In this document: positions 1-64,000 of the stretch, one piece after another
Position numbering within the stretch: the stretch's first letter is position 1
Layout of the letters: each line of letters begins with the position of its first letter
Source: Dehalococcoidia bacterium
Lineage (GTDB): Bacteria > Chloroflexota > Dehalococcoidia > Bin125
DNA length: 64,000 bases
NCBI GenBank assembly: GCA_963662615.2
Contig: CAXXSR010000001.1
Location: forward strand, 992,001-1,056,000
Direction: 5' to 3'
Position numbers and translations under genes: made by a program
The notes under the pieces: model-generated
What the model was told of the DNA's origin: nothing
The model's input: the letters and a program-made list of their open reading frames with translations, nothing else
Database searches by the model: none

Positions 1-1134
1 CTTGCCGTCCGCCCCCACGGGGCAGTAGTCGTCCACGTCGCCGCGCAACTGCCGCACATTCTCAATAACCAGGTTCATGCCGTGGGTGTAGCCCTCGCAG
101 AGGTGGCCGCCGCTGGTGTTGTTGGGCCGCGCTCCGCCCAACTGAATGGCGCCGCTACTGACGTAGTCGCCGCCTTCGCCCTTCGTGCAGAAGCCGTAGT
201 CCTCCAGTTGCATCATGGCCGTGAAGGTGAAGGCGTCGTAGGAGCCGGTGAGGTCCATGTCCTCGGGCCCCACGCCCGCGTGCGGCCAGAGCAGCTCCTT
301 GGCGTAATGCCCGGCCACGGTGGAGAGCGGGCCGTACTGGTAATGGAGGTAGATCTCGTTGCCCGGCTTGCAGCAGCGGCCCACCACCGAGAGGATGCGC
401 ACCGGCGTGTGCCGACCGTCGACGGCGCGATCGGCGCTGGTCACGATGATGGCGGTGGCGTTGTCGGTCTCCACGCAGCAGTCCAGCAGGTGCAGCGGCT
501 TGACGATGAAGCGGCTGTCCAGCACGTCCTGGACGCTCACGCGCTCCTTGTAATAGGCCTTCGGGTTCTGCGACGCGTGCCGGCTGTGCGCCATCTTCAC
601 GTGCGCCACCTGGGCGGGCGTGGTGCCGTAGTCGTACATGTGCCGCATGAACGACTGGCTGAAGTTCTGGCCGGCGCTGAACCAGCCGTAGACCGCGTTG
701 TGGAGGCGGTCGCCGTCGAGGGGCACGGCCGCCCGACGGCCGGTTCCGCCAATGCGGACCTGCGAGTAGCCGTTCATGGCGCGGAAGATCACCACGGTCT
801 TGCACATCCCCGCCTCGATCGCGCCCATGGCCAGGCCGGTCAGGGCCTCGGTGCTGGAGCCGCCGCCGATCACGTCCATGTAGAAGTTGAGCCGCATCCC
901 CAGATCGGAGGCGACGAGCGGGGAGAAGGTGGAGTCGGCGTTGGAATAGGACATCATGCCGTCCACCTCCCCCGGCCGCAGCCCCGCATCCTCCAGGGCG
1001 TTGCGGATCGCCCACGTCGCCAGGGAGCGGGTCGTGCGACCGGAGCCGCGCATGTACGTCGTCTCGCCCACGCCGACGATCGCGTACTTGTCGCGCAGGT
1101 ACTTGGGTGCCGTCGCGTCGATCTCGCTGGTCAT
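1..1134 (-). CDS. Thiolase-family (SCP2/lipid-transfer-like) protein, 3' end outside window
   Basis: Not in the ORF track because it is truncated. My translation from ATG 1134: MTSEIDATAPKYLRDKYAIVGVGET...PLHLLDCCVETD...YDAFT...NTSGGHLCEGYTHG, typical of SCP2-type thiolases. Confidence 0.9.
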   Translation of the reverse strand, partial: MTSEIDATAPKYLRDKYAIVGVGETTYMRGSGRTTRSLATWAIRNALEDAGLRPGEVDGMMSYSNADSTFSPLVASDLGMRLNFYMDVIGGGSSTEALTGLAMGAIEAGMCKTVVIFRAMNGYSQVRIGGTGRRAAVPLDGDRLHNAVYGWFSAGQNFSQSFMRHMYDYGTTPAQVAHVKMAHSRHASQNPKAYYKERVSVQDVLDSRFIVKPLHLLDCCVETDNATAIIVTSADRAVDGRHTPVRILSVVGRCCKPGNEIYLHYQYGPLSTVAGHYAKELLWPHAGVGPEDMDLTGSYDAFTFTAMMQLEDYGFCTKGEGGDYVSSGAIQLGGARPNNTSGGHLCEGYTHGMNLVIENVRQLRGDVDDYCPVGADGK

Positions 1135-1225
1135 GCCTGCCCTCTCTTCCGGGCTGCCCCGTGGCCATTAGGGTATATCCGCGCCTCTGGCGCCACTGCC
1201 GGACTCTTGGGAGCCCATCTGAAAG

Positions 1226-1705
1226 GTGGTCCCGATGCGCTGGCTTCAGGCGACGGCACAGGCAACGATCGCCTGCCCCGAGGATCAAGTGTTCGCCTTC
1301 GTCTCCGCCGTGGAGAACATGGAACGCTGGGTGACCGGCGTCAGCGATGTGCGCCGCCCCACCGACGCCGCCCTCGCGGCGGGGGCCACCTTCAGCAGCA
1401 CGTACACGTACGCAAGGCGAACCCACGAGATCGAGTACGAGGTGACCGCTGTCGAGGCCCCGCGAGTGATTGCGATGCAGTCGCTGCGAGGGCCCTTCCC
1501 CTTCCAGAGCACGCTCGCGCTGGCGCCGGTGCCCGAGGGAACGCTGGTCAGGAACGAGTTGCGGGCGGGTTCGGACAGCGCCTTCACCAGCGCGACGTTC
1601 GTGTTGCTGCGGCCCCTGCTCCGCGCGCTGATGCGTCGCCGGCTGCGCAAGGAGCTTCGCGTCCTGAAGGCGCTGCTGGAGGACGCGTCGCCCCCTGACG
1701 GCTGA
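1226..1705 (+). CDS. SRPBCC/START (polyketide cyclase-like) protein
   Basis: TIACPEDQVFAFVSAVENMERW N-terminus and ELRVLKALLE C-terminal helix; start may be ATG 1235. Confidence 0.8.
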   Translation: MVPMRWLQATAQATIACPEDQVFAFVSAVENMERWVTGVSDVRRPTDAALAAGATFSSTYTYARRTHEIEYEVTAVEAPRVIAMQSLRGPFPFQSTLALAPVPEGTLVRNELRAGSDSAFTSATFVLLRPLLRALMRRRLRKELRVLKALLEDASPPDG

Positions 1706-1791
1706 AGCGGGCGCGCCGCGGTCGCTGCTAGGATCGGGCCTGGAGCCCCGCTCCGGTCGCAGAGACAGCCATAGAGACGAGGACGACCGCC

Positions 1792-2625
1792 ATGCCCCAC
1801 GCCCAGATCAACGGCGTCGATCTGTTCTACGACGAAGCCGGCGCCGGTGAGCCGATCCTCTTCCACCACGGCTACACCGGCTCCCACGATGGCTGGGAGG
1901 GCGTCGTGGAGCGGCTCCGGGACCGCTTCCGCTGCATTGTGATGGACTGCCGCGGCGCCGGCGACAGCGCCCAACCCGCGGACGGGTACACCATTGATCA
2001 GTACGCACTCGACGTTGTGGGCATGGCGGACCACCTGGGGTTGGAGCGCGTCGCCTACGTGGGGCATAGCATGGGCGGCCTCATTGGCATGTGGTTGGGG
2101 CTGGAGCACGCCCGCCGTCTGACGAAGCTGGTCCTCGTGGCGCCCGCCCCCGCCGACGGGATCCGGCGCGACCCCGCCGATCGCGAGCGCGCCCGCGCGC
2201 TCTGGATCGGCCGCGAACGCGACACGATGATTCACGAGCGCACCGTCACGGCCGCCCGCTCCGTGAGCGAGGAGCAGATCGTCGGCAGCATCGACCGCGC
2301 TCTTTCGGTGTCGGAGGGCCACTACGAGGAATCCTGGCGGTCAATGGAGCAGACGCGAATCGGCGAGCGCTTGGGCGAGATCCAGACGCCGACGCTGATG
2401 ATCGCCGCCGCCGCCGACGACCTCCTGCCCGGCAACCTGGATGACTTCCGCCGCCTGGGCAACGCCACCCTGCACGTCTTCAGCCGCGTCAGCCACGGCA
2501 TCCCCCGCGAGGTCCCGTCGGCGCTGAGCCGCGTGCTGGCCGATTTCATGGAGCACGGCGTCGTCATCCCTGCCACCCTGCGGGAGCGCCTGCAAGACGC
2601 GCCGGCAAGGGGCGTGAGGGGCTAG
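1792..2625 (+). CDS. Alpha/beta hydrolase
   Basis: HHGYTGS, MDCRGAGDS, nucleophile elbow GHSMGG. Confidence 0.9.
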   Translation: MPHAQINGVDLFYDEAGAGEPILFHHGYTGSHDGWEGVVERLRDRFRCIVMDCRGAGDSAQPADGYTIDQYALDVVGMADHLGLERVAYVGHSMGGLIGMWLGLEHARRLTKLVLVAPAPADGIRRDPADRERARALWIGRERDTMIHERTVTAARSVSEEQIVGSIDRALSVSEGHYEESWRSMEQTRIGERLGEIQTPTLMIAAAADDLLPGNLDDFRRLGNATLHVFSRVSHGIPREVPSALSRVLADFMEHGVVIPATLRERLQDAPARGVRG

Positions 2626-3407
2626 CCGGACCTCGATGCGCTAAACGTGATGCCGCGCGTATCGAACTCCGCCGCGTCCGACTCGTGCTCGGAGCCGGAG
2701 AAGACGTCGATCTGTTCGCCCCAGCGTATGTCCACGAACCCTGAGAGCCTCAGCACCGCTTTCCACTCTGCTTCCAGCAGAGCGCCGGCGATTCAACCGG
2801 ACCACAGATCGATGTCGTCCTTCGCCTCCTGGGGCACCGGCTGCAGTACGACGATGTCGGCGATCTGAATCCGCCCGCCCGGCTTCAGCACGCGATGGAT
2901 CTCCTCCATCACCGCCCGCTTATCCGGGCAGAGGTTGATGACGCCGTTACTGATCACGACGTCCACGGATGCGCTCTCGACCGGCAGCTCCTCCGTGTAG
3001 CCAAGACGCACGTCCACGTTCTGGAGCCCCAGCGCGCCCGCGCCCGCCCGCGTCTTCTCGACCATGGCCTCCGTCATGTCAACGGCGATCACCCGGCCGC
3101 TCTGGCCCACCTGCCGCGCCGTCAGCAACGTGTCGAAGCCAGCGCCGCAGCCCAGGTCCAGCACCGTCGCCCCGCTCGGCAGCCGTCCCAGCGACAGCGG
3201 GTTGCCGGTCCCCGCGAACGATTCCACGGCGGTAGGCGGCAGCCAGTCCACGTCGGCGGGGTCGTAGTCCAGCATCGCGGCGAGCGGGCGGCCCGTGTGG
3301 AAGTGGAAGCCCTTGTCGGGCTCGCTGGCGACGTCGTGATATTTCTGTTGCACCTGCTCCCGCAGCAGCGCGCGATCGACTCTGGCGGGTGTCACGGAAT
3401 CTGCCAT
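2622..3407 (-). CDS. Arsenite methyltransferase-like (ArsM family) SAM-dependent methyltransferase, probable selenoprotein (UGA at 2795-2793 read as Sec)
   Basis: SFAGTGNP, LDLGCGAGFD, VISNGVINLCPDK motifs; LWSG-UGA-IAGALL matches the ArsM LWxGCIAGA motif; frame continues to TAG at 2624-2622; GGAGG RBS before ATG 3407. Confidence 0.85.
2755..2792 (-). promoter_or_regulatory. Putative bacterial SECIS hairpin
   Basis: 3' of the UGA: ATCGC-CGGCG-CTCTGCT-GGA-AGCAGAG-TGGAAA-GCGGT; perfect 7-bp upper stem with G-containing loop starting 17 nt after the UGA, plus a lower ATCGC/GCGGT stem. Confidence 0.7.
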
Positions 3408-3492
3408 CAATTGTTCCTCCAGCAACTGCTTCACACTGACCACGCGGCGCGACGCGTGTCAAGCGCGCGCCGCTCCCCGCGGGAGGGGCCCA

Positions 3493-5391
3493 CTACTCCT
3501 CCAACGTCGTCAGATCGCCGGGGTCCAAGCCCAGCTCCTGGGCCTTCAACACCCGCCGCATGATCTTGCCGCTGCGCGTCTTGGGGAGCGCGGAGACGAA
3601 CTCGATCGCTTTCGGCGTCGCGATGGGGCCCAGCACGTCGCGCACTTGACTCACCAGCTCCGCCCGCAGCTCTTCGCTCGCCTCGTGGCCCGAGCGCAGG
3701 ATCACGAAGGCCTTGATCTCTTCGCCCTTGAGCGGGTCGGGTACGCCAATGGCCCCAGCCTCAGCGACGGCCGGATGTGCGACCAGGGCACTCTCCACGT
3801 CCGCCGTGCCGATGCGATGCCCGGCGACGTTGATCACGTCGTCGGCGCGGCCTAAGACGGTGAAGTAGCCGTCCTCGTCCACGGTGGCGACGTCGCCGGC
3901 CGTATAGGCGTCGGGGATGAGGTGGAAGTACTCCTGGTAGCGGGCGTCGTCGGCCCAGATGGCGCGCATCATATGTGGCCACGTATTTTGCAGGACCAGG
4001 AAGCCGCCTTCGCCGGGCGAGACCGGCTCGCCCGACCGGTTCACGACGGCGGCCCGCACGCCCGGCATGGCCCGACCGACCTTGCCCGGCTTCGCCAGCG
4101 ATGAGGGCATCGTGCCCAGCGTCGGCGCGCCGGTCTCGGTCTGCCACCAGTTGTCGCAGATTGGCCCGCGGCCTTGCATGATGTGTTCGTAGGCCCACAG
4201 CTGCGCTTCCGGGTTCAGCGGCTCGCCGGCGCAGATCAGGAGCCTGAGCGAATCCAGGCGATGCCGCGCCGGGTACGCCGGCCCGAAGCGCATGAACATG
4301 CGCAGGGCGGTTGGGGCGGTGAAGATGGTGGTCACGCCGTAGCGCTCGACGATCGACCAGACGACGGCCGGATCCGGATGGTCCGGCGCGCCCTCGCGCA
4401 CAAGCTGCGAAGCGCCGTTGATCCAAGGCCCGTAGACGATGCAGGAGTGCCCCACGATCCAGCCGATGTCACTGGTGCACCAGTAGAGATCCGCAGGATG
4501 CAGATCGTAGGCGATGCGCGTCAGCAGGGCGGTCCCCACGGCATAGCCGCCGTGGTCGTAGACCGTCCCCTTCGGAGTTCCCGTGGTCCCGGAGGTGTAG
4601 AGGATGAAGAGCGGGTCCCCCGACGCCATCTCTTCGGGCTCGGCCTGATCCGAGGCCGCCTCCAGCGCGGGCAGCAGATCGATCTCGCCGCGGCGCAGCG
4701 GCGTCGCCGCGTTGCGCCGGTGCAGGATCACGTGCTTCACGCCGCTCCCCGCGATCGCCTCATCCGCAATGCGCCTCAGGTCGATCGTCTTGCCGCGGCG
4801 GTAGCCCACATCGGTGACGATCACCGTCGTGGCGCCGGCGTCGTCAAGGCGCGACCGTAGCGCTCCCGCTCCCAGGCCCGCGTAGACCACGGAGTGGACC
4901 GCGCCCACCCGCGCGCAGGCCAGCATGGCCGCCATCCCTTCCGGGACCAGCGGCATGTAGATGCAGACCCGTTCGCCCTTCTGCACGCCGGCGTCGCGGA
5001 GCACGTTGGTGAACCGATTGACCAGCCGTCGTAGCTCGTGGAACGTGAAGCGCCGCTCGGCGCCGTCTTCGCCCAACCAGATCAGGGCGAGCCTGTCGCG
5101 GTTCGCGCCGTCGGCGTGACGGTCCAGGACGTTCTGGGTGATGTTGCAACGCCCCCCCAGGTACCACTCCGTGTGATTGTGATCGTCGCTGCGACGCAGC
5201 TCGCGCCAGGGCGACATCCAGACGAGTTCGTTGGCCGCCTCCGCCCAGAAAGTGTCCAGGTCGGCGTCGGCGTCGGCGTAGTACGTCTCAAAGTTGGGAA
5301 TGTGAGCGCGCGCAACGATATCGGGCGGCGGCGGCACCGGCTGCAGATCCTGTAGGAGCTGCCTGAATTCGCCGCTTTCCGCGTCCGTCAT
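3493..5391 (-). CDS. acs: Acetate--CoA ligase (acetyl-CoA synthetase)
   Basis: ILYTSGTTGTPKG, WWQTETG, GRADDVINVAGHRIGT, LPKTRSGKIMRR; GGGAGG RBS before ATG 5391. Confidence 0.9.
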   Translation of the reverse strand: MTDAESGEFRQLLQDLQPVPPPPDIVARAHIPNFETYYADADADLDTFWAEAANELVWMSPWRELRRSDDHNHTEWYLGGRCNITQNVLDRHADGANRDRLALIWLGEDGAERRFTFHELRRLVNRFTNVLRDAGVQKGERVCIYMPLVPEGMAAMLACARVGAVHSVVYAGLGAGALRSRLDDAGATTVIVTDVGYRRGKTIDLRRIADEAIAGSGVKHVILHRRNAATPLRRGEIDLLPALEAASDQAEPEEMASGDPLFILYTSGTTGTPKGTVYDHGGYAVGTALLTRIAYDLHPADLYWCTSDIGWIVGHSCIVYGPWINGASQLVREGAPDHPDPAVVWSIVERYGVTTIFTAPTALRMFMRFGPAYPARHRLDSLRLLICAGEPLNPEAQLWAYEHIMQGRGPICDNWWQTETGAPTLGTMPSSLAKPGKVGRAMPGVRAAVVNRSGEPVSPGEGGFLVLQNTWPHMMRAIWADDARYQEYFHLIPDAYTAGDVATVDEDGYFTVLGRADDVINVAGHRIGTADVESALVAHPAVAEAGAIGVPDPLKGEEIKAFVILRSGHEASEELRAELVSQVRDVLGPIATPKAIEFVSALPKTRSGKIMRRVLKAQELGLDPGDLTTLEE

Positions 5392-5450
5392 CGCTACCTC
5401 CCCTACGCTGGCGCTCAGAGCAGGCCGCGCCCAATCGCTGCCGCGCCCGC

Positions 5451-6476
5451 TCAACCGAGGTTGGGCGGGTCAGGGCAGGGCTTGAGGTCCAGCTTCTTGA
5501 GGATGCCCTTGTTGGCGACGAAGCGAGGCCACTGCCCGGAGAGGACGTACACGGCGCTGTCCGCCACGCGACGCGAGAGCAGCCGGAAGGCGTGGTCGGA
5601 ATAGGAGGCCGAGTGGGGGGTCAGCACCACGTTGTCCAGACGCCGCAGCGGGCTCTCCAGCGGCAGCGGCTCCTTCTCGAAGACGTCCAGCCCCGCGCCG
5701 GCGATGCGCCCCTCTTGCAGCGCCGCGATCAGCGCCGCCTCATCCACGGTGGGGCCGCGGGATGTGTTGATGAGATAGGCGGTCGGCTTCATCTTGGCCA
5801 GGGCATCGGCGTCAATGATGTGGCGCGTCTGCGGCGTCAGAGGGGCGTGCACGCTCACGACGTCGGCCTGCTGCAGCAGTTCGTCGAGCGTCGCAATTAG
5901 CTCGATGCCCGCCCGCTCGGCCGCGGCCGGCTCCAAGTAGGGGTCGTAGGCGATGACGCGCATGGACAGCGCCAGCGCTCTCTTGGCGAACGCCTGAGCG
6001 ATGTTGCCGGCGGCAACGAGGCCCAACGTCTGGCCGTGCAGGTGCTGCATGGGCGCCAGCGTCTCTGGGCGCCAGCCGCCCTCGCGAATCGTGCGGTCCA
6101 TGGGCACCAGCTTTCTGACCGCCGCCAGCATCAGCAGGAGCGCGTGGTTGCTCACCTCCTCCATGCAGAAGTCGGGAACGTGCGCGCAGATGATGCCGTT
6201 CTCCGTGGCCGCGTCGAGGTCCAGCGTGTCCACGCCGACGCCGTAGCGGACCACGACTTTGCACTTTGGCAGGGAGGCCAGGAGGTGCGCGTTCATGGGC
6301 GCGGCCCGTACAAGGACGGCATCGGCGTCGGCCAGGAGCGTCGTCAGCTCCTCCGCGCTCTTGCCGGGCTGGAGGAGGTGAAGCTCGGCATCGATGCCGG
6401 CGAGGATCTCGCGCTCGATCGGGTAGTCGCCGAACCCCAGCGAGATGTCCGAGTGGTACACGGTGAATTGGGCCAT
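5451..6476 (-). CDS. D-isomer-specific 2-hydroxyacid dehydrogenase (CtBP-like)
   Basis: RYGVGVD, INTSRG, GLDVFEKEP, TPHSA. Confidence 0.9.
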   Translation of the reverse strand: MAQFTVYHSDISLGFGDYPIEREILAGIDAELHLLQPGKSAEELTTLLADADAVLVRAAPMNAHLLASLPKCKVVVRYGVGVDTLDLDAATENGIICAHVPDFCMEEVSNHALLLMLAAVRKLVPMDRTIREGGWRPETLAPMQHLHGQTLGLVAAGNIAQAFAKRALALSMRVIAYDPYLEPAAAERAGIELIATLDELLQQADVVSVHAPLTPQTRHIIDADALAKMKPTAYLINTSRGPTVDEAALIAALQEGRIAGAGLDVFEKEPLPLESPLRRLDNVVLTPHSASYSDHAFRLLSRRVADSAVYVLSGQWPRFVANKGILKKLDLKPCPDPPNLG

Positions 6477-6710
6477 TGGGGCTCCTCACAAGCTCACGCT
6501 GACAGGCGCCACGCGTCGCTGACGGGGCGCCCTCAATAATCGATCATGAGAGGGACCTGGTCATCATCCAGCAGGCCCGTCCCGGTTCTGTCGGCCGTGG
6601 TTGCTCTGCGCCGCTCAAGCCGCGCCGCGCCCGCGGCCGGCCCGCAGGATAGAATCACCCCCGGCGTGGCGCCACTGTCGTGATGCCGCCTGCGATCTCG
6701 GAGCTGCGCG

Positions 6711-7001
6711 ATGCCGGCCAGTAACGATACCGCCCCAGGCGCCGACGTCTGGGCCATCCGTCCCTGCATCTACGGGGGCAAGCGTCGGGAGCGGGGCGAG
6801 CGTTTCCGCCTGGCCGGCCTCCCCACCGACGCCCGCCTGTTCGAAGAGCTGTACGTTCAGCGCCTCCTGCCCAAGCACAAGCTCTATCCCTGCGATCGCT
6901 GCGGGAAAGCGTTGGTGGTCGGCGAGAACTTCGCCGCCCACCTCACCGACGCGCACGGGCTCGGTCGCGACGAGGCGCGTCGCGAGGCGGACTCGCGCTA
7001 G
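6711..7001 (+). CDS. Small hypothetical protein with C2H2-type zinc-finger motif
   Basis: YPCDRCGKALVVGENFAAHLTDAH = C-x2-C-x12-H-x4-H; GGAG before ATG; host-like codon usage. Confidence 0.65.
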   Translation: MPASNDTAPGADVWAIRPCIYGGKRRERGERFRLAGLPTDARLFEELYVQRLLPKHKLYPCDRCGKALVVGENFAAHLTDAHGLGRDEARREADSR

Positions 7002-7073
7002 GCGCCCGCCCAAGCCCGGAGTAGCGGCGCGGGGCTCGTGGCTCTCCCGCAGCCGGCGCGTCGGGTCAGGCGT

Positions 7074-7258
7074 CGACGCGCGGCGGAGATCGTCGCACTG
7101 ACTCCAGACTGCGGACGCGGTGGTTAAAAAACGACGCCGACGCGCGGCGGAGATCGTCGCACTGGCTCCAGACGGCGGCCGCGATGGTTCAAAAAGACGC
7201 CGCCGCGCGGCAGAAATCCCCGCGCTCGCACCAGCCGTCTAACGCGATGGTTAAAAAA
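7074..7258. repeat. Degenerate tandem repeat, about 64-bp unit, 3 copies, overlapping the htpX stop
   Basis: CGCGRTGGTT(A/C)AAAAA at 7116, 7180, 7243; GACGCGCGGCGGAGATCGTCGCACTG at 7075 and 7139. Confidence 0.8.
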
Positions 7259-8153
7259 TCTGGCCGGTTTCGCGACCGATCTTGCGGAGGCGCCGCACCC
7301 GCTCCTCCACCGGCGGATGGCTGGCGAACCAGCGACCGGGGCCGCCGGCGAGCGGGTTGACGATGAAGAGGTGGTTCGCAGCCTCCATGCCCGCCGTGGA
7401 CCGCGCGGTGACCTGCACATGCGGTCGCTGCGACGCCAGTTGCAGCTTCACCAGCGCCGAGGCGAGCGCCTCTGGATCGCGGGAATTGCGGGCTCCGGCC
7501 TCGTCGGCGCTGTACTCGCGCGCCCGCGACACGGCCATCTGGATCAGACCCGCCACGATGGGCGCGACGATCGCCAGCACGATCGTCCCCGCCAACTGCG
7601 CCAGATGATCGGAGCCACGGCCCCCGCGCGAGCCGAACATCAGGCCGAAGAAGAGGCTCCAGCGCGCGAACATCGCCACGATGAGGATGGTCGACGCCAT
7701 CATCGCCACGATCGCATTGATGAGCGTATCACGGTTCTTCACGTGCCCCATCTCATGCGCGAACACGCCGGCCAGCTCGCGCTCCGTGAGCAGGCTGAGG
7801 ATGCCCGTCGTGGCGGCGACCGCCGCGTGCGACGGGTTCCGCCCCGTGGCGAAAGCGTTCGGCACCGGCGTGTCAACGATGTAGACCTTGGGTTTGGGCA
7901 GGCCGGCTTCCCGCGCCGTCCGCTCGACGATGCGGTGCAGCTTGGGCGCCTGCGCCGGCGTGACCTCCTGCGCGCGCATCGTCTTGAGGATCGCCTTGTC
8001 CGAGTACCAGTAGGAGAAGAAGTTCAGCGCCACCGCCAAGACGGCCGCGAAGATCAGCCCGGCCAGCCCGCCCACGAGCTGTCCCGCGACGAGCAAGACG
8101 CCCGTCAGCAGCACGACGAGAAAGACTGTACGGAGGCCGTTTCGACCGATCAT
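7251..8153 (-). CDS. htpX: Zinc metalloprotease HtpX (M48)
   Basis: PNAFATGRNP, HEMGH, SRAREYSAD, FASHPPVEERV. Confidence 0.93.
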   Translation of the reverse strand: MIGRNGLRTVFLVVLLTGVLLVAGQLVGGLAGLIFAAVLAVALNFFSYWYSDKAILKTMRAQEVTPAQAPKLHRIVERTAREAGLPKPKVYIVDTPVPNAFATGRNPSHAAVAATTGILSLLTERELAGVFAHEMGHVKNRDTLINAIVAMMASTILIVAMFARWSLFFGLMFGSRGGRGSDHLAQLAGTIVLAIVAPIVAGLIQMAVSRAREYSADEAGARNSRDPEALASALVKLQLASQRPHVQVTARSTAGMEAANHLFIVNPLAGGPGRWFASHPPVEERVRRLRKIGRETGQIF

Positions 8154-8397
8154 CTGCTCGTCTGTCGCTCCTGGGATGCTCCTGGGAGGCCGCTCGATCA
8201 GGCAAGCGCAGGGGGTAGTCGCCGCTATCTGCCGCGAGCGTATCACGGGGGATAGGGCCGGTTCCGTGGTCTGGTGGGCGTCCGCGATAGCTGGCGGCGG
8301 GGCTTCCGTTCTGGTGGCATCCGCGGGTAGCATGCCCCGCAGTTGGGTACACCGCAACACGCCGCCGATGCGGCCACCGCCAGGACGGAGAGCACAC

Positions 8398-8880
8398 ATG
8401 GGCCAGGCTGGAAACGACCTGCTGGCGGGGCTGGACCGCGACAAGCTGATCGACTCGCTCAACAGCCTCTACTGCTACGAGATCGCGACGATGGTCTGGG
8501 CCATGGCGGTCCGAAGCCGCCTGAGCGGGCAGGCGCTGTTCGTCCTTAACGACGAGATGGAGGAGCTGGCGTCCGAGAGCCTGGAGAACGCTCGGGCGCT
8601 CGCCGAGCGCATCGGCGAGATCGGCGGAGGGCTCCCAGCTGATGTCACGGACTTCGTCAAGCTATCCCCGATCGAGCGGGTCGAGCTGCCCGCCAGCACC
8701 GCTGAGGTGGGGCCTATCGCGGTCTACGGTCTTGAAGCGGTGCGGCTCGCCATTCGCACCTACGGAGCGCTGGCCAGCGAGGTTCGCGAGCACGACCCGA
8801 TCAGCCATCGGCTGGTCATCAGGATCCTCGCCAAGCACGTGAGCCGGGAGGACGACGCGGAGAGCTTTCTGGGCGGTTAG
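8398..8880 (+). CDS. Ferritin-like (DPSL/bacterioferritin-like) protein with degenerate ligands
   Basis: LIDSLNSLY..E, ARALAERIGEIGG, AIRTY, DPISHRLVIRIL four-helix pattern; GGAG RBS before ATG 8398. Confidence 0.7.
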   Translation: MGQAGNDLLAGLDRDKLIDSLNSLYCYEIATMVWAMAVRSRLSGQALFVLNDEMEELASESLENARALAERIGEIGGGLPADVTDFVKLSPIERVELPASTAEVGPIAVYGLEAVRLAIRTYGALASEVREHDPISHRLVIRILAKHVSREDDAESFLGG

Positions 8881-9833
8881 GACCCTGAATCGTCGCCGGG
8901 CTCCACCCCCCGGCAGACGCTCCCCGGCCCCACACCGGCCCCCGCTGCCCACTCGTGCGCGGCGATGCGCTTGCCTCCCTCCGGCAGCACCGTCTCGACG
9001 CGCACGGCACCGCCGTCGCCGCAGCGGATCACCACGCCCTCCGCGCCCACGGCGGTGACGGCGCCTGCTGCTCCCACCTCTGCAGGGACCAGCCGCGAGC
9101 CGTAGAGGCGCACGGTGACCCCGTTCAGCACCGTCCAGGCGCCCGGCTGGCGGTCGCTGCCGCGGATGAATGTGTGCACCTCGCGCGCCGGCCGCGACCA
9201 GTCGATCTGGGCAATGTCGCCTTCCCAGGGCGGTTCGTAGGTGGCGGTCGCTTCGTCTTGGGGGATCCGCGGCGCCCTTCCTTGCGCCACCAAGCGGGCC
9301 GCCTCGCCCAACGCCTCCACGCCCAGGGGGAAGAGATGCTCCCGATAGACGCTGTTGACGGTGTCGTTCTGACCCAGCGGTACCCGCTTCTGCAGCAGGA
9401 TGGGGCCGGTATCAATGCCCGCATCCACCCAGAAGATCGTCAGCCCCGTCTCGCCGTCGCCCTGCAGCAGCGCGTGGTTGATGGCGCTTCGCCCGCGGTG
9501 CCTGGGCAAGAGGCTGGGGTGGAACTGAATGGTGTCGTGCGGCGGATGCTCCAGCACCTGGGCGGGAATGATCTGCGCCACGAACGCCATCACATTGAGT
9601 TCGGGATCGCTGCCGGCGTAGCGACGGAACAGATCCTCATCCACGACGCCCTGGCGCTGCCATCGCCGCGGCTGGACGACGGTTACGCCGTCTCCCCGCG
9701 CCGCCTCCGCCAGCGAGTCCGCCCGACCCTTCTCAGGTGGCGTGAACACAGCGACGATCTCGTGGCCGTCGTTGCGGAGCCGCTCGTACGTGGCCGCTCC
9801 GAACGCGGCCTGCCCGATGATGGCAATGCGCAT
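8877..9833 (-). CDS. Formyltransferase (Fmt / 10-formyl-THF hydrolase-like)
   Basis: MRIAIIGQAAFG, FHPSLLPRHRGRSAIN, GIDTGPILLQ, RIPQDEATATY. Confidence 0.85.
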   Translation of the reverse strand: MRIAIIGQAAFGAATYERLRNDGHEIVAVFTPPEKGRADSLAEAARGDGVTVVQPRRWQRQGVVDEDLFRRYAGSDPELNVMAFVAQIIPAQVLEHPPHDTIQFHPSLLPRHRGRSAINHALLQGDGETGLTIFWVDAGIDTGPILLQKRVPLGQNDTVNSVYREHLFPLGVEALGEAARLVAQGRAPRIPQDEATATYEPPWEGDIAQIDWSRPAREVHTFIRGSDRQPGAWTVLNGVTVRLYGSRLVPAEVGAAGAVTAVGAEGVVIRCGDGGAVRVETVLPEGGKRIAAHEWAAGAGVGPGSVCRGVEPGDDSGS

Positions 9834-9964
9834 GCTGTCCCCTGCCTCTCGGCGGACGAGAGGCTAGCGAACGCCGGGAGCAGCGGCAACGTGCGGCGGC
9901 AACGCGCGGCCGCCCCGGCGGCCGAGGGCGGGGCGGCAACTGCGCCGATTGCTCGGCGGCGCCG

Positions 9965-10345
9965 TCAGCTGAGGTGGCAGTAGAACTCGCGCTGCTGGGG
10001 CGGGCCGGTGATGTGATCGATACGCAAGCGCAGCGCCGGGCTGCTCTCCGTGCGCAGGACGATCAGCGGCTGGTCGGCGTAGACCATCGCCTCCAGCACG
10101 CCCCGCGGCTCCACCTCCGTGATCTGGATGCTGTACGCGCCGACCACGTGATCGCGCCGGCGCGGGGCAGCCTGCCCCTTCGCGACGATCGTCCCGCTGG
10201 GGGTCATTACTGTGCAGGCCATTGCCTGAGATGGGATGGCGCTCTCATCGAGCGCCGGCATCGGCGAGGGCAAGCGAACCATGGGGCCCCTCCGGCCCCA
10301 CCACCTACTGTAATAGGAGATAGACGGTTTATCGGTTTCTGTCAA
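9965..10345 (-). CDS. Hypothetical protein (start uncertain)
   Basis: ORF with host-like codon usage in its 3' two-thirds; no motif recognised. Confidence 0.5.
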   Translation of the reverse strand: MTETDKPSISYYSRWWGRRGPMVRLPSPMPALDESAIPSQAMACTVMTPSGTIVAKGQAAPRRRDHVVGAYSIQITEVEPRGVLEAMVYADQPLIVLRTESSPALRLRIDHITGPPQQREFYCHLS

Positions 10346-10422
10346 TGGGAGGGAGGCGGTCCATGCGATCGAGCGGGCCGTCGCGCCGTGGGGAGGGCCG
10401 GCTTCGCGCGCTAAATCGCCTG

Positions 10423-10821
10423 CTAAACCTCTAGCAGGCCGCTCTCGCCGCCCTGATCGTCGTCGTCCTCATCATCGTCGAACTTGTCGGCACCCAAGCC
10501 GAAGCCGATGTAGATGAAGCCGCCCAGCCCCAAGCCCAGGAAGAGGCCCGCCCCCACGATGATCCACAGCAGCCACTCTGAGAAGCCGCCCGAGTCGGTG
10601 CTGAGGTGCTGGTTCCCCGCGCCCAGGTTGATCATGATCGCATTGACCACGATCCCGAGGATCATGCCCACGAAGAGCCCCGGCAGAAGCAGCGCCACTT
10701 TTACCAGGGGCGGCGCTTCACGGAGCCACTTTGGCAGCAAGAACGAGGGAACGAGCGGCGGCACGACTCTGACTCCTAGAAGTGGCGGCTCCGGGCGCTG
10801 CGGGGGGCAGCCCCTCTCCAT
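10423..10821 (-). CDS. Hypothetical membrane protein (2 TM, acidic tail; start uncertain)
   Basis: Two hydrophobic segments, C-terminal DDDEDDDD. Confidence 0.65.
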   Translation of the reverse strand: MERGCPPQRPEPPLLGVRVVPPLVPSFLLPKWLREAPPLVKVALLLPGLFVGMILGIVVNAIMINLGAGNQHLSTDSGGFSEWLLWIIVGAGLFLGLGLGGFIYIGFGLGADKFDDDEDDDDQGGESGLLEV

Positions 10822-10950
10822 TAAGTATCGCGCCCTCTCCGCTCATCCGTCTAGGAGGCTGCTGGCCCGGGGTGGCAGCGCGGGCTACGCTGCCAGCGAT
10901 GCGCGGCGACCGTCGCCGGCTAGGGGGCGGGACGCCCGCGTAGAGGAGCC

Positions 10951-12867
10951 ATGGAGGACGTTCCCCACTGGTCGCGGCTGCGCCGGACTCGGCTGTCGCG
11001 ACGCGCCCTGCTGTGGGCGAGCGGCCGCGCCGGCGTCGGCGCGGTGGGGCTGGCGCTCGTGGGCTGTGGCGGCGACGACGACGAGGAGCCGCCCGAGGAG
11101 ACGCCTGCGGCCGCCGACGCCCCGACGGACGAGACGCCGCCCCAGCCGCCAATCGAGGAACCGGACGCCGTGGAGGCGCCGGAGCCGGAACCGCGGCAAG
11201 CACCGCTCACGCCGGTGCGCGGCGGCATTGCCCAACTATTCTCCGCCACGGAGATCCACGACCGCTGGGACCCTCACCGCTCGCGCTTCAGCCAGACACA
11301 GGCCGTTCACAGCCTGATGTACAACCGGCTCATCCGCTTCGATTCGGTCTCCGAAGGGACGCTGGAGGGAGACATCTGCGATCTTCCCGAGACGCCCGAC
11401 GAGGAAACTTACATCTTCACGATCCGGCCCGGCGTCCGCTTCTGGGACCGCGAGCCCACCAACGGCCGCCCCTTCACCGCGGAGGACATCCGCTTCAACA
11501 TCCAGCGTCAGATGGGTGGTCGGGACAGCGAGGAGAACCCCGACCCGCTGTTCTATCGCCAGAGCGACTACCGCCGCACCGCCTCCATGGAGGTGCGCGA
11601 CAGTCGCACCATCGTCCTCAAGACGGACGGGCCCGACGCCACCTACCTCGCCTCCGTGCACGCCGGGCCCTGGAGCTGGATGACCAGCCCCGAGGCGGTG
11701 GAGAGCTTCGGGGCCGACTGGCGCACGCAAGTCGACGACATCCAGCTGAACAGCGGCACCGGCCCGTTCGTTCCCGTTGAGTTCACTCGCGGCGGTGACC
11801 TGATCCTGCGCCGATCGACGAACTGGTGGCGCGCCGACGGCGCCTACTTGGACGGGCTCATCCTGCGACGGACGCCCAACCCCGGTATCGCCTTGACCTA
11901 TCGGGCCGGCCAGTTCGACCGCGCCGACTTCCCACTCGGCAAGAGCGAGATCGAGTCGCTGCGGACCGAGTTCCCGGACCACAACGCGTACGAATTTCCC
12001 CTGGACACGCCGGTCCAGCTCAGCTTCGTGATCAGCGACGATCCGGAGAGCCCGTTCCGCGATCCGCGAGTTGGCTTGGCGATCAGCCTTGCCATCAACC
12101 GCTTTGAAATAATCGATCGTCTCTACCTCGGAGACGGCCGCCCTTCCGGCCCTCTGCCCTGGTTCCTCCAGGGCTGGGCCATTCCCGAAGAAGAGCTCTT
12201 GACGCGGCCGGGCTACCGCCTCAACAAGGAGGATGATCTGAGCGAGATTCAGTTGCTCCTCGCCAGCGCCGGTGGCGCCGAAGCGATCGGCGATGTGGAG
12301 ATCGTGATTCCCGACCTGTTCGAAGGCTTCTTCCCCGGCATCTCGGCGAGTCTCACGAGCATGCTGGAGCGCAATCTTGGCCTGCAGGTCACCAACAGCT
12401 TCCGTTCCTACCAGACCATCACCGATCAGCTGCGCAAGGGCGACCTCTCCTTCGTCTTCGGCTGGGGTCCCGCGCCGCGGCAGGCCGACCCCACCGACCA
12501 CTGGCTGCGTGTCGCTCACACGGACGGCGAAGGCAACTATGGGCGCTATTCCAATGCCGAGGTGGACGGCCTGATTGACCGCATGCGCGTCACGCTTGAT
12601 GAGGATGAGCGCAAGGTGCTTGCCCGCCAGGTCCAGCAGATCCTCCTGGAATCCGGCTTCTGGGTGCAGAACGTCGCCAACGGCATCCAGCTGGGAATCG
12701 CCCGCCCCTACCTGCACCTCGACCCGCGCGCCCTCGACTTCGCCTGGGCCGCGCACCACCTCGACAACACCTGGATCGATACGGCCGACCCCGACTACCC
12801 CTCGGAGCGCACCCTGCCGGGCGACGACGACAGCGAAGGACAAGGCGCCGAAGACGGGGACGGCTAG
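10951..12867 (+). CDS. ABC transporter substrate-binding lipoprotein, family 5, Tat-exported
   Basis: LSRRALL twin-arginine signal, LVGC lipobox, YIFTIRPGVRFWD, FTAEDI, GTGPF, PFRDPRV, YSNAEVDGLI. Confidence 0.9.
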   Translation: MEDVPHWSRLRRTRLSRRALLWASGRAGVGAVGLALVGCGGDDDEEPPEETPAAADAPTDETPPQPPIEEPDAVEAPEPEPRQAPLTPVRGGIAQLFSATEIHDRWDPHRSRFSQTQAVHSLMYNRLIRFDSVSEGTLEGDICDLPETPDEETYIFTIRPGVRFWDREPTNGRPFTAEDIRFNIQRQMGGRDSEENPDPLFYRQSDYRRTASMEVRDSRTIVLKTDGPDATYLASVHAGPWSWMTSPEAVESFGADWRTQVDDIQLNSGTGPFVPVEFTRGGDLILRRSTNWWRADGAYLDGLILRRTPNPGIALTYRAGQFDRADFPLGKSEIESLRTEFPDHNAYEFPLDTPVQLSFVISDDPESPFRDPRVGLAISLAINRFEIIDRLYLGDGRPSGPLPWFLQGWAIPEEELLTRPGYRLNKEDDLSEIQLLLASAGGAEAIGDVEIVIPDLFEGFFPGISASLTSMLERNLGLQVTNSFRSYQTITDQLRKGDLSFVFGWGPAPRQADPTDHWLRVAHTDGEGNYGRYSNAEVDGLIDRMRVTLDEDERKVLARQVQQILLESGFWVQNVANGIQLGIARPYLHLDPRALDFAWAAHHLDNTWIDTADPDYPSERTLPGDDDSEGQGAEDGDG

Positions 12868-13011
12868 ACCCGCGCGGGCGCAGGCGCGGCCTGAAGGCAG
12901 CGGACCAGAATCTGCCGGCGGTACCCACGGCCCGGCTGTAGGCGCTAGACTTGCCGAAATCTGAGCCGGTGCAGGCCGGATCCGAACCCAGCCGAGGAAG
13001 GGGGAACTGCT

Positions 13012-13452
13012 ATGCCGAAGCACACAGCCACCGTGGAGATCAACGCCTCGCCCGACAAGGTGTGGGCGATAGTCTCGGACGGCGCGCGCCTGACGGAGTG
13101 GTTGACGCCGGTCCGTGGCGTCGACAGTGTCGATCCGCAGGGGCCGCTGAAGGTCGGCAGCCAGATCGAAGCGACCCTCGGCAAGGCCGGCGGCGCTCAG
13201 CTCAGGATTAAAGAAGCGCAGCAGGGGCGGCGGCTGCGTTGGGCGGCCGGGCCCGCCATGGCGCACATGATGCGGATGCCCATGCACGTGGAGCTGGACC
13301 TGGAGCCGCGTGGCGAGTCCACGGCGGCCACCATCACCTTCAAGGCCAACCCCATGATCGCGCCGCTGATGAAGATGATGAGCGGCCTCAACCTTGGCGC
13401 CGAGGCCCCGAACACGGTGCAGAAGCTGAAGCAGGTCGTCGAGGCCGGCTAG
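13012..13452 (+). CDS. SRPBCC family protein
   Basis: EINASPDKVWAIVSD..RLTEW; LKQVVE terminus. Confidence 0.85.
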   Translation: MPKHTATVEINASPDKVWAIVSDGARLTEWLTPVRGVDSVDPQGPLKVGSQIEATLGKAGGAQLRIKEAQQGRRLRWAAGPAMAHMMRMPMHVELDLEPRGESTAATITFKANPMIAPLMKMMSGLNLGAEAPNTVQKLKQVVEAG

Positions 13453-13458
13453 GCGAAC

Positions 13459-13884
13459 GTGACCGTGTCGCTCTCCTCCGGCCGCGGGGACCCGATGGCG
13501 CAGCTCGAAGGCCTGGAGCGGGAGTTGGGGCGGCGGCCCGCCTTGCCCCTGATCGCGCTGGGCCTGACGGGGTTCGGGCTGATCCTCCTCGTGGTGCTCA
13601 CCATCATCGCCGGCGTCGCTTACGCCGATAACTGGGGCGCCGGCGGCGACGCCGCTCGCTCCGCCGCGACGTTCAAGCCCTGGTTCCGCATGGCGCTCCT
13701 GACGGCCATGGGCATCATGCTCACCGGCATTATCACCATGCTGCTGGCGATCATCGCGCGAATCTGGTGGGTCACCACCAGCAACCGCATGTTCTTCCCC
13801 GTCATCGTCGACGCCCGTCGGGGGGCGGAGGGCCGTGCGCCCCGCTTCGTTCGGCGGCGCGCGGACGACAAGGGAGGCGCCTGA
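13459..13884 (+). CDS. Hypothetical membrane protein (2 TM); start may be ATG 13495
   Basis: Two long hydrophobic helices; stop overlaps next ATG (TGATG). Confidence 0.75.
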   Translation: MTVSLSSGRGDPMAQLEGLERELGRRPALPLIALGLTGFGLILLVVLTIIAGVAYADNWGAGGDAARSAATFKPWFRMALLTAMGIMLTGIITMLLAIIARIWWVTTSNRMFFPVIVDARRGAEGRAPRFVRRRADDKGGA

Positions 13885-14567
13885 TGGCCGTGGGCACGGC
13901 GGCGGTCGGCTCCGCGGATCTGGCGCGACGAGTCGAGGAGCGCATGGCCCAGCTTCCGGCGGTCCAGATGACCGCCATGCAGGCGATGGCCACGTTCTTG
14001 TGGCGGCCCCTGGCGGTGATGGGGATGCTGGTGCTCGTCTCGGGCGCCATCATCGCCGGCGTCAACTCCTTCCGCGTCGACGAGTTCTTCGGGCTCGCCG
14101 CGCCGGACGTCGGTGCGCGGAGCACCTTCCAGAGCATGCAGGCGTGGCTCCCCGGCTACCAGTTCATGGGGATGGGCTTCATGTTCGCCGCCATCACCAT
14201 GGTCGTCGCCTCCATCCTGGGGCGGCTGCGAATCCTGGGCGGCACCGTCCAAGGCTCCCTGGGGGCTCGCATCATCTACCCGCCCTTCCCCTTAAGCGCC
14301 CGCATCTTCCCCCTGCTCATGCTGTTCGGCCTGATCATCTTCCTGACCCAGCTGGGCCTGAGCGCCTGGTTGGCGACCGAGGCGAAGGCGGGCGACATGC
14401 AGACCGTGACGACCCACGCCGACTGGGTCCAGGGCATGCGCTTCGTCGGCGTGGGCGTGATGCTGACGGGGATCGCCCTGGCGCTGTTCACGATCACCGG
14501 GCTCATGCGCTTCTTGGCCGGTCGCATCCGCGAGGTCGCTGCGGAGGCGATCGAGGTCGACTCCTAG
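13884..14567 (+). CDS. Hypothetical membrane protein (4 TM, internally duplicated)
   Basis: ATG 13884 with GGGAGG RBS, coupled to upstream stop; four hydrophobic helices. Confidence 0.8.
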   Translation: MAVGTAAVGSADLARRVEERMAQLPAVQMTAMQAMATFLWRPLAVMGMLVLVSGAIIAGVNSFRVDEFFGLAAPDVGARSTFQSMQAWLPGYQFMGMGFMFAAITMVVASILGRLRILGGTVQGSLGARIIYPPFPLSARIFPLLMLFGLIIFLTQLGLSAWLATEAKAGDMQTVTTHADWVQGMRFVGVGVMLTGIALALFTITGLMRFLAGRIREVAAEAIEVDS

Positions 14568-14632
14568 ATCTGAAAGCCGAGCCGGTCCCGGCCCGAGCGC
14601 CCCGCACCCCAGCCGGCACGGCCGCTCGTATC

Positions 14633-15010
14633 ATGCGAGTGGTGAGCGTTCACAGCGTCCAGACCCGCACCTGCGCGCATTGCGCCGCCTTGACCGCCGA
14701 CCGCCGCGTCTTCCGCATGAAGGACGCGCGGGGCTTGGTGCTGAACTGCTTGGGCTGCGCAGTGCGCGACGGCCGTCTGCTCCGGCGCGCCGCGCTGACG
14801 GCGCTGGTGGTCGGCACGATCCTCACCCTCATCAATCAGGGCCCCGCCATCTTCGGCGGCGACATTCACGACTCGCTCGCCTGGAAGATCCCGCTGACCT
14901 ACAGCGTCCCCTTTCTCGTGGTGACCTTCGGCGCCCTCGCCAACGCCGCTGAACGGCTCCGGGGCGGCCCCCAGGAGGACGGGTCGCCGCGGCCGCCGTC
15001 GCGCGACTGA
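14633..15010 (+). CDS. NrtS-like small membrane protein with N-terminal CxxC...CxxC
   Basis: ALVVGTILTLINQG...LTYSVPFLVVTFG resembles NrtS; CAHC and CLGC upstream. Confidence 0.65.
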   Translation: MRVVSVHSVQTRTCAHCAALTADRRVFRMKDARGLVLNCLGCAVRDGRLLRRAALTALVVGTILTLINQGPAIFGGDIHDSLAWKIPLTYSVPFLVVTFGALANAAERLRGGPQEDGSPRPPSRD

Positions 15011-15041
15011 GCTCTGCTGCCACTGCACGCAAGCCCCGAGG

Positions 15042-15235
15042 CGTTCGTCCTGAGCCTGTCGAAGGGCGAATACGGCCGCCGACATCGTTCTGACCATCAA
15101 ACCCTGGCGCGAGCGGTTACCAGCGCCGCGGTGGCACCGACGAGCCGCGAGCGCGGGTGAAAGAAACCGTTCGTCCTGAGCCTGCCTGTCCTGATCCTTC
15201 CCAGCGGGAAGGACGAAGGGTCGAAGGGCGAACGG
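15042..15235. repeat. Two REP-like palindromic elements (15042-15075, 15167-15235)
   Basis: CGTTCGTCCTGAGCCTG...TCGAAGGGCGAA with complementary termini CCGTTCG/CGAACGG; related copies at 62412 and 62943. Confidence 0.8.
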
Positions 15236-15251
15236 TGATCCAGCGCGCGCT

Positions 15252-16424
15252 TCAGCCTCGCGGCAAACCCAGCCCTCGGGTAGCGATGATGTTGCGTTGG
15301 ATTTCGCTCGTCCCCGCCGCGATGGTGAGCGGCACGGCGTGGAGATACTCCTGCGGCAGGCGGGCGGCGAGAGGAGCCCAGGTTCCGTCATCGCGGAGCT
15401 GGGCCGCCAGGCCCACAACGTTCAGCATGTTCGCCAGCCGTTGCTGGAGTTCGGAGCCGTACAGCTTGCTGATGCTGGCCTCGTAGTTGGGCGTCAGCCC
15501 CGCGCTCTGCATCCACGCCACCCGATAGGCCAGCAGCCGCCCCACCGCGAACTCCACGTGCAGATCCGCCAGCCGGTAGCGCACCTGATCGTCGTCGAGA
15601 AGGCGGCGGCCGTCGGGGCCGGGCCGCTTGGCGACCTTCGTCAGCTCGGCCAGCGTGCGGATCCCGTTCATCACCCGCCCGATTCCGGAACGCTCGAAGT
15701 CCAGCGTCTTCGTCCCCACGTACCAACCTTGGTTCTCCTCCCCCACCACGTTCGCCGCCGGGACGCGCACGTCCTCAAAGAAGACCTCGTTGAAGTAGCG
15801 CCGGCCGCTCATGTCGACGAGCGGGCGCACCGTGATCCCGGGCGTCGTCATATCGATGAGGAAGAAGGAGATGCCGCGGTGCTTGGGCGCGTCGGGGTCG
15901 GTGCGGGCGAGGAGGAAGATCCAGTCGGCGTGGTGTGCGTGCGACGTCCAGATCTTCTGCCCGTTGATGACGTAGTCATCGCCGTCGCGGACCGCCCGTG
16001 TCTGCAATGACGCCAGGTCCGACCCCGACCCCGGCTCGCTGAAGCCCTGGCACCAGACGATCTCCGCGTCGCGGATCTTGGGCAGGAAAAAGGCCCGTTG
16101 CTCGGCGCTGCCGGAGAGCATGATTGTGGGGCCGACGCGATCGGCGCCCTGGCTGTAGATCGGCGCCCGCTCGTACGCCATCGTCTCCGTGAAGAGCGCC
16201 TGCCGGATGTGCCCCGCGCCGGCGCCGCCGTGCTCCCGCGGCCAAGCCAGCGTCAGCCAGCCCCGCTCCGCCAGCCGTTTCTGGAACGACCGCGTGAAGC
16301 GCCAGCGCTCGTCGTCGTCCCGGCCGTCCACGCTCGACTGCCACCAGGCCGGCAGCTCCGCGGCGAGGAACGCCTGGACGTCGGCGCGGAAGGCTTCGTC
16401 TTCGTCGGAGAAGCGGAACTCCAT
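15252..16424 (-). CDS. Acyl-CoA dehydrogenase family protein
   Basis: WCQGFSEPGSGSDLASL, NGQKIWTS, FNEVFFEDV, TIAAGTSEIQRNII. Confidence 0.95.
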   Translation of the reverse strand: MEFRFSDEDEAFRADVQAFLAAELPAWWQSSVDGRDDDERWRFTRSFQKRLAERGWLTLAWPREHGGAGAGHIRQALFTETMAYERAPIYSQGADRVGPTIMLSGSAEQRAFFLPKIRDAEIVWCQGFSEPGSGSDLASLQTRAVRDGDDYVINGQKIWTSHAHHADWIFLLARTDPDAPKHRGISFFLIDMTTPGITVRPLVDMSGRRYFNEVFFEDVRVPAANVVGEENQGWYVGTKTLDFERSGIGRVMNGIRTLAELTKVAKRPGPDGRRLLDDDQVRYRLADLHVEFAVGRLLAYRVAWMQSAGLTPNYEASISKLYGSELQQRLANMLNVVGLAAQLRDDGTWAPLAARLPQEYLHAVPLTIAAGTSEIQRNIIATRGLGLPRG

Positions 16425-16602
16425 GCCACGACCCTTGCATCGATGACCCGTCGGATGCTAGCAGGGCGCCGTCGACGCCGACGGCCCGGGAGAGCGATGG
16501 GCGCTCTCGCGATCACCTAACGATCGCCCGTCTGGAGATCGCCTAGACTCCGCGATCGACGGAGCCCAAAGCGACGCTCTGAAAGCAGCGAAGGAGCCGG
16601 CG

Positions 16603-17832
16603 ATGACGACGGGACCGCTCACGGGCATCAAAATGATCGAGTGCACGACGTGGGGTTTCGGCCCCATCGGCGGGCTCATGCTGGGCGACCTGGGCGCCGA
16701 CATCGTCAAGATCGAGAGCCCCGACCGGCCCGACGGCGCCCGTCACCTGATGAACGTCGCCGGCATCGACAACCTCATGCCGGACGGCCGCTCGGCCACC
16801 TTCCAGAGCTTCAACCGCAACAAGCGATCCCTGGCGCTGAACCTGAAGTCGGAGCGCGGGCGGGAGATCCTCAAAGCGTTGATCGTCGATACCGACATCT
16901 TTTTGGAGAACTACCGCCCCGGCAGCTTCGAGGAGATGGGTCTGGGCTACGACGTCCTCTCCCGTCTCAACCCCCGTCTCATCTATGCCGCCGCCGCGGG
17001 CTACGGCTTCAAGGGCGAGGAGGCGCACAAGCCCGCCCTCGACGCCGTGGGCCAGGCGCGCTCTGGCTTCATGTGGTCTCAGGGCGCCCCCGGCGACCCG
17101 CCCAACTGGAACACCCTCGCCGTCGCCGACGTCATGGGCGCCACCTGCCTCGCCTACGGCATCCTGGCCGCCGTCGCCGCCCGCGAACTGCAGGGCGGTC
17201 TGGGGCAGAAGGTGGAGGTCTCCCACATCATGGCGAACATGTGGCTCTCCTACTGGGGCATCGCCGTCTCCATGCTCAAGGGCTATGACGAATGGCCCCG
17301 CTTCGACCGCCGCAACGCCGGCAACCCGCTCTGGAACCTCTACGAGTGCGGCGACGGCGAGTGGATCATGCTCGGCATCCTCCACGCCGATCGCGACTGG
17401 CCCGGCTTCTGCGAGGTCATGGGGCTCGACGGCTTGGTCGACGACCCTCGCTTCGTCGATATGGAAAAACGCAAGGCGAACGCTGGGGAGCTGATCGCGA
17501 TGCTGGACGCGCACTTTGCCACGGCGCCGCGCGCTGACTGGGAAGAGCGCCTGGGCCGCGACCGCGACCTCATCTTCACGCGCGTGCAGCGCATCGGCGA
17601 CCTGCCCTACGACCCCGCCATTCTCGCCAACGACTACCTCATCGACTACCACCATCGCCACTACGGCACGGTGAAGGCGCTGACCCACCCCGTCACCCTC
17701 TCGCGCACGCCCGCCTCCATCCGCCGCGACGCCCCCGAGCTGGGCGAGCACACCGCGGAGATCCTCAAAGAGCGCTTGGGCTACGGGGATGAGGAGATCG
17801 CGGAGCTTGTCGCGGAGGGGGTCGTTGCCTAA
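16603..17832 (+). CDS. Class III CoA-transferase (CaiB/BaiF)
   Basis: LGDLGADIVKIE, NRNKRSLALNLK, ENYRPG, APELGEHT. Confidence 0.93.
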   Translation: MTTGPLTGIKMIECTTWGFGPIGGLMLGDLGADIVKIESPDRPDGARHLMNVAGIDNLMPDGRSATFQSFNRNKRSLALNLKSERGREILKALIVDTDIFLENYRPGSFEEMGLGYDVLSRLNPRLIYAAAAGYGFKGEEAHKPALDAVGQARSGFMWSQGAPGDPPNWNTLAVADVMGATCLAYGILAAVAARELQGGLGQKVEVSHIMANMWLSYWGIAVSMLKGYDEWPRFDRRNAGNPLWNLYECGDGEWIMLGILHADRDWPGFCEVMGLDGLVDDPRFVDMEKRKANAGELIAMLDAHFATAPRADWEERLGRDRDLIFTRVQRIGDLPYDPAILANDYLIDYHHRHYGTVKALTHPVTLSRTPASIRRDAPELGEHTAEILKERLGYGDEEIAELVAEGVVA

Positions 17833-18063
17833 GGCGGGGTGCGGCGCAACGGAATGAGAATAAGGATTCAGAGTTCGCGATCTAGTGATCCTGGGCCTGA
17901 CGGCGGTCGTCGCGCTGCGGCTGGCTCAGCTTTCGGGGGCAGGTCACTCTTGTGTGCCGTTGAACTCATGTGAGCATTCGTAAGCCTACCGGATCCACTA
18001 GCCTAGCCATGTCTATCGGTTTCGCCACAATGGGGGCCTAGCGCCTGCAAGCGAGTCCTTGGA

Positions 18064-20253
18064 TTGCGCGGCGTCGGGAGTTTGACTGTCTTGAACGACG
18101 CGCTCAGGGTCCTGCGTTACATCCTCGACCTGTCTCATTGGGCCGTGCAACGCTGGCGTCGATTTCGCGGAGACGCACCAGGCGTCTCCTACTGGCTGCT
18201 TCGCCCTCCTTCATTAGGCGATTTGTTCGTGGATCGGAAAGAGGAAATTGATGCGCTGAAGAAGGCTGTCAAGAACCATGGAATCGTTGTCGTATATGGG
18301 ATCGCCGGGACTGGGAAGTCGCGGTTCGCCGTCGAATTCAGTCATCGGCGAAAAACTAAGGGGTTCTGGGTCCCTTTCGCGGGATCCGTGGACAGCACGC
18401 TCGCAACGCTCGCCCCGCAGCTTGGAGAAGCACCTACCGCCGCCTCGGAAGCAGAATTGTCAATGTTCGCACGGCGGCGACTCTCTCAGCTTCCCAAGAA
18501 GCCTCTACTGATCATCGACAACATACCGAGCGTCTCGTTGCTTTCGAATCTCATGCCCATTGTGCAGAGTGCGACGGTCCTATGCACGACTCGCGATGAC
18601 AGCGTCCACGCCCTCCCTCCCGGCACAGGTACCGTCGCAGTCGGTGTGCTCGATCCGTCTTCGGCGAAAAAGATGCTCTTATCGAGAGGGCGACACGACC
18701 CTAACAATCCGGCGTTGGATGAGTTGATAGTCGCAGTTGGCGCCCTCCCCTATGCATTGGAAATGCTTGCTATCAGGCTCGGCGATGCCGGCGAGTCCCC
18801 GCAGTCCCTCCTTCGCAAGATCAGATCGAAGTCTTCCGCGGTGGAGTTTGAAGCTTTCCGCTCGACTGAGGGGGTCTCTTTCCCACATGCAGAGAGCATT
18901 TTTGAGGCGATCGTGGGAGCACTGGATGATTTACCTCAAAGCGCGCGAGCAGTGGTCGGGCGTCTCGCGTATGTGAGTGACGGACCAATACCAAGGGTGA
19001 TGGCCCGGATGCTCAACGAAGAATCTGATGAGGACTTCGAGGCCGCACTTCGTGAGTTGCGCAGGCGTGGATTGGCACAGGTCAGTGGGGACTGGCTGTT
19101 CATGCACCCGCTGACGAAGTCAGCTATCGCCGCGACGAATGAGAGATCGGTTCTTCGCCAGACTCTCGGGTCCATGAGTCATGTACTGAGATTCGTGGAC
19201 GAAACCTTCGGCCTTGCGCCGCCGATTTTTCTCTGGCACGGGATGGCCGTGCTGACTCGAACGAAAGTGCTTGGACTTCGAGATCGTAGCGTTGCAGCGT
19301 TCGCCAACCAGCTCGGCATTTCCCTTCGCCGTGCAGGCCGCCTGGCTGAATCGATATCGCTCCTTGAGTTTGTGCTAGAAGTCAGGGCGGAAGTCGACGG
19401 TCACGAGCACTTCGACACTCTGGCGTCTCGCTATAACCTCTGTATGGCGTACTCAGATGTCGGCAGAATTGGCGAAGCAGTCGAAGGTTTGCAGGTGGTC
19501 CGCGAGAAGCTCTCGACTGATCCCGCACATGAGCGCGAATTTCTACACACGGCGATGGCACTCGACCACGCTCACTACCTGAAGGGGGAGACTGCGGAGG
19601 CAATCAAACTTTACGAACAGTATCTAGATCGGGTCGTAGCGACTTTTGGCGAGGGATCTGCCGAACACGTCACATATCTCGGCAACGTGGCACTCGCCTA
19701 CCGGAGGTCCGGGCGAATGGAGGAAGCGGTAAATTGCCAGCTAAAGGCTACACAGACTCTCGAGGACAAGCTCGGTCCTGACCATCTCGATACCCTCCTC
19801 GCGAATATGAACCTGGCTTCCAGCTACCGGAGATTGGGCCGTCTCGACAAGGCGGGCCCGATTCTTGATGAGACCGTCGCTCGCATGCATAGGATGCTTG
19901 GAGCGGAGCACCAGATCACGCTCGCCGCAAGCGATGAACTTGCGGCTTGTTACGCGGAAGTTGGCGATTTCGAACGTGCCCTCCCCCTTCACAGCTTCGC
20001 CGTTGACGGCCTGAAAAGGCTACTCGGTAATGCGCATCCCGAAACTGTGAGTGCGAGAATGCTCTTCGCAGTAACTAGTGTGCTGGCAGCGAAGGAGGGA
20101 AAAGGATCACGTCTCGACGCGGAGTCGAGAATTTCCGATGTTGAGAAAGCGCTGTCTGCACTCCAGTCAGATTTGGGACCCGATCATCCCCGCGCGGTGG
20201 AGGTACGGACAGGTCTCGCCGAGGCTCGCAAAGTGCTGGAGGCTCCAACGTAG
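18064..20253 (+). CDS. STAND (NB-ARC-like) P-loop NTPase with C-terminal TPR repeats
   Basis: FVDRKEEI, Walker A GIAGTGKS, Walker B LLIIDN, TTR, GALPYALE, MHPL; repeats of the LGPDHLDTL / LGAEHQITL / LGNAHPETV type; atypical codon usage; start uncertain. Confidence 0.85.
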   Translation: MRGVGSLTVLNDALRVLRYILDLSHWAVQRWRRFRGDAPGVSYWLLRPPSLGDLFVDRKEEIDALKKAVKNHGIVVVYGIAGTGKSRFAVEFSHRRKTKGFWVPFAGSVDSTLATLAPQLGEAPTAASEAELSMFARRRLSQLPKKPLLIIDNIPSVSLLSNLMPIVQSATVLCTTRDDSVHALPPGTGTVAVGVLDPSSAKKMLLSRGRHDPNNPALDELIVAVGALPYALEMLAIRLGDAGESPQSLLRKIRSKSSAVEFEAFRSTEGVSFPHAESIFEAIVGALDDLPQSARAVVGRLAYVSDGPIPRVMARMLNEESDEDFEAALRELRRRGLAQVSGDWLFMHPLTKSAIAATNERSVLRQTLGSMSHVLRFVDETFGLAPPIFLWHGMAVLTRTKVLGLRDRSVAAFANQLGISLRRAGRLAESISLLEFVLEVRAEVDGHEHFDTLASRYNLCMAYSDVGRIGEAVEGLQVVREKLSTDPAHEREFLHTAMALDHAHYLKGETAEAIKLYEQYLDRVVATFGEGSAEHVTYLGNVALAYRRSGRMEEAVNCQLKATQTLEDKLGPDHLDTLLANMNLASSYRRLGRLDKAGPILDETVARMHRMLGAEHQITLAASDELAACYAEVGDFERALPLHSFAVDGLKRLLGNAHPETVSARMLFAVTSVLAAKEGKGSRLDAESRISDVEKALSALQSDLGPDHPRAVEVRTGLAEARKVLEAPT

Positions 20254-20258
20254 CCGGC

Positions 20259-20348
20259 GGCGAACACAGCGCGGAGGTCCTCAAAGAGCGCCTGGGCTAC
20301 ACGGACGACCAGATCGCGGAGCTGGTCGCTGGGGGAGTCGTCGCTTAG
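20259..20348 (+). pseudogene. Orphan 3' fragment (29 codons plus stop) of the CoA-transferase
   Basis: Translates GEHSAEVLKERLGYTDDQIAELVAGGVVA*; no start codon. Confidence 0.85.
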
Positions 20349-20511
20349 CGCGTCCTCGCGCACCTGCCCGCACAGGTTCATCCCCCGAACCATGCCGGCG
20401 AGTTCCAGAGAATCGTCCGAATTGTTGCGGAAAGCCGAGCCGGACAGCGGGGACGGCCCGGATCATTCCGGGCCATCCCTTTGCAGCAGTTTGCCCAGCG
20501 CCCGCGGGGCG

Positions 20512-21234
20512 CTACACGGACGTCGCGGCTGGCGCGCCGAAGACGCGCTCGCTGATCCGATCCAGCATGCGCTCGAAGCGCTCATCCGCCTCGTCGGCGG
20601 TCAGGCGGCCGTTCTCGACCGCGCGGTCCAGGTGCTCTCGCAGGCGCACCGCGACCGCGTCCACCACGGCCTCGCCCGACGATCCGTTTTGCTCGGCGAT
20701 CTCGGCGATGGAGAGGCCGTCCTCCACGCCCGCGACGATCACTTCCGGCTCGACGCCGATCACGTCGGCGATCAGGCGCAGGAGGTGCGCTCGCGCGTGG
20801 CCGTGCGGCCGATCGTCGCCATCCGAGTCGTGCCGCGGCCCTTCCTGAACCCAGGTGGAGACGTGCTCGGGCAGGTTCGCGATCAGCTGCGCGGCACGGT
20901 CCGCGTCGATGCGTCCGGCCTCCTCGGCCTCTTCGATCTTCTCCGTGATCTCGTCCACCAGGTAGTCCGCCAACGCGTCGGAATCGACGCCGAGGCCCTC
21001 GGCGACCGCCGCCGGCGTCTCGCCGTCACGCAACGCCTGCACCAGCTCCGCGGGCTCAATCCCCAGGAACTCGGCCGTCAGCCCCAGGGGACCGTGGCGA
21101 TGGCGGTAACGCTCCGCCGTCACGGGGCTCGAGTCGTCGGGGGACGACGTCTGTGCGGCGACGGTCGCCACCGCGCCAACCGCCAGTGTCGCCGCGAACG
21201 TCAGGCTCAGCAACAGTTTGCGATTGAATCGCAT
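20512..21234 (-). CDS. Secreted hypothetical protein with two tandem helical repeats
   Basis: Signal peptide MRFNRKLLL..VAA; AEFLGIEPAELVQALRDGETPAAVAE...EAGRIDADRA and ADVIGVEPEVIVAGVEDGLSIAEIAE...ENGRLTADEA. Confidence 0.8.
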   Translation of the reverse strand: MRFNRKLLLSLTFAATLAVGAVATVAAQTSSPDDSSPVTAERYRHRHGPLGLTAEFLGIEPAELVQALRDGETPAAVAEGLGVDSDALADYLVDEITEKIEEAEEAGRIDADRAAQLIANLPEHVSTWVQEGPRHDSDGDDRPHGHARAHLLRLIADVIGVEPEVIVAGVEDGLSIAEIAEQNGSSGEAVVDAVAVRLREHLDRAVENGRLTADEADERFERMLDRISERVFGAPAATSV

Positions 21235-21396
21235 CTTTTTTTGTTTCCTTTCTCGCTACGCCCAGATGTCTTGAACGGTCCTCCCGACAGTACGCAGCGT
21301 TAGTAAGGACGCCATGCGCGGGGCGTAATGCCGCCGACAAGATTCCGTAAATTCGGGCCGCCAGCGAGAAGGTGGTGTGCGCCCCGCGAACGCCGA

Positions 21397-21903
21397 TTAG
21401 CGGTCGCGATGCTGCTTTACGATTGCCTTTACGATCGCCGCATCCAGGAGCGCGGCCTCCATCTCCTCAACCCGCACTGCATACGGACTCCCCAGCGCCT
21501 GCTGCCAGACCGGCTGCGCCTCCAGGCGGTCGCGGATCTCGTCCACCCCGCGCCACCAGTCCCACCCGGCGTCGATGGGGCCGGGCAGCTCGAGACGCAC
21601 GGGCGCTCCCTCGGCGAGATGCACGCGCATGTACCAGGCGTGACGGCGGAACGCGCCCGCGCGCAGCAGCACGACAAGTGGTGCGCCGCCGTCCGATCCC
21701 TCAGCTTCGACCTCGTAGGCGGCGCGCAGTTGAAAGTTGTGGATGGAGAACTGCCCGGCCGCCCGCCCGGTCCGGACCTTCCCGATGGCGGTGAGCCCGT
21801 CGGCCAGGACGATGAGCGCGGCCGCCCGCTCCAGCGGCAGGTTGGCTTCGTCCCAGGAGATTAAGTCCCCCGAGATGTCGTCCCAGGAGATCCGATCGTC
21901 CAT
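21397..21903 (-). CDS. Hypothetical protein
   Basis: ORF with host-like codon usage; no motif recognised. Confidence 0.6.
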   Translation of the reverse strand: MDDRISWDDISGDLISWDEANLPLERAAALIVLADGLTAIGKVRTGRAAGQFSIHNFQLRAAYEVEAEGSDGGAPLVVLLRAGAFRRHAWYMRVHLAEGAPVRLELPGPIDAGWDWWRGVDEIRDRLEAQPVWQQALGSPYAVRVEEMEAALLDAAIVKAIVKQHRDR

Positions 21904-22060
21904 CAGAGAAGCTGTCCCGTCGCGCCCGCCTGACGCCCGTTCGGGAAGGGCGACGGCGCAGCCCCGACGATACGGTGCCCCGTCGCGCCTTGCTCCTCGG
22001 CCACACTAAGTTGATCAGCCGCGCCATCGATCGCGCGCCCCGCGCTCGTCTGTCAAATCA

Positions 22061-22119
22061 GAACACTTGATCGGTTCTCGATACTGTTCGTATAGTACGG
22101 CTGTTCCGAACGCGTGTTC
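22061..22119 (+). promoter_or_regulatory. Sigma70-like promoter overlapped by three LexA (GAAC-N4-GTTC type) boxes
   Basis: TTGATC (22067)-N18-TATAGT (22091); GAACacttGATC 22061-22072, GTACggctGTTC 22095-22106, perfect GAACgcgtGTTC 22108-22119. Confidence 0.75.
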
Positions 22120-22185
22120 ACTGCATCGGAACGGTGGCGGGGTGAACTCTCCTGGGCTCTGGGGAGCCCCGGGAGGAACGGGTCC

Positions 22186-22392
22186 ATGTTCGAGATCGTC
22201 TTCATTGGCCTGCTGACCGCCGCCGTGATCGCCATGCTGCTCTGGCAATGGTGGATCGGCGCGCTCGCTCAACCGACGCTTCAACGCCGACACGCCCCGG
22301 GCTACCCCGGCGGTCGCTCCTCTGGGAGTGCGGACGCCTCAGGGCGCAGGCGCGACGGTACACGCGCGCGCGCCGGAAGACGCGCAGCGTAG
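22186..22392 (+). CDS. Small single-TM protein (68 aa), probably SOS-inducible
   Basis: GGGAGGA RBS, ATG 22186; MFEIVFIGLLTAAVIAMLLWQWWIGALA then an Arg-rich tail. Confidence 0.65.
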   Translation: MFEIVFIGLLTAAVIAMLLWQWWIGALAQPTLQRRHAPGYPGGRSSGSADASGRRRDGTRARAGRRAA

Positions 22393-22634
22393 CCCCGCCT
22401 CGGTGGCCTCCGCACCTCTCTCGAAACAGGGCTCCGCGCCCCTGAGCGCCCGTTTCGAGAGGCGGGCCGCTGCTGAGGCATCGCATCACGCCGAAAGCGA
22501 ACCGCTGGAGCGTCGCGGCGCGGCGGCGAGCCGTCGACCGAGGCACGCCTGGAGGTCCCTGGCCCGTGGCGATCGCAGTGGCTAGAGTGCAGCGACAGGC
22601 CACTCCGCTGGGGCCGCGCGAACGGGCGACTGCA

Positions 22635-23357
22635 ATGACCGCTCCACGGGGGACGTCCGCTGGTCGCCAGCCTGCGCCAGATCCGTTGGAGCTGGTGCCG
22701 CTGTTCCGGGGCATGTCGCCCGCCCTCCTGGGCGAGCTGGCGCGGAAGCTGCGCCCGCTCCGCTTCACCGCCGGCACGGCCATCTTCCACGCCGACGACG
22801 TCGGCTCCACCCTCTACATCATTGTCCGGGGCGCGGTGAAGATCTTCATTCCTACCGCGGACGGGCGTGAGGTCGTTCTGGCCGTGCAGCGCGCCGGTGA
22901 CCTCTTTGGCGAGATGTCGCTGCTGGATGATCAGCTCCGTTCCGCCTCCGCCAGCACCCTGGACGACACGGAGATCGTCAGCCTCTCCCGCCAAGACTTT
23001 CAAGATGTCCTGGAGCACCATCCCGACGCCTGCCGCGCCATCCTGGACGTTCTGGTCAAGCGGCTCCGCCAGACCAACCAATCGATCCAGGACGCCTACC
23101 TCCTCGACGTCCCGGGCCGGCTCGCGCGGCGCCTCCTCCTCCTCTCCCGCGAGCATGGCGTCCCCGTCGAACAGGGCACCGAGATCGCGCTGCGGGTCAG
23201 CCAGCAAGATCTCGCCAGCATGATCGGCGCCAGCCGGGTCGCCGTGAACAAGCAGCTCCAGGCCTGGCGGCAGGACGGAGTCGTTGAGGTGCGGCGACAG
23301 CGCGTCACCATCCTCAAGCCGGAGGCGCTGGAGCAACACTTCGCGCTCGCCCCGTAG
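22635..23357 (+). CDS. Crp/Fnr family transcriptional regulator
   Basis: FGEMSLLD..RSASA cNMP pocket; SQQDLASMIGASRVAVNKQL HTH. Confidence 0.93.
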   Translation: MTAPRGTSAGRQPAPDPLELVPLFRGMSPALLGELARKLRPLRFTAGTAIFHADDVGSTLYIIVRGAVKIFIPTADGREVVLAVQRAGDLFGEMSLLDDQLRSASASTLDDTEIVSLSRQDFQDVLEHHPDACRAILDVLVKRLRQTNQSIQDAYLLDVPGRLARRLLLLSREHGVPVEQGTEIALRVSQQDLASMIGASRVAVNKQLQAWRQDGVVEVRRQRVTILKPEALEQHFALAP

Positions 23358-23394
23358 GGCGCGCCGCCGGCGGGCTGCGGAGAGGGTAAGGCTC

Positions 23395-24342
23395 ATGGGT
23401 CTGCTCGATGGCAAGGCGGGCATCATCACCGGCGCGGGGCGCGGCGTCGCCGGCGCGGCCGCCTCGCTGCTCGCGGCGGAAGGGGCGCGCCTGGTGGTCG
23501 CCGACTACGGCGTCGCCCTGGACGGCACCACCCCCGACCCCAGCGTGGCGGAGGAGAAGGTCGCGGCGATCCAAGCCGCGGGCGGCGAGGCCACCGCTCT
23601 CGCATCCGACGTCACCAATCCCGACGACTGTGACCTGATCGTTCAGACCTGCATCGACAACTACGGCAAGATCGACTTCGCCATCGCGGCGGCGGGCATT
23701 CTCCGCGACCGCATGGTGTTCAACATGTCCGACGACGAGTATGCCGCCGTTCTCGACGTGCACCTCAAGGGCACGTTCTATGTAGGACGCGCCGCCGCGC
23801 GGGCCATGCGGCAGCAACGCTTCGGCGCCATCGTCACGGTGACCTCAGCGTCGCAAGAGGGGCTCATTGGCCAGTCGAACTACTCCGCCGCCAAGGGTGG
23901 CATCGCCTCTATGACCTACGTCTGGGCCTGGGAGCTGCGACGCTACGGCATCAACGCCAACAGCGTCCTCCCCGCCGCCCGCACGCGCATGGTCACCTCC
24001 ATTCCCGGGCAGGAGCAGGCCCCAGAGGAGATCGAACCGGGCAGCTCTATGGGCACGGCGGAGCAGGTCGCGCCGATCTTCGCCTACCTCTGCAGCGACG
24101 AGGCCAAGTGGATGACGGGGCAGGTCATTGGCCTGGGTGGCGAGCGGCTCGCCCTCTGGCAGCATCCGCGTGAGCGCATCATCGTCACGCAGCGCGGCGG
24201 CTTCTCCCTGGACGACGTCCGTCGCACGATCCCCTCTGTATTCCAGGGGCAGCTTGAGCCCTACGGCCTGCGGCAGAACCAGTACGAGGAAGTGGACTAC
24301 ACCACCACGCAGGAGGCTGGCGCGCAGGAGAAGAAGAGCTAG
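23395..24342 (+). CDS. Short-chain dehydrogenase/reductase
   Basis: ITGAGRGVA, AGILRDR, NYSAAKGG. Confidence 0.92.
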   Translation: MGLLDGKAGIITGAGRGVAGAAASLLAAEGARLVVADYGVALDGTTPDPSVAEEKVAAIQAAGGEATALASDVTNPDDCDLIVQTCIDNYGKIDFAIAAAGILRDRMVFNMSDDEYAAVLDVHLKGTFYVGRAAARAMRQQRFGAIVTVTSASQEGLIGQSNYSAAKGGIASMTYVWAWELRRYGINANSVLPAARTRMVTSIPGQEQAPEEIEPGSSMGTAEQVAPIFAYLCSDEAKWMTGQVIGLGGERLALWQHPRERIIVTQRGGFSLDDVRRTIPSVFQGQLEPYGLRQNQYEEVDYTTTQEAGAQEKKS

Positions 24343-24404
24343 GCGACAGCCGGGGCCAGCTTCGATTCGCTACGGGCCTGCCGCGCCGCCGACGATGATC
24401 AGAC

Positions 24405-24650
24405 ATGCACGTCGCGCCGCCGCCCCTGCTCCTGGCTCCGCCGCCTGTGGCTCTGACCCCGTTGGCGCTGCTGCCCTCCGCCGTCGGAACGGGCTCCAGC
24501 GGCATCGATCCCCGCGCGCCGGGCGCCCTTGCGTCGCTACCCCTGCAGCTCGTCTCCCTACGAGTCGCGGTCTACACGGCACAGGCGCAAACACAGGTGA
24601 TCCGGGCGCAGGACGCCATGCTGGGCACGCTCGTGGACCTGCGCGCGTAA
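24405..24650 (+). CDS. Small protein ending in a flagellar rod/hook C-terminal-like helix
   Basis: C-terminus YTAQAQTQVIRAQDAMLGTLVDLRA resembles ANAKVIxTxDEMLGTLLDIKA. Confidence 0.5.
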   Translation: MHVAPPPLLLAPPPVALTPLALLPSAVGTGSSGIDPRAPGALASLPLQLVSLRVAVYTAQAQTQVIRAQDAMLGTLVDLRA

Positions 24651-24691
24651 GCGCCTCCAGCCGAAGCCGCGTTCCACCGGGACGGGACATC

Positions 24692-26548
24692 CTACCGTCG
24701 CAGGTTGAACCATGCGCCCATGCGGCTCCGCCACGCACGCAGGATCTCGCCCGACCCGCTGGCGGCGAAGCCCAGCACCATCCCCACGCCCAGCACTCCA
24801 GTAAGGACGATCGGGCGCACGCTTCCGCGCCAGAGCTGCCGGATCGGTCGCCCACCACCGGCTTCACGCCCACCACCGGCTTCACGCCCACCACCGGCTT
24901 CACGCCCACCACCGGCTTCACGCCCGGCGCCGGCAGCGCGCCCTGCGTTGGCGGCGGCCTCCCTTGGCCGGGGTGTGGGGAGGGCGGATCCCCCCTGGTC
25001 GGCGCGAGACCCGGTTACTGTCTCGGCGCCGCTCGCGGTGGCCGCCGGCGCCAACGGGGCCACGCTTTGCTCCGCCGCTGCCGGAGCGGGGCGAGGTTCG
25101 TCGCCGACGCCGCGCGTCCGTCGTGCCGCCTCCTCTTCGCTGAGCTTCCCTTCCGCCACCAGCTGCGCCGCTCGCACGGGGGACAGCTCCGCCCGGCTCA
25201 ACGGCTCCACACGCAGGGATCGCAGCCGCTTGCTGAAGAGGAAAAAGCCTAGCACCGTGGCGATCAGCAGCAGCGAGGATCCGGCCACCGCCGTCCGCGC
25301 GCCCACCACGTCGGCGGCCAGACTCACGGGCAGGACGCCCAAGGCCATCAGCCCGAAGGACATGACAACCACGGACATCACACGTCCGCGCATCTCCGCG
25401 GGCAAGCCGGCCTGGATGACGCTGTTGTTCGTGGTCTGAACGATCATGCCACCCACGTTGCCCAGCGCCAGGAAGACGATCGCCGGCGCGAAGTACGGCA
25501 TCTGTGTGAAAGCGACGAAGAGGCCGCCCATCCACAGCCCGCCCAGCAGCATCAGGCGGCCCTTGTGCGCTTGCCTATCGAACCGCGCCGCGATCAGGGC
25601 GCCCATGACCCCGCCCAAGCCCGTGCTGGCGGAGAGGATGCCCAGCCCGCCCGATCCCTTCTCGAACACATCCTCGGCGAAGACCGGCAGCATCTGCTGC
25701 AGCGGGAACGCGAACAGCGGGAAGATGAGCCCCAGCGCCAATAGGATCTTCAGCATCCCGTGCTGGCGGATGTAGCTGACGCCCTCCATGAACTCTTGCA
25801 GGAACGCCCCGCGCTGCTGCTGGGAGACCATGCCATGCTCGGGCAGGCGCAGTTCCGATCCCGCCGCGAGGAGGAACAGCAGGAAGGTGACCACGTAGAC
25901 CCAGCCCACGCCCATGGGCCCGATCAGCAGCCCCGCCGCGGCCGGCGCCACCACGCGCGTCATGTTCATCCCGCCCATCTGCAGCGTGACCGCGTTCATG
26001 AGCTTGTGCTGCGGCACCAGCTGCGGCACCAGCGCCTGTCGGGCCGGCATATTGAAGGCGAAGGCCGTCCCCGTGACCGCGGATCCCACGAGCAGGTGCC
26101 AGAACGCAATCAGGTTCGTGAGGATGAGGACGGCCAGGACCAAGCTCATGGCCGCCGCCGCGGACTGCGTCACGATGAGCAGTCTGCGCTTGTCGACTCG
26201 GTCCGCCACGACGCCGCCGATGGGGGCGAAGAGGAGCATGGGGATCGCGATGCTGACCGCAATGTAGCCCAGCGCCGCCGCCGTCCCCGTCATTTGGAAC
26301 GCCAGGAACCCGCGCAGCAGATGCTGCATCTGCATGGCCATGAAGAAGGCCAAGTTGCCCGCGAAGAACCAGGCGTAGTCGGGCTCACTGAGCGAGGTGA
26401 AGGTGGGGCCCCACGAGCGCGGCCCGGCGACGCCGCGAAGGCGACCGGCTGCCGCCGGAACCCTCTGCGCGCCGCCGGCGCTCTGGCGCCGTTCTCGACC
26501 TGGCATGCAACAGTCCCTGGCCCTTCCCGGCCGTTTCCCTCGCGACAT
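24692..26548 (-). CDS. MFS transporter with long low-complexity C-terminal extension (start uncertain, probably downstream of 26548)
   Basis: GGVVADRVDKRRLL motif A, PARQALVPQLV, about 12 TM. Confidence 0.88.
   Translation of the reverse strand: MSRGKRPGRARDCCMPGRERRQSAGGAQRVPAAAGRLRGVAGPRSWGPTFTSLSEPDYAWFFAGNLAFFMAMQMQHLLRGFLAFQMTGTAAALGYIAVSIAIPMLLFAPIGGVVADRVDKRRLLIVTQSAAAAMSLVLAVLILTNLIAFWHLLVGSAVTGTAFAFNMPARQALVPQLVPQHKLMNAVTLQMGGMNMTRVVAPAAAGLLIGPMGVGWVYVVTFLLFLLAAGSELRLPEHGMVSQQQRGAFLQEFMEGVSYIRQHGMLKILLALGLIFPLFAFPLQQMLPVFAEDVFEKGSGGLGILSASTGLGGVMGALIAARFDRQAHKGRLMLLGGLWMGGLFVAFTQMPYFAPAIVFLALGNVGGMIVQTTNNSVIQAGLPAEMRGRVMSVVVMSFGLMALGVLPVSLAADVVGARTAVAGSSLLLIATVLGFFLFSKRLRSLRVEPLSRAELSPVRAAQLVAEGKLSEEEAARRTRGVGDEPRPAPAAAEQSVAPLAPAATASGAETVTGSRADQGGSALPTPRPREAAANAGRAAGAGREAGGGREAGGGREAGGGREAGGGRPIRQLWRGSVRPIVLTGVLGVGMVLGFAASGSGEILRAWRSRMGAWFNLRR
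24850..24925. repeat. 18-bp tandem repeat x4 in the MFS tail
   Basis: GCCCACCACCGGCTTCAC x4, encodes GREAGG repeats. Confidence 0.9.
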
Positions 26549-26773
26549 TCCCCGAAATGACGTGGGCCATCTCCATCATGGGTCCTGGCCGAACCTTGCA
26601 CTATCAAGCGCGGTCGCCGACGCGCGCCATCGCTGCGGGCGGCGGCGCGAACCCGATGACGATCTGAGGGTGAGTGGGGCCGGGCCGACGGGAAACGATG
26701 GGTACAACAAAGCGCCCGCCGGCACGTGCGTGCGTCGGCGGGCGCCTCGGTTGCTCGCGACAGGTGGCGGCGT

Positions 26774-27955
26774 TTAGCCGGGCCACTCTCCCAACTGCAG
26801 CTCAATCTCGATGGTCTGACCGTCCCGGCCGATCCCGAAGGTCACGATCTCGCCCACGCTCATCTCATCGATGGAGAGGGCCAACTGCTCGAAGTCCTCC
26901 AGCGGCACACCGTCCAGCGTCAGGAGGCGGTCGTCGGATTGCAGGCTCGCTGCGGCCGCGGGGCTCTCGGGGACCACGACGCCGATCAGCAGCCCCGCTT
27001 CGTCGTCGCTGAGGCCCTGGATCCCCATCCACGGGTGCAGGACCTCTTCGCCGGCGATCATCTGCAGCAGGAACCGCTCCACGGTGTTGGAGGCAATGGC
27101 AAAGCCCACGCCCACGCTGCCGCGCACCGGGCTCTCCACGCTGGCGGTCACGCCAATGAGCTCACCAGATGCGTTGATCAGCACGCCCCCCGAGTTCCCG
27201 GGGTTGATCGCCGCGTCCGTCTGGATCAGGCCGCGCTGTGGCCGGCCGCCCATCTGCAAGCCGGCTCGCGTTCGTTCGATCGCCGAGACCACGCCCGTCG
27301 TCAGGCTGGTCTGCAACCCGAACGGGTTGCCGATGGCGGCGACCGGCTCTCCCACTTGCACCGCATCGGAGTCCGCCAGCGGCACAGGAATTATGTCGAG
27401 TCCGCTCGGGTCCACCTTCAGCACCGCCAGGTCGTTGGCACGGTCGAAGCCCAGCACCTCCGCCGGCACGACGGTGCCGTCGGCGAGGATGACGTCGGCA
27501 TCAGTCGCCCCCGCGACGACGTGATAGTTCGTGACGATGTGGCCGTCCCTGTCGATGAAGAAGCCACTGCCGCCGCCAACGCCAACCTGGATGGCCACGA
27601 CCGAGGGACTGACATCCTCGAAGAGTTGCACCGGATCGAACGCCGCCACGGCAGCGGCCAGCTGCGCCTGCGCGGGCGCATCCTCAGGCGCATTCTCGGG
27701 AACTGCGACGGCGGGCCCCTCCGGCTCGACGACCGTCGCCCCCGCCACCTCCGCCTCCACGGCGGCGACGGGCTCGGTGCTGGTCTCCTCCGCCGCGACC
27801 GACGTCAACTGCTCGGTCGTTGCCGCCGGCGCCTCAATGATCGTAGTGCCGCCGTCGTCGTCGACGGCCACCACGATCACCGCCGTGATTACGGCCGCCA
27901 GGGCGCCTGTAACTGCGGGGAAGACCAGGGACTTCAAATTCAGCCTTGGCCGCAT
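26774..27955 (-). CDS. HtrA/DegP-like trypsin serine protease with PDZ domain
   Basis: GSGFFID..HIVTNYHVV, DLAVLKV, IGNPFG, IQTDAAINPGNSGG; N-terminal TM. Confidence 0.93.
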   Translation of the reverse strand: MRPRLNLKSLVFPAVTGALAAVITAVIVVAVDDDGGTTIIEAPAATTEQLTSVAAEETSTEPVAAVEAEVAGATVVEPEGPAVAVPENAPEDAPAQAQLAAAVAAFDPVQLFEDVSPSVVAIQVGVGGGSGFFIDRDGHIVTNYHVVAGATDADVILADGTVVPAEVLGFDRANDLAVLKVDPSGLDIIPVPLADSDAVQVGEPVAAIGNPFGLQTSLTTGVVSAIERTRAGLQMGGRPQRGLIQTDAAINPGNSGGVLINASGELIGVTASVESPVRGSVGVGFAIASNTVERFLLQMIAGEEVLHPWMGIQGLSDDEAGLLIGVVVPESPAAAASLQSDDRLLTLDGVPLEDFEQLALSIDEMSVGEIVTFGIGRDGQTIEIELQLGEWPG

Positions 27956-28050
27956 GGGACCCCCTCCCTTTCACTTGTGGCTGGCTCTCCTACATACGGT
28001 AACGGCAGCGCCCGTCGCCAGGATGCGTTGCCGAGTGCGCAATGGCCACT

Positions 28051-28143
28051 TCTGCCAGAACCCTTACCAGTTTCTGACGTGCCTTTTACAAACCACCATG
28101 TCTTACGAGCCACCGTGACTTAGGAGCCACCGTGTCTTAGGAG
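28051..28143. promoter_or_regulatory. Repeat array upstream of the htrA-like gene: four hexamers at 11-bp period plus a 17-bp tandem repeat x3
   Basis: TCTGCC 28051, CCTTAC 28062, TCTGAC 28073, TTTTAC 28084; CCACCRTGWCTTASGAG at 28093, 28110, 28127. Confidence 0.55.
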
Positions 28144-28190
28144 CGACAGCGTTCCCGGCCTCATGGTGGCGACACCCTGATGGCGGCGAG

Positions 28191-29273
28191 CTAAGAGGAT
28201 GACGGGGAGGCGGCGATGACGGCGTGGCGCTCGCCGGCGTGGTGGCGCGACGCCAGGAAGGCGTACATCGCCACGCCGGCCGCCATGGCGACGTTGAGAC
28301 TGTCAATGCGGCCATAGACCGGGATCTCCACCTGCCGCTCCGCCGCCTCAAGAAAGGCCGGGGGCAGGCCGTCCCCCTCGTTGCCCACGACGATCAATGG
28401 TCGCTCCGGCCACTCCACCGTGAACAGCGATTCGGCCTCCGGCCCCTGCTGCAACGCCACGATCTCGTACCCTTCGCGCCGGGCGCGCTGGATGCAGGCA
28501 AGCGGCGTGGGGATGACCTCCACGGGCAGCCACCAGTCGCTGCCCTTCGTCGCGGGCCGGTAGTAGAAATCCCGCCCCACGATCCAGACCGCCTCCGCTC
28601 CCGCCGCCTCCGCGCTGCGGATCAGCACCCCCAGATTGACGCCGTAGGAAAAATTGAACGCGGCGACGGCGAAGGAGCGCGGGCGCGGCATCGCGCTGTC
28701 CGCGGGCGGCCGCAGTCCGAACGGCCGCAGCGCCGACTCCGAGAGCGATTTCGGATCCGCCGCTCCGCTCTTGCCGCGCGCGGCCATCACCTCCAAAGCG
28801 CGACCGGCCCGGCGCCGGACGGCCGGCTCGCCGTCGGCCGCCAGACGCTGGAGCAGCGGCGTCGCAGGCTCGCCCACCGCGGCCAGCGCCACGCACGCCG
28901 CCCGTTTCCCCTTCTCCGACGCCCCCGGCAGCCACGCGCCCATCTGCTCCACCAGCTCGCCGGCGTCCAGGCGCGGCAGCAGCGTCATGGCCCGACGGCG
29001 CAGCCGCCGGTTCTCCGACGTCAGCGCCGGCAGCAGCGCCGCGATCGCCTGGGCGGCCGGCGCCGACTGGAGAGCGATCCGCGCCTCGCCCCGGAGGAAC
29101 GGATGCGCCGCATGAAGCGCCGTCTCCACACAGCGCTCCACCCAGCCCTCCCCGCCGCTTGCGGGCAGCGCTCGGATCGCGAGTCCGTCACGGTAGGCCG
29201 CGTCGTCGCGCGCGCTCAGGGGTGGGACTGTGTCGAGCCCCTCGCGATCGGTCATCCCCATCCCGTTTCCCAT
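28191..29273 (-). CDS. TrmH/SpoU RNA methyltransferase with N-terminal HEAT-like repeats
   Basis: NLGVLIRSAEAAG, VGNEGDGL, EIPVYGRIDSLNVAMA; N-terminal LTSENRRLRRRA..L and LAADGEPAVRRRAGRAL. Confidence 0.85.
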   Translation of the reverse strand: MGNGMGMTDREGLDTVPPLSARDDAAYRDGLAIRALPASGGEGWVERCVETALHAAHPFLRGEARIALQSAPAAQAIAALLPALTSENRRLRRRAMTLLPRLDAGELVEQMGAWLPGASEKGKRAACVALAAVGEPATPLLQRLAADGEPAVRRRAGRALEVMAARGKSGAADPKSLSESALRPFGLRPPADSAMPRPRSFAVAAFNFSYGVNLGVLIRSAEAAGAEAVWIVGRDFYYRPATKGSDWWLPVEVIPTPLACIQRARREGYEIVALQQGPEAESLFTVEWPERPLIVVGNEGDGLPPAFLEAAERQVEIPVYGRIDSLNVAMAAGVAMYAFLASRHHAGERHAVIAASPSSS

Positions 29274-29410
29274 CGCCTGCTCCGCCGCCGCGACTGTACT
29301 CCTTCGCGTTCTGGACCTGCATCCGCGCCGGCATCGACCCCGGCCCCTTTTCGCCGCAGCTTGGTGGCGCACGGTTGGTGGCACGCAGCGCCGCTCGGTA
29401 CCATGCCGCC

Positions 29411-29824
29411 ATGCCGGTCCGCCGCGAGACCCGCGTCGCCAGCGATCCTGCCACCGTCTACGAGGTCGCGCGCGGGCGCCTGTTCCGGCACGTGGAGAGC
29501 AGTGCCTTCGAGATCACCGAGGATGATCCGGGCCGCGCCCTGGGGATCGGCTGGCGGGGCGCCCTGGGATCGTCGCGCTACCGATTCCAGATTGGGGCTG
29601 CTGGCATTGGGGACAGGGGCATTGGGGCCGGGGGCACTGGGGCCAGGGGCACAGAGACGCGCGTCGCCGCCACCCTCTGGCTTGGCGGGCTCGCCGGCCC
29701 CTTCCATGCCCTCTTCCACCGGCGGCGCCACTCGAGGCACCTCGATCGCTGGCTCCGCGACATCAAGCAGGCCGCCGAGGAGGCGACGGCGAAGCGGCCG
29801 ACGTCGCCTCCGAATCCGCCTTAG
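29411..29824 (+). CDS. Small SRPBCC-like hypothetical protein
   Basis: VASDPATVYE start, LRDIKQAAE end; internal 15-bp Gly-rich repeats at 29591-29650. Confidence 0.55.
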   Translation: MPVRRETRVASDPATVYEVARGRLFRHVESSAFEITEDDPGRALGIGWRGALGSSRYRFQIGAAGIGDRGIGAGGTGARGTETRVAATLWLGGLAGPFHALFHRRRHSRHLDRWLRDIKQAAEEATAKRPTSPPNPP

Positions 29825-29964
29825 GCGGCGCAGCCGGGCGGAGGCGGGCGGAGGCGAGGCGTCGGCATCGATCACGCAGTGGATAGAGCGCGCGTTGGAT
29901 ATACTTCGCGCGGCCTCGGCGCCCGGCGGGAGAATGCATTGAGCGAGGTTGGGGGAGTAGACGC

Positions 29965-30795
29965 ATGGCAGCAATGGAACTGACAGGATTTACCGGCAAG
30001 GTGGCGGTGATCACCGGCGCCGGGCGCATGCGCAGCATCGGCCGCCCCATCGCCGTGGAACTGGCCAAGGCCGGCTGCGACATTGTCCTCACCGGCACCG
30101 GCCGCGACCCGGACAACTACCCCGACGACGAGAAGGCCGCCGGCTGGCACGACACTGAGTCCGTGGCCGAAGAGGTCCGGGCCGCCGGTCGCTGCGCCCT
30201 GGCGCTGGTCAGCGACGTCTCTGAACCCGCCGCCGTCGAAGCCCTCCTGCAACGTGTCATCGCTGACTTCGGCCGCGTCGATTTCGTCGTCAACAACGCC
30301 GGCTTCGCCCGCGGGCCCGACCGCATGCCCGTCGTGGAGCTGCCGGTGGAGCTATGGCGGAAGGTGATCGACATCAATCTCACCGGCACCTTCCTCATGT
30401 CCCACACGTTCGGCGGCCGTCTCATTGAGCAGGGGGAGGGCGGCGCCATCATCAACATCTCCTCCATCGCCGGAAAGCTTATGCCGCCCAACGCCGCCGC
30501 CTACGCCTCCAGCAAGGCGGGCCTGCAGGCCCTGACCGCGTGCATGGCGCGGGAGGTTGGCCGCTACCAGGTCCGCGTCAACGCGATCTGTCCCGGCATC
30601 ATTGACACCTTCCGCATGGACGACCTTGGCCGCGGCGATGCCTGGGACAAGATGGTGGAGGAGCGCGTCCCCCTGGGCCGCGCCGGCCTGGGCATCGATG
30701 TCGCCAACATGACGGTCTTCCTCTGCAGCGAGCAGGGCGTCTGGGTCACCGGCCAGGCAATCAACGTCGACGGCGGCACCGCCGTACAGCGCTGA
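29965..30795 (+). CDS. Short-chain dehydrogenase/reductase
   Basis: ITGAGRMRSIG, VNNAG, YASSKAG, TGQAINVDGG. Confidence 0.93.
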   Translation: MAAMELTGFTGKVAVITGAGRMRSIGRPIAVELAKAGCDIVLTGTGRDPDNYPDDEKAAGWHDTESVAEEVRAAGRCALALVSDVSEPAAVEALLQRVIADFGRVDFVVNNAGFARGPDRMPVVELPVELWRKVIDINLTGTFLMSHTFGGRLIEQGEGGAIINISSIAGKLMPPNAAAYASSKAGLQALTACMAREVGRYQVRVNAICPGIIDTFRMDDLGRGDAWDKMVEERVPLGRAGLGIDVANMTVFLCSEQGVWVTGQAINVDGGTAVQR

Positions 30796-30815
30796 CGGCC
30801 GCCCGGGAACGGCGT

Positions 30816-31436
30816 TCAGTCCGGCCCGCCACCCGGTGGTCGGAACGGCGCGTAGTCGATGGTGCGCATGCGGCTGGCGGAATCCGGCACGTCATGGGCA
30901 AGTTTGCGCCCGTACTCCTCCGCCCAGGCCTGCGGCATGAGCTGCTGTACCTCCTGCCAGCGGACCGGCTCGCCCGGCCGCAGGCGCTCGGCTTCCTCCA
31001 CCACCGCCAGAATCACCGTCATGTCGCCGCCGTCCATGGCGTTGACCACCCGGCAGACGAGGCTGCCCAAGGCGTCGTCCAGCATGGGCAGGCCCGCTCG
31101 CCCGGCGTGCCAGCGCACGCCCTCAAGTCCGCCATCGTCGAACTTGTCTTCTTCCGCCTGCGAGCGAAAGCCGAAGTGCCGCACCCAGCGCCACTGATCG
31201 CGCGGGATCAGATGTACGGCGCAGCGGCCGCTGTCGCGGATTAAGGCGTGCGTGTAGTTGCGCTTTTGGATCTCAAGCAGGAGACGGGGCTGCTCCGGCA
31301 CGATCGACGCGGCGAAGGCGCTCACCGCGATCATGCCGCCCCGCTCCCCCGCCGCCGCCGCCGCCGTCACGACCACCAGCGGCGACCACAGCAGCGTCAG
31401 CAGCGACGCCGCTCCCTCAACGGACATGGCCACCAT
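30816..31436 (-). CDS. Flavin reductase-like FMN-binding protein
   Basis: LVVVTA..GERGGM, ASIVPEQPRLL, FGFRS..DKF, CRVVNAMDGGD. Confidence 0.8.
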   Translation of the reverse strand: MVAMSVEGAASLLTLLWSPLVVVTAAAAAGERGGMIAVSAFAASIVPEQPRLLLEIQKRNYTHALIRDSGRCAVHLIPRDQWRWVRHFGFRSQAEEDKFDDGGLEGVRWHAGRAGLPMLDDALGSLVCRVVNAMDGGDMTVILAVVEEAERLRPGEPVRWQEVQQLMPQAWAEEYGRKLAHDVPDSASRMRTIDYAPFRPPGGGPD

Positions 31437-31460
31437 CCTTGGCGCTCCGGCCCGCCTCCC

Positions 31461-32204
31461 TCACCGCTCTACCGTGCGCCGTCCGGCCGACGAGGAGGGC
31501 GGCGAACCGTCGGCCTCCTCCGGAGGAACGCCCACCGTCGGCGGACTGACGCGGCGCTTCCGCAGCGCGAAGTAGCTGAGCGGGAGGATGAGGAACGCCG
31601 CCACCACCGCCAGCGCGATCCCGGCCACCAGCTTGTTGTCGGTCACGTTCTCTCCCACCACGGAGGCGGCGATGAGAATGGGCACGCTCGCGACAGCCGA
31701 GATGATCAGGTAAGGCGGGAAGCGCATGCGCGTCAGCCCGGCCGCGTACGACACGTAGTCCGCGCCAAAGATCGGAAAGAGCCGCAGGTAGATCAGGACG
31801 CGCAGCCCGAGCTGATCGGCCAGCCGGTCCACCTGCCGCACCGTCCGCTCCGCCATCAACCGTTCCAGGATGGGCCGGCCCCAGCGGCGGGCGATGTAGA
31901 AGGTGACGGAGGCCCCGATCGCGCCCGCGATCATTGTGTAAAAGAACGCGGCCACGCCACCGAACGCCGCCGCGGCGGCGAACGGCGCCGGCGTCGTGGG
32001 CACCGGCGCCACGATCATGGAGGCGGCGAAGAAGAGGATGTAGAGGATGGGACCCCAGGCGCCGAGATCCTTCATCCAACGCTCAGCGTCGTCGTAGTCC
32101 CAGGGCGACACTCGCTCAATGAGCTGATCGGCGACCACCAGCAGCCCCAGCGCGATCAGCACGGCCGCGATGATGAAAAGCGCTTGACGGCGCGTGAGAT
32201 CCAT
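31461..32204 (-). CDS. TVP38/TMEM64 (DedA/VTT) membrane protein
   Basis: GAIGASVTFYIARRWGR, LRLFP, VSYAAGLTRMRF. Confidence 0.88.
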   Translation of the reverse strand: MDLTRRQALFIIAAVLIALGLLVVADQLIERVSPWDYDDAERWMKDLGAWGPILYILFFAASMIVAPVPTTPAPFAAAAAFGGVAAFFYTMIAGAIGASVTFYIARRWGRPILERLMAERTVRQVDRLADQLGLRVLIYLRLFPIFGADYVSYAAGLTRMRFPPYLIISAVASVPILIAASVVGENVTDNKLVAGIALAVVAAFLILPLSYFALRKRRVSPPTVGVPPEEADGSPPSSSAGRRTVER

Positions 32205-32358
32205 TCGCTCTGATCATACCGTCTCCTCCCCTACCGGCCGGGATCGGCGGCAACATTGCGGCGGCAAACCGGGCTCCTGCCTGCATCCGTATGTTAAGCA
32301 AAGGCTGAAAGACTCGACCGAGAGCACTACGGACGCGCGTGCGGATTGGAGCCTTGCG

Positions 32359-32532
32359 ATGATCCGGGAAGTTGTCGAGATCACCTGCCTGGCCTGCGGC
32401 CGAAACCTGGGCAAGCTGGAGCGGAGCGACGCCGCGCTCGTGCGCAAGGAGGGCACCGGCCTCGCCTGTGGACGTTGCGGCGGGCGCGCCCTCTTCGGCC
32501 CGGCGGAGCGGCAGGTGAGCTACGCCGCTTGA
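32359..32532 (+). CDS. Small zinc-ribbon protein (57 aa)
   Basis: GGAG RBS, ATG 32359; CLACGR...CGRCGG. Confidence 0.7.
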   Translation: MIREVVEITCLACGRNLGKLERSDAALVRKEGTGLACGRCGGRALFGPAERQVSYAA

Positions 32533-32708
32533 GTCGCGCCGTCTGGCGCAACATCGTGAAAGGTGCGCCGGCCCCGCCGCAAAGCGGGGCTGGTCTCTCC
32601 GCGGCGGTCGCGCTCGCCTGAGCCGCCGACCGCCAACCCTGTTCGCAGGATTTCGGAGCGACTACTGTAGAGCAGTCTCGCTTCAGGTCGGCGGGGCAGA
32701 GGTCCGTC

Positions 32709-34100
32709 TTGAGCAGCACCATCGACGATCGCTTCACGGCGGCGCACGCCGGATCCGCGGCGCTGCACGAAGAGGCCGTCACCCGTCTCCCCAGCGGCGT
32801 CACCCACGACACGCGTTACTTTCAGCCCTTCCCCATCTACGTGGAGAGGGCAGCCGGGGCGCGCAAGTGGGACGTGGACGGCAACGAGATCGTTGACTTC
32901 GTCATGGGCCACGGCGCGCTCCTCTTCGGCCACGCGCATCCGCTCCTGGTCAAGGCGGTGCAACCGCTGCTGGAGCACGGCACCCACTACGGCGCCTCGC
33001 ATCGCCTGGAGATCGCCTGGGCCCGCGCGGTGCAGGCGCTGATTCCCAGCGCGGAGAAAGTTCGCTTCACTTCGTCCGGCACGGAGGCGACCATGCTCGC
33101 GGTGCGCCTGGCGCGCGCCGCCACCGGCCGATCGCGCCTGCTCGAGCTCCGCAACCACTTCCACGGCTGGAACGACAGCGTCATGACGGGGGCGCGCAAT
33201 AGCGCCGGCTACGTCTCCAGCGCCGGCCTGCCTGCCGCCATGACGGAAGCGGTGACCGTCGTGGACCAGCACGACACGAAGAGCATCGCCGCCGAACTGG
33301 AGAGCGAGTCGTATGCCGCCGCGATCTGCGAGCCGGGGGGCTACAGTTGGGGCACCTGCCCCCTGGCAACTTCGGTGCTAGAACTCCTGCGGGATCGCAC
33401 GGCGGCGACGGGCGCCCTCCTCATCTTCGATGAAGTGGTCACCGGCTTCCGCGCCTCGCCGGGCGGGGTCCAGAGCCTGGTGGGCGTACGACCGGACCTG
33501 ACCGCGCTGGCCAAGGTGCTGGCCGGAGGGATGCCCGGCGGCGCCGTCGCGGGCCGGGCCGACCTGCTCGACCAGATGGCCTTTCCCAGCCCCGGCGCCG
33601 GCACGCCCAACGGCGATCGCAGCCCCGACGGCGCCCGCGATCGCGTCGCCCACCCCGGCACCTTCAACGCCAATCCACTCAGCGCCGCTGCCGGTATCGC
33701 CGCGCTCACGGAGGTGAGGACGGGCGAGCCGATCCGCATCGCCAACGAGCGCTCTCGCCGGCTCTGTGCCGGCTTCAACCGGGCCATTCGGGAGCGCGAG
33801 GTGCCCGGAGCGGCCTACGGCGAAGCCTCCATGGTGCACGTCCTGCTGGGCCAACACGTGCCGCCCCCCACCGACGGGTTCACCTGGTCCTGGGGCGACG
33901 CCGGCCCGCAGAGCCTGGTCCCCGAGACGCCGGACGCGGTCCGCTGGCCGTTCCGCCGCAGCCTCCTCAACCACGGCGTCGACCTCATGGGGGGGATGGG
34001 GGCGCTGGTCTCCTGCGTCCACAGCGAGGCCGACATCGACGAGGCCATCGAGGCCTTCCAAGCGGCGCTGTCGGACCTCCGCCGCGAGGACCTCCTCTAA
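32709..34100 (+). CDS. Class III aminotransferase (glutamate-1-semialdehyde aminomutase-like)
   Basis: WDVDGNE, RFTSSGTEATM, FHGWND, FDEVVTGFR, LAKVLAGG, GTFNANP. Confidence 0.9.
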   Translation: MSSTIDDRFTAAHAGSAALHEEAVTRLPSGVTHDTRYFQPFPIYVERAAGARKWDVDGNEIVDFVMGHGALLFGHAHPLLVKAVQPLLEHGTHYGASHRLEIAWARAVQALIPSAEKVRFTSSGTEATMLAVRLARAATGRSRLLELRNHFHGWNDSVMTGARNSAGYVSSAGLPAAMTEAVTVVDQHDTKSIAAELESESYAAAICEPGGYSWGTCPLATSVLELLRDRTAATGALLIFDEVVTGFRASPGGVQSLVGVRPDLTALAKVLAGGMPGGAVAGRADLLDQMAFPSPGAGTPNGDRSPDGARDRVAHPGTFNANPLSAAAGIAALTEVRTGEPIRIANERSRRLCAGFNRAIREREVPGAAYGEASMVHVLLGQHVPPPTDGFTWSWGDAGPQSLVPETPDAVRWPFRRSLLNHGVDLMGGMGALVSCVHSEADIDEAIEAFQAALSDLRREDLL

Positions 34101-34188
34101 CAGAACGCCCCAAGCAGCCCACCTGGAAGCGGCCCGGCGCCGGGCATCACAATCTGTTCCTTCTCTCGGGTGTCCTCTTGTTTCTATT

Positions 34189-34211
34189 CTATCGATTGAA
34201 ATACTCGATAG
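34189..34211. promoter_or_regulatory. Operator-like inverted repeat in the AT-rich gltB upstream region
   Basis: CTATCGA-N9-TCGATAG. Confidence 0.4.
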
Positions 34212-34450
34212 CATTCTCGACATCCTGGTGAGCGCATGGGAAAATCTTCACACCTTTGTGCGAGCGGTGAGCCAGCGTCCGCTATGCTCACCACCCCGCT
34301 GCGGGCAAGGCAGCGGGTTTTCGTATTCCATCGCGGTCGGCCTCGAGCGAGACGGGACTGAGAGGGCGTCACTGGTTCCCCGATCCGCCGCTCTTCGCCG
34401 CGCTGCGGATAGGCAGAGACCGGTCGCACTTTCACGGGAGAGGGAGCGCT

Positions 34451-37400
34451 ATGGCGTGGCAGCCCCCGGCTCAGGCGGGGCTCTATGACCCCCAGGTTGC
34501 GCACGACGCCTGCGGCGTCGGCTTCATCGCCAACGTCAACGGCACGCGCTCGCACGAGATCGTGGCGCTGGCGGTCCGGGCGATCGGCAATCTCACCCAT
34601 CGCGGCGCCGTCAACGCCGACCCCATGACGGGCGACGGCGTGGGACTCACGATCCAGATCCCCTTCGAGCTGCTGGAAGAGTACGCAGCGCGATTCGATC
34701 GCTCGCTCGAGCACAGCGACGATCTGGTCGTCGCCATGACCTTCCTGCCGTCCCCAGAGGCGGACCGCCCCGCCGCTCGGGCCATTCTGGAGGAGGCCGC
34801 TGACAGCTGCGGCCTGGAGGTGATCGGCTGGCGCGTGGTTCCGACGGATCCCTCCGTCTTGGGCGCCTCGGCGCTCGAGTCGCTGCCCGGGATCGAACAG
34901 CTTCTCATGGTGCGTCCGCCCGGCCTGGAGCGCGATGACTTCCAGCGGGCCATCTACCTGGCCCGCCGCCGCGCCGAGCGCGCCTACCGCGAGCGCGCGC
35001 TTGACTGCTACATCGTTTCCATGTCCGCCCGCACCGTGGTCTACAAGGGCCTGATGGTCGCGCACCAGCTCGACCGCTTCTACGCCGACCTCAAGGATGC
35101 ACGCGCGGTCTCGGCCCTGGCCCTGTTCCATCAGCGCTTCGCCACCAACACGCTGCCCAACTGGAAGCTGGCGCAGCCGTTCCGCTACCTCGCCCACAAC
35201 GGCGAGATCAACACCCTCGTCGGCAACCGCAATTGGATGAAGGCGCGCGATCGGGAGTTGACCGCTCCCGGGTGGGACGACCAACTCGCCGAGCTCGCGC
35301 CCAGCATCACCGACAGCGGCTCCGACAGCGCCTCTCTGGACGAGGCGCTCGACCTCCTCGTCAACTCGGGACGTGATCCACTCCACGCCATGATGATGCT
35401 GATCCCAGAAGCCTGGGAGAACATGCCCGACATTGACCCGGAGCTGCGCGGGTTCTACGAGTATCACGCCTGCCTCACCGAGCCCTGGGACGGCCCCGCC
35501 GCCGTCGCCTTCACGGACGGCGTTGTCGCCGCCGCCGCGCTTGACCGCAACGGTCTCCGGCCCGCCCGCTATCAGGTCACCCGCCAGGGCATGGTCGTGA
35601 TGGCCTCCGAAGTTGGCCTGCTCGGCCTGCCCATTGAAGACATCGTCGAATCGGGCCGCCTGGGGCCGGGCGAGATGATCGCCGTCGACACCGACCGCGG
35701 TCTCATTCTTCGCAACGATGCCATCAAGCGCCGCTTCGCCGCCCGCCGCCCCTACGCGGACTGGGTGCAGCGAGGCCTGGTCCATCTGGAGCCGGGGCTC
35801 GGCCACGTCGACGGGCGCCTGCGCTCGGAGCCCGCGGCCGACGTGGAGACCCGCCAAGTGCTTCACGGCTACACCAAAGAGGAGATGCAGTACGTCATCA
35901 AGCCCATGGTGCGCGCCGGCAAGGAGCCGGTGGGCTCCATGGGAGACGACACCCCCCCCTCGGCGCTGCAGGACGCGCCGCGCCTGCTCTACACGTACTT
36001 CCGGCAGCAGTTCGCCCAGGTCACCAACCCGCCCATCGACTCGCTGCGCGAGAAGATCGTTATGTCGCTGGACACGTACTTGGGCCGGCAACACTCGCTC
36101 CTGGAAGAGGGTCCGGAGGCGGCGCGCCTGATCCACCTGGCCAGCCCCCTCCTCCTGGATGAGGAGCTGGCCCGACTCCGAGAACTCCGTGTGGACGCCT
36201 TGAAGCTCACCACGCTCCATGCCCGCTTCCCCGCCGCCGCCGGCCCCCGAGGACTCCGCGCCGGCCTTGACGAACTGGCCGCCGCCGCGGACCGCGCCGT
36301 GGACCAGGGCCGCACCGTCCTGGTAATCAGCGACCGCTCCACAGACGCGGAGTGGGCCCCCATCCCCATGCTGCTCGCCATTGCCACGGTGCATCATCAC
36401 CTCATTCGCAGCGGCCGCCGCATGCGCGCCAGCCTGATCGCCGAGACCGGCGACGCTCGCGACGTCCACCACTTCGGCTGCCTGATCGGCTTCGGCGCCA
36501 GCGCCGTCAATCCCTATCTGGCCTTCGAGACGCTCCGCGCCCTCCACGCCGGCGGCGAGTTCGACGAAGACGGCTTCGACGACGTCTTGGGCCGCTACCA
36601 GCAGGCGATCGATGCCGGCATTCTCAAGATCATGTCCAAGATGGGCATCTCCGCCGTCTCCTCCTATCACGGCGCCCAGATCTTCGAGGCGCTCGGCGTC
36701 CGCGATGAGCTGATCGAGTACGCCTTCCCCGGCACGACCTCGCGCATTGGCGGCGTCGGCTTCGAGGATGTGGGGCGCGATGTGCTGGCGCGGCACGCCG
36801 AAGCCTATCCCGTCGCCCAGCTCGACCCCGGGGGCTGGTACAAGTACCGCCGCGACGGTGACTACCATGCCAACGAGCCCCCCGTCTGGCGCGCCCTCCA
36901 CAAGGTCGCCCAGGGCGGCGGCGAGGAGGAGTACCGCCAGTACGTGGAGACTGTGCAGCAGCGCCCGCCGGCGGCGCTCCGCGACCTCCTGGAGTTCCAC
37001 TCCGACCGCGACCCGATTCCGGTTGAGCAAGTAGAGGACATCGACGCCATCGTCCAGCGCTTTCAGACCGGCGCCATGTCCCTGGGCGCTCTGGGCCCGG
37101 AGGCGCACGAGGACATCGCCCGCGCCATGAACCTGCTGGGGGGGCGCTCCAACACCGGCGAGGGAGGCGAAGACCCCCGCCGCTTCCTGCCCGACGGCGA
37201 CAAGCGCGACGCCAATTCACAGGTGAAGCAGGTCGCCTCCGGCCGCTTCGGTGTGACCCCGGCCTACCTGGCCGGCGCCGCGGAGGTGGAGATCAAGATC
37301 GCTCAAGGGTCGAAGCCCGGCGAAGGCGGACAGCTCCCCGGCCACAAGGTTTCGCCCTACATCGCCTCCTTGCGCCATTCCACGCCGGGGGTCGAGCTGA

Positions 37401-38956
37401 TCTCGCCGCCTCCGCACCACGACATCTACTCCATTGAGGATCTCGCCCAGCTCATCTACGACCTCAAGATGACCAATCCGCGACTCAAGGTCTGCGTGAA
37501 GCTGGTGGCCTGCGAGGGCGTCGGCACGATCGCCGCCGGCGTCGCCAAGGCCTACGCCGACATCATCCAGATCAGTGGCGCCGACGGCGGCACCGGCGCC
37601 TCCCCCCTCTCCTCCATCAAGTACGCCGGCGCGCCCTGGGAGCTGGGCGTCAAGGAGGCCCATGAGGCGCTGATCTGGAACGGCCTGCGCGGTCGCGTCC
37701 TCCTGCGCACCGACGGCGGCTTCCACACCGGCCACGACGTCGTGATGGCCGCCCTCCTGGGCGCGGAGCAGTACGGATTCGGCACCACCTCCATGATCGC
37801 CGTGGGCTGCAAAATGGCCCGACAGTGCCATCTCAACACCTGCCCCGTCGGTGTCGCCACCCAGCGCGAGGATCTGCGCAAGAAGTACTTCGGCAAACCA
37901 GAGTGGCTCGTCAACTTCCTGCTCCACGTGGGCCAGGAAGTACGCCTCATCCTCGCCGGCTTGGGCTACGAGTCACTCGACGACGTCGTGGGCCGCTCCG
38001 ACCTCCTCCGCCAGCTCCCTCCGATCGAAGGCAGCCGCAGCGCCGCCATTGACCTCTCACGGATGATCGCCCGCGTCGATCCGGAGGGCCGCCACCCCCG
38101 CCATCGCATGCAAGACCGCAACGACCGCGACGACGATCCGCTGGAGGACCGCATCCTCCACGATCTCGCCCCCGCCCTGGCGCAGGGCGCTTCCATCCAA
38201 CGCGAGTATCAGATCCATAATCAAGATCGCAGCATTGGCGCGCGCATCTCCGGCCACCTGGCGCAGCGCTACGGCGACCACGGCCTGCCGCACGGGACCA
38301 TCGAGCTGCGCTTTCGTGGCTCGGCCGGCCAATCCTTCGGCGCCTTCCTCCTCCGCGGCGTCCGCCTCCACCTGCTCGGCGAGGCCAACGACTACGTGGG
38401 CAAGGGCATGGGCGGCGGCCTCATCTCCATCCGTGCTCCCGACGAGGCCGGCTTCCTCCACGATGGCGGCGTCCTAGTCGGCAATACGGTCCTCTACGGA
38501 GCCACCGGCGGCAGCCTCTTTGTGGCCGGCCGTGCCGGGGAGCGGTTCGGCGTCCGCAACTCCGGCGCGCGGGCGGTGGTGGAGGCCGTGGGCGATCATG
38601 GCTGCGAGTACATGACCGGTGGCCGTGTCGCCATCATCGGCCCCACCGGCCGCAACTTCGCCGCCGGCATGAGCGGCGGCATCGCCTATGTGCTCGACGA
38701 AGCCGGCGACTTCGAGCGCCGCTGCAACCCCGACATGGTTGACCTTGAGCCGCTCGTCGACCACCACGACCGCGCCACCGTCTACGAGCTGCTCAAGTCG
38801 CACGCGCATTTCACGGCCAGTCCGCGCGCCCGCAAGATCCTCAACAATTGGGAGACGTACGTGTCCCAGTTCGTGAAGGTGATGCCGCGCGACTACCGCC
38901 GCGCCCTCGAGGAAGAGGCAGCGCAGAAGCTGGCGACCGTCGCGGAGTTGGAGTAG
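34451..38956 (+). CDS. gltB: Glutamate synthase large subunit
   Basis: HDACGVGF, HQRFATNT, HNGEINT, FAQVTNPPID, SNTGEGGE, QGSKPGEGGQLPG, CKMARQCHLNTCPVG, GCEYMTGG. Confidence 0.97.
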   Translation: MAWQPPAQAGLYDPQVAHDACGVGFIANVNGTRSHEIVALAVRAIGNLTHRGAVNADPMTGDGVGLTIQIPFELLEEYAARFDRSLEHSDDLVVAMTFLPSPEADRPAARAILEEAADSCGLEVIGWRVVPTDPSVLGASALESLPGIEQLLMVRPPGLERDDFQRAIYLARRRAERAYRERALDCYIVSMSARTVVYKGLMVAHQLDRFYADLKDARAVSALALFHQRFATNTLPNWKLAQPFRYLAHNGEINTLVGNRNWMKARDRELTAPGWDDQLAELAPSITDSGSDSASLDEALDLLVNSGRDPLHAMMMLIPEAWENMPDIDPELRGFYEYHACLTEPWDGPAAVAFTDGVVAAAALDRNGLRPARYQVTRQGMVVMASEVGLLGLPIEDIVESGRLGPGEMIAVDTDRGLILRNDAIKRRFAARRPYADWVQRGLVHLEPGLGHVDGRLRSEPAADVETRQVLHGYTKEEMQYVIKPMVRAGKEPVGSMGDDTPPSALQDAPRLLYTYFRQQFAQVTNPPIDSLREKIVMSLDTYLGRQHSLLEEGPEAARLIHLASPLLLDEELARLRELRVDALKLTTLHARFPAAAGPRGLRAGLDELAAAADRAVDQGRTVLVISDRSTDAEWAPIPMLLAIATVHHHLIRSGRRMRASLIAETGDARDVHHFGCLIGFGASAVNPYLAFETLRALHAGGEFDEDGFDDVLGRYQQAIDAGILKIMSKMGISAVSSYHGAQIFEALGVRDELIEYAFPGTTSRIGGVGFEDVGRDVLARHAEAYPVAQLDPGGWYKYRRDGDYHANEPPVWRALHKVAQGGGEEEYRQYVETVQQRPPAALRDLLEFHSDRDPIPVEQVEDIDAIVQRFQTGAMSLGALGPEAHEDIARAMNLLGGRSNTGEGGEDPRRFLPDGDKRDANSQVKQVASGRFGVTPAYLAGAAEVEIKIAQGSKPGEGGQLPGHKVSPYIASLRHSTPGVELISPPPHHDIYSIEDLAQLIYDLKMTNPRLKVCVKLVACEGVGTIAAGVAKAYADIIQISGADGGTGASPLSSIKYAGAPWELGVKEAHEALIWNGLRGRVLLRTDGGFHTGHDVVMAALLGAEQYGFGTTSMIAVGCKMARQCHLNTCPVGVATQREDLRKKYFGKPEWLVNFLLHVGQEVRLILAGLGYESLDDVVGRSDLLRQLPPIEGSRSAAIDLSRMIARVDPEGRHPRHRMQDRNDRDDDPLEDRILHDLAPALAQGASIQREYQIHNQDRSIGARISGHLAQRYGDHGLPHGTIELRFRGSAGQSFGAFLLRGVRLHLLGEANDYVGKGMGGGLISIRAPDEAGFLHDGGVLVGNTVLYGATGGSLFVAGRAGERFGVRNSGARAVVEAVGDHGCEYMTGGRVAIIGPTGRNFAAGMSGGIAYVLDEAGDFERRCNPDMVDLEPLVDHHDRATVYELLKSHAHFTASPRARKILNNWETYVSQFVKVMPRDYRRALEEEAAQKLATVAELE

Positions 38957-38993
38957 GCGCGGCCCGCCCCCGCCGAATGCCGGCGCCGCTCGC

Positions 38994-40082
38994 TTAGATG
39001 AGGGGCCGGGGGACCGCGACCCCCACCTCCTTCGCCAGTTCGGTCAACTGCTCGATCGTCTTGGCCTCTAGCGGGATCCCGCTGGCCTCGCGCTCACTCC
39101 GCCGCGCCGCTTCGACGTCTCCGGGGATCAGGACCGCCTCCACGCCCGACGCCGGCTTCGTCGCGCGGACGTGATCCACCATCGCTTTCATCTCCGCTTT
39201 GAACTCGGCCGGCGCGCGGAAGAGGTCAATGCGCCAGGCCGCGAACCACTGCCCCATCCCCCAGCTCTCCCGCTCCATGAACAGCCCCGATCCCAGACCC
39301 GAGAGCACGCCGCAGAGGATGTCGACCATCAGCCCCAGGCCGTAGCCCTTGTACGACCCCGTCTCGAGCCGCGACCCCAAGGGCAACAGCGCGCCCCCCT
39401 GCTGCAGGATCGACGGATCGTCGGTGTCGGCGCCGGTCGCGTCAATCGCCCAGCCGAGAGGGATGCGCTTGCCCTGCCGCTCGGCGATCTCCAACTTGCC
39501 GCCCGCCACCGCCGTGGTCGCCATGTCCAGCAGGAAGGCGTGATCGTCTTGCACCGGCGCGCTCATCGCCAGCGGGTTGGTGCCAAACACCCGCTCCACG
39601 CCGCCCGCGGCCGCGCCCAGCGGCCAGAAGTTGCACATGGCCATGCCAATCAGGTCGCGCTGGCCGGCCATGTGGGCGTAGTAGCCGGCGGCGCCGAAAT
39701 GCCGGCCGTTGCGCACCGTGACCATGCCAATGCCGCTCTGCTCGGCCTTTTGGATGCATGCCTGCATCGCCCGGCTCGCCACCAGCGGCCCGAAGCCACG
39801 GTCGCCGTCCCAGGCCGCGCTCGACGCCGTCTCCCGCAACACCTCCACCTTGGGGTGCGGGTTCACGAACCCGCCCTTGAAACCGGGCACGTAGCCCATG
39901 TGCCAGGGCAGATGTGCGATGCCGTGCGACTCGATCCCTTGGAGGTCGGCGTCAATCAGGACCGTCGCGCCCAAGGCCGCATCCTCGGCCGGCATGCCGA
40001 AGTGCTCCAGCACGGCCGCTGTGAATTGGCGCAGGTCCTGGGCGCGGAAGCGGAGGCGCGTGTCGGCCTCCGCCGCTGCCAT
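38994..40082 (-). CDS. Ldh_2 (type 2 malate/L-lactate) oxidoreductase
   Basis: ADLQGIESHG, HFGAAGYY, GTNPLA, LDMATT, YKGYGL; start coupled to upstream stop (TGATG). Confidence 0.9.
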   Translation of the reverse strand: MAAAEADTRLRFRAQDLRQFTAAVLEHFGMPAEDAALGATVLIDADLQGIESHGIAHLPWHMGYVPGFKGGFVNPHPKVEVLRETASSAAWDGDRGFGPLVASRAMQACIQKAEQSGIGMVTVRNGRHFGAAGYYAHMAGQRDLIGMAMCNFWPLGAAAGGVERVFGTNPLAMSAPVQDDHAFLLDMATTAVAGGKLEIAERQGKRIPLGWAIDATGADTDDPSILQQGGALLPLGSRLETGSYKGYGLGLMVDILCGVLSGLGSGLFMERESWGMGQWFAAWRIDLFRAPAEFKAEMKAMVDHVRATKPASGVEAVLIPGDVEAARRSEREASGIPLEAKTIEQLTELAKEVGVAVPRPLI

Positions 40083-40846
40083 CAGCCGTCCCCGCGAACG
40101 GTACGCAGCCCTCGCACCGCGCCCTGCATCATGAATTGGATGTCGGAGCCCATCGCCACGAAGCGCCAGCCCTCTTGTCCGCGCCGGGCGGCCTCCTCGG
40201 GGCCGCTGGTGAAGATCCCCGCCGCCACGCCGTGCTTCTGGCACGACTCCAGCACCGCTGTGCAGGCGGCGATGTGGTCGGGATGCGGGTGATCCGCACG
40301 CGGCGGCAGGCCCATCGACATGGCCAGGTCCGACGGGCCGATCAGCGTCGCGTCGATGCCGGGCACCGAGAGGATTTCGTCGATCCGCTCCACCGCCCCC
40401 GCCGTCTCGATCTGCACGATGCAGGCGATCTCCTCGTTGGCGTGTTCGGCGTAGTCGCGGCCGCCGTACAGCAGGCCCCGGTACGGGCCCCAGCCTCTGG
40501 TTCCAATCGGCGGGTAGCGGCAGGCCGCGACCGCCTGCTCTGCCTCGGCCTTGCTATTGATCCAAGGGATCACGACCCCGTAGGCGCCGCCGTCCAGGAT
40601 GCGCTTGATCTCCACCATGTCGTTCCAGTGCACGCGCGCGAACGGCATGGTCTCGCTGCCGGAGATGACCTGGAACATCTGCACCATGGTCAGCAGGTCG
40701 GCGGGGCTGTGCTCGCCGTCGACGACGACCCAGTCGAAGCCGGCCGACGCCATCTGTTCGGCGGCCAGTGTGCTGCACGAGGAGAGCCAGGCCCCATAGG
40801 CCGTCTTGCCCTCGCGCCAGAGCCGTTTCACCGTGTTTGGACGCAC
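40082..40846 (-). CDS. HpcH/HpaI aldolase family protein
   Basis: DWVVVDGEH, RYPPIGTRG, QIET, IGPSDL. Confidence 0.92.
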   Translation of the reverse strand: MRPNTVKRLWREGKTAYGAWLSSCSTLAAEQMASAGFDWVVVDGEHSPADLLTMVQMFQVISGSETMPFARVHWNDMVEIKRILDGGAYGVVIPWINSKAEAEQAVAACRYPPIGTRGWGPYRGLLYGGRDYAEHANEEIACIVQIETAGAVERIDEILSVPGIDATLIGPSDLAMSMGLPPRADHPHPDHIAACTAVLESCQKHGVAAGIFTSGPEEAARRGQEGWRFVAMGSDIQFMMQGAVRGLRTVRGDG

Positions 40847-40970
40847 GTTTCCTCCCTCAATCGCCCCTCCCAGTCACCGCAGCCGGCGCCGGGCCGCGCC
40901 GCAGTCTAGCAGATCGCGCATGCGACGACGGCTGCCCACACGGATCAAGAGAATGAGGCTCGCGCGAGCG

Positions 40971-41960
40971 CTAGCGCCCCGGGTGCGGCCCCAGCTTCAC
41001 CCGCTCCAGCACCGCCGGGTTGACCACGCTGCGCGGCAGATAGCCCCGCAGCACGTCCGCCGCCGCCTCGCCGCTGAGCCGGTAGAGCAGCTCAAAGGAG
41101 ACATCCGAGTAGTACGCCGAGTGCGGCGTCGCGATGACGTTGTCGAACTGCAGCAGCGGCCTCTCGGCGGTCAACGGCTCCGGGTCCCACACATCGACGC
41201 CGGCCCCCGCGATCGCGCCCGCCTTGATCGCGTCCTGCAGCGCCGTCTCGACGACGACGCCCCCGCGGCAGGTCGTGACCAGGTAGGCCGTCGGCTTCAT
41301 GCGGGCCAGTTCGTCGGCGCCGATCAGGCCGCGCGTCTCCTCGTTCAAGGGCGAGTGCACGGAGACGTAGTCGGAGCGGGCCAGCAGCTCCTCCAGCGAC
41401 GTCAGCTCCACGCCCAACGCCGCGGCCGGCTTCGCATCCACGTACGGGTCGTAGGCGATCACCTGGAGCCCGAACGCCTGCGCCCGCTTCGCCACGGCTC
41501 GCGCCACGTTCCCGAACGCCACCAGCCCCAGCGTCTCCCCCCGCAAGTTGCCCACTTGCGCCAGCGGCGCTTTCTCCCCTGCCCGCTCCGCCAGCGTGTG
41601 CACCGTCAGTTGGCGGTTCAGCGCCAGGATCATCGCGAAGGCGTGATTGGCTACTTCGTCAATGCAGTAATCGGTGACGTTGCAGACCACGACGCCGTGG
41701 TCGGTCGCGGCCTGCAGGTCCACGTTGTCGAAGCCGATGCCCGTTCGCACGATCACCTTGAGGCTGGGACAAGCCTCAATCACCGATCGCCCCAGCGCGA
41801 AGTACGTGCAGATGATGCCGTCAACGTGGCTCGCGAAGGCGCGCGCTTCGGCCTCACTCGTACATTCCGCGGCGATCAGCTCCGCCTCCGCGACTGCCTC
41901 CCGCATCGCCGGGCCGCTGTAGCGGAGCGAGTCGATCTGGGCCACGGTGAATTTCGCCAT
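40971..41960 (-). CDS. D-isomer-specific 2-hydroxyacid dehydrogenase (CtBP-like)
   Basis: RTGIGFDNVD, NVTDYCIDEVA, DVWDPEP, TPHSAYYS; ATG 41960. Confidence 0.9.
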   Translation of the reverse strand: MAKFTVAQIDSLRYSGPAMREAVAEAELIAAECTSEAEARAFASHVDGIICTYFALGRSVIEACPSLKVIVRTGIGFDNVDLQAATDHGVVVCNVTDYCIDEVANHAFAMILALNRQLTVHTLAERAGEKAPLAQVGNLRGETLGLVAFGNVARAVAKRAQAFGLQVIAYDPYVDAKPAAALGVELTSLEELLARSDYVSVHSPLNEETRGLIGADELARMKPTAYLVTTCRGGVVVETALQDAIKAGAIAGAGVDVWDPEPLTAERPLLQFDNVIATPHSAYYSDVSFELLYRLSGEAAADVLRGYLPRSVVNPAVLERVKLGPHPGR

Positions 41961-42037
41961 CGTGTCGTCTCCAGCGATTCCGCCCGCCGCCTCTCTCACG
42001 TCAGCGGCGGTGCAGGCCGGCCCCAGTCAGGCACCAG

Positions 42038-43291
42038 TCAGGCCTGGAGGTATGCCTCAATGTCGGGGCCGCCCTCCGTGAGGATGACGCCGGCCTCCTC
42101 CAGCGCTTGCACCTCGCCCTCGCTCAGGTCCAGCAGCTCCCGCAGCACCGCCTCCGTGTCTTCCCCGAAGGCCGGCGCCGGGCCGCGGACCCGCCCCGGC
42201 GTCCGCGACAGGCGCAGCGGCGAGTTCGACAGCTTCACGGCGCCCGCTCGCGGATGCTCCACCTCCGCGATCATGCCGCGATGCTGAATCTGCTCTTGCC
42301 GCACCGCCTCGCCCACGGTGTTCAACGGGCCAACCGGCATCCCGTACGGCTCCAGGATCGCAAGCCACTCCGCCGTGCGCTTCTTGCGCGTCGCCTCGAA
42401 CAGGATCGGCTCCAGGACCGCGTGATTCTGGGTCCGCTTGTAGGACGTCGAGAAGCGCTCGTCGTTGATCAACTCCACCCGTTCCAGGGCGCCGCAGAGC
42501 AACTCCCATTGGTTGTCCACGCCCCAGGCCAGCGCCAGCACCATCCAGCCGTCCTGCGTGGGGAACGCCTGGAACGGTGTCGCTGAAGGGTGCCGCGTGC
42601 CCAGCCGCTGCGGCTCCTCGCCGGTGGCGAAATAGCGCGCCACGGCGTTCTCCAGGATCGCGATCTGACAGTCCAGCAGGGAGATATCGATCATCTGCCC
42701 GCGTCCACTGGAGCCGCGCTCGTGCAGCGCGGCCAAGATGCCGAGCGCGGTGTACAACCCCCCTGCGATGTCCCCAATTGGCATTCCCGGCCGTGCCGGC
42801 GGCCCGTCGGGGTAGCCGGTGATGCTCATCGCGCCGCCCATCCCCTGCACCACGACGTCCAGCGCCGGGCGCTGTCGCAGCGGACCGCTGTGCCCAAAGC
42901 CGGAGGTGGCCGCGTAGATGATGCGCGGATTCCGCACCGCCAGCGCCTCATAGCCCAGGCCCAGGCGCTCCATGGTCCCGGGAGTGAAGTTCTCCATCAC
43001 CACATCCGCCCGCTCCACGAGCTCCAGGAAGAGCGCCCTCCCACGCTCATGCTTTAGATCGACGGCCATGCTCCGCTTGCCCCGATTGATGCTTTGGAAG
43101 TAGATGCTCTCGTTGTTGACGAACGGGCCCGTGGTCCGCGCCACGTCGCCGTGGGGCGGACGCTCCACCTTGATCACGTCCGCCCCCAGATCGGTGAGGA
43201 TCATGGAGGCGTAAGGGCCGGCCAAGACCCAGGTCAGGTCCAGCACCGTCACCCCCACCAGGGGTCCCGCCCCATTGGCTGCTTCAGGCAC
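42038..43291 (-). CDS. Class III CoA-transferase (CaiB/BaiF)
   Basis: LDLTWVLAGPY, DLGADVIKVE, NRGKRS, ENFTPG. Confidence 0.93.
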   Translation of the reverse strand: MPEAANGAGPLVGVTVLDLTWVLAGPYASMILTDLGADVIKVERPPHGDVARTTGPFVNNESIYFQSINRGKRSMAVDLKHERGRALFLELVERADVVMENFTPGTMERLGLGYEALAVRNPRIIYAATSGFGHSGPLRQRPALDVVVQGMGGAMSITGYPDGPPARPGMPIGDIAGGLYTALGILAALHERGSSGRGQMIDISLLDCQIAILENAVARYFATGEEPQRLGTRHPSATPFQAFPTQDGWMVLALAWGVDNQWELLCGALERVELINDERFSTSYKRTQNHAVLEPILFEATRKKRTAEWLAILEPYGMPVGPLNTVGEAVRQEQIQHRGMIAEVEHPRAGAVKLSNSPLRLSRTPGRVRGPAPAFGEDTEAVLRELLDLSEGEVQALEEAGVILTEGGPDIEAYLQA

Positions 43292-43401
43292 CGCCGGCTC
43301 CCTTCAGGCGCGGGCGCTCCTTCGCCACCGCCCCGCCCCGATTGTGTGGCGGCATGATCGCGACGGCGTTAATGGTGGCGGCGTTCGCGTAGACTGAACG
43401 C

Positions 43402-43734
43402 ATGCGGAGGCCCAGCGCGGTCACGGGCGCATCGTGGCAACGTCAGGCGGGACCGTCAAACGCGGCTGCGCGGAGCGCCCGCCGGCCACAGATTCGCGTC
43501 GCCCCCACCGACGACGGCTTCGACGTGATCGTCGCCGACACCGTCGTCCGCCACTGCGACCAAGAAGGCGACGCTCACCACTGGGCCATGCACGTCTTTG
43601 AGGCGGTCAACCGCAACGTTTACCGGCCCCACGCCATTCGGGAATCGCTGCGCCATCTCTGCCTGCTGCGACAGCGCTGCGGCACGCATCGCCCCATTGC
43701 GCTCGATTCGCCCTCGTTGCGACGGGGCCGTTAG
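43402..43734 (+). CDS. Hypothetical protein
   Basis: ORF in a divergent gap with plausible codon usage in its core; no motif recognised. Confidence 0.45.
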   Translation: MRRPSAVTGASWQRQAGPSNAAARSARRPQIRVAPTDDGFDVIVADTVVRHCDQEGDAHHWAMHVFEAVNRNVYRPHAIRESLRHLCLLRQRCGTHRPIALDSPSLRRGR

Positions 43735-43999
43735 CCCTTGCCCCGCGTGGCCGCCGCGTGGCGCCGCCGCGTCCGCGCGGCGCCTTCCGGGCTTCGCTGG
43801 GAACGGCGATCATCCTGTTGAGGCCACGGCCGAGGGAGCGCTGAGACGCGCCGCAGCTGCGGCGCGCGCCCAACTCCGCCGGTCGCGCGGGCCGCAGCTG
43901 CAGGCGCCAACAGCCCGCGCGCGATTGCGCGCGAGCTGCTGAGTCGCGGCTCAGGAGCCGCGGCCCGCGCTTCCCCTTGCCGACCTACCCCTTGCCGAG

Positions 44000-44629
44000 C
44001 TAGCCCTTGCCGATAGTCGTCTTGGCCACCACCTTGACGCCCTTGATGGTGCCTTCCACGGAGCGGCGCACGCGAATCGCGGCGGTGTCGCCGATATCGC
44101 CGGCCGCCTCAATAGCGCCCGTTGCCGCCGCCGAAGCCGCCTCCTCTACGTTTTCCCCTGTCTGCCGCGCCGCCTCAATGGCACCCTCCACAGCGCCAAC
44201 CGCGGCGGTGGTGATGTCGGCGCCCAGGGAGGCCGTCTCACTGACGGCCATGCGGCTCGTCTTGCCGATCGCCTCCAGCGACTCCGTGCCCACTTCGCTG
44301 GTGCCGCGCACCGCTCCGATCACCGCGCCCTTGGCCGCTTGGCCCAGCGACGCGCCGACCCGGCCGGCGGAGTCAATGCTCTTCTCCACGCTGTCCGCCG
44401 CGGTCTCCGTCGCCGCCCCGGCCACGCCGCCGACTGCGTCGATCGTGCCCGTCATCGCCCCCACGGCCAGATCCGCGGCGGCGGAGCCGGTCTCACCCGC
44501 CTCGCGCACGGTCGTCTGCACCGTCGTGGCCACGGTCTCCACGGCGGCCTGCGTGATCTCCCCGCCGCCGCGGATCACGCCAATGATGCTGTTCTTGACC
44601 CGCGTCCCAATCTCTCGTTCATCCACCAT
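44000..44629 (-). CDS. Ala/Gly/Thr-rich helical-repeat hypothetical protein
   Basis: Recurrent AVGAVEGAIEAA-type units; purine-rich RBS. Confidence 0.75.
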   Translation of the reverse strand: MVDEREIGTRVKNSIIGVIRGGGEITQAAVETVATTVQTTVREAGETGSAAADLAVGAMTGTIDAVGGVAGAATETAADSVEKSIDSAGRVGASLGQAAKGAVIGAVRGTSEVGTESLEAIGKTSRMAVSETASLGADITTAAVGAVEGAIEAARQTGENVEEAASAAATGAIEAAGDIGDTAAIRVRRSVEGTIKGVKVVAKTTIGKG

Positions 44630-44790
44630 CGGATTTACCTTTCCCTTTGCGTCCTCTCAAATAGCGCGCTGCTCTGTGCCGCATGTTCACGCACACCACC
44701 CCCAACGTCAACACGGCTGCCCGTTGCCCCGCGCCATCGGCTGAACCGTCGGGCATGCGCCCAAATGGCCACGCCCCTCCCGCAAAGCCC

Positions 44791-45765
44791 TTATTTCTGC
44801 CACGCGATGCCCGTGCTGACCGCCACGTTCAGGAGCGGCTCTCCGCGCATGTAGCGGGCCAGGTTCTTGAGAAAGTGCTCGCCGGTGCGGCTGAACGCCT
44901 GCGGCGTGATGGATGAGTCGTGGGGCGTGATCACGCAGTTGGGCAGCTCCCACAGCGGCGAGTCGGACGGGAGCGGCTCCGTCTCGAAAACGTCCAGGAC
45001 CGCTCCGCCGATGGCGCCCGTCCGCAGCGCCTCAATGAGCGCCGCTTCATCCACCACCCCGCCCCGCGCCGTGTTGATCAGCACCGCCCCGCGCCCCATG
45101 GCCTGGAACTCCGCGGCGCCGATCATCCCGCGCGTCTCATCGGTCAGGGGAACGGCCAGCAGCACGTAGTCGCTCGCGGCCAGGAGGTCGTGCAGTCGCG
45201 CCGACGGCAGCACCTCGTCGACGTTCTCCGCCGCGACGGGCGTGCGCTTCGTCGCCAGCACGCGCATCTCGAACGCCTGGGCCAGGCGCGCCACCTCCAG
45301 GCCGATGCCCCCCAGCCCGACGATGCCGAGCGTCTTTCCGGTCAGCTCCAGGCCCGGGATCTGCGCCCATTCGCGCCGGGCCTGCGCCGCCGCGTGCGCG
45401 GGCATCGCCTTGACGTGGTGCAGCATGTAGCCCATCACGTACTCGCCTATGGGCCGCGCGTGCAGCCCGGGCGAATGCGTCAGCGTCACGCCCCGATCCA
45501 GCATCCCTTGCAGCCTGGGGTGGTCGATCCCCGCCGACGAACTGTGGAACCACCGCAATGTGGGCTGGTCCACGAGCGCCATCGCCGCGCGCAGCGCCCG
45601 CGATTGCTCCCACAGGTCCACGGAAAGAAAGAACGCTTCTATTCCGTTGGCGGACGGCGTGAACGTCCCGTCCTGGCGGAGCTGCACGGTCTCGATCCGC
45701 GGCGACAGCGACGCGATCCGCGTCGCGTAGCTCTTCGCCACCAGCTCCGACACGCACAGCCGCAC
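44791..45765 (-). CDS. D-2-hydroxyacid dehydrogenase
   Basis: SSAGIDH, GIVGLGGIG, INTARGGVVDE, LDVFETEPLP, ITPH. Confidence 0.92.
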   Translation of the reverse strand: MRLCVSELVAKSYATRIASLSPRIETVQLRQDGTFTPSANGIEAFFLSVDLWEQSRALRAAMALVDQPTLRWFHSSSAGIDHPRLQGMLDRGVTLTHSPGLHARPIGEYVMGYMLHHVKAMPAHAAAQARREWAQIPGLELTGKTLGIVGLGGIGLEVARLAQAFEMRVLATKRTPVAAENVDEVLPSARLHDLLAASDYVLLAVPLTDETRGMIGAAEFQAMGRGAVLINTARGGVVDEAALIEALRTGAIGGAVLDVFETEPLPSDSPLWELPNCVITPHDSSITPQAFSRTGEHFLKNLARYMRGEPLLNVAVSTGIAWQK

Positions 45766-45911
45766 GGCATCCCCTCCCCGGCTCGGTCCGGGCGCCTTGC
45801 GGCGGGAACCGCGCCTCAGTATGCGGCGGCGGCCTTGCGCCGCACAAGCAGATGCCGCACAAGCCGCTGCCCCACAAGCTAACCCGCCGCTGCAACGCGC
45901 ACGCTTGAGCG

Positions 45912-46002
45912 ATGCGTCCGGCGCCGTCCGGCGCCTGCAATGCGTCCGACGCGGTCCGGCGCCTGAGCGGGGGGCAATGCGTCCGACGCGGTCCGGCGCC
46001 TG
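45912..46002. repeat. About 26-bp direct repeat x3 in a divergent intergenic region
   Basis: ATGCGTCCGRCGCSGTCCGGCGCCTG near 45912, 45940, 45977. Confidence 0.8.
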
Positions 46003-46066
46003 GGCCGACGAACACCGTCCCGCGGCTGGGCTGCTACCGTAAAACGACCCCCCACCGCGAGGACGT

Positions 46067-47389
46067 ATGCAACACCGCCCCCTTGCTCAACGACGCGCTG
46101 GGATCCCCCGGTTCGTCTGGGCTCGCGGGATCTACCTGGGTTGGTGGATCGCGGGCGCCATCACCCTGGTCTCCTTTGCCCGCGTGCCCTTCTTCAACCC
46201 CGTCCTGGGCATCTTCATTGGACCGCTGGAGGATGAGTTCGGCTGGAGCCGCGCGACCATCGGCGGGGCGCTCTCCGCGGGGACGCTGGCGGGCGCCGCC
46301 GCCGCGCCCTTCCTGGGCCGATACGTCGACCGCTACGGCGGCCGCTACTTCATGGTCGGCGGGATCATCCTCGTGGGCCTCCTGCTCATTCTCCTCTCGG
46401 TTGTCCAAGAGGTCTGGCAGTTCTACATCCTCTACGGCCTGGGCCGGGCTCTCGCGATCGTCGTCATTGACATGGCAATCCTGGTGACCATTGCCAATTG
46501 GTTCATCCGTCACCGTGGGCGCGCCCTTGGCCTGTCCATGGTCGGCATGCGCGGGGGCATGGCCGTGATCCCTCTCATCGTGCTGCTCTTCATCTCGCTG
46601 TTCGACTGGCGCGCGGCCTTCGCGGCCCTCGGTGTGCTGGCGATCGTGATCGCCGTCCTGCCCGCCTGGCTCGTCGTACGCCGGCGCCCGGAGGACGTCG
46701 GCCTCCGCCCCGACGGTGACCGCGCCACCACGCTCCGGGCGACGGAGGGTCGTGAGCCGTTCCCCGCCGCCGCCGATGACCCCCGCTGGACCGTCCGCGA
46801 GGCGATCCGCACCAGGCCGTTCTGGCTTCTGCTGTTCGGGACCGCGCAGCTCTTCATGGTCAGCGGCGCGGTCAACCTGAGCCTGGTGCCCCACCTGGAG
46901 GACAACGGCCTCTCGCGCACCACGGCCATCATCGTGATCAGCGTCTGGGCCGTCATGGGCGTCGTTGGCGGCATGCTCGGCGGCGAGGTCCGTCAGCGCG
47001 TCGCCATCCGCTACGCCCTGCCCGTCGTGCTCTGCTTCACCGCCAGCGCGGTCGTCTGGCTGATCTTCGTGGACCGGGCCTGGATGGCCTACCTCTTCGC
47101 CGTCTGGCACGGCCTCGCCTTCGGCGTGCAGCTACCGCTGCACCAGATCTCGTTTCCCGACTACTTCGGCCGCTGGTCGGTCGGCGCTATCCGCGGCGTC
47201 ACCGCGCCCGTGCAGTTTGGGTTCAACGCCGCCGGTCCCCTTCTCGTGGGCATCGTCTTCGACGCGCGCGGCTCCTATGACCTCATCTTCGCCATCTTCG
47301 TTGGCCTCCTCATGCTGGCCGCGGTGCTCATCTTCCTGGCCAAGCCGCCACGGCTGCCCGCGACCGACGAGCTCCAGGCCCCGGCCTGA
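46067..47389 (+). CDS. MFS transporter
   Basis: IYLGWWI, FGWSRA, GRYVDRYGGR, NWFIRHRGRALG, YFGR. Confidence 0.92.
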   Translation: MQHRPLAQRRAGIPRFVWARGIYLGWWIAGAITLVSFARVPFFNPVLGIFIGPLEDEFGWSRATIGGALSAGTLAGAAAAPFLGRYVDRYGGRYFMVGGIILVGLLLILLSVVQEVWQFYILYGLGRALAIVVIDMAILVTIANWFIRHRGRALGLSMVGMRGGMAVIPLIVLLFISLFDWRAAFAALGVLAIVIAVLPAWLVVRRRPEDVGLRPDGDRATTLRATEGREPFPAAADDPRWTVREAIRTRPFWLLLFGTAQLFMVSGAVNLSLVPHLEDNGLSRTTAIIVISVWAVMGVVGGMLGGEVRQRVAIRYALPVVLCFTASAVVWLIFVDRAWMAYLFAVWHGLAFGVQLPLHQISFPDYFGRWSVGAIRGVTAPVQFGFNAAGPLLVGIVFDARGSYDLIFAIFVGLLMLAAVLIFLAKPPRLPATDELQAPA

Positions 47390-47545
47390 GCCCGATCCGG
47401 CGACAAGCCCGCCCCGCCGTCGCCGAAGCATCCGCGGCTGTCTCACCGGTTGGCTGAATGGTGCAATTGACCCACCCGGAATGGGACGTTCGAACCTGGG
47501 CCACCTCGCTCTGCCCGCGCAAGCTGCGGTGCTGGAGGTGCCCTA

Positions 47546-47815
47546 ATGCTCGAATCCGGCTCGTTGATTTTCCTGACTGCGACAGGGCTCTTGCTCTTCG
47601 TGGGCTACGCCGCCATGTTTGCCGCTCCATCACGGACGCAGCACTCACCGCTCCGCCTCCGACTCGATCCTGTTTGCGGGCGGAAGATCGGCCTCTGGCA
47701 GGTTGCGGACACCGCGGATCACAACGGAGAGACCCTGTTTTTTTGCTCTGCGGTGTGCTCCGCCGAGTTCGCTGCCGACCAAGTCCACGAAGCTCCCGCC
47801 CGGGTCGGGGCGTGA
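47546..47815 (+). CDS. Membrane-anchored YHS/TRASH domain protein
   Basis: N-terminal TM; DPVCG...FFCSAVCSAEF; GGAGG RBS. Confidence 0.75.
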   Translation: MLESGSLIFLTATGLLLFVGYAAMFAAPSRTQHSPLRLRLDPVCGRKIGLWQVADTADHNGETLFFCSAVCSAEFAADQVHEAPARVGA

Positions 47816-47854
47816 CGCTCCACGAGGTGCGCTGGAGCGGAAGGGAGATGACCC

Positions 47855-48562
47855 ATGCGCTTTTGTCCACAGTGTGAAACGACGAACCACGACACGGCGA
47901 CCGGCTGCCGCCGCTGCGGTCGAGCGCTGACCTCGGGCGACTACGTCTCTGAGCTGCTGCCGGCAGCGGAGCGTGAACGGGAACGGCGACGGGGGCATGC
48001 CGCGACGACGACGGCGGTGCGGGAAGGGGAGCCTGGAACAGGCGCACCTCTCGGCTCCGTGGAACCGAGAATGGAGCAAGCACACGCGGCGCCCGGCATT
48101 GCCCGACGCTCACGGGGACCCGGCTCCGCCCATCGCCGGGCGGCCATGCCGAAGGCTGTCCCCCTGCTCCTCCTTCTTGGTGGTGCCGCCGCGCTCCTGG
48201 TCGTCGTCGGGTCACTGGGACCGTGGGCGCAAGTCTTTGGCTTCGCGGTCAACGGCACATCGGCCGACGGCGTCCTCACCCTGATCGGCGCCATTGCAGC
48301 GGGCGTTCTGCTGCTGGTCGCCGTGCGCCGGCCGAGCCGCCGCATGCCCTTCCTCGTGGTCGCTGCGCTCTTTCTTGCCGGGTCCGGCCTTGTGGGACTC
48401 ATCGACTGGGTCCACGTCGAGACGCGGCCGGAGATCCACAACGAACTTGGCGATTTCGACCCGACCGTCGCTTGGGGGCTGGTGATGACGACCTTGGCGG
48501 GCTGGGCGGGAGCCGCTTTCCTGGCGCTGCAGTTGGCAGCCGACGCGAGTCGCGGCCGCTGA
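47855..48562 (+). CDS. Zinc-ribbon membrane protein (4 TM)
   Basis: CPQC..N...GCRRCG at the N-terminus; GSLGPW and four hydrophobic helices. Confidence 0.7.
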   Translation: MRFCPQCETTNHDTATGCRRCGRALTSGDYVSELLPAAERERERRRGHAATTTAVREGEPGTGAPLGSVEPRMEQAHAAPGIARRSRGPGSAHRRAAMPKAVPLLLLLGGAAALLVVVGSLGPWAQVFGFAVNGTSADGVLTLIGAIAAGVLLLVAVRRPSRRMPFLVVAALFLAGSGLVGLIDWVHVETRPEIHNELGDFDPTVAWGLVMTTLAGWAGAAFLALQLAADASRGR

Positions 48563-48697
48563 GCGCGCCCGCGCAGCCGCTGCGCTGGTACGGCCGGCCC
48601 GGGAGCGAGCGGATCCTGCCCTAGCGACGGCAGGCAGGCCGCCCGCCCCGTCACGGATCCTGGCGGGCGGAGTCTATGGTCGGGGACGAGGCTAACT

Positions 48698-49594
48698 ATG
48701 GCCGAGCAAGGAAGCTCCGCAGCGCCCGGCGGTCGCCTGCCCGCGGGGAACCGCGACGCTGCCGATCCAGAGCTCGATCAAGCCATCGAAACCCTTACCG
48801 GGCGCCTCCAGGCTCTCATGGTGGAGGTCGCCGCCCTCTGGGATCAGCTCCAGGGCCACATCAAGAGCCGGCGGGACCCCTCCGCGACACGAGCTGGATC
48901 CCCAGCCGCGCAAGCGCGAGTCGCGGAGGGCTACGGCTGGCCGCAGCTTCGTCATCACCGCTCCCAGGCCGCAGCGAGCGTGGGCACGGCCCCCACCGCC
49001 AGGACCAAGGAAATTGCAGCGGTCCTGCGCGATCGCGAGCGCTTGGCCGGTCGCCGCTGGTGGGACTGGCCATATCCGCGATGGGCGCCCATATCCGTCC
49101 TGGCGATCGCCGCGATCTTGTTTGGCATTGTCTTCTCCCTCTCTGGTGATGGCGCGACCCCCTCCTCTGGCCTCAGCGAGCCGCTCGTGGGAGTGCCGGG
49201 GCTCAGTGCGATTGACTCTCCCGCCGACGAAATCACGCTCCTGCCGGCAGCGCCCGCGAGCGCCGCGCCGGTGCTTAGCGCTGGAGCGTTCGCGATCGGC
49301 GCGGCACCTCTATCTCCTGACACGACATCTCCTGACACGACGTCTCCTGACACGAAGGAGACCGCCGTCACCTACCTGCCAACCGCCGCTCTGACCTCTC
49401 AGCCCAGCGTCACCACCTGGCGCGTACAGCAAGGGGACAAGTTGTCGGTGATCGCGCTGCAGTTCGGCACGTCCGTCGAGACGTTGGTCGCCCTGAACGG
49501 CTTGGCCAATCCCGACTTCATCCGCTTGGGGCAGGAGCTGCTGATTCCTGTCGCAACCGTCACGCAATCGGCCGGGAGCGAAGACAGCCCCTAG
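48698..49594 (+). CDS. Single-TM protein with C-terminal LysM domain
   Basis: WRVQQGDKLSVIALQFGTSVETLVALNGLANPDFIRLGQELLIP; SPDTT repeats at 49313-49355. Confidence 0.85.
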   Translation: MAEQGSSAAPGGRLPAGNRDAADPELDQAIETLTGRLQALMVEVAALWDQLQGHIKSRRDPSATRAGSPAAQARVAEGYGWPQLRHHRSQAAASVGTAPTARTKEIAAVLRDRERLAGRRWWDWPYPRWAPISVLAIAAILFGIVFSLSGDGATPSSGLSEPLVGVPGLSAIDSPADEITLLPAAPASAAPVLSAGAFAIGAAPLSPDTTSPDTTSPDTKETAVTYLPTAALTSQPSVTTWRVQQGDKLSVIALQFGTSVETLVALNGLANPDFIRLGQELLIPVATVTQSAGSEDSP

Positions 49595-49711
49595 TTCCGT
49601 GGGCGCTCCTGGGACGACCACCTAGACGTTGTGGGCACCGGCCGATTTGCGCCGCCGGCCGCTCTCCCGCCCCCTTCGATGAAGGCCCGACCATGTGATA
49701 GCGTGGTGGCC

Positions 49712-50032
49712 ATGCCGGGCCCCTTCTTTGCTGGTGTTGCGCGTCGGCACTTCCTTATCACAGGCCTCATCATGGCGCTCATCGCCGTCATCGCTGCCGG
49801 GACTCTCGCGCTCTGGTCCCCCTCGCCGGCGAGTGCGGCCGGCGACGCGCAGACTCCCGCCGACGAACAGCTCCTTCCCATGGCCGCCCCAGACGAGGGC
49901 GGCGCCGGTACCGACCAAGCCGGCGCCTCCGAGTGGATCCCGTTCGCCGTCATGCTCGGTCCCTTCCTGGTCCTCATTGTCCCCTTGCTCTGGCTCATCT
50001 TCCGCATTGACCGCTCGGAGGGCCGCGAGTAG
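49712..50032 (+). CDS. Small hypothetical membrane protein (start uncertain)
   Basis: Signal/TM helix, acidic linker, C-terminal TM. Confidence 0.55.
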   Translation: MPGPFFAGVARRHFLITGLIMALIAVIAAGTLALWSPSPASAAGDAQTPADEQLLPMAAPDEGGAGTDQAGASEWIPFAVMLGPFLVLIVPLLWLIFRIDRSEGRE

Positions 50033-50039
50033 CGGCGCC

Positions 50040-50540
50040 ATGGCGGATGTGGGGGCCGACGAGCGGGCGCAGGCCCTCGTCGCCTTGCTCACGGAGCGGG
50101 GCCTCACCCTGGCGGTGGCCGAGACCGACACGGGCGGGCTCATTGGCAGTCTGATCACGGACGTGCCCGGCTGCAGCGCCGTCTTCTTGGGCGGCGTCAC
50201 GCCCTACCCCAATGAGGCCAAGGCCCGCCTGCTTGCTATTCCCCGCGACCTGATCGCGGAGCACGGATCGGTCAGCAGGGAGGTCGCCATCGCCATGGCG
50301 GCGGGCATCCGCCGCGCCCTCCACGCGGACATCGCCGTGGCCGAGACCGGCGTCGCCGGCCCTACCGGCGGCAGCGACGACCGCCCCGTGGGCACGGTCT
50401 GGCTGGCCTGTGTTGGTCCGGACGACCACGTGATCGCCGAACGGCACGTTTGGGACCGCGACCGGGAGGGCAACAAACGGTTGACCGCGGAGCGGGCGCT
50501 GGAACTGATCGGCGAGGCCGCTGAACGAGGCGGCGCCTAG
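50040..50540 (+). CDS. CinA C-terminal / PncC (NMN deamidase) family protein
   Basis: TLAVAETDTGGLI, PGCSAVFLGG, HGSVS, TGVAGPTGG, PVGTVW. Confidence 0.88.
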   Translation: MADVGADERAQALVALLTERGLTLAVAETDTGGLIGSLITDVPGCSAVFLGGVTPYPNEAKARLLAIPRDLIAEHGSVSREVAIAMAAGIRRALHADIAVAETGVAGPTGGSDDRPVGTVWLACVGPDDHVIAERHVWDRDREGNKRLTAERALELIGEAAERGGA

Positions 50541-51241
50541 GGTCCGGTCTCGTCGCGGGCGCGGCGCCGCTCGCGCAGCCGGTCCGCCGCTCGCCAGCCC
50601 AGCGGCACCACCGCCGCCGCCGCCAGCAGCTTCAGCATGTCGCCGGGAATGAAGGGCCACAGCCCCGTATCCCAAACGTCCAGCGCAAAGGGGCTGTTGC
50701 CGATCCAGAGGTCGTAGACGGGCAGCCCCACCACGTAGATCAGGACGTTGCCCAAGAGCATCGCCCAGATCAGCCCCTGACCACGGCCACAGCCCCGCTC
50801 GGCGAACCATCCCACCGCGTAGGCAGCCACCACGAACCCCCAGAGGTAGCCTGCCGTGGCGCCCGTGTACAGTGCGGTGAACCCGGAGCCGCCACCGGCG
50901 AAGAACGGCGCCCCAGCCCACCCCCACATGAGGTAGAGGAAGAGGCCGCCCAGTGCCCGCCGGCTTCCCAGCGTCGCCCCGATCAGCAGCACGCCGAAGG
51001 TCTGACCGGTGATGGGAACGGGGTTGCCGTCGCGCGCGTTGGAAAAGGGGACGTCGAACGACGCCTGGGCACAGGCGGCCAGCAGCAGGCTCGCCGCCAC
51101 CATCAGGAAGACGTCCCGAGCCAGCACGTTGCGGAACGGCCCCAGGGCCGGGAAGCGGTCGGCCAGCACCGCTTGCCTGGGGGGAATGGCGTCGGCCAGG
51201 CGCGGCAGAGCGCGCGCCGGTGTGATCACTGACACGAACAA
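50537..51241 (-). CDS. bioY: Biotin transporter BioY
   Basis: PVPITGQTFGVLL, GAPFFAGG, TAGYLWGF, PFIPGDMLK. Confidence 0.92.
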   Translation of the reverse strand: MFVSVITPARALPRLADAIPPRQAVLADRFPALGPFRNVLARDVFLMVAASLLLAACAQASFDVPFSNARDGNPVPITGQTFGVLLIGATLGSRRALGGLFLYLMWGWAGAPFFAGGGSGFTALYTGATAGYLWGFVVAAYAVGWFAERGCGRGQGLIWAMLLGNVLIYVVGLPVYDLWIGNSPFALDVWDTGLWPFIPGDMLKLLAAAAVVPLGWRAADRLRERRRARDETGP

Positions 51242-51501
51242 TCTCCTCCCGCGTCCGCCGTCCAGTGTGGGGACGCCTCGGCGCAGTATATGCAGGTGCG
51301 GCGTCCGCGCAATCGCCCCCGCCGCCGGAGCCTGGGCCCGCGTAGGGCGGCGCGCCCATGGAAAGCGCCCTCCGCGACCGCCGGCACGATATGATGCACC
51401 CGCGGAGGTTTCACCATGGCCGGCTCGGATCCCCTCGTTCGCGACGGCCTCACTGGCGCCGCTCGCGCCCGTGGCGGCCCGCCCGACGCGAGGGCTGGGC
51501 C

Positions 51502-52956
51502 ATGACCGCCAAGACCGACGTCGTTCGCGATCTCGAAAAAGCGATCGGCGCCCAGGCGGTCGTCTGGGTGCCGGAGGACCTCCTGGTCTACGAATACGAC
51601 GCCACCATCGACCGGGGCAGCCCGCAGGCCATCGCCTTCCCCACGACCACGGAGGAAGTGGTGGAGATCCTTCACATCGCCCGCCGCCACGGCCTGCCCG
51701 TGACTCCTCGTGGCGCCGGCACAGGGCTCAGTGGCGGGGCGCTTGCGGTCAAGGGAGGCGTCGTCATCGGCTTGAACCGGATGCGCCACATTCTCGAGAT
51801 GGACGCGGACAATCGCACCGCGCTGGTCCAGCCGGGCGTCGTCAACCTGGATCTCGGCGTCGCCGCCGCGCCCTACGGCCTCGCCTACGCGCCCGACCCC
51901 AGCAGCCAGCGCGCCTGCACCATTGGCGGCAACGTGGCCGAAAACTCCGGCGGGCCCCACACCCTCGCCCACGGCACCACCAGCAACCACGTCCTGGGAC
52001 TGGAGCTGGTCACCGCCGACGGCTCGATCCACTGGCTGGGCGGCCCCACCCGCGAGGCTCCCGGGTACGACCTGGTCGGCTGCGTCGTCGGCAGCGAGGG
52101 CACCGTCGGCATCGTCACCAAGGTCCTCGTCCGGCTCATCCCGCAGCCGGCGTCCGTCAGGACCTTCCTTGGCATCTACGACTCCGTCCGCCAGGCCAGC
52201 AGGGCGGTCGGCGCCGTCGTCAAGGCGGGCATCGTTCCGGCCGCGCTGGAGATGATCGACAAGATGACCATCGCCGCCGTGGAGCCGGTCCTCCACAGCG
52301 GCTTTCCCCTCGATGCGGAGGCGGTGCTCATTGTCGAGGTCGACGGTTCGGAGCCACAGGTCGAGGCGGAGAGCGCCATCGTCGAGCGCATCCTCCAGGA
52401 GTTCGAGCCGCGCGAGATCCGCACCGCCACCGAGCTTGGCGCCCGGGAGAAGCTCTGGGCCGGCCGCAAGGGCGCCATCGGTGCGCTGGGCCAGATTCTG
52501 CCCAACTACTACCTCCTCGACGGCGTCGTCCCGCGCACGCGCCTGCCCGATGTGTTGGACGAGGTCTACCGCATCGCCGAGCGCTACGACATGCCGGTCG
52601 CCAACATGTTCCACGCCGGCGACGGCAACCTGCACCCCTGCCTGCTCTTCGACGAGCGCATCCCCGGCACCACGGAGCGTGTCCTGGACGCGGGCGGAGA
52701 GATCATGCGCGTCTGCGTGGACGCCGGCGGCGCCATCACCGGCGAACACGGGATCGGCTATGAGAAGCGATCCTACTTGCGCTGGATCTTCAACGACGAC
52801 GACATCGCCGCCATGCGCGACATGCGCGACGCCTTCGGCGCCGACGATGACTTCAATCCTTGCAAGATCTTCCCTACCGGCCACGGCTGCGGCGAGGCGC
52901 ACGGCAGCAACGCGCAGAAGCAGATCGCCAAGTTTGGCAAGGATGCCTATGTCTAG
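51502..52956 (+). CDS. glcD: Glycolate oxidase FAD subunit
   Basis: RGAGTGLSGG, YAPDPSSQRACTIGGNVAENSGG, GSEGT, FHAGDGNLHP, GEHGIG. Confidence 0.9.
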   Translation: MTAKTDVVRDLEKAIGAQAVVWVPEDLLVYEYDATIDRGSPQAIAFPTTTEEVVEILHIARRHGLPVTPRGAGTGLSGGALAVKGGVVIGLNRMRHILEMDADNRTALVQPGVVNLDLGVAAAPYGLAYAPDPSSQRACTIGGNVAENSGGPHTLAHGTTSNHVLGLELVTADGSIHWLGGPTREAPGYDLVGCVVGSEGTVGIVTKVLVRLIPQPASVRTFLGIYDSVRQASRAVGAVVKAGIVPAALEMIDKMTIAAVEPVLHSGFPLDAEAVLIVEVDGSEPQVEAESAIVERILQEFEPREIRTATELGAREKLWAGRKGAIGALGQILPNYYLLDGVVPRTRLPDVLDEVYRIAERYDMPVANMFHAGDGNLHPCLLFDERIPGTTERVLDAGGEIMRVCVDAGGAITGEHGIGYEKRSYLRWIFNDDDIAAMRDMRDAFGADDDFNPCKIFPTGHGCGEAHGSNAQKQIAKFGKDAYV

Positions 52957-52985
52957 CCGCGGCGCCCCAGTGATGGGGACGCTCG

Positions 52986-54368
52986 GTGCCTGACTCGGCC
53001 CCGAGCCCCTCCACCGCGTCCCCCGGCGCCCTGCCGCGTCCCCCGCGCCCCATCGACGCCGCGCCGTTTATCGCCGCCGCCGGGGCCGCCGCCGTCGACG
53101 CGCCCGGCACCGCGGCCGACACCGCGGCCTTCGCCATCGACGGCGTCGCGCCCGCCCTGGCCGTCCGCCCCCCCGATGTCGATACGCTCGCCGCCACCCT
53201 CCGCACGGCGACGGAGCAACGCCTTGCGGTCGTCATCCAAGGTGGACGCACCGCCGTCGGCATCGGCAATCCCCCCACGCGCTACGACGTTGCACTCGAC
53301 ACGCGCTCCCTCGACGCCGTCGTCGCCTACGAGCCCGACGACTTCACCGTGACCGTGCAAGCGGGCATGGTCTTCGCCGACCTTCAGCGCACTCTGGCGG
53401 AGCGGGGACAGTTCCTCCCCCTGGACCCGCCGCACCCCGCCGGGGCGACCGTGGGCGGCGTGATCGCGCTGGGCCGCGGCGGCGTCCGCCAGGGCGCCTT
53501 TGGCACCGTCCGCGACTGGCTCATCGGCTGCGCCCTGGTCCGCGCCGACGGCGTTCGTCTCAAGGGCGGCGGGCGCGTGGTCAAGAACGTGAGCGGCTAC
53601 GACTTCCCCAAGCTCTTCGCGGGCTCCTTCGGCACCCTCGGCTGCATCGTTGAAGCGACGTTCAAGCTGCGCCCCCAGCCGCCCGTCGACGAGACGCTCG
53701 TGCTCGCCGCTGCCGACTGGGACACCGCCCTGGCCGCGGCCCGGCGCCTCGCCCACGAGGTCAACGGCCTCCAGGGCGCCGTCGCCCTCGACGCGGCCAC
53801 GGCGCGCCTCGTGGGCCTGCCCGGCCCTTCCACGATCGTGCGCACGGCGGGCATGGAGCCGGCGGTCGCGGCGACGCTCGACGCGGTCCGCGGCAACACG
53901 GCTGACAACGCTGCCGGCGACACGGCTGACAAAGCGGCCGGCCATGTGACGGTCGAGGCGACCGCGGACGCTCCCGCGCTCTGGCAACGGATCGCCGACC
54001 TGGAGGGAGGGCCGCAGGCGGACGGCGGCGTGCTGCTGCGCTGTGGCGTCCCGTCGCGACCGCTGCCGGAGGCGGCCGCCACCATCGCCGCCGCTGCCCC
54101 GGGCGCTCGGCTCTGGAGCTACGCCGATGGCGCGCTGCTGTTCGCCGAGCTGCCACCCGCCGCCGCCGACGCGCCGCGCATCGTCCGCCTTCGTGAGCAG
54201 ATCGAGGCGCTGGGCGGCGCCCTCACCGTCGACGTCGCAGCGCCCGCTCTGAAAGCGTCCCTGGACGTCTGGGGCGCGCCGGGCGGGGTTGTGATCATGC
54301 GCGGCCTCAAAGAGCGCTTCGACCCGGAGGCGACCCTGAGCCCGGGGCGCTTCGTGGCGGAGATCTGA
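52986..54368 (+). CDS. glcE: Glycolate oxidase subunit GlcE
   Basis: YEPDDFTVTVQAG, ATVGG, GGRVVKNVSGYD, GSFGTLG, LKERFDP..LSPGRF. Confidence 0.88.
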   Translation: MPDSAPSPSTASPGALPRPPRPIDAAPFIAAAGAAAVDAPGTAADTAAFAIDGVAPALAVRPPDVDTLAATLRTATEQRLAVVIQGGRTAVGIGNPPTRYDVALDTRSLDAVVAYEPDDFTVTVQAGMVFADLQRTLAERGQFLPLDPPHPAGATVGGVIALGRGGVRQGAFGTVRDWLIGCALVRADGVRLKGGGRVVKNVSGYDFPKLFAGSFGTLGCIVEATFKLRPQPPVDETLVLAAADWDTALAAARRLAHEVNGLQGAVALDAATARLVGLPGPSTIVRTAGMEPAVAATLDAVRGNTADNAAGDTADKAAGHVTVEATADAPALWQRIADLEGGPQADGGVLLRCGVPSRPLPEAAATIAAAAPGARLWSYADGALLFAELPPAAADAPRIVRLREQIEALGGALTVDVAAPALKASLDVWGAPGGVVIMRGLKERFDPEATLSPGRFVAEI

Positions 54369-54371
54369 CGC

Positions 54372-55736
54372 ATGAGTGTGCAGAGCCCTGAGGCCATCAG
54401 CCGTTTTCTCGGCGCCGACAAGCCCGACAGTGCCGAGCTGGGCCTCTGCGTCCACTGCGGCATGTGCCTAAACGCCTGCCCCACCTACCTCGTCCTGGGC
54501 GTGGAGACCGACTCGCCCCGGGGACGGCTCCAGCTCATGCGCGCCGCCGACGAGGGCCGCGTCGATCTGACGCCGCGGGTCCTCGCCCACTTCGACCAGT
54601 GCCTGCAGTGCCGCGCCTGCGAGACTGCCTGCCCCTCCGGCGTTCCCTACGGCCGGATCATGGAGGGCGCCCGCGCCGACATCTTCCAGCAGAAAGGGCA
54701 AGGCCGGCGGGCGCGCCTGCTCTGGAACGTCATCATGCGCGGCATCTTCCCCCACCCCCGCCGCCTGCGACTGCTGGGGCTCTCCTTGCGCGCCTACCAG
54801 CGCTTGGGCCTGCAGTGGCTGGTCCGTCGTAGCGGCCTGCTCCGCCTTCTCCCCTCCCGTCTCGCCGAGATTGAAGCGCTCACGCCAGACGCCACCAACC
54901 CCTTCTTTCTGCCCCGCGACGTGGAGCGCTACGCCCCGGCGGCAGAGCCCACGGCCCGCGCGGCCATGCTAACGGGCTGCGTCATGCCGCTGATCTTCGG
55001 CGCCACGCATCACGCCACCGCGCGGGTGCTCAGCCGCAACGGTGTGCGCGCGCTGGCCACGCCCGATCAGATCTGCTGCGGCGCCCTGCACGCCCACAGC
55101 GGCGACCTCCGCACCGCCCGCGAGCTGGCACGGAAGAACGTCGATGTCTTCCTCGCCGACGATCCCGACGCCATCGTCGTCAATTCGGCGGGCTGCGGCT
55201 CCCACATGAAGGAGTACGCGCACCTGCTCCGGGACGACGACGCCTACGCGGACAAGGGCAAGCGCTTCGCCGCGCTGGTGCGCGACGTCCATGAGTACCT
55301 CGTGGAGATCGGCATCGACGCGCCCGCCGGCGTGCTGGATCGCGCCGTGACCTACCAGGACTCCTGTCACCTCGTCCACGCGCAGAAGGTCACGGACGCG
55401 CCCCGCACGGTGCTGCGCGCCATCCCCGGCCTGGAACTGCGCGAGATGCTCCACCCGGATCGCTGCTGCGGCAGCGCCGGCATCTACTCCGTCGTCCAGT
55501 CCAAGCTGTCGCGCGCGATCCTCAAGGAGAAGATGGACGAGATCAACGCCACCGGCGCCGAACAGGTCTGCACCGCCAACCCTGGCTGCATGGTCCAGCT
55601 CGACAACGGCCTGCGCCTCTTCGGCAAGGGTGGCCGCTCCGTCCACGTCGTCGACCTGCTCGACGAGAGCTACCGCCTCGCCGAGGGCGACGCCTACGCG
55701 GACCGTCCTGTGAGTCACGTTCCGTTCGCGGAATGA
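54372..55736 (+). CDS. glcF: Glycolate oxidase iron-sulfur subunit
   Basis: CVHCGMCLNACPTY, CLQCRACETACPSGV, CCGA, YQDSCHL, CCGSAGIY, NPGC. Confidence 0.92.
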   Translation: MSVQSPEAISRFLGADKPDSAELGLCVHCGMCLNACPTYLVLGVETDSPRGRLQLMRAADEGRVDLTPRVLAHFDQCLQCRACETACPSGVPYGRIMEGARADIFQQKGQGRRARLLWNVIMRGIFPHPRRLRLLGLSLRAYQRLGLQWLVRRSGLLRLLPSRLAEIEALTPDATNPFFLPRDVERYAPAAEPTARAAMLTGCVMPLIFGATHHATARVLSRNGVRALATPDQICCGALHAHSGDLRTARELARKNVDVFLADDPDAIVVNSAGCGSHMKEYAHLLRDDDAYADKGKRFAALVRDVHEYLVEIGIDAPAGVLDRAVTYQDSCHLVHAQKVTDAPRTVLRAIPGLELREMLHPDRCCGSAGIYSVVQSKLSRAILKEKMDEINATGAEQVCTANPGCMVQLDNGLRLFGKGGRSVHVVDLLDESYRLAEGDAYADRPVSHVPFAE

Positions 55737-55804
55737 CCAGCCGGTCTGAAATGTCGAATAGGCGCTTGACGAGCGCGATCGAATTCACAATCCCTTCGTG
55801 ACAG

Positions 55805-57031
55805 GTGGCGGTGTTGGAGATTCCCGTCGAGCTAACCGCAGAAAAGGGCTCAGAATTCCTCGAATACCTTCGGGCCTCACTTGAAGCTGCTGGCCGCATC
55901 ACCGGTTCAGAGGGCGGCTATGAAGAAGACGGTCGTTTCATAACCAGCTTAAAAATAGTGACGGAGCCGGAGCCTCAACGTGAGATTCCAGTCCGATGGA
56001 CCGTGACCCAAAACACTGACGGATCATTGGATCCGATCGTTGTCGATGGACCTAGTGAATTGGATGCCCGCCTCTGGGAATCTGTTGCCACAGATATCGT
56101 CAGGCGAGCACTCAACGCCGCCCGCAACGAGCAGCGCGGACTCTTTTTCCGACGGCACCCTTTCGCTTACTTTGGCCTCCCTCTCGACGGCGAATATTGG
56201 ATCTCTGACTGGCGATTCGCGCCTGTCTTCCCGAACGAGGAAACCGGTGGCTTGCTGCACCAGCCCGAGCGGGTCGTGTATTTGGACCACAACGTAGCGG
56301 CCATTGACGATCAACACGCCTCTTCGATAGCGGCAGCGCGTGCGAGTCGCTTCGCCTCTGTGCTCTCGGTCATTTTGGACATCGGCCTTGAGTCGCCTCA
56401 GCTCGAGACGCGCTGGGTTATGCTCGACCGCGATCACTCCGAGAAAAAGTCCCTGGGATTTCTTGATCCGCGACGACACGGCACTAGGATGCCCGAGCAG
56501 GGCGAGGCGTGCAGCCTCGGAGTCTATGAGACGGTTGATCGCGACAATCTCCAGACCCTGGATTGGGATATAACCACCACGACGCTGAAGATGCCGTCGG
56601 ATGCTTCCGAGCTGATCCACGGCCTGAACTCGTTGCCCCCAGATGACCAGGAGGCCTTCTATGGTGCGTCTGGCTTGTACCGGATCAGCTTGACTGCAGG
56701 TCGGAAATATCTGAGCGTTCGTATGGCGTATCAGGTGGCCGCAGTCGATGCCCTCGTTAGCGGCTACAGCACCACAGAGAAGTTCATCGATCTTGTTGGA
56801 GCTTACTGCTCCGAAGCTCCGCACGAATTGTCACGACGACTATACGGCTACGTTCGCTCACGCCACCTCCATGATGGAATATTTCCAGGCGGCGAGTACG
56901 ATCCCCAGACCATCAGATCCGTCTTCGATCACGCTCACATCGAACGATTCGACCTGCGGAGACAGGCTTACGTCGTTGCCCGTACGGTGCTTATCCGCTG
57001 GCTACGGCACAAGAGCGGGCTCACCTCATGA
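55805..57031 (+). CDS. Low-GC hypothetical protein with C-terminal HEPN-like RxxxxH motif
   Basis: AYQVAAVDAL...LYGYVRSRHLHDG; codon usage clearly unlike neighbours. Confidence 0.6.
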   Translation: MAVLEIPVELTAEKGSEFLEYLRASLEAAGRITGSEGGYEEDGRFITSLKIVTEPEPQREIPVRWTVTQNTDGSLDPIVVDGPSELDARLWESVATDIVRRALNAARNEQRGLFFRRHPFAYFGLPLDGEYWISDWRFAPVFPNEETGGLLHQPERVVYLDHNVAAIDDQHASSIAAARASRFASVLSVILDIGLESPQLETRWVMLDRDHSEKKSLGFLDPRRHGTRMPEQGEACSLGVYETVDRDNLQTLDWDITTTTLKMPSDASELIHGLNSLPPDDQEAFYGASGLYRISLTAGRKYLSVRMAYQVAAVDALVSGYSTTEKFIDLVGAYCSEAPHELSRRLYGYVRSRHLHDGIFPGGEYDPQTIRSVFDHAHIERFDLRRQAYVVARTVLIRWLRHKSGLTS

Positions 57032-57100
57032 GGTGAGCAATTTCCGTTATTCTCACCCGGCACCGATCCGTCCGACCAACAGAACCGAAAGGACCCCACT

Positions 57101-57427
57101 GTGATCTACGAACTCCGCGTCTACTATGCCGAAACCGAGAAGCTGCCCGCCCTCTTGGACCGCTTCCGCAACCACACCTGCAAGCTGTTCGAGAAGCACG
57201 GCATCAAGAACGTGGGCTATTGGACCAACGCCATGGGCGGTGGCAGCAACGAACTCCGCTACCTGCTGGCCTACGAGGACATGAACCAGCGCGAGGCCGC
57301 TTGGGCCGCCTTCGCGGCCGACCCCGAATGGCAGAAGGCCCGCGCCGAATCCCACAAGGACGGGCCGCTGGTCCACCATTTCGAGAACCGCTTCCTGCGG
57401 CCCACGGACTTCTCCCCGCTCCAATAA
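57101..57427 (+). CDS. NIPSNAP family protein
   Basis: IYELRVY, LFEKHGI..VGYW, WAAFAADPEW, LRPTDFSP. Confidence 0.92.
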   Translation: MIYELRVYYAETEKLPALLDRFRNHTCKLFEKHGIKNVGYWTNAMGGGSNELRYLLAYEDMNQREAAWAAFAADPEWQKARAESHKDGPLVHHFENRFLRPTDFSPLQ

Positions 57428-57445
57428 CGGTCCGCGGAGCACACG

Positions 57446-58438
57446 ATGGCAGGTCCGCTCCCCGTCCTGGTCCAGGGGCTTGGACCCATGGGCCTCAAGA
57501 TCCTGCACGCCGCCCAGGCCGACCCCGACTTCGACGTGGTCGCTGCGGTGGACGTCGCCGAACCCCTCGCCGGCCGCGATCTCGTGGACGTTGCGCCCGG
57601 CGCCCCGCCCGGCATCACGATCCAGCCCACGCTCCAGCAAGCCCGCAACGCCGCCGCTGCCACGGCGGACCTCCGCGACGCCATCGTCCTGCACGCCACC
57701 GGCTCCTATCTCAAGGCCGTCGCCCCGCAGCTGGAGGACGCCCTGCAACTCGGCCTCCACGTGGTCTCCACCTGCGAGGAGCTTTCGTACCCCTTTGTGC
57801 GCCACCCCAATCGCAGCCGCGAGCTTGAGGGCCTGGCCCGCGCGGCGGGGCGCACGATCGTCGGGACCGGTGTCAACCCCGGCTTCGTCATGGACCAGCT
57901 TGTGGTGACCTTGCGGGCCGCCAGCCACGCCATCCGCGCCGTCACGGTGCGGCGCGTGCAGGACCCGCGGCCGCGTCGTCTCCCCTTCCAGCGGAAGGTG
58001 GGCCTGGGCCTGTCCCGTCACGACTACGACACGCTCGCCGCCTCGGGAAAGTTCGGCCACGTCGGCCTGGAGGAGAGCGGGTGGCTGGTCGCGGCGGGCC
58101 TCGGCTGGGACATCGACGGCTGGACGACCACGCTGGAGCCCGTCCAGCCCGATCCGCAGGGCCCGGTGCTGGGCACCCTCCAGCGGTTGCAAGGCGCGAC
58201 AGCCGACGGCCGCACCGTTCTCCTCCACTTTGAGGCCCACTCCGGCGTGGAGGCGAGCTTCGACGAAATCGAGATCGACGGCACTCCACCCCTGAAGCTG
58301 CGCTTCGTGGGCGGCGTCTTCGGTGACGACGCCACCGCCGCCGCCGTGCTTCGCGCCGCCCGCGTCATCCCCAGCGCCGCCCGCGGCCTCCTCACCGTCC
58401 TCGACCTGCCCCTGCGGGCGCGGCCGCACAGCGAATAG
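57446..58438 (+). CDS. Dihydrodipicolinate reductase-like / 2,4-diaminopentanoate dehydrogenase-like oxidoreductase
   Basis: GLGPMG, VVSTCEELSYP, GTGVNPGFVMD, RRLPFQRKVG, GDDATAA. Confidence 0.8.
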   Translation: MAGPLPVLVQGLGPMGLKILHAAQADPDFDVVAAVDVAEPLAGRDLVDVAPGAPPGITIQPTLQQARNAAAATADLRDAIVLHATGSYLKAVAPQLEDALQLGLHVVSTCEELSYPFVRHPNRSRELEGLARAAGRTIVGTGVNPGFVMDQLVVTLRAASHAIRAVTVRRVQDPRPRRLPFQRKVGLGLSRHDYDTLAASGKFGHVGLEESGWLVAAGLGWDIDGWTTTLEPVQPDPQGPVLGTLQRLQGATADGRTVLLHFEAHSGVEASFDEIEIDGTPPLKLRFVGGVFGDDATAAAVLRAARVIPSAARGLLTVLDLPLRARPHSE

Positions 58439-58578
58439 TGCCCCGTGGTCGCGCACGGCCGCTGCGTCGATCTTGTCTTGTGGGCCCGGCCGGGCGTCGC
58501 ACCGCAGCCTGACGCCGGCGAGCCGTCGTTCTGAGGACGCACTGACGTAGATCGAGGGCGAGGGCGGGGGCGGGTGGA

Positions 58579-59286
58579 TTACGGGGTGCAGCGCGGTCCG
58601 TCTGCGACGGTCCACGTCGCGCAGGACGGTATCGCGGGGGCTCGCTCCGCGGCCGGTCCGACCACGGCAGCAGCGGGCGGCGACCCCGCGGGAGTCTCAG
58701 CGCCCTTCTCGAAGTACACCGTGAACGTGTTCTGGGTGAACTGCCCGGTCCTGTCCGTAGCCGTCACCGTGATCCGGTTCGCGCCCTCTTGCAGGGCCAG
58801 ACCCAGCGTCCAGCGACCGTCCACCGCGACGTCCGCCTCCTGCGCGCCCACGGCCACGAACGTGCCCGGCTCCGTGGCGCCCACCAGCACCACCCAGGGC
58901 TGCGTCACGAGGCTACCGGGACGGGGGATGTTGACCTCGAGGGTGGGCGCCGGCGACACCGTCCTCGCGACCACGATGGCCTCGGAGGCCACTTCCGCGG
59001 GCGGCTGTGCGGCCGGCTGTACGGCCGGCGCCTCGTCGACGGCGGCTGCAACCGCCACGCCCCCATCCGCCTCCCCGGCGTCGCTGCCACCCAGAAGCGC
59101 AAGCGCAACGGCGACGACACCCACCGCGAACGCCACAAGCGCCGCAACGGCGAGAACACGCCGGCTCGGGCGCTTATTCCAGATGCGGCGGTCGGTTTCG
59201 CTCTCGGCAGCACCAGACTCGGCGACGTGAACGCCCGTCATCGGATCCCAGCCAAGCTCTTCTTGCACCTGCTCCAGGTTGCTCAT
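58579..59286 (-). CDS. Membrane-anchored protein with an Ig-like beta domain
   Basis: Single TM; VGATEPG..V.V....VDGRW...LALQEGANRITVTATD. Confidence 0.65.
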   Translation of the reverse strand: MSNLEQVQEELGWDPMTGVHVAESGAAESETDRRIWNKRPSRRVLAVAALVAFAVGVVAVALALLGGSDAGEADGGVAVAAAVDEAPAVQPAAQPPAEVASEAIVVARTVSPAPTLEVNIPRPGSLVTQPWVVLVGATEPGTFVAVGAQEADVAVDGRWTLGLALQEGANRITVTATDRTGQFTQNTFTVYFEKGAETPAGSPPAAAVVGPAAERAPAIPSCATWTVADGPRCTP

Positions 59287-59358
59287 CGCATCTCATAGAC
59301 GCAGATGGCGTGCAACCGTTACGGGCCTTGGGCCCCTGTCCCGGCGCGCGAGAGCGCA

Positions 59359-60153
59359 TCACGCGTCAAATCGCGGCGCCCGCTTCTCCAGGAACGCCGC
59401 CACCCCCTCGCGATGCTCGGGGTGCGCCATCTGCTCCGACTGTCGCTCCGCCTCGAAGTCCAGCAGCTCTTGCAGCCCCATCCCCAACCCCCGGTACACG
59501 GTCTCCTTGATCAGCGCCTGCGCCCTCGGCGGCCCCTGCGCCAGCCGCGTCGCCAGCGCGTAGGTCTCGTCGTGCAGGTTCGCGGCAGGCACCACCCGAT
59601 TCACCATGCCGATTCGCAGCGCCTCCTCCGCGTCGATCAAGTCGCCGCTCAGGAACAGCTCCAGCGCTCTGCCCACCCCCACCAGCCGTGGCAGCAGCCA
59701 GGCTCCGCCCATGTCGTCGCCCAGGCCCACCCGCACGAAGGCCAGCCCGAACCGCGCCCCCACCGCCGCAATGCGCATATCGCAGGCCAGGGCCAGGTTG
59801 CAGCCGGCCCCGGCGGCAACGCCGTTCACCATCGCGATGGTCGGCTTCGGCATCGTCTGCAAGCGCATCGCCACTTGATGCAACGCCTGGAAACGGGCCC
59901 GCCGCTCCGCCTCCGGCAGATCCCACCCACCCCCCGGCCCCATGCCGGAGACGTCGCCGCCCGCGGAAAAGGCGCGGCCGGCGCCGGTCAGCACCAGCAC
60001 CCGCACGGCGCCGTCAGTCGCCACCTGCGCGGTCGCCTCCCGCAGCTCGTCCTCCAGTTGGCGGCTTAAGGCGTTCAGCTTCTCCGGCCGCTTGAGTGTG
60101 ATCGTGCCGACGCCATCCGCCGTCGTCGTCAGGGACAGGCATTCGAACGTCAT
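59359..60153 (-). CDS. Enoyl-CoA hydratase/isomerase
   Basis: TLKRPEKLNAL, FSAGGD, VNGVAAGAG, EGVAAFLEKRAPRF; ATG 60153. Confidence 0.93.
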   Translation of the reverse strand: MTFECLSLTTTADGVGTITLKRPEKLNALSRQLEDELREATAQVATDGAVRVLVLTGAGRAFSAGGDVSGMGPGGGWDLPEAERRARFQALHQVAMRLQTMPKPTIAMVNGVAAGAGCNLALACDMRIAAVGARFGLAFVRVGLGDDMGGAWLLPRLVGVGRALELFLSGDLIDAEEALRIGMVNRVVPAANLHDETYALATRLAQGPPRAQALIKETVYRGLGMGLQELLDFEAERQSEQMAHPEHREGVAAFLEKRAPRFDA

Positions 60154-60359
60154 CCGGGTGCTCCTTTCGCATCGACGATCCGCTTCACAGATCGCTGCGG
60201 CGGAGCCTAGCAAAGGCCTGCCCCCACGACGGCCCCCGGCAGCGGACCGCCCTTCCCGCCTGATAGAGCCCCGTCCCACCGCCCTGTATGATGGGCCCGC
60301 GTCGACGGCGCACCGCAGCAAAGGCCGCAGCGCGCGCGTGGACCTTCAGGAGCGGAGCG

Positions 60360-60893
60360 ATGGCGGACAACACGGCGGACAACAAGGCCGACAACACGTT
60401 CGAAAGTCGCGAGTTTCGAGATGCCTGCGGCCTCTTCGCGACGGGGGTCACAGTGCTCACGTCCGGCAAGGCGCCCAGCTTTCACGGCATGAGCGCCAAC
60501 GCCTTCTCCTCCCTGTCGCTGGACCCGCCCCTGGTGCTCGTCTGCATTGACAAGAAGACGCACATGTTGGAAGTGCTGCAAGAGACCGGCGCTTTCACCG
60601 TCAATGTTCTCAGCCGGGAGCAGGAAAAGCTCTGCCGCTACTTCGCCAGCAGCGACCGCACCTACGGTCCCGAGGAGTTCGCCGATGTCCGCTACAGCAT
60701 CGGCGCCACCGGCACGCCCCGCCTCGACGGCGCCATCTGCGTGCTGGACTGCACCGTGCACGACGTCGCCCGCGGCGGTGACCACGACATCTATATCGGC
60801 GAGGTGCAGGCGCTTGAGTGCCTCAATGAGGGCGAGCCGCTGCTCTTCTATAGCGGCCACTACCGCTCCGTCGCCCCGGCCAAGGAGTCGTAG
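60360..60893 (+). CDS. Flavin reductase family protein
   Basis: FRDACGLFATGVTV, SLSLDPPLVLVC, GGDHDIYIGEV, PLLFYSG. Confidence 0.93.
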   Translation: MADNTADNKADNTFESREFRDACGLFATGVTVLTSGKAPSFHGMSANAFSSLSLDPPLVLVCIDKKTHMLEVLQETGAFTVNVLSREQEKLCRYFASSDRTYGPEEFADVRYSIGATGTPRLDGAICVLDCTVHDVARGGDHDIYIGEVQALECLNEGEPLLFYSGHYRSVAPAKES

Positions 60894-60960
60894 CGCTCCC
60901 AGCCCGGCCCCCAACGATCCGCTACCGCGCCCAGAGCCACCGCGCCTAGCCCAACCGCCT

Positions 60961-61764
60961 CTAGCGGTAGGGGACGCCCAGCGATCGCAGGTACGCCTCC
61001 TCCAGCGCGGCTGTCTGCACCGCCTCAACCAGCGCGCCCGCCGCCCGGCCCAGCACGAGCTGTGCCAGCGAGCGTCGAGGGCGAAGCGTCACCGTCTTCG
61101 CCGGGATTCCGGCCCGTTCCGCCGCCCAATCCACCGCGTCGTCCAGCGTCCCCACGTCGTCAATGAGGCCCACCTCCTTGGCCTGGCTGCCCAAGTAGAT
61201 CTCCCCCGTCGCCAGCTCGCGGATCCGTTCCTGGCTGAGACCGGGCCGCCCCGCCGCGACGATCTCCAGAAAGCGGGTGTAGATCGCATCTAGGAGCGCC
61301 TGCTCCTTGGCCCGCTCCTCCGGCGTGGCTTCCCGAAACGGCGAGCCCATGTCCTTGTAGAGGCCCGTCTTCGCCACCAGCATCTCCACGCCTATCTTGT
61401 GGAGCAGCGCCTCGACCATCGGCCGCGCCGACACCACCCCGATCGATCCCACCACCGCGCTGGGGAGCGCCACGATCCGCTCCGCCGCGCAGGCGACCAT
61501 GTAGCTCCCGGAAGCGCCGACCCCGCGGATCGCCGCGATGACGGGGCGACGCTCCGCCAGTCGACGGGCCGCCAGGTAGATGTCCTCCGATGCGAAGACG
61601 CTCCCGCCCGGCGAGTCGATGTCCAGCACCACCGCTCGGTAGCGCGAATTCTGCCCCACGCTCCGCAGCAGCTGGGTGGCATCGCGAGCCCGCAAGCGGG
61701 GGCCAATGATCCCGCTCAACTCCACGACCGCCACTCGGGGCGGTAGAAACTCGTTGACGTCCAT
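60961..61764 (-). CDS. sppA: Signal peptide peptidase SppA (short form)
   Basis: IDSPGGS, ASGSYMVA, GSIGV, KTGLYKDMGSPFR, GLIDDVG; AGGAGG RBS. Confidence 0.9.
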   Translation of the reverse strand: MDVNEFLPPRVAVVELSGIIGPRLRARDATQLLRSVGQNSRYRAVVLDIDSPGGSVFASEDIYLAARRLAERRPVIAAIRGVGASGSYMVACAAERIVALPSAVVGSIGVVSARPMVEALLHKIGVEMLVAKTGLYKDMGSPFREATPEERAKEQALLDAIYTRFLEIVAAGRPGLSQERIRELATGEIYLGSQAKEVGLIDDVGTLDDAVDWAAERAGIPAKTVTLRPRRSLAQLVLGRAAGALVEAVQTAALEEAYLRSLGVPYR

Positions 61765-61982
61765 GTTCGTCTCCTCCTTGCGACCGGCCCAATTCTCGCC
61801 CCTGCCGATCTCGCGGCGCAATCATGGAGGGTTCTGCTCGCCGGCGCTATGCCCTTCTATGCGCTCACATTTGACCGCGCCCGCCCACCCCGGCATGCTG
61901 ATGCTCGGGTCCCGCGTGGGCCTCGGCACAGGTTCGGACGAAGCGCGCCGCAGCGCCCGCACGGCAGTAGGGGAGGACCGGC

Positions 61983-62360
61983 TTGGCTGAGGTGGACGTC
62001 TGCCCCCTGAGTGAGCTACCGCCCGGCTCCGTCACCGCCGCCGACATCGACGGCGCCCGCGCCTGCGTGGCCAACGTCAACGGCGAGGTCTTCGCCGTGC
62101 AGGATCGCTGCCCCCACCTCTTCGCCAACCTCTCTGTGGGCGAGCTCAACGGTGGCAACATCGTCTGCCCCTGGCACGACTCCGAATTCGACATGCGCAC
62201 CGGCGAGACCAAGAAATGGGTTCCCACGGGCATCTGGCACTTCCTGGATCAGAAAGCTCCGCCCCTGCCCGCCTTCCTGGAGGCGAAGCTCAAGCCCGCG
62301 CAGATCCGCACCTTCCGCACTCGCATCGTCGACAGCGTCATCCGCGTCTCCGACGAGTGA
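61983..62360 (+). CDS. Rieske [2Fe-2S] ferredoxin
   Basis: CPH...CPWHDSEFDMRTG; GGAGG RBS before TTG. Confidence 0.9.
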   Translation: MAEVDVCPLSELPPGSVTAADIDGARACVANVNGEVFAVQDRCPHLFANLSVGELNGGNIVCPWHDSEFDMRTGETKKWVPTGIWHFLDQKAPPLPAFLEAKLKPAQIRTFRTRIVDSVIRVSDE

Positions 62361-62370
62361 CCCAAAGCGC

Positions 62371-63078
62371 TCAGCCCCGCGGCAGCCCTAACCCCCGCGT
62401 GGCGCTGTCCCCCCTTCGCCCTGACCTGTCCTTCGCGCAGCAGAAGGAGCTTGTCGAAGGGTGAACGGAGGCCACGCGTCTCAGCCCCGCGGCAGCCCCA
62501 ACCCCCGCGTCGCGATGATGTTGCGCTGAATCTCCGACGTCCCCGCCCTATTCCTGTAACGTGAACGGGTGGGCACATTCCGCGTCCAGATCGAGATCGG
62601 CGACCCCCAGGGCCAGCGCTGGGAGACCGCGGACGTCCTCGTGGACACCGGCGCGACGTACTCCTGGCTCTCCGCGGAGCTCCTGCGGCGCCTGGACGTT
62701 CGGCCCGAGTTCAGCATTGAGTTCGAGACGGCTGACGGCCGCGTTATTCGTCGCGACGCGGCTCACACGCGGGCTCGCCTTGACGGGCAGGAGCGCATCA
62801 CCATCGTCGTCTTCGGCGATGAAGGGTCGCAATCGTTGCTGGGGGCGTACACCCTGGAGGGGTTCCTGTTGGCTCCGGACCCCGTGAATGAGCGCCTCAT
62901 TCATGTCCGTGGCCTGGCGATGGCTACGTCCTTCGCCTCTCACCGTTCGCCCTGACCTGTCCTTCGCGCAGCAGAAGGAGCTTGTCGAAGGGTGAACGGA
63001 GACCACGCGTCTCAGCCCCGCGGCAGCCCCAACCCCCGCGTCGCGATGATGTTGCGCTGTATCTCCGACGTCCCCGCC
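62371..63078 (-). repeat. Three copies of the acyl-CoA dehydrogenase 3' end (62371-62404, 62481-62547, 63012-63078) interleaved with two REP-like hairpins (62412-62468, 62943-62999)
   Basis: 133-bp direct repeat 62415-62547 vs 62946-63078 with 2 mismatches; copies encode (AGTSEIQRNII)ATRGLGLPRG*. Confidence 0.9.
62569..62955 (+). CDS. Clan AA retropepsin-like aspartic protease
   Basis: LVDTGATY catalytic motif, TADGR flap, LLGAYTLE, DPVNERL; stop lies inside the REP copy. Confidence 0.88.
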   Translation: MGTFRVQIEIGDPQGQRWETADVLVDTGATYSWLSAELLRRLDVRPEFSIEFETADGRVIRRDAAHTRARLDGQERITIVVFGDEGSQSLLGAYTLEGFLLAPDPVNERLIHVRGLAMATSFASHRSP

Positions 63079-64000
63079 GCAATCGTGTATGACGTCGTCG
63101 CCATGTAGCCCTCCGGCATCGCTCCCAGCAACGGCGGCGACGCCGGGGAGCCGCGCCGCAGCGCCCCCCACGCGCCCAGCAGGTTGACGCCCGCCCGCAA
63201 GATCGCCGTCTGCACCTCCGACCCCAACAGCTTCGACATCGACGCCTCCGCGTTCGGCACCTCGCCCCGCGACTGCATCCACGTCACCCGATACGCCAGC
63301 AGCCGCGCCGTCTCATTCGCGATCCAGAGGTCGGCCAACTGGTTGCGCAGGCTCGACGGTCGCGGCCCGCCGCGCTCCCGCACGTAGGCGATCAGCTCCT
63401 CCAGGATCCGACGCGCCCACATGACCCGGCCAATGCCGCTGCGCTCGTAGTCCAACGTCGTCGTCGCCACGTACCAGCCCCGGTTCTCCTCGCTCACCAG
63501 ATTCCGGCGCGGGACGCGGACGTCCGCCATGAAGATCTCGTTGAACGCGGGCGACCCCAGCATGTTCACAAGCGGCCGCACCTCCACTCCGGGCGACCGC
63601 ATCTCCATCATCAGGAAGGAGATCCCCCGATGCTTGGGGGCGTCGGGGTCGGTCCGCGCCAGCAGCATGCACCAGTCGGCGCCCTGGGCGTGGCTGGTCC
63701 AGATCTTCTGGCCGTTGACCACGAAGTCGTCGCCGTCGCGCACGGCCCGCGTCTGCAGCGACGCCAGGTCCGACCCCGACCCCGGCTCCGAGAAGCCCTG
63801 GCACCAGACCTCATCCCCGGCCGCGATCGCCGACAGGTGCTCGGCCTTTTGCTCCTCCGTGCCGTGATGCATGAGCGTGGGGCCCATCATGCTGGCGCCA
63901 AAGGTGTCGGTCGGCGCCATGTGGTAGCCCATCTCCTCATTGAAGACCAGCTGCTGCATGAGGCCGGCGCCCAGGCCGCCGTACTCCTGGGGCCAGTGCA
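63012..64000 (-). CDS. Acyl-CoA dehydrogenase family protein, 5' end outside window
   Basis: WCQGFSEPGSGSDLASL, NGQKIWTS, TIAAGTSEIQRNII; frame open to the window edge. Confidence 0.95.
   Translation of the reverse strand, partial: HWPQEYGGLGAGLMQQLVFNEEMGYHMAPTDTFGASMMGPTLMHHGTEEQKAEHLSAIAAGDEVWCQGFSEPGSGSDLASLQTRAVRDGDDFVVNGQKIWTSHAQGADWCMLLARTDPDAPKHRGISFLMMEMRSPGVEVRPLVNMLGSPAFNEIFMADVRVPRRNLVSEENRGWYVATTTLDYERSGIGRVMWARRILEELIAYVRERGGPRPSSLRNQLADLWIANETARLLAYRVTWMQSRGEVPNAEASMSKLLGSEVQTAILRAGVNLLGAWGALRRGSPASPPLLGAMPEGYMATTSYTIAAGTSEIQRNIIATRGLGLPRG

Follow-up and report, generated by a model that had tools for sequence, protein, structure and literature searches.

Orphan gene tails beside accessory genes at two metabolic loci of a Dehalococcoidia-type genome, and their possible origin as recombination scars

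The window studied here, i.e. the whole stretch of 64,000 nucleotides (64 kb) that was analysed, contains two sites at which an inserted gene separates an intact gene from an orphan, in-frame copy of the intact gene's last 21-29 codons and stop (Table 1). This architecture had been proposed from a sequence-only reading, and it was confirmed at both sites, with repeats of 82% and 95% identity, as was the third, shorter tail copy.

Table 1. Features at the two tail-duplication sites and the third low-GC gene (window coordinates)
Feature	Position	Strand	Evidence
Intact CoA-transferase family III gene, 409 aa, case 1 host	16603..17832	+	PF02515, E 4.9e-101
Tail repeat copy 1: last 29 codons of the intact CoA-transferase + stop + 4 nt	17743..17836	+	repeat finding, blastn
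Low-GC inserted DNA, ~2.4 kb, exactly bounded by both tail copies	17837..20258	.	GC, boundaries read
Cargo 1, STAND-like P-loop NTPase with TPR repeats, 720 aa	18091..20253	+	AAA_16, ATPase_2, TPR_12, TPR_10
Orphan CoA-transferase tail, 29 codons + stop, in frame, without gene body upstream	20259..20352	+	
Third low-GC single gene behind a gene end, possible ApeA/HEPN-like	55805..57031	+	GC3 0.64
Rieske ferredoxin gene, conserved convergent neighbour bounding the case 2 hot spot	61983..62360	+	PF00355
A', third dehydrogenase tail stub, last 10 codons + stop	62370..62407	-	38 nt, 92%
B2, copy of the 69-nt hairpin-forming non-coding element	62412..62479	.	part of 147-nt repeat; fold
A2, orphan dehydrogenase tail, 21 codons + stop	62480..62558	-	repeat + alignment
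Cargo 2, 128-aa clan AA (retropepsin-like) aspartic protease	62569..62955	+	PF13975/PF13650, ~1e-8
B1, hairpin element directly 3' of the intact dehydrogenase gene	62943..63010	.	fold
Intact acyl-CoA dehydrogenase gene (ACAD2), case 2 host, C-terminal 328 aa in window	63012..63998	-	Acyl-CoA_dh_N/M/1

At the first site, orthologues of the CoA-transferase (66-79% identical) were found in Chloroflexi-type metagenome proteins, one contig carrying several of the matches. The direct repeat measured 94 nt at 82% identity by repeat finding (17743-17836 against 20259-20352), and 89 nt at 83.1% (E 3.5e-19) by blastn in the window self-search. Compared to copy 1, the orphan has 8 synonymous and 7 non-synonymous differences (pS 0.375, pN 0.107), a synonymous excess with P 0.015 against neutrality. 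The 11 nearest orthologues resemble both copies about equally, agreeing on average with the intact tail at ~21.5 of 29 positions and with the orphan at ~22 of 29, so that either tail may be the native one. The inserted DNA is compositionally foreign, with a GC of 0.58 against 0.67-0.70 in the flanks. Its sole ORF is the NTPase gene (GC3 0.62; an alternative TTG start is open at 18064), whose product matches AAA_16 (P-loop NTPase, 6.8e-7) and TPR_12 (1.2e-37), as well as FxSxx_TPR at 5.8e-74, below that model's cut-off. The exact 720-aa sequence is on record in the protein collection, while its plasmid matches are all below 27% identity.

The dehydrogenase gene at the second site, ACAD2, extends beyond the window edge. 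It is 59% identical to a paralogue, ACAD1, at 15252-16424, and 72-74% identical to its orthologues in three related loci (L001-L003), where the Rieske gene is also syntenic. A direct repeat of 147 nt (62412-62558 against 62943-63089; 95%, E 1.6e-61) flanks the protease gene. Its coding part, ~66-69 nt, corresponds to the last 21 codons and stop with an identical protein sequence, and the remaining 69 nt are non-coding and hairpin-forming, so that the repeat unit is more than a gene tail. The plus strand of B1 folds at -35.0 kcal/mol (z -2.9), and a 16-nt arm motif of this element is also present behind ACAD1, at 15220-15235. In A2, solid homology stops near 62548, the last 10 nt matching at 7 of 10, and one of 66 coding nt differs from the ACAD2 tail, synonymously. 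A' carries 2 synonymous and no non-synonymous differences; it lies 9 nt from the Rieske stop, a position that mirrors the empty-site spacer of L003, and is probably the oldest of the dehydrogenase stubs. As for the protease, it matches TIGR03698 at 3.6e-8, below the model's cut-off, and with a GC3 of 0.83 it does not stand out clearly as foreign. Its 673 homologues are mostly unnamed metagenome proteins, the named ones being mostly from Chloroflexi/Dehalococcoidia MAGs. The family core ends in ...VRGLAM, and the stop codon falls inside the hairpin copy B1.

Searches of the whole window gave no tRNA or tmRNA gene, no Rfam match, and no integrase, transposase or recombinase Pfam domain in the 120 ORFs scanned (55 + 65), in agreement with the sequence-only reading, which had reported no integrase, transposase or tRNA. 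Outside the two sites, the self-search returned only paralogue matches and one tandem repeat.

Relatives were compared over 80 loci (1.35 Mb), the records being mostly metagenome bins. L003 has an empty site: 25 nt separate its dehydrogenase and Rieske genes, against 650 nt in the window. The same gap is 928 nt in L001, with an NYN-domain gene, and 2568 nt in L002, with low-GC DNA. Behind orthologues of ACAD1, the gap is 68-234 nt in three loci and 985-1871 nt in three others, which hold a Gp49/HTH pair or a methylase-HNH fusion, and the one behind a gene for a TPP enzyme is 566-2748 nt in six loci. These gaps show that the spacers behind these metabolic genes are hot spots, occupied in related Dehalococcoidia-type genomes by differing small defence or toxin-antitoxin-type genes; the suggestion that the cargo is of defence or toxin type holds for the window and for its counterparts in relatives. 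At E<=1e-4, flanking repeats are absent from the occupied orthologous sites, and none of the 80 loci has an orphan dehydrogenase tail. That relatives hold other cargo without tail repeats speaks against the discrete mobile cassettes first envisaged.

In the 1.35 Mb of relatives, two clear tail cases and one site duplication were confirmed. At the TPP-enzyme site of L047, the intact tail and that of a close relative, L057, share 96.7% identity. The orphan is 93% identical to the L029 tail, 90% to L019, 84% to L057 and 81% to its own neighbour, from which it differs by 10 synonymous and 7 non-synonymous changes (P 0.002), and no crossover pattern was seen inside the repeat. Judging from these identities, the intact tail is of native type, and the orphan appears to be of foreign type from end to end. 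Native-looking sequence follows the intact tail directly, and the orphan adjoins, on its far side, a HEC-01 defence pair: tail and enclosed cargo need not have arrived together, as had been supposed. In L071, a tail is duplicated around 177 nt of non-coding DNA (95-98%; 2 synonymous, no non-synonymous differences), and in L053 the repeat runs from one gene's tail across the spacer into the next gene, of which it takes in the first 36 nt (94%). With the case 2 hairpin, these two loci indicate that what is duplicated is a portion of the site rather than the tail as such. The orphans of case 1, L047, case 2 and L071 have no indels and keep their stop codons. Since orphan and intact copies differ mostly at synonymous positions, the orphans apparently diverged under selection on the protein and were once parts of working genes rather than decayed local duplicates, although a recent local duplication would account equally well for the copies in case 2 (99% across the coding stretch) and L071.

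How might such an order arise? We put about an even chance on the orphan tails being scars of homologous recombination at accessory-gene hot spots rather than the termini of a mobile element complete in itself. Incoming DNA from a related lineage would bring that lineage's version of the conserved flanking gene, which would pair with the resident gene. The non-homologous end could then be linked by an illegitimate joint lying a few dozen bases within the 3' end of the resident gene; alternatively, the fragment could first close to a circle and enter via one crossover. Either route would yield the identical order of intact gene, cargo and orphan tail, and a recombinase belonging to the element would not be required. 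Each later round would shunt the earlier tail outward, so that repeated rounds may have produced the dehydrogenase series of intact tail, hairpin, protease gene, 21-codon stub, hairpin and older 10-codon stub. A second joint outside the gene would leave no repeat, which may be why most occupied sites in relatives lack one. The joints hug the cargo genes: the orphan tail begins 5 nt past the NTPase stop, and the protease start lies 20 nt past the A2 homology, a closeness that a tidy cassette would equally predict. Against scars, the two tail sites in 64 kb are denser than in relatives, and no donor tract is detectable to the right of the L047 orphan in the conserved block, which therefore gives no sign of an anchor on that side.

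Such integration has precedents. In the E. coli experiments cited (PMC3240628), 56 of 60 clones were traced to a fragment that had re-circularised and entered by a single crossover. As here, a direct duplication surrounded the insert without a site-specific recombinase, with lengths of 109-950 bp in 14 sequenced clones, against 89-147 nt here; that system was a laboratory construct with identical homology, whereas the copies here differ by 5-18%. For rhs genes, the cited sections of Jackson et al. (2009; PMC2935791) describe an intact gene followed by dissociated 3' fragments, incoming DNA of different GC and no integrase, and propose that a circle bearing part of the gene recombines homologously with the chromosomal copy, the old 3' end being pushed downstream. 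There, what is exchanged at the tip is a variable toxin domain together with the immunity gene, and the process diversifies the protein; here, the tails belong to conserved metabolic enzymes, the protein is unchanged and the cargo is a separate gene. The Vibrio cholerae T6SS effector-immunity arrays are attributed, in the cited part of PMC5361080, to homology-facilitated illegitimate recombination, in which a conserved upstream gene anchors the incoming DNA, an illegitimate joint closes the other end, and one round after another moves older material, effector 3' ends among it, further downstream. Those are toxin-immunity arrays in a naturally competent species, as opposed to metabolic genes in uncultured Dehalococcoidia-type genomes. 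Integrase-free entry through gene-end homology, as the sequence-only reading had it, is plausible (PMC3240628, PMC2935791, as cited), and its mechanism is partly supported; the new class of docking cassettes built upon it is not. Nor is a named counterpart lacking, as had been thought: shunted orphan 3' fragments are described for rhs and T6SS (PMC2935791, PMC5361080), and integrase-less att-flanked islands are known as CIMEs, in the sections cited (PMC5704250, PMC3146451).

Two further systems are related. Neisseria 'minimal mobile elements' place different cargo between the same conserved genes by homologous recombination and without mobility genes, but through a double crossover, hence with no duplicated tail. 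Phage 21 and e14, in the E. coli icd gene, bring a diverged gene 3' end, as may be the case here, but are integrase-mediated.

Several other origins were weighed. Decayed site-specific elements resembling CIMEs seem unlikely: an integrase-bearing island in a gene's 3' end would have brought the tail copy, the island having later lost its integrase or being moved in trans, and the three dehydrogenase copies would reflect tandem accretion. The order of gene, cargo and tail repeat and the serial copies do fit the CIME and accretion definitions cited (PMC5704250), 15 Dehalococcoides islands with ssrA 3'-end repeats are described as lacking an integration module in the cited part of PMC3146451, and the case 1 insert is foreign in composition. 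In those islands, also integrase-less and arranged in series at a gene 3' end with a direct repeat, the repeats serve as att sites for recombinases of a known family, and insertion takes place at a fixed point (20 bp in ssrA; PMC5704250, PMC3146451, as cited). No such fixed point was seen at the present sites; stub extents differ (38 against ~69 nt), the L053 unit reaches into the next gene's head, most occupied sites lack repeats, the 80 loci have no orphan dehydrogenase tail, and no recombinase domain was found in the window ORFs or in the cargo of L001, L002, L029, L019 and L047. The native intact tail and wholly foreign orphan of L047 also argue against it. An element-borne replacement 3' end is expected to give the reverse pattern.

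Quite unlikely, too, is a distinct class of integrase-free single-gene cassettes, whose tail-carrying circles would dock by RecA at the C-termini of paralogous catabolic genes and hop between paralogues. The recurrence of the architecture, twice in 64 kb and again in L047 and L071, would suit it, as would the tight delimitation of the cargo, the hairpin motif behind both dehydrogenase paralogues, their last 60 coding nt (79% identical, against ~58% just upstream) and the rhs and E. coli circle precedents (PMC2935791, PMC3240628, as cited). Yet each orphan matches its own neighbour rather than the paralogue: A2 is 78% identical to the ACAD1 tail, and the CoA-transferase orphan did not match the second CoA-transferase gene. 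Neither the window nor the 80 loci show any cargo at more than one site; the only further homologue of the protease, in L013, shares 37% identity with it. In L047, native-looking sequence follows the intact tail and the foreign-type orphan adjoins different cargo. Moreover, a mechanical scan of relatives flagged head-type and tail-type duplications in similar numbers (10 against 9 + 5; raw flags, of which L053 alone was confirmed).

The orphans could also be remnants of a second tandem gene copy, paralogue or imported orthologue, mostly deleted or overwritten when the cargo arrived. We consider this very unlikely. It would explain the mostly synonymous divergence, and the families are highly paralogous (several matches on one contig; 101 long dehydrogenase matches in 81 sources), but a tandem copy was seen in none of three dehydrogenase loci and none of five TPP loci, all stubs are at most 30 codons long against genes of 390-550 codons, their borders are those of the cargo, and in case 2 non-coding DNA was copied too, at 95%. 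Local target duplication, in which foreign DNA is ligated into a staggered or resected break and long overhangs are filled in, agrees with the near-identical copies of case 2 (95%), L071 and L053 and with unit sizes that are all similar (~90-150 nt). It is highly improbable given case 1 and L047, only 81-83% identical with a synonymous excess, and the L047 orphan, nearer to another lineage's gene than to its own neighbour. Finally, strain variants threaded into one contig during assembly are scarcely credible as a source: a 55-nt exact repeat in L066 that flanks a 100-N run is a scaffolding artefact, and related records are mostly bins, but the copies here are 82% and 95% identical, not 100%, and both cargo proteins exist in more than one version, three sequence-distinct ones for the protease with its extension into the hairpin (P0244, P0004, P0245) and two full-length for the NTPase (P0256, P0257).

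A third gene, at 55805-57031, had been taken as foreign and HEPN-like. It is indeed low in GC and sits behind a gene end, but the window self-search gave no flanking tail repeat, and its ORF has no Pfam match even at E<=1. A possible ApeA/HEPN-like product is hinted at by an R-x4-H motif in the translated sequence and by a weak lead in the atlas (0.88-0.89) to clusters with HEPN_Apea in 11-17% of members.

The window is a stretch of chromosome of 69% GC in which catabolic genes are abundant (thiolase, acyl-CoA synthetase, two family III CoA-transferases, two acyl-CoA dehydrogenases, enoyl-CoA hydratase, glutamate synthase and others), and where relatives of its proteins and loci carry a name, they are metagenome bins of Chloroflexota / Dehalococcoidia. 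An intact gene, then cargo, then an orphan tail, i.e. a stray in-frame copy of the last codons of that gene: this architecture, which the sequence-only reading had described at two places, was found at both. In case 1, the 3′ end of a CoA-transferase gene forms a 94-nt repeat whose second copy is 82% identical (blastn self-search of the window, E 3.5e-19), with a longest identical run of about 14 nt as read from the printed alignment. The copies are separated by 2.4 kb of DNA with 58% GC, whose only gene encodes a P-loop NTPase that has TPR repeats.

Case 2 lies at an acyl-CoA dehydrogenase gene. Its two 147-nt copies, 531 nt apart and 95% identical (blastn E 1.6e-61), enclose a gene for a retropepsin-like protease of 128 aa, and the last 38 nt occur a third time. 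About half of the unit is coding (the last 21 codons and the stop), followed by a 69-nt non-coding element that forms a hairpin. With A for the dehydrogenase tail (A1 intact, A2 orphan, A′ third copy) and B1 and B2 for the hairpin copies, the plus strand reads Rieske gene / A′ / B A / protease / B A-dehydrogenase. The protease gene starts 20 nt past the stub and has its stop codon within the hairpin. Past the end of solid homology, 7 of 10 nt still match between 62549-62558 and 63080-63089. With a GC3 of 0.83 the protease gene is not compositionally foreign, and the named members among the 673 homologues detected are mostly from Chloroflexi / Dehalococcoidia MAGs.

No integrase, recombinase or transposase domain was detected in the 120 window ORFs scanned, and no tRNA in the window, in line with what had been read from the sequence; the window had no Rfam match either. 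The third gene, presented as foreign and HEPN-like, fared less well: its GC is low, but no repeat flanks it, no Pfam, NCBIfam or PADLOC match was obtained, and the HEPN assignment is only a lead. Coordinates are collected in the table.

Positions of the features discussed, in the window and in related loci
Locus	Feature	Position	Strand
window	tandem repeat	7071-7258	
window	ferritin-like protein gene	8176-8880	+
window	hairpin behind the other dehydrogenase gene	15165-15251	
window	CoA-transferase gene (case 1)	16603-17832	+
window	case 1 repeat, intact tail	17743-17836	
window	NTPase-TPR gene (cargo 1)	18091-20253	
window	case 1 repeat, orphan tail	20259-20352	
window	Crp-family regulator gene	22566-23357	+
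window	HpcH/HpaI aldolase gene	40082-40846	-
window	low-GC gene, HEPN lead	55805-57031	
window	Rieske gene	61983-62360	
window	case 2 third copy (A′)	62370-62407	
window	case 2 repeat, orphan copy	62412-62558	
window	protease gene (cargo 2)	62569-62955	+
window	case 2 repeat, intact copy	62943-63089	
window	hairpin behind case 2 dehydrogenase gene	62943-63010	
window	dehydrogenase gene (case 2)	63012-63998	-
L047	tail repeat, TPP-enzyme gene	4280-4370 / 5197-5287	
L047	candidate defence system HEC-01	5270-7082	
L047	methylase-HNH fusion gene	10998-12380	
L019	methylase-HNH fusion gene	11000-12442	
L071	tail repeat	5085-5188 / 5366-5469	
L071	amidohydrolase spacer	5189-5365	
L053	amidohydrolase spacer	8238-8515	
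L053	tail-spacer-head repeat	18854-18971 / 19912-20030	
L066	repeat around a run of N	4712-4921	
L047	dispersed repeat	13626-13809 / 16375-16558	
L057	dispersed repeat	8360-8419, 18085-18285, 18933-18992, 20181-20244	

The frequency of the architecture was estimated with a mechanical repeat scan of the window and 80 related loci from other genomes (1,409,781 nt). The scan gave 134 direct-repeat pairs, 16 of them ending at a shared ORF end, of which 3 were in the window; the 13 foreign pairs were inspected in part (without those of L059 and L019 and the second one of L071). One is a true analogue: in locus L047, lower-GC DNA, 826 nt long and with an unknown ORF, separates a TPP-enzyme gene from an orphan tail at 81% identity. 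In L071, the two copies of a gene tail enclose 177 nt of non-coding DNA. In L053, the unit runs from the tail of one gene through the spacer into the next gene, of which it takes in the first 36 nt, and between its copies lie low-GC DNA and a truncated ATPase gene. A mirror scan, for duplicated gene heads, flagged 10 pairs, all outside the window, which apart from L053 are candidates. These analogues are few and the L053 unit includes a gene head; therefore the architecture recurs in the lineage, but rarely, and tails are not its sole unit. An orphan dehydrogenase tail was found in none of the 80 loci. The other inspected pairs were discarded: an exact 55-nt repeat around a run of 100 N, i.e. 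a scaffolding artefact (L066), two full paralogues each (L079, L060), a location that is not a gene tail (L064), and dispersed short repeats (L047, second pair, and L057). The latter repeat, 60-186 nt long and present in several copies in both orientations, is possibly a small non-autonomous element.

Gene ends were variable in relatives. A single scan of public genomes with the window dehydrogenase as query (best match 74%) gave three loci keeping the order dehydrogenase - Rieske - S49 peptidase. The gap between the convergent dehydrogenase and Rieske stop codons differs in each: 25 nt and empty in L003, 928 nt with an NYN-domain gene in L001, 2568 nt of low-GC DNA with three unknown ORFs in L002, and 650 nt with the protease gene and tail stubs in the window. 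L003 is an empty site of the kind that the sequence-only reading had proposed to look for in relatives; no tail repeat was present at this site in L001 and L002. The gap behind orthologues of the other window dehydrogenase measures 68-234 nt in L028, L057 and L026, 985 nt with a Gp49/HTH toxin-antitoxin pair in L029, 1666 nt in L019 and 1871 nt in L047; in the last two, a fusion of an N6/N4 DNA methylase with an HNH nuclease, absent from this place in four relatives, directly follows the dehydrogenase; no repeats were found there in any of the six. A third variable site is the gap behind the TPP-enzyme gene, 566-2748 nt across the same six loci, which contains the candidate defence system HEC-01 in L047 and, in its place, a common secreted-protein gene in L057 and L026. 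No recombinase domain was found in the same-site cargo of L001, L002, L029, L019 and L047. These gene-end sites are hot spots for accessory islets, and defence or toxin-type genes are involved in case 1, L047, L053 and the islets of relatives.

Where do the orphan tails come from? In five comparisons of orphan with intact tails, differences were mostly synonymous, there were no indels and stop codons were retained. Synonymous and non-synonymous differences numbered 8 and 7 in case 1 (P 0.015 against neutrality), 10 and 7 in L047 (P 0.002 against neutrality), 1 and 0 for copy 2 of case 2, 2 and 0 for its copy 3, and 2 and 0 in L071; 23 of 29 residues of the enzyme C-terminus are identical in case 1, and 21 of 21 in case 2. 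Therefore most of the divergence accumulated while both tails were parts of working genes. Judged on these sequence comparisons, a local duplication followed by decay is argued against as the origin of the orphans, which look like orthologue-grade tails.

The origin of the L047 orphan could be resolved because relatives exist for comparison. The intact tail is 96.7% identical to that of the close relative L057, and sequence just past it resembles the native terminator of relatives; the orphan is 93% identical to the L029 tail, 90% to L019, 84% to L057 and only 81% to its own neighbour. The orphan is closer to L029 than to its neighbour and the intact tail is L057-like, so the orphan is a piece of the gene of another lineage. 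None of five relatives has a second TPP gene, no crossover pattern was seen within the repeat, and sliding identity over the conserved block beside the orphan revealed no donor tract. On its far side, the orphan adjoins a candidate defence system, HEC-01 (AAA_21 ATPase and DUF4276, E 1e-143 and 1e-44). Orphan and enclosed cargo need not share a history. For case 1, the nearest distinct CoA-transferase orthologues are only 77-79% identical, their tails are equally distant from both copies, and a tail-only protein search with a 40-codon stretch returned nothing at E<=10. Near-identical assemblies carry the same CoA-transferase, protease and NTPase (near-identical proteins P0124, P0253, P0255, P0257, P0004, P0245). 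In other assemblies, the NTPase-TPR protein is present only in truncated form (P0258 and P0259, 414 and 418 aa), and the N-terminus of one of the two is unrelated, which suggests that the gene is broken, or split over contig ends, in some close relatives.

Many horizontal-transfer hot spots have no recognisable mobility genes, and the route by which genes enter them is mostly a matter of inference. The best fit to our data is that orphan tails are recombination scars at the islet border. Incoming DNA of a related lineage would pair via the conserved flanking gene, and an illegitimate joint would attach its far end just within the resident 3′ gene end; alternatively, the fragment may circularise and enter by a single crossover. 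Both routes would leave the same order: intact gene, cargo, orphan tail. Case 2 would result from repeated rounds: A′, 9 nt from the Rieske stop, resembles the old empty-site junction of L003, A2-B2 would be a later resident end, and A1-B1 with the protease the newest arrival. Divergence in case 2 rises outward, with a synonymous difference proportion of 0.05 for A2 and 0.19 for A′. The anchor, joint and direction of each event are what we infer from such patterns.

Scars of this type are already known; the genes concerned here are metabolic ones next to small defence-type islets. In an E. coli study (PMC3240628), single crossover of a re-circularised fragment accounted for 56 of 60 clones, duplications in the 14 sequenced clones measured 109-950 bp, and illegitimate joints are stated to have 3-10 bp of microhomology. 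T6SS arrays have been explained by homology-facilitated illegitimate recombination (PMC5361080). A border homologous to donor DNA of a related lineage, as expected of this process or of single-crossover insertion, is seen here in the orthologue-grade orphans, such as that of L047, 93% identical to the L029 tail. For rhs, a circle-and-displacement model has been described (PMC2935791); rhs arrays show an intact gene followed by dissociated 3′ fragments of the same gene, as both window cases do, but rhs fragments are variable toxin tips with immunity genes, whereas the window tails are a conserved enzyme C-terminus. Of the mechanism first suggested, the integrase-free use of gene-end homology is kept, and the unnamed class of mobile cassettes gives way to this known kind of scar.

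A CIME-like remnant of an integrase-borne island also fits the picture: both cases have direct repeats, and there is a precedent in Dehalococcoides (PMC5704250, PMC3146451). CIMEs, however, have relatives with a tyrosine or serine recombinase at the same att site, and none was found here, neither in the window ORFs scanned nor in the same-site cargo. Moreover, other occupied sites have no repeats, and orphan dehydrogenase tails are missing from all 80 loci. A fixed insertion point was not apparent, though the signs are mixed: the case 2 stubs are unequal (38 vs about 69 nt) yet have their last 38 nt in common, and the L053 unit covers tail, spacer and head. The sequence-only reading had suggested that cassettes may dock at the C-termini of paralogous genes. 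This is not supported: the match of each orphan is to the gene beside it, and none of the cargo turned up a second time in the window or the 80 loci. Some exchange between the ends of paralogues is nevertheless hinted at: the two dehydrogenases, 59% identical as proteins, each have behind them a hairpin with an identical 16-nt arm (CCGTTCRCCCTTCGAC), found in none of the 80 loci, and identity over their last 60 coding nt is 79%, vs about 58% just upstream, as conversion or a shared element at paralogue ends might produce. Remnants of a tandem paralogue, a local fill-in duplication and an assembly error are each less likely than a recombination scar.

Several known element types were rejected. 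Hairpins of integron attC sites have the inverse core, ...AAC, at the 5′ end and the core, GTT..., at the 3′ end; the arms here, GTTCGCCC...GGGTGAAC, have GTT first and AAC last, the wrong order, and the window ORFs scanned hold no integrase domain, whereas gene cassettes, promoterless ORFs with attC behind them, have IntI nearby or in the genome. For a transposon or insertion sequence, the window ORFs scanned hold no transposase domain, the repeat lists of the two cases show no inverted repeat at the cargo borders, and the duplications, 89-147 nt, are not short. The absence of the hairpin arm from the 80 loci speaks against a genome-wide REP element. As to a plasmid origin of the cargo, the NTPase gave only matches below 27% identity and the protease none.

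Under the scar reading, a flanking gene with an orphan tail preserves physical evidence of how DNA entered: the incoming DNA would have brought along part of that gene from another lineage, and a relative chronology could be read from the order of stubs. It is conceivable, if rather doubtful, that gene-end homology is a regular recombinase-free route for defence and toxin-antitoxin islets between Dehalococcoidia-type genomes, by RecA-dependent crossover of a circle or by an anchor plus an illegitimate joint, and frequent enough for serial stubs; if so, the stub sequences at a hot spot would tell which lineage was the donor and in what order the acquisitions followed one another. Should stubs prove common in uncultured, paralogue-rich Chloroflexi, they would offer an inexpensive way to recognise, from genomes, the turnover of islets without an integrase. 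For annotation, tail stubs are neither genes nor att sites.

Two further repeats were noted. L053 and L071 share the same spacer behind an amidohydrolase gene, and in each genome it contains short gggaatgacgg-type hairpin repeats; it carries an almost exact 128-nt tandem duplication in L053 and the duplicated gene tail in L071. In the window, about three 64-nt units, each ending in GGTT(A/C)AAAAA and 83% identical in pairs, form a tandem repeat that has a small ORF on one side and the 3′ end (7251) of an M48 peptidase gene on the other.
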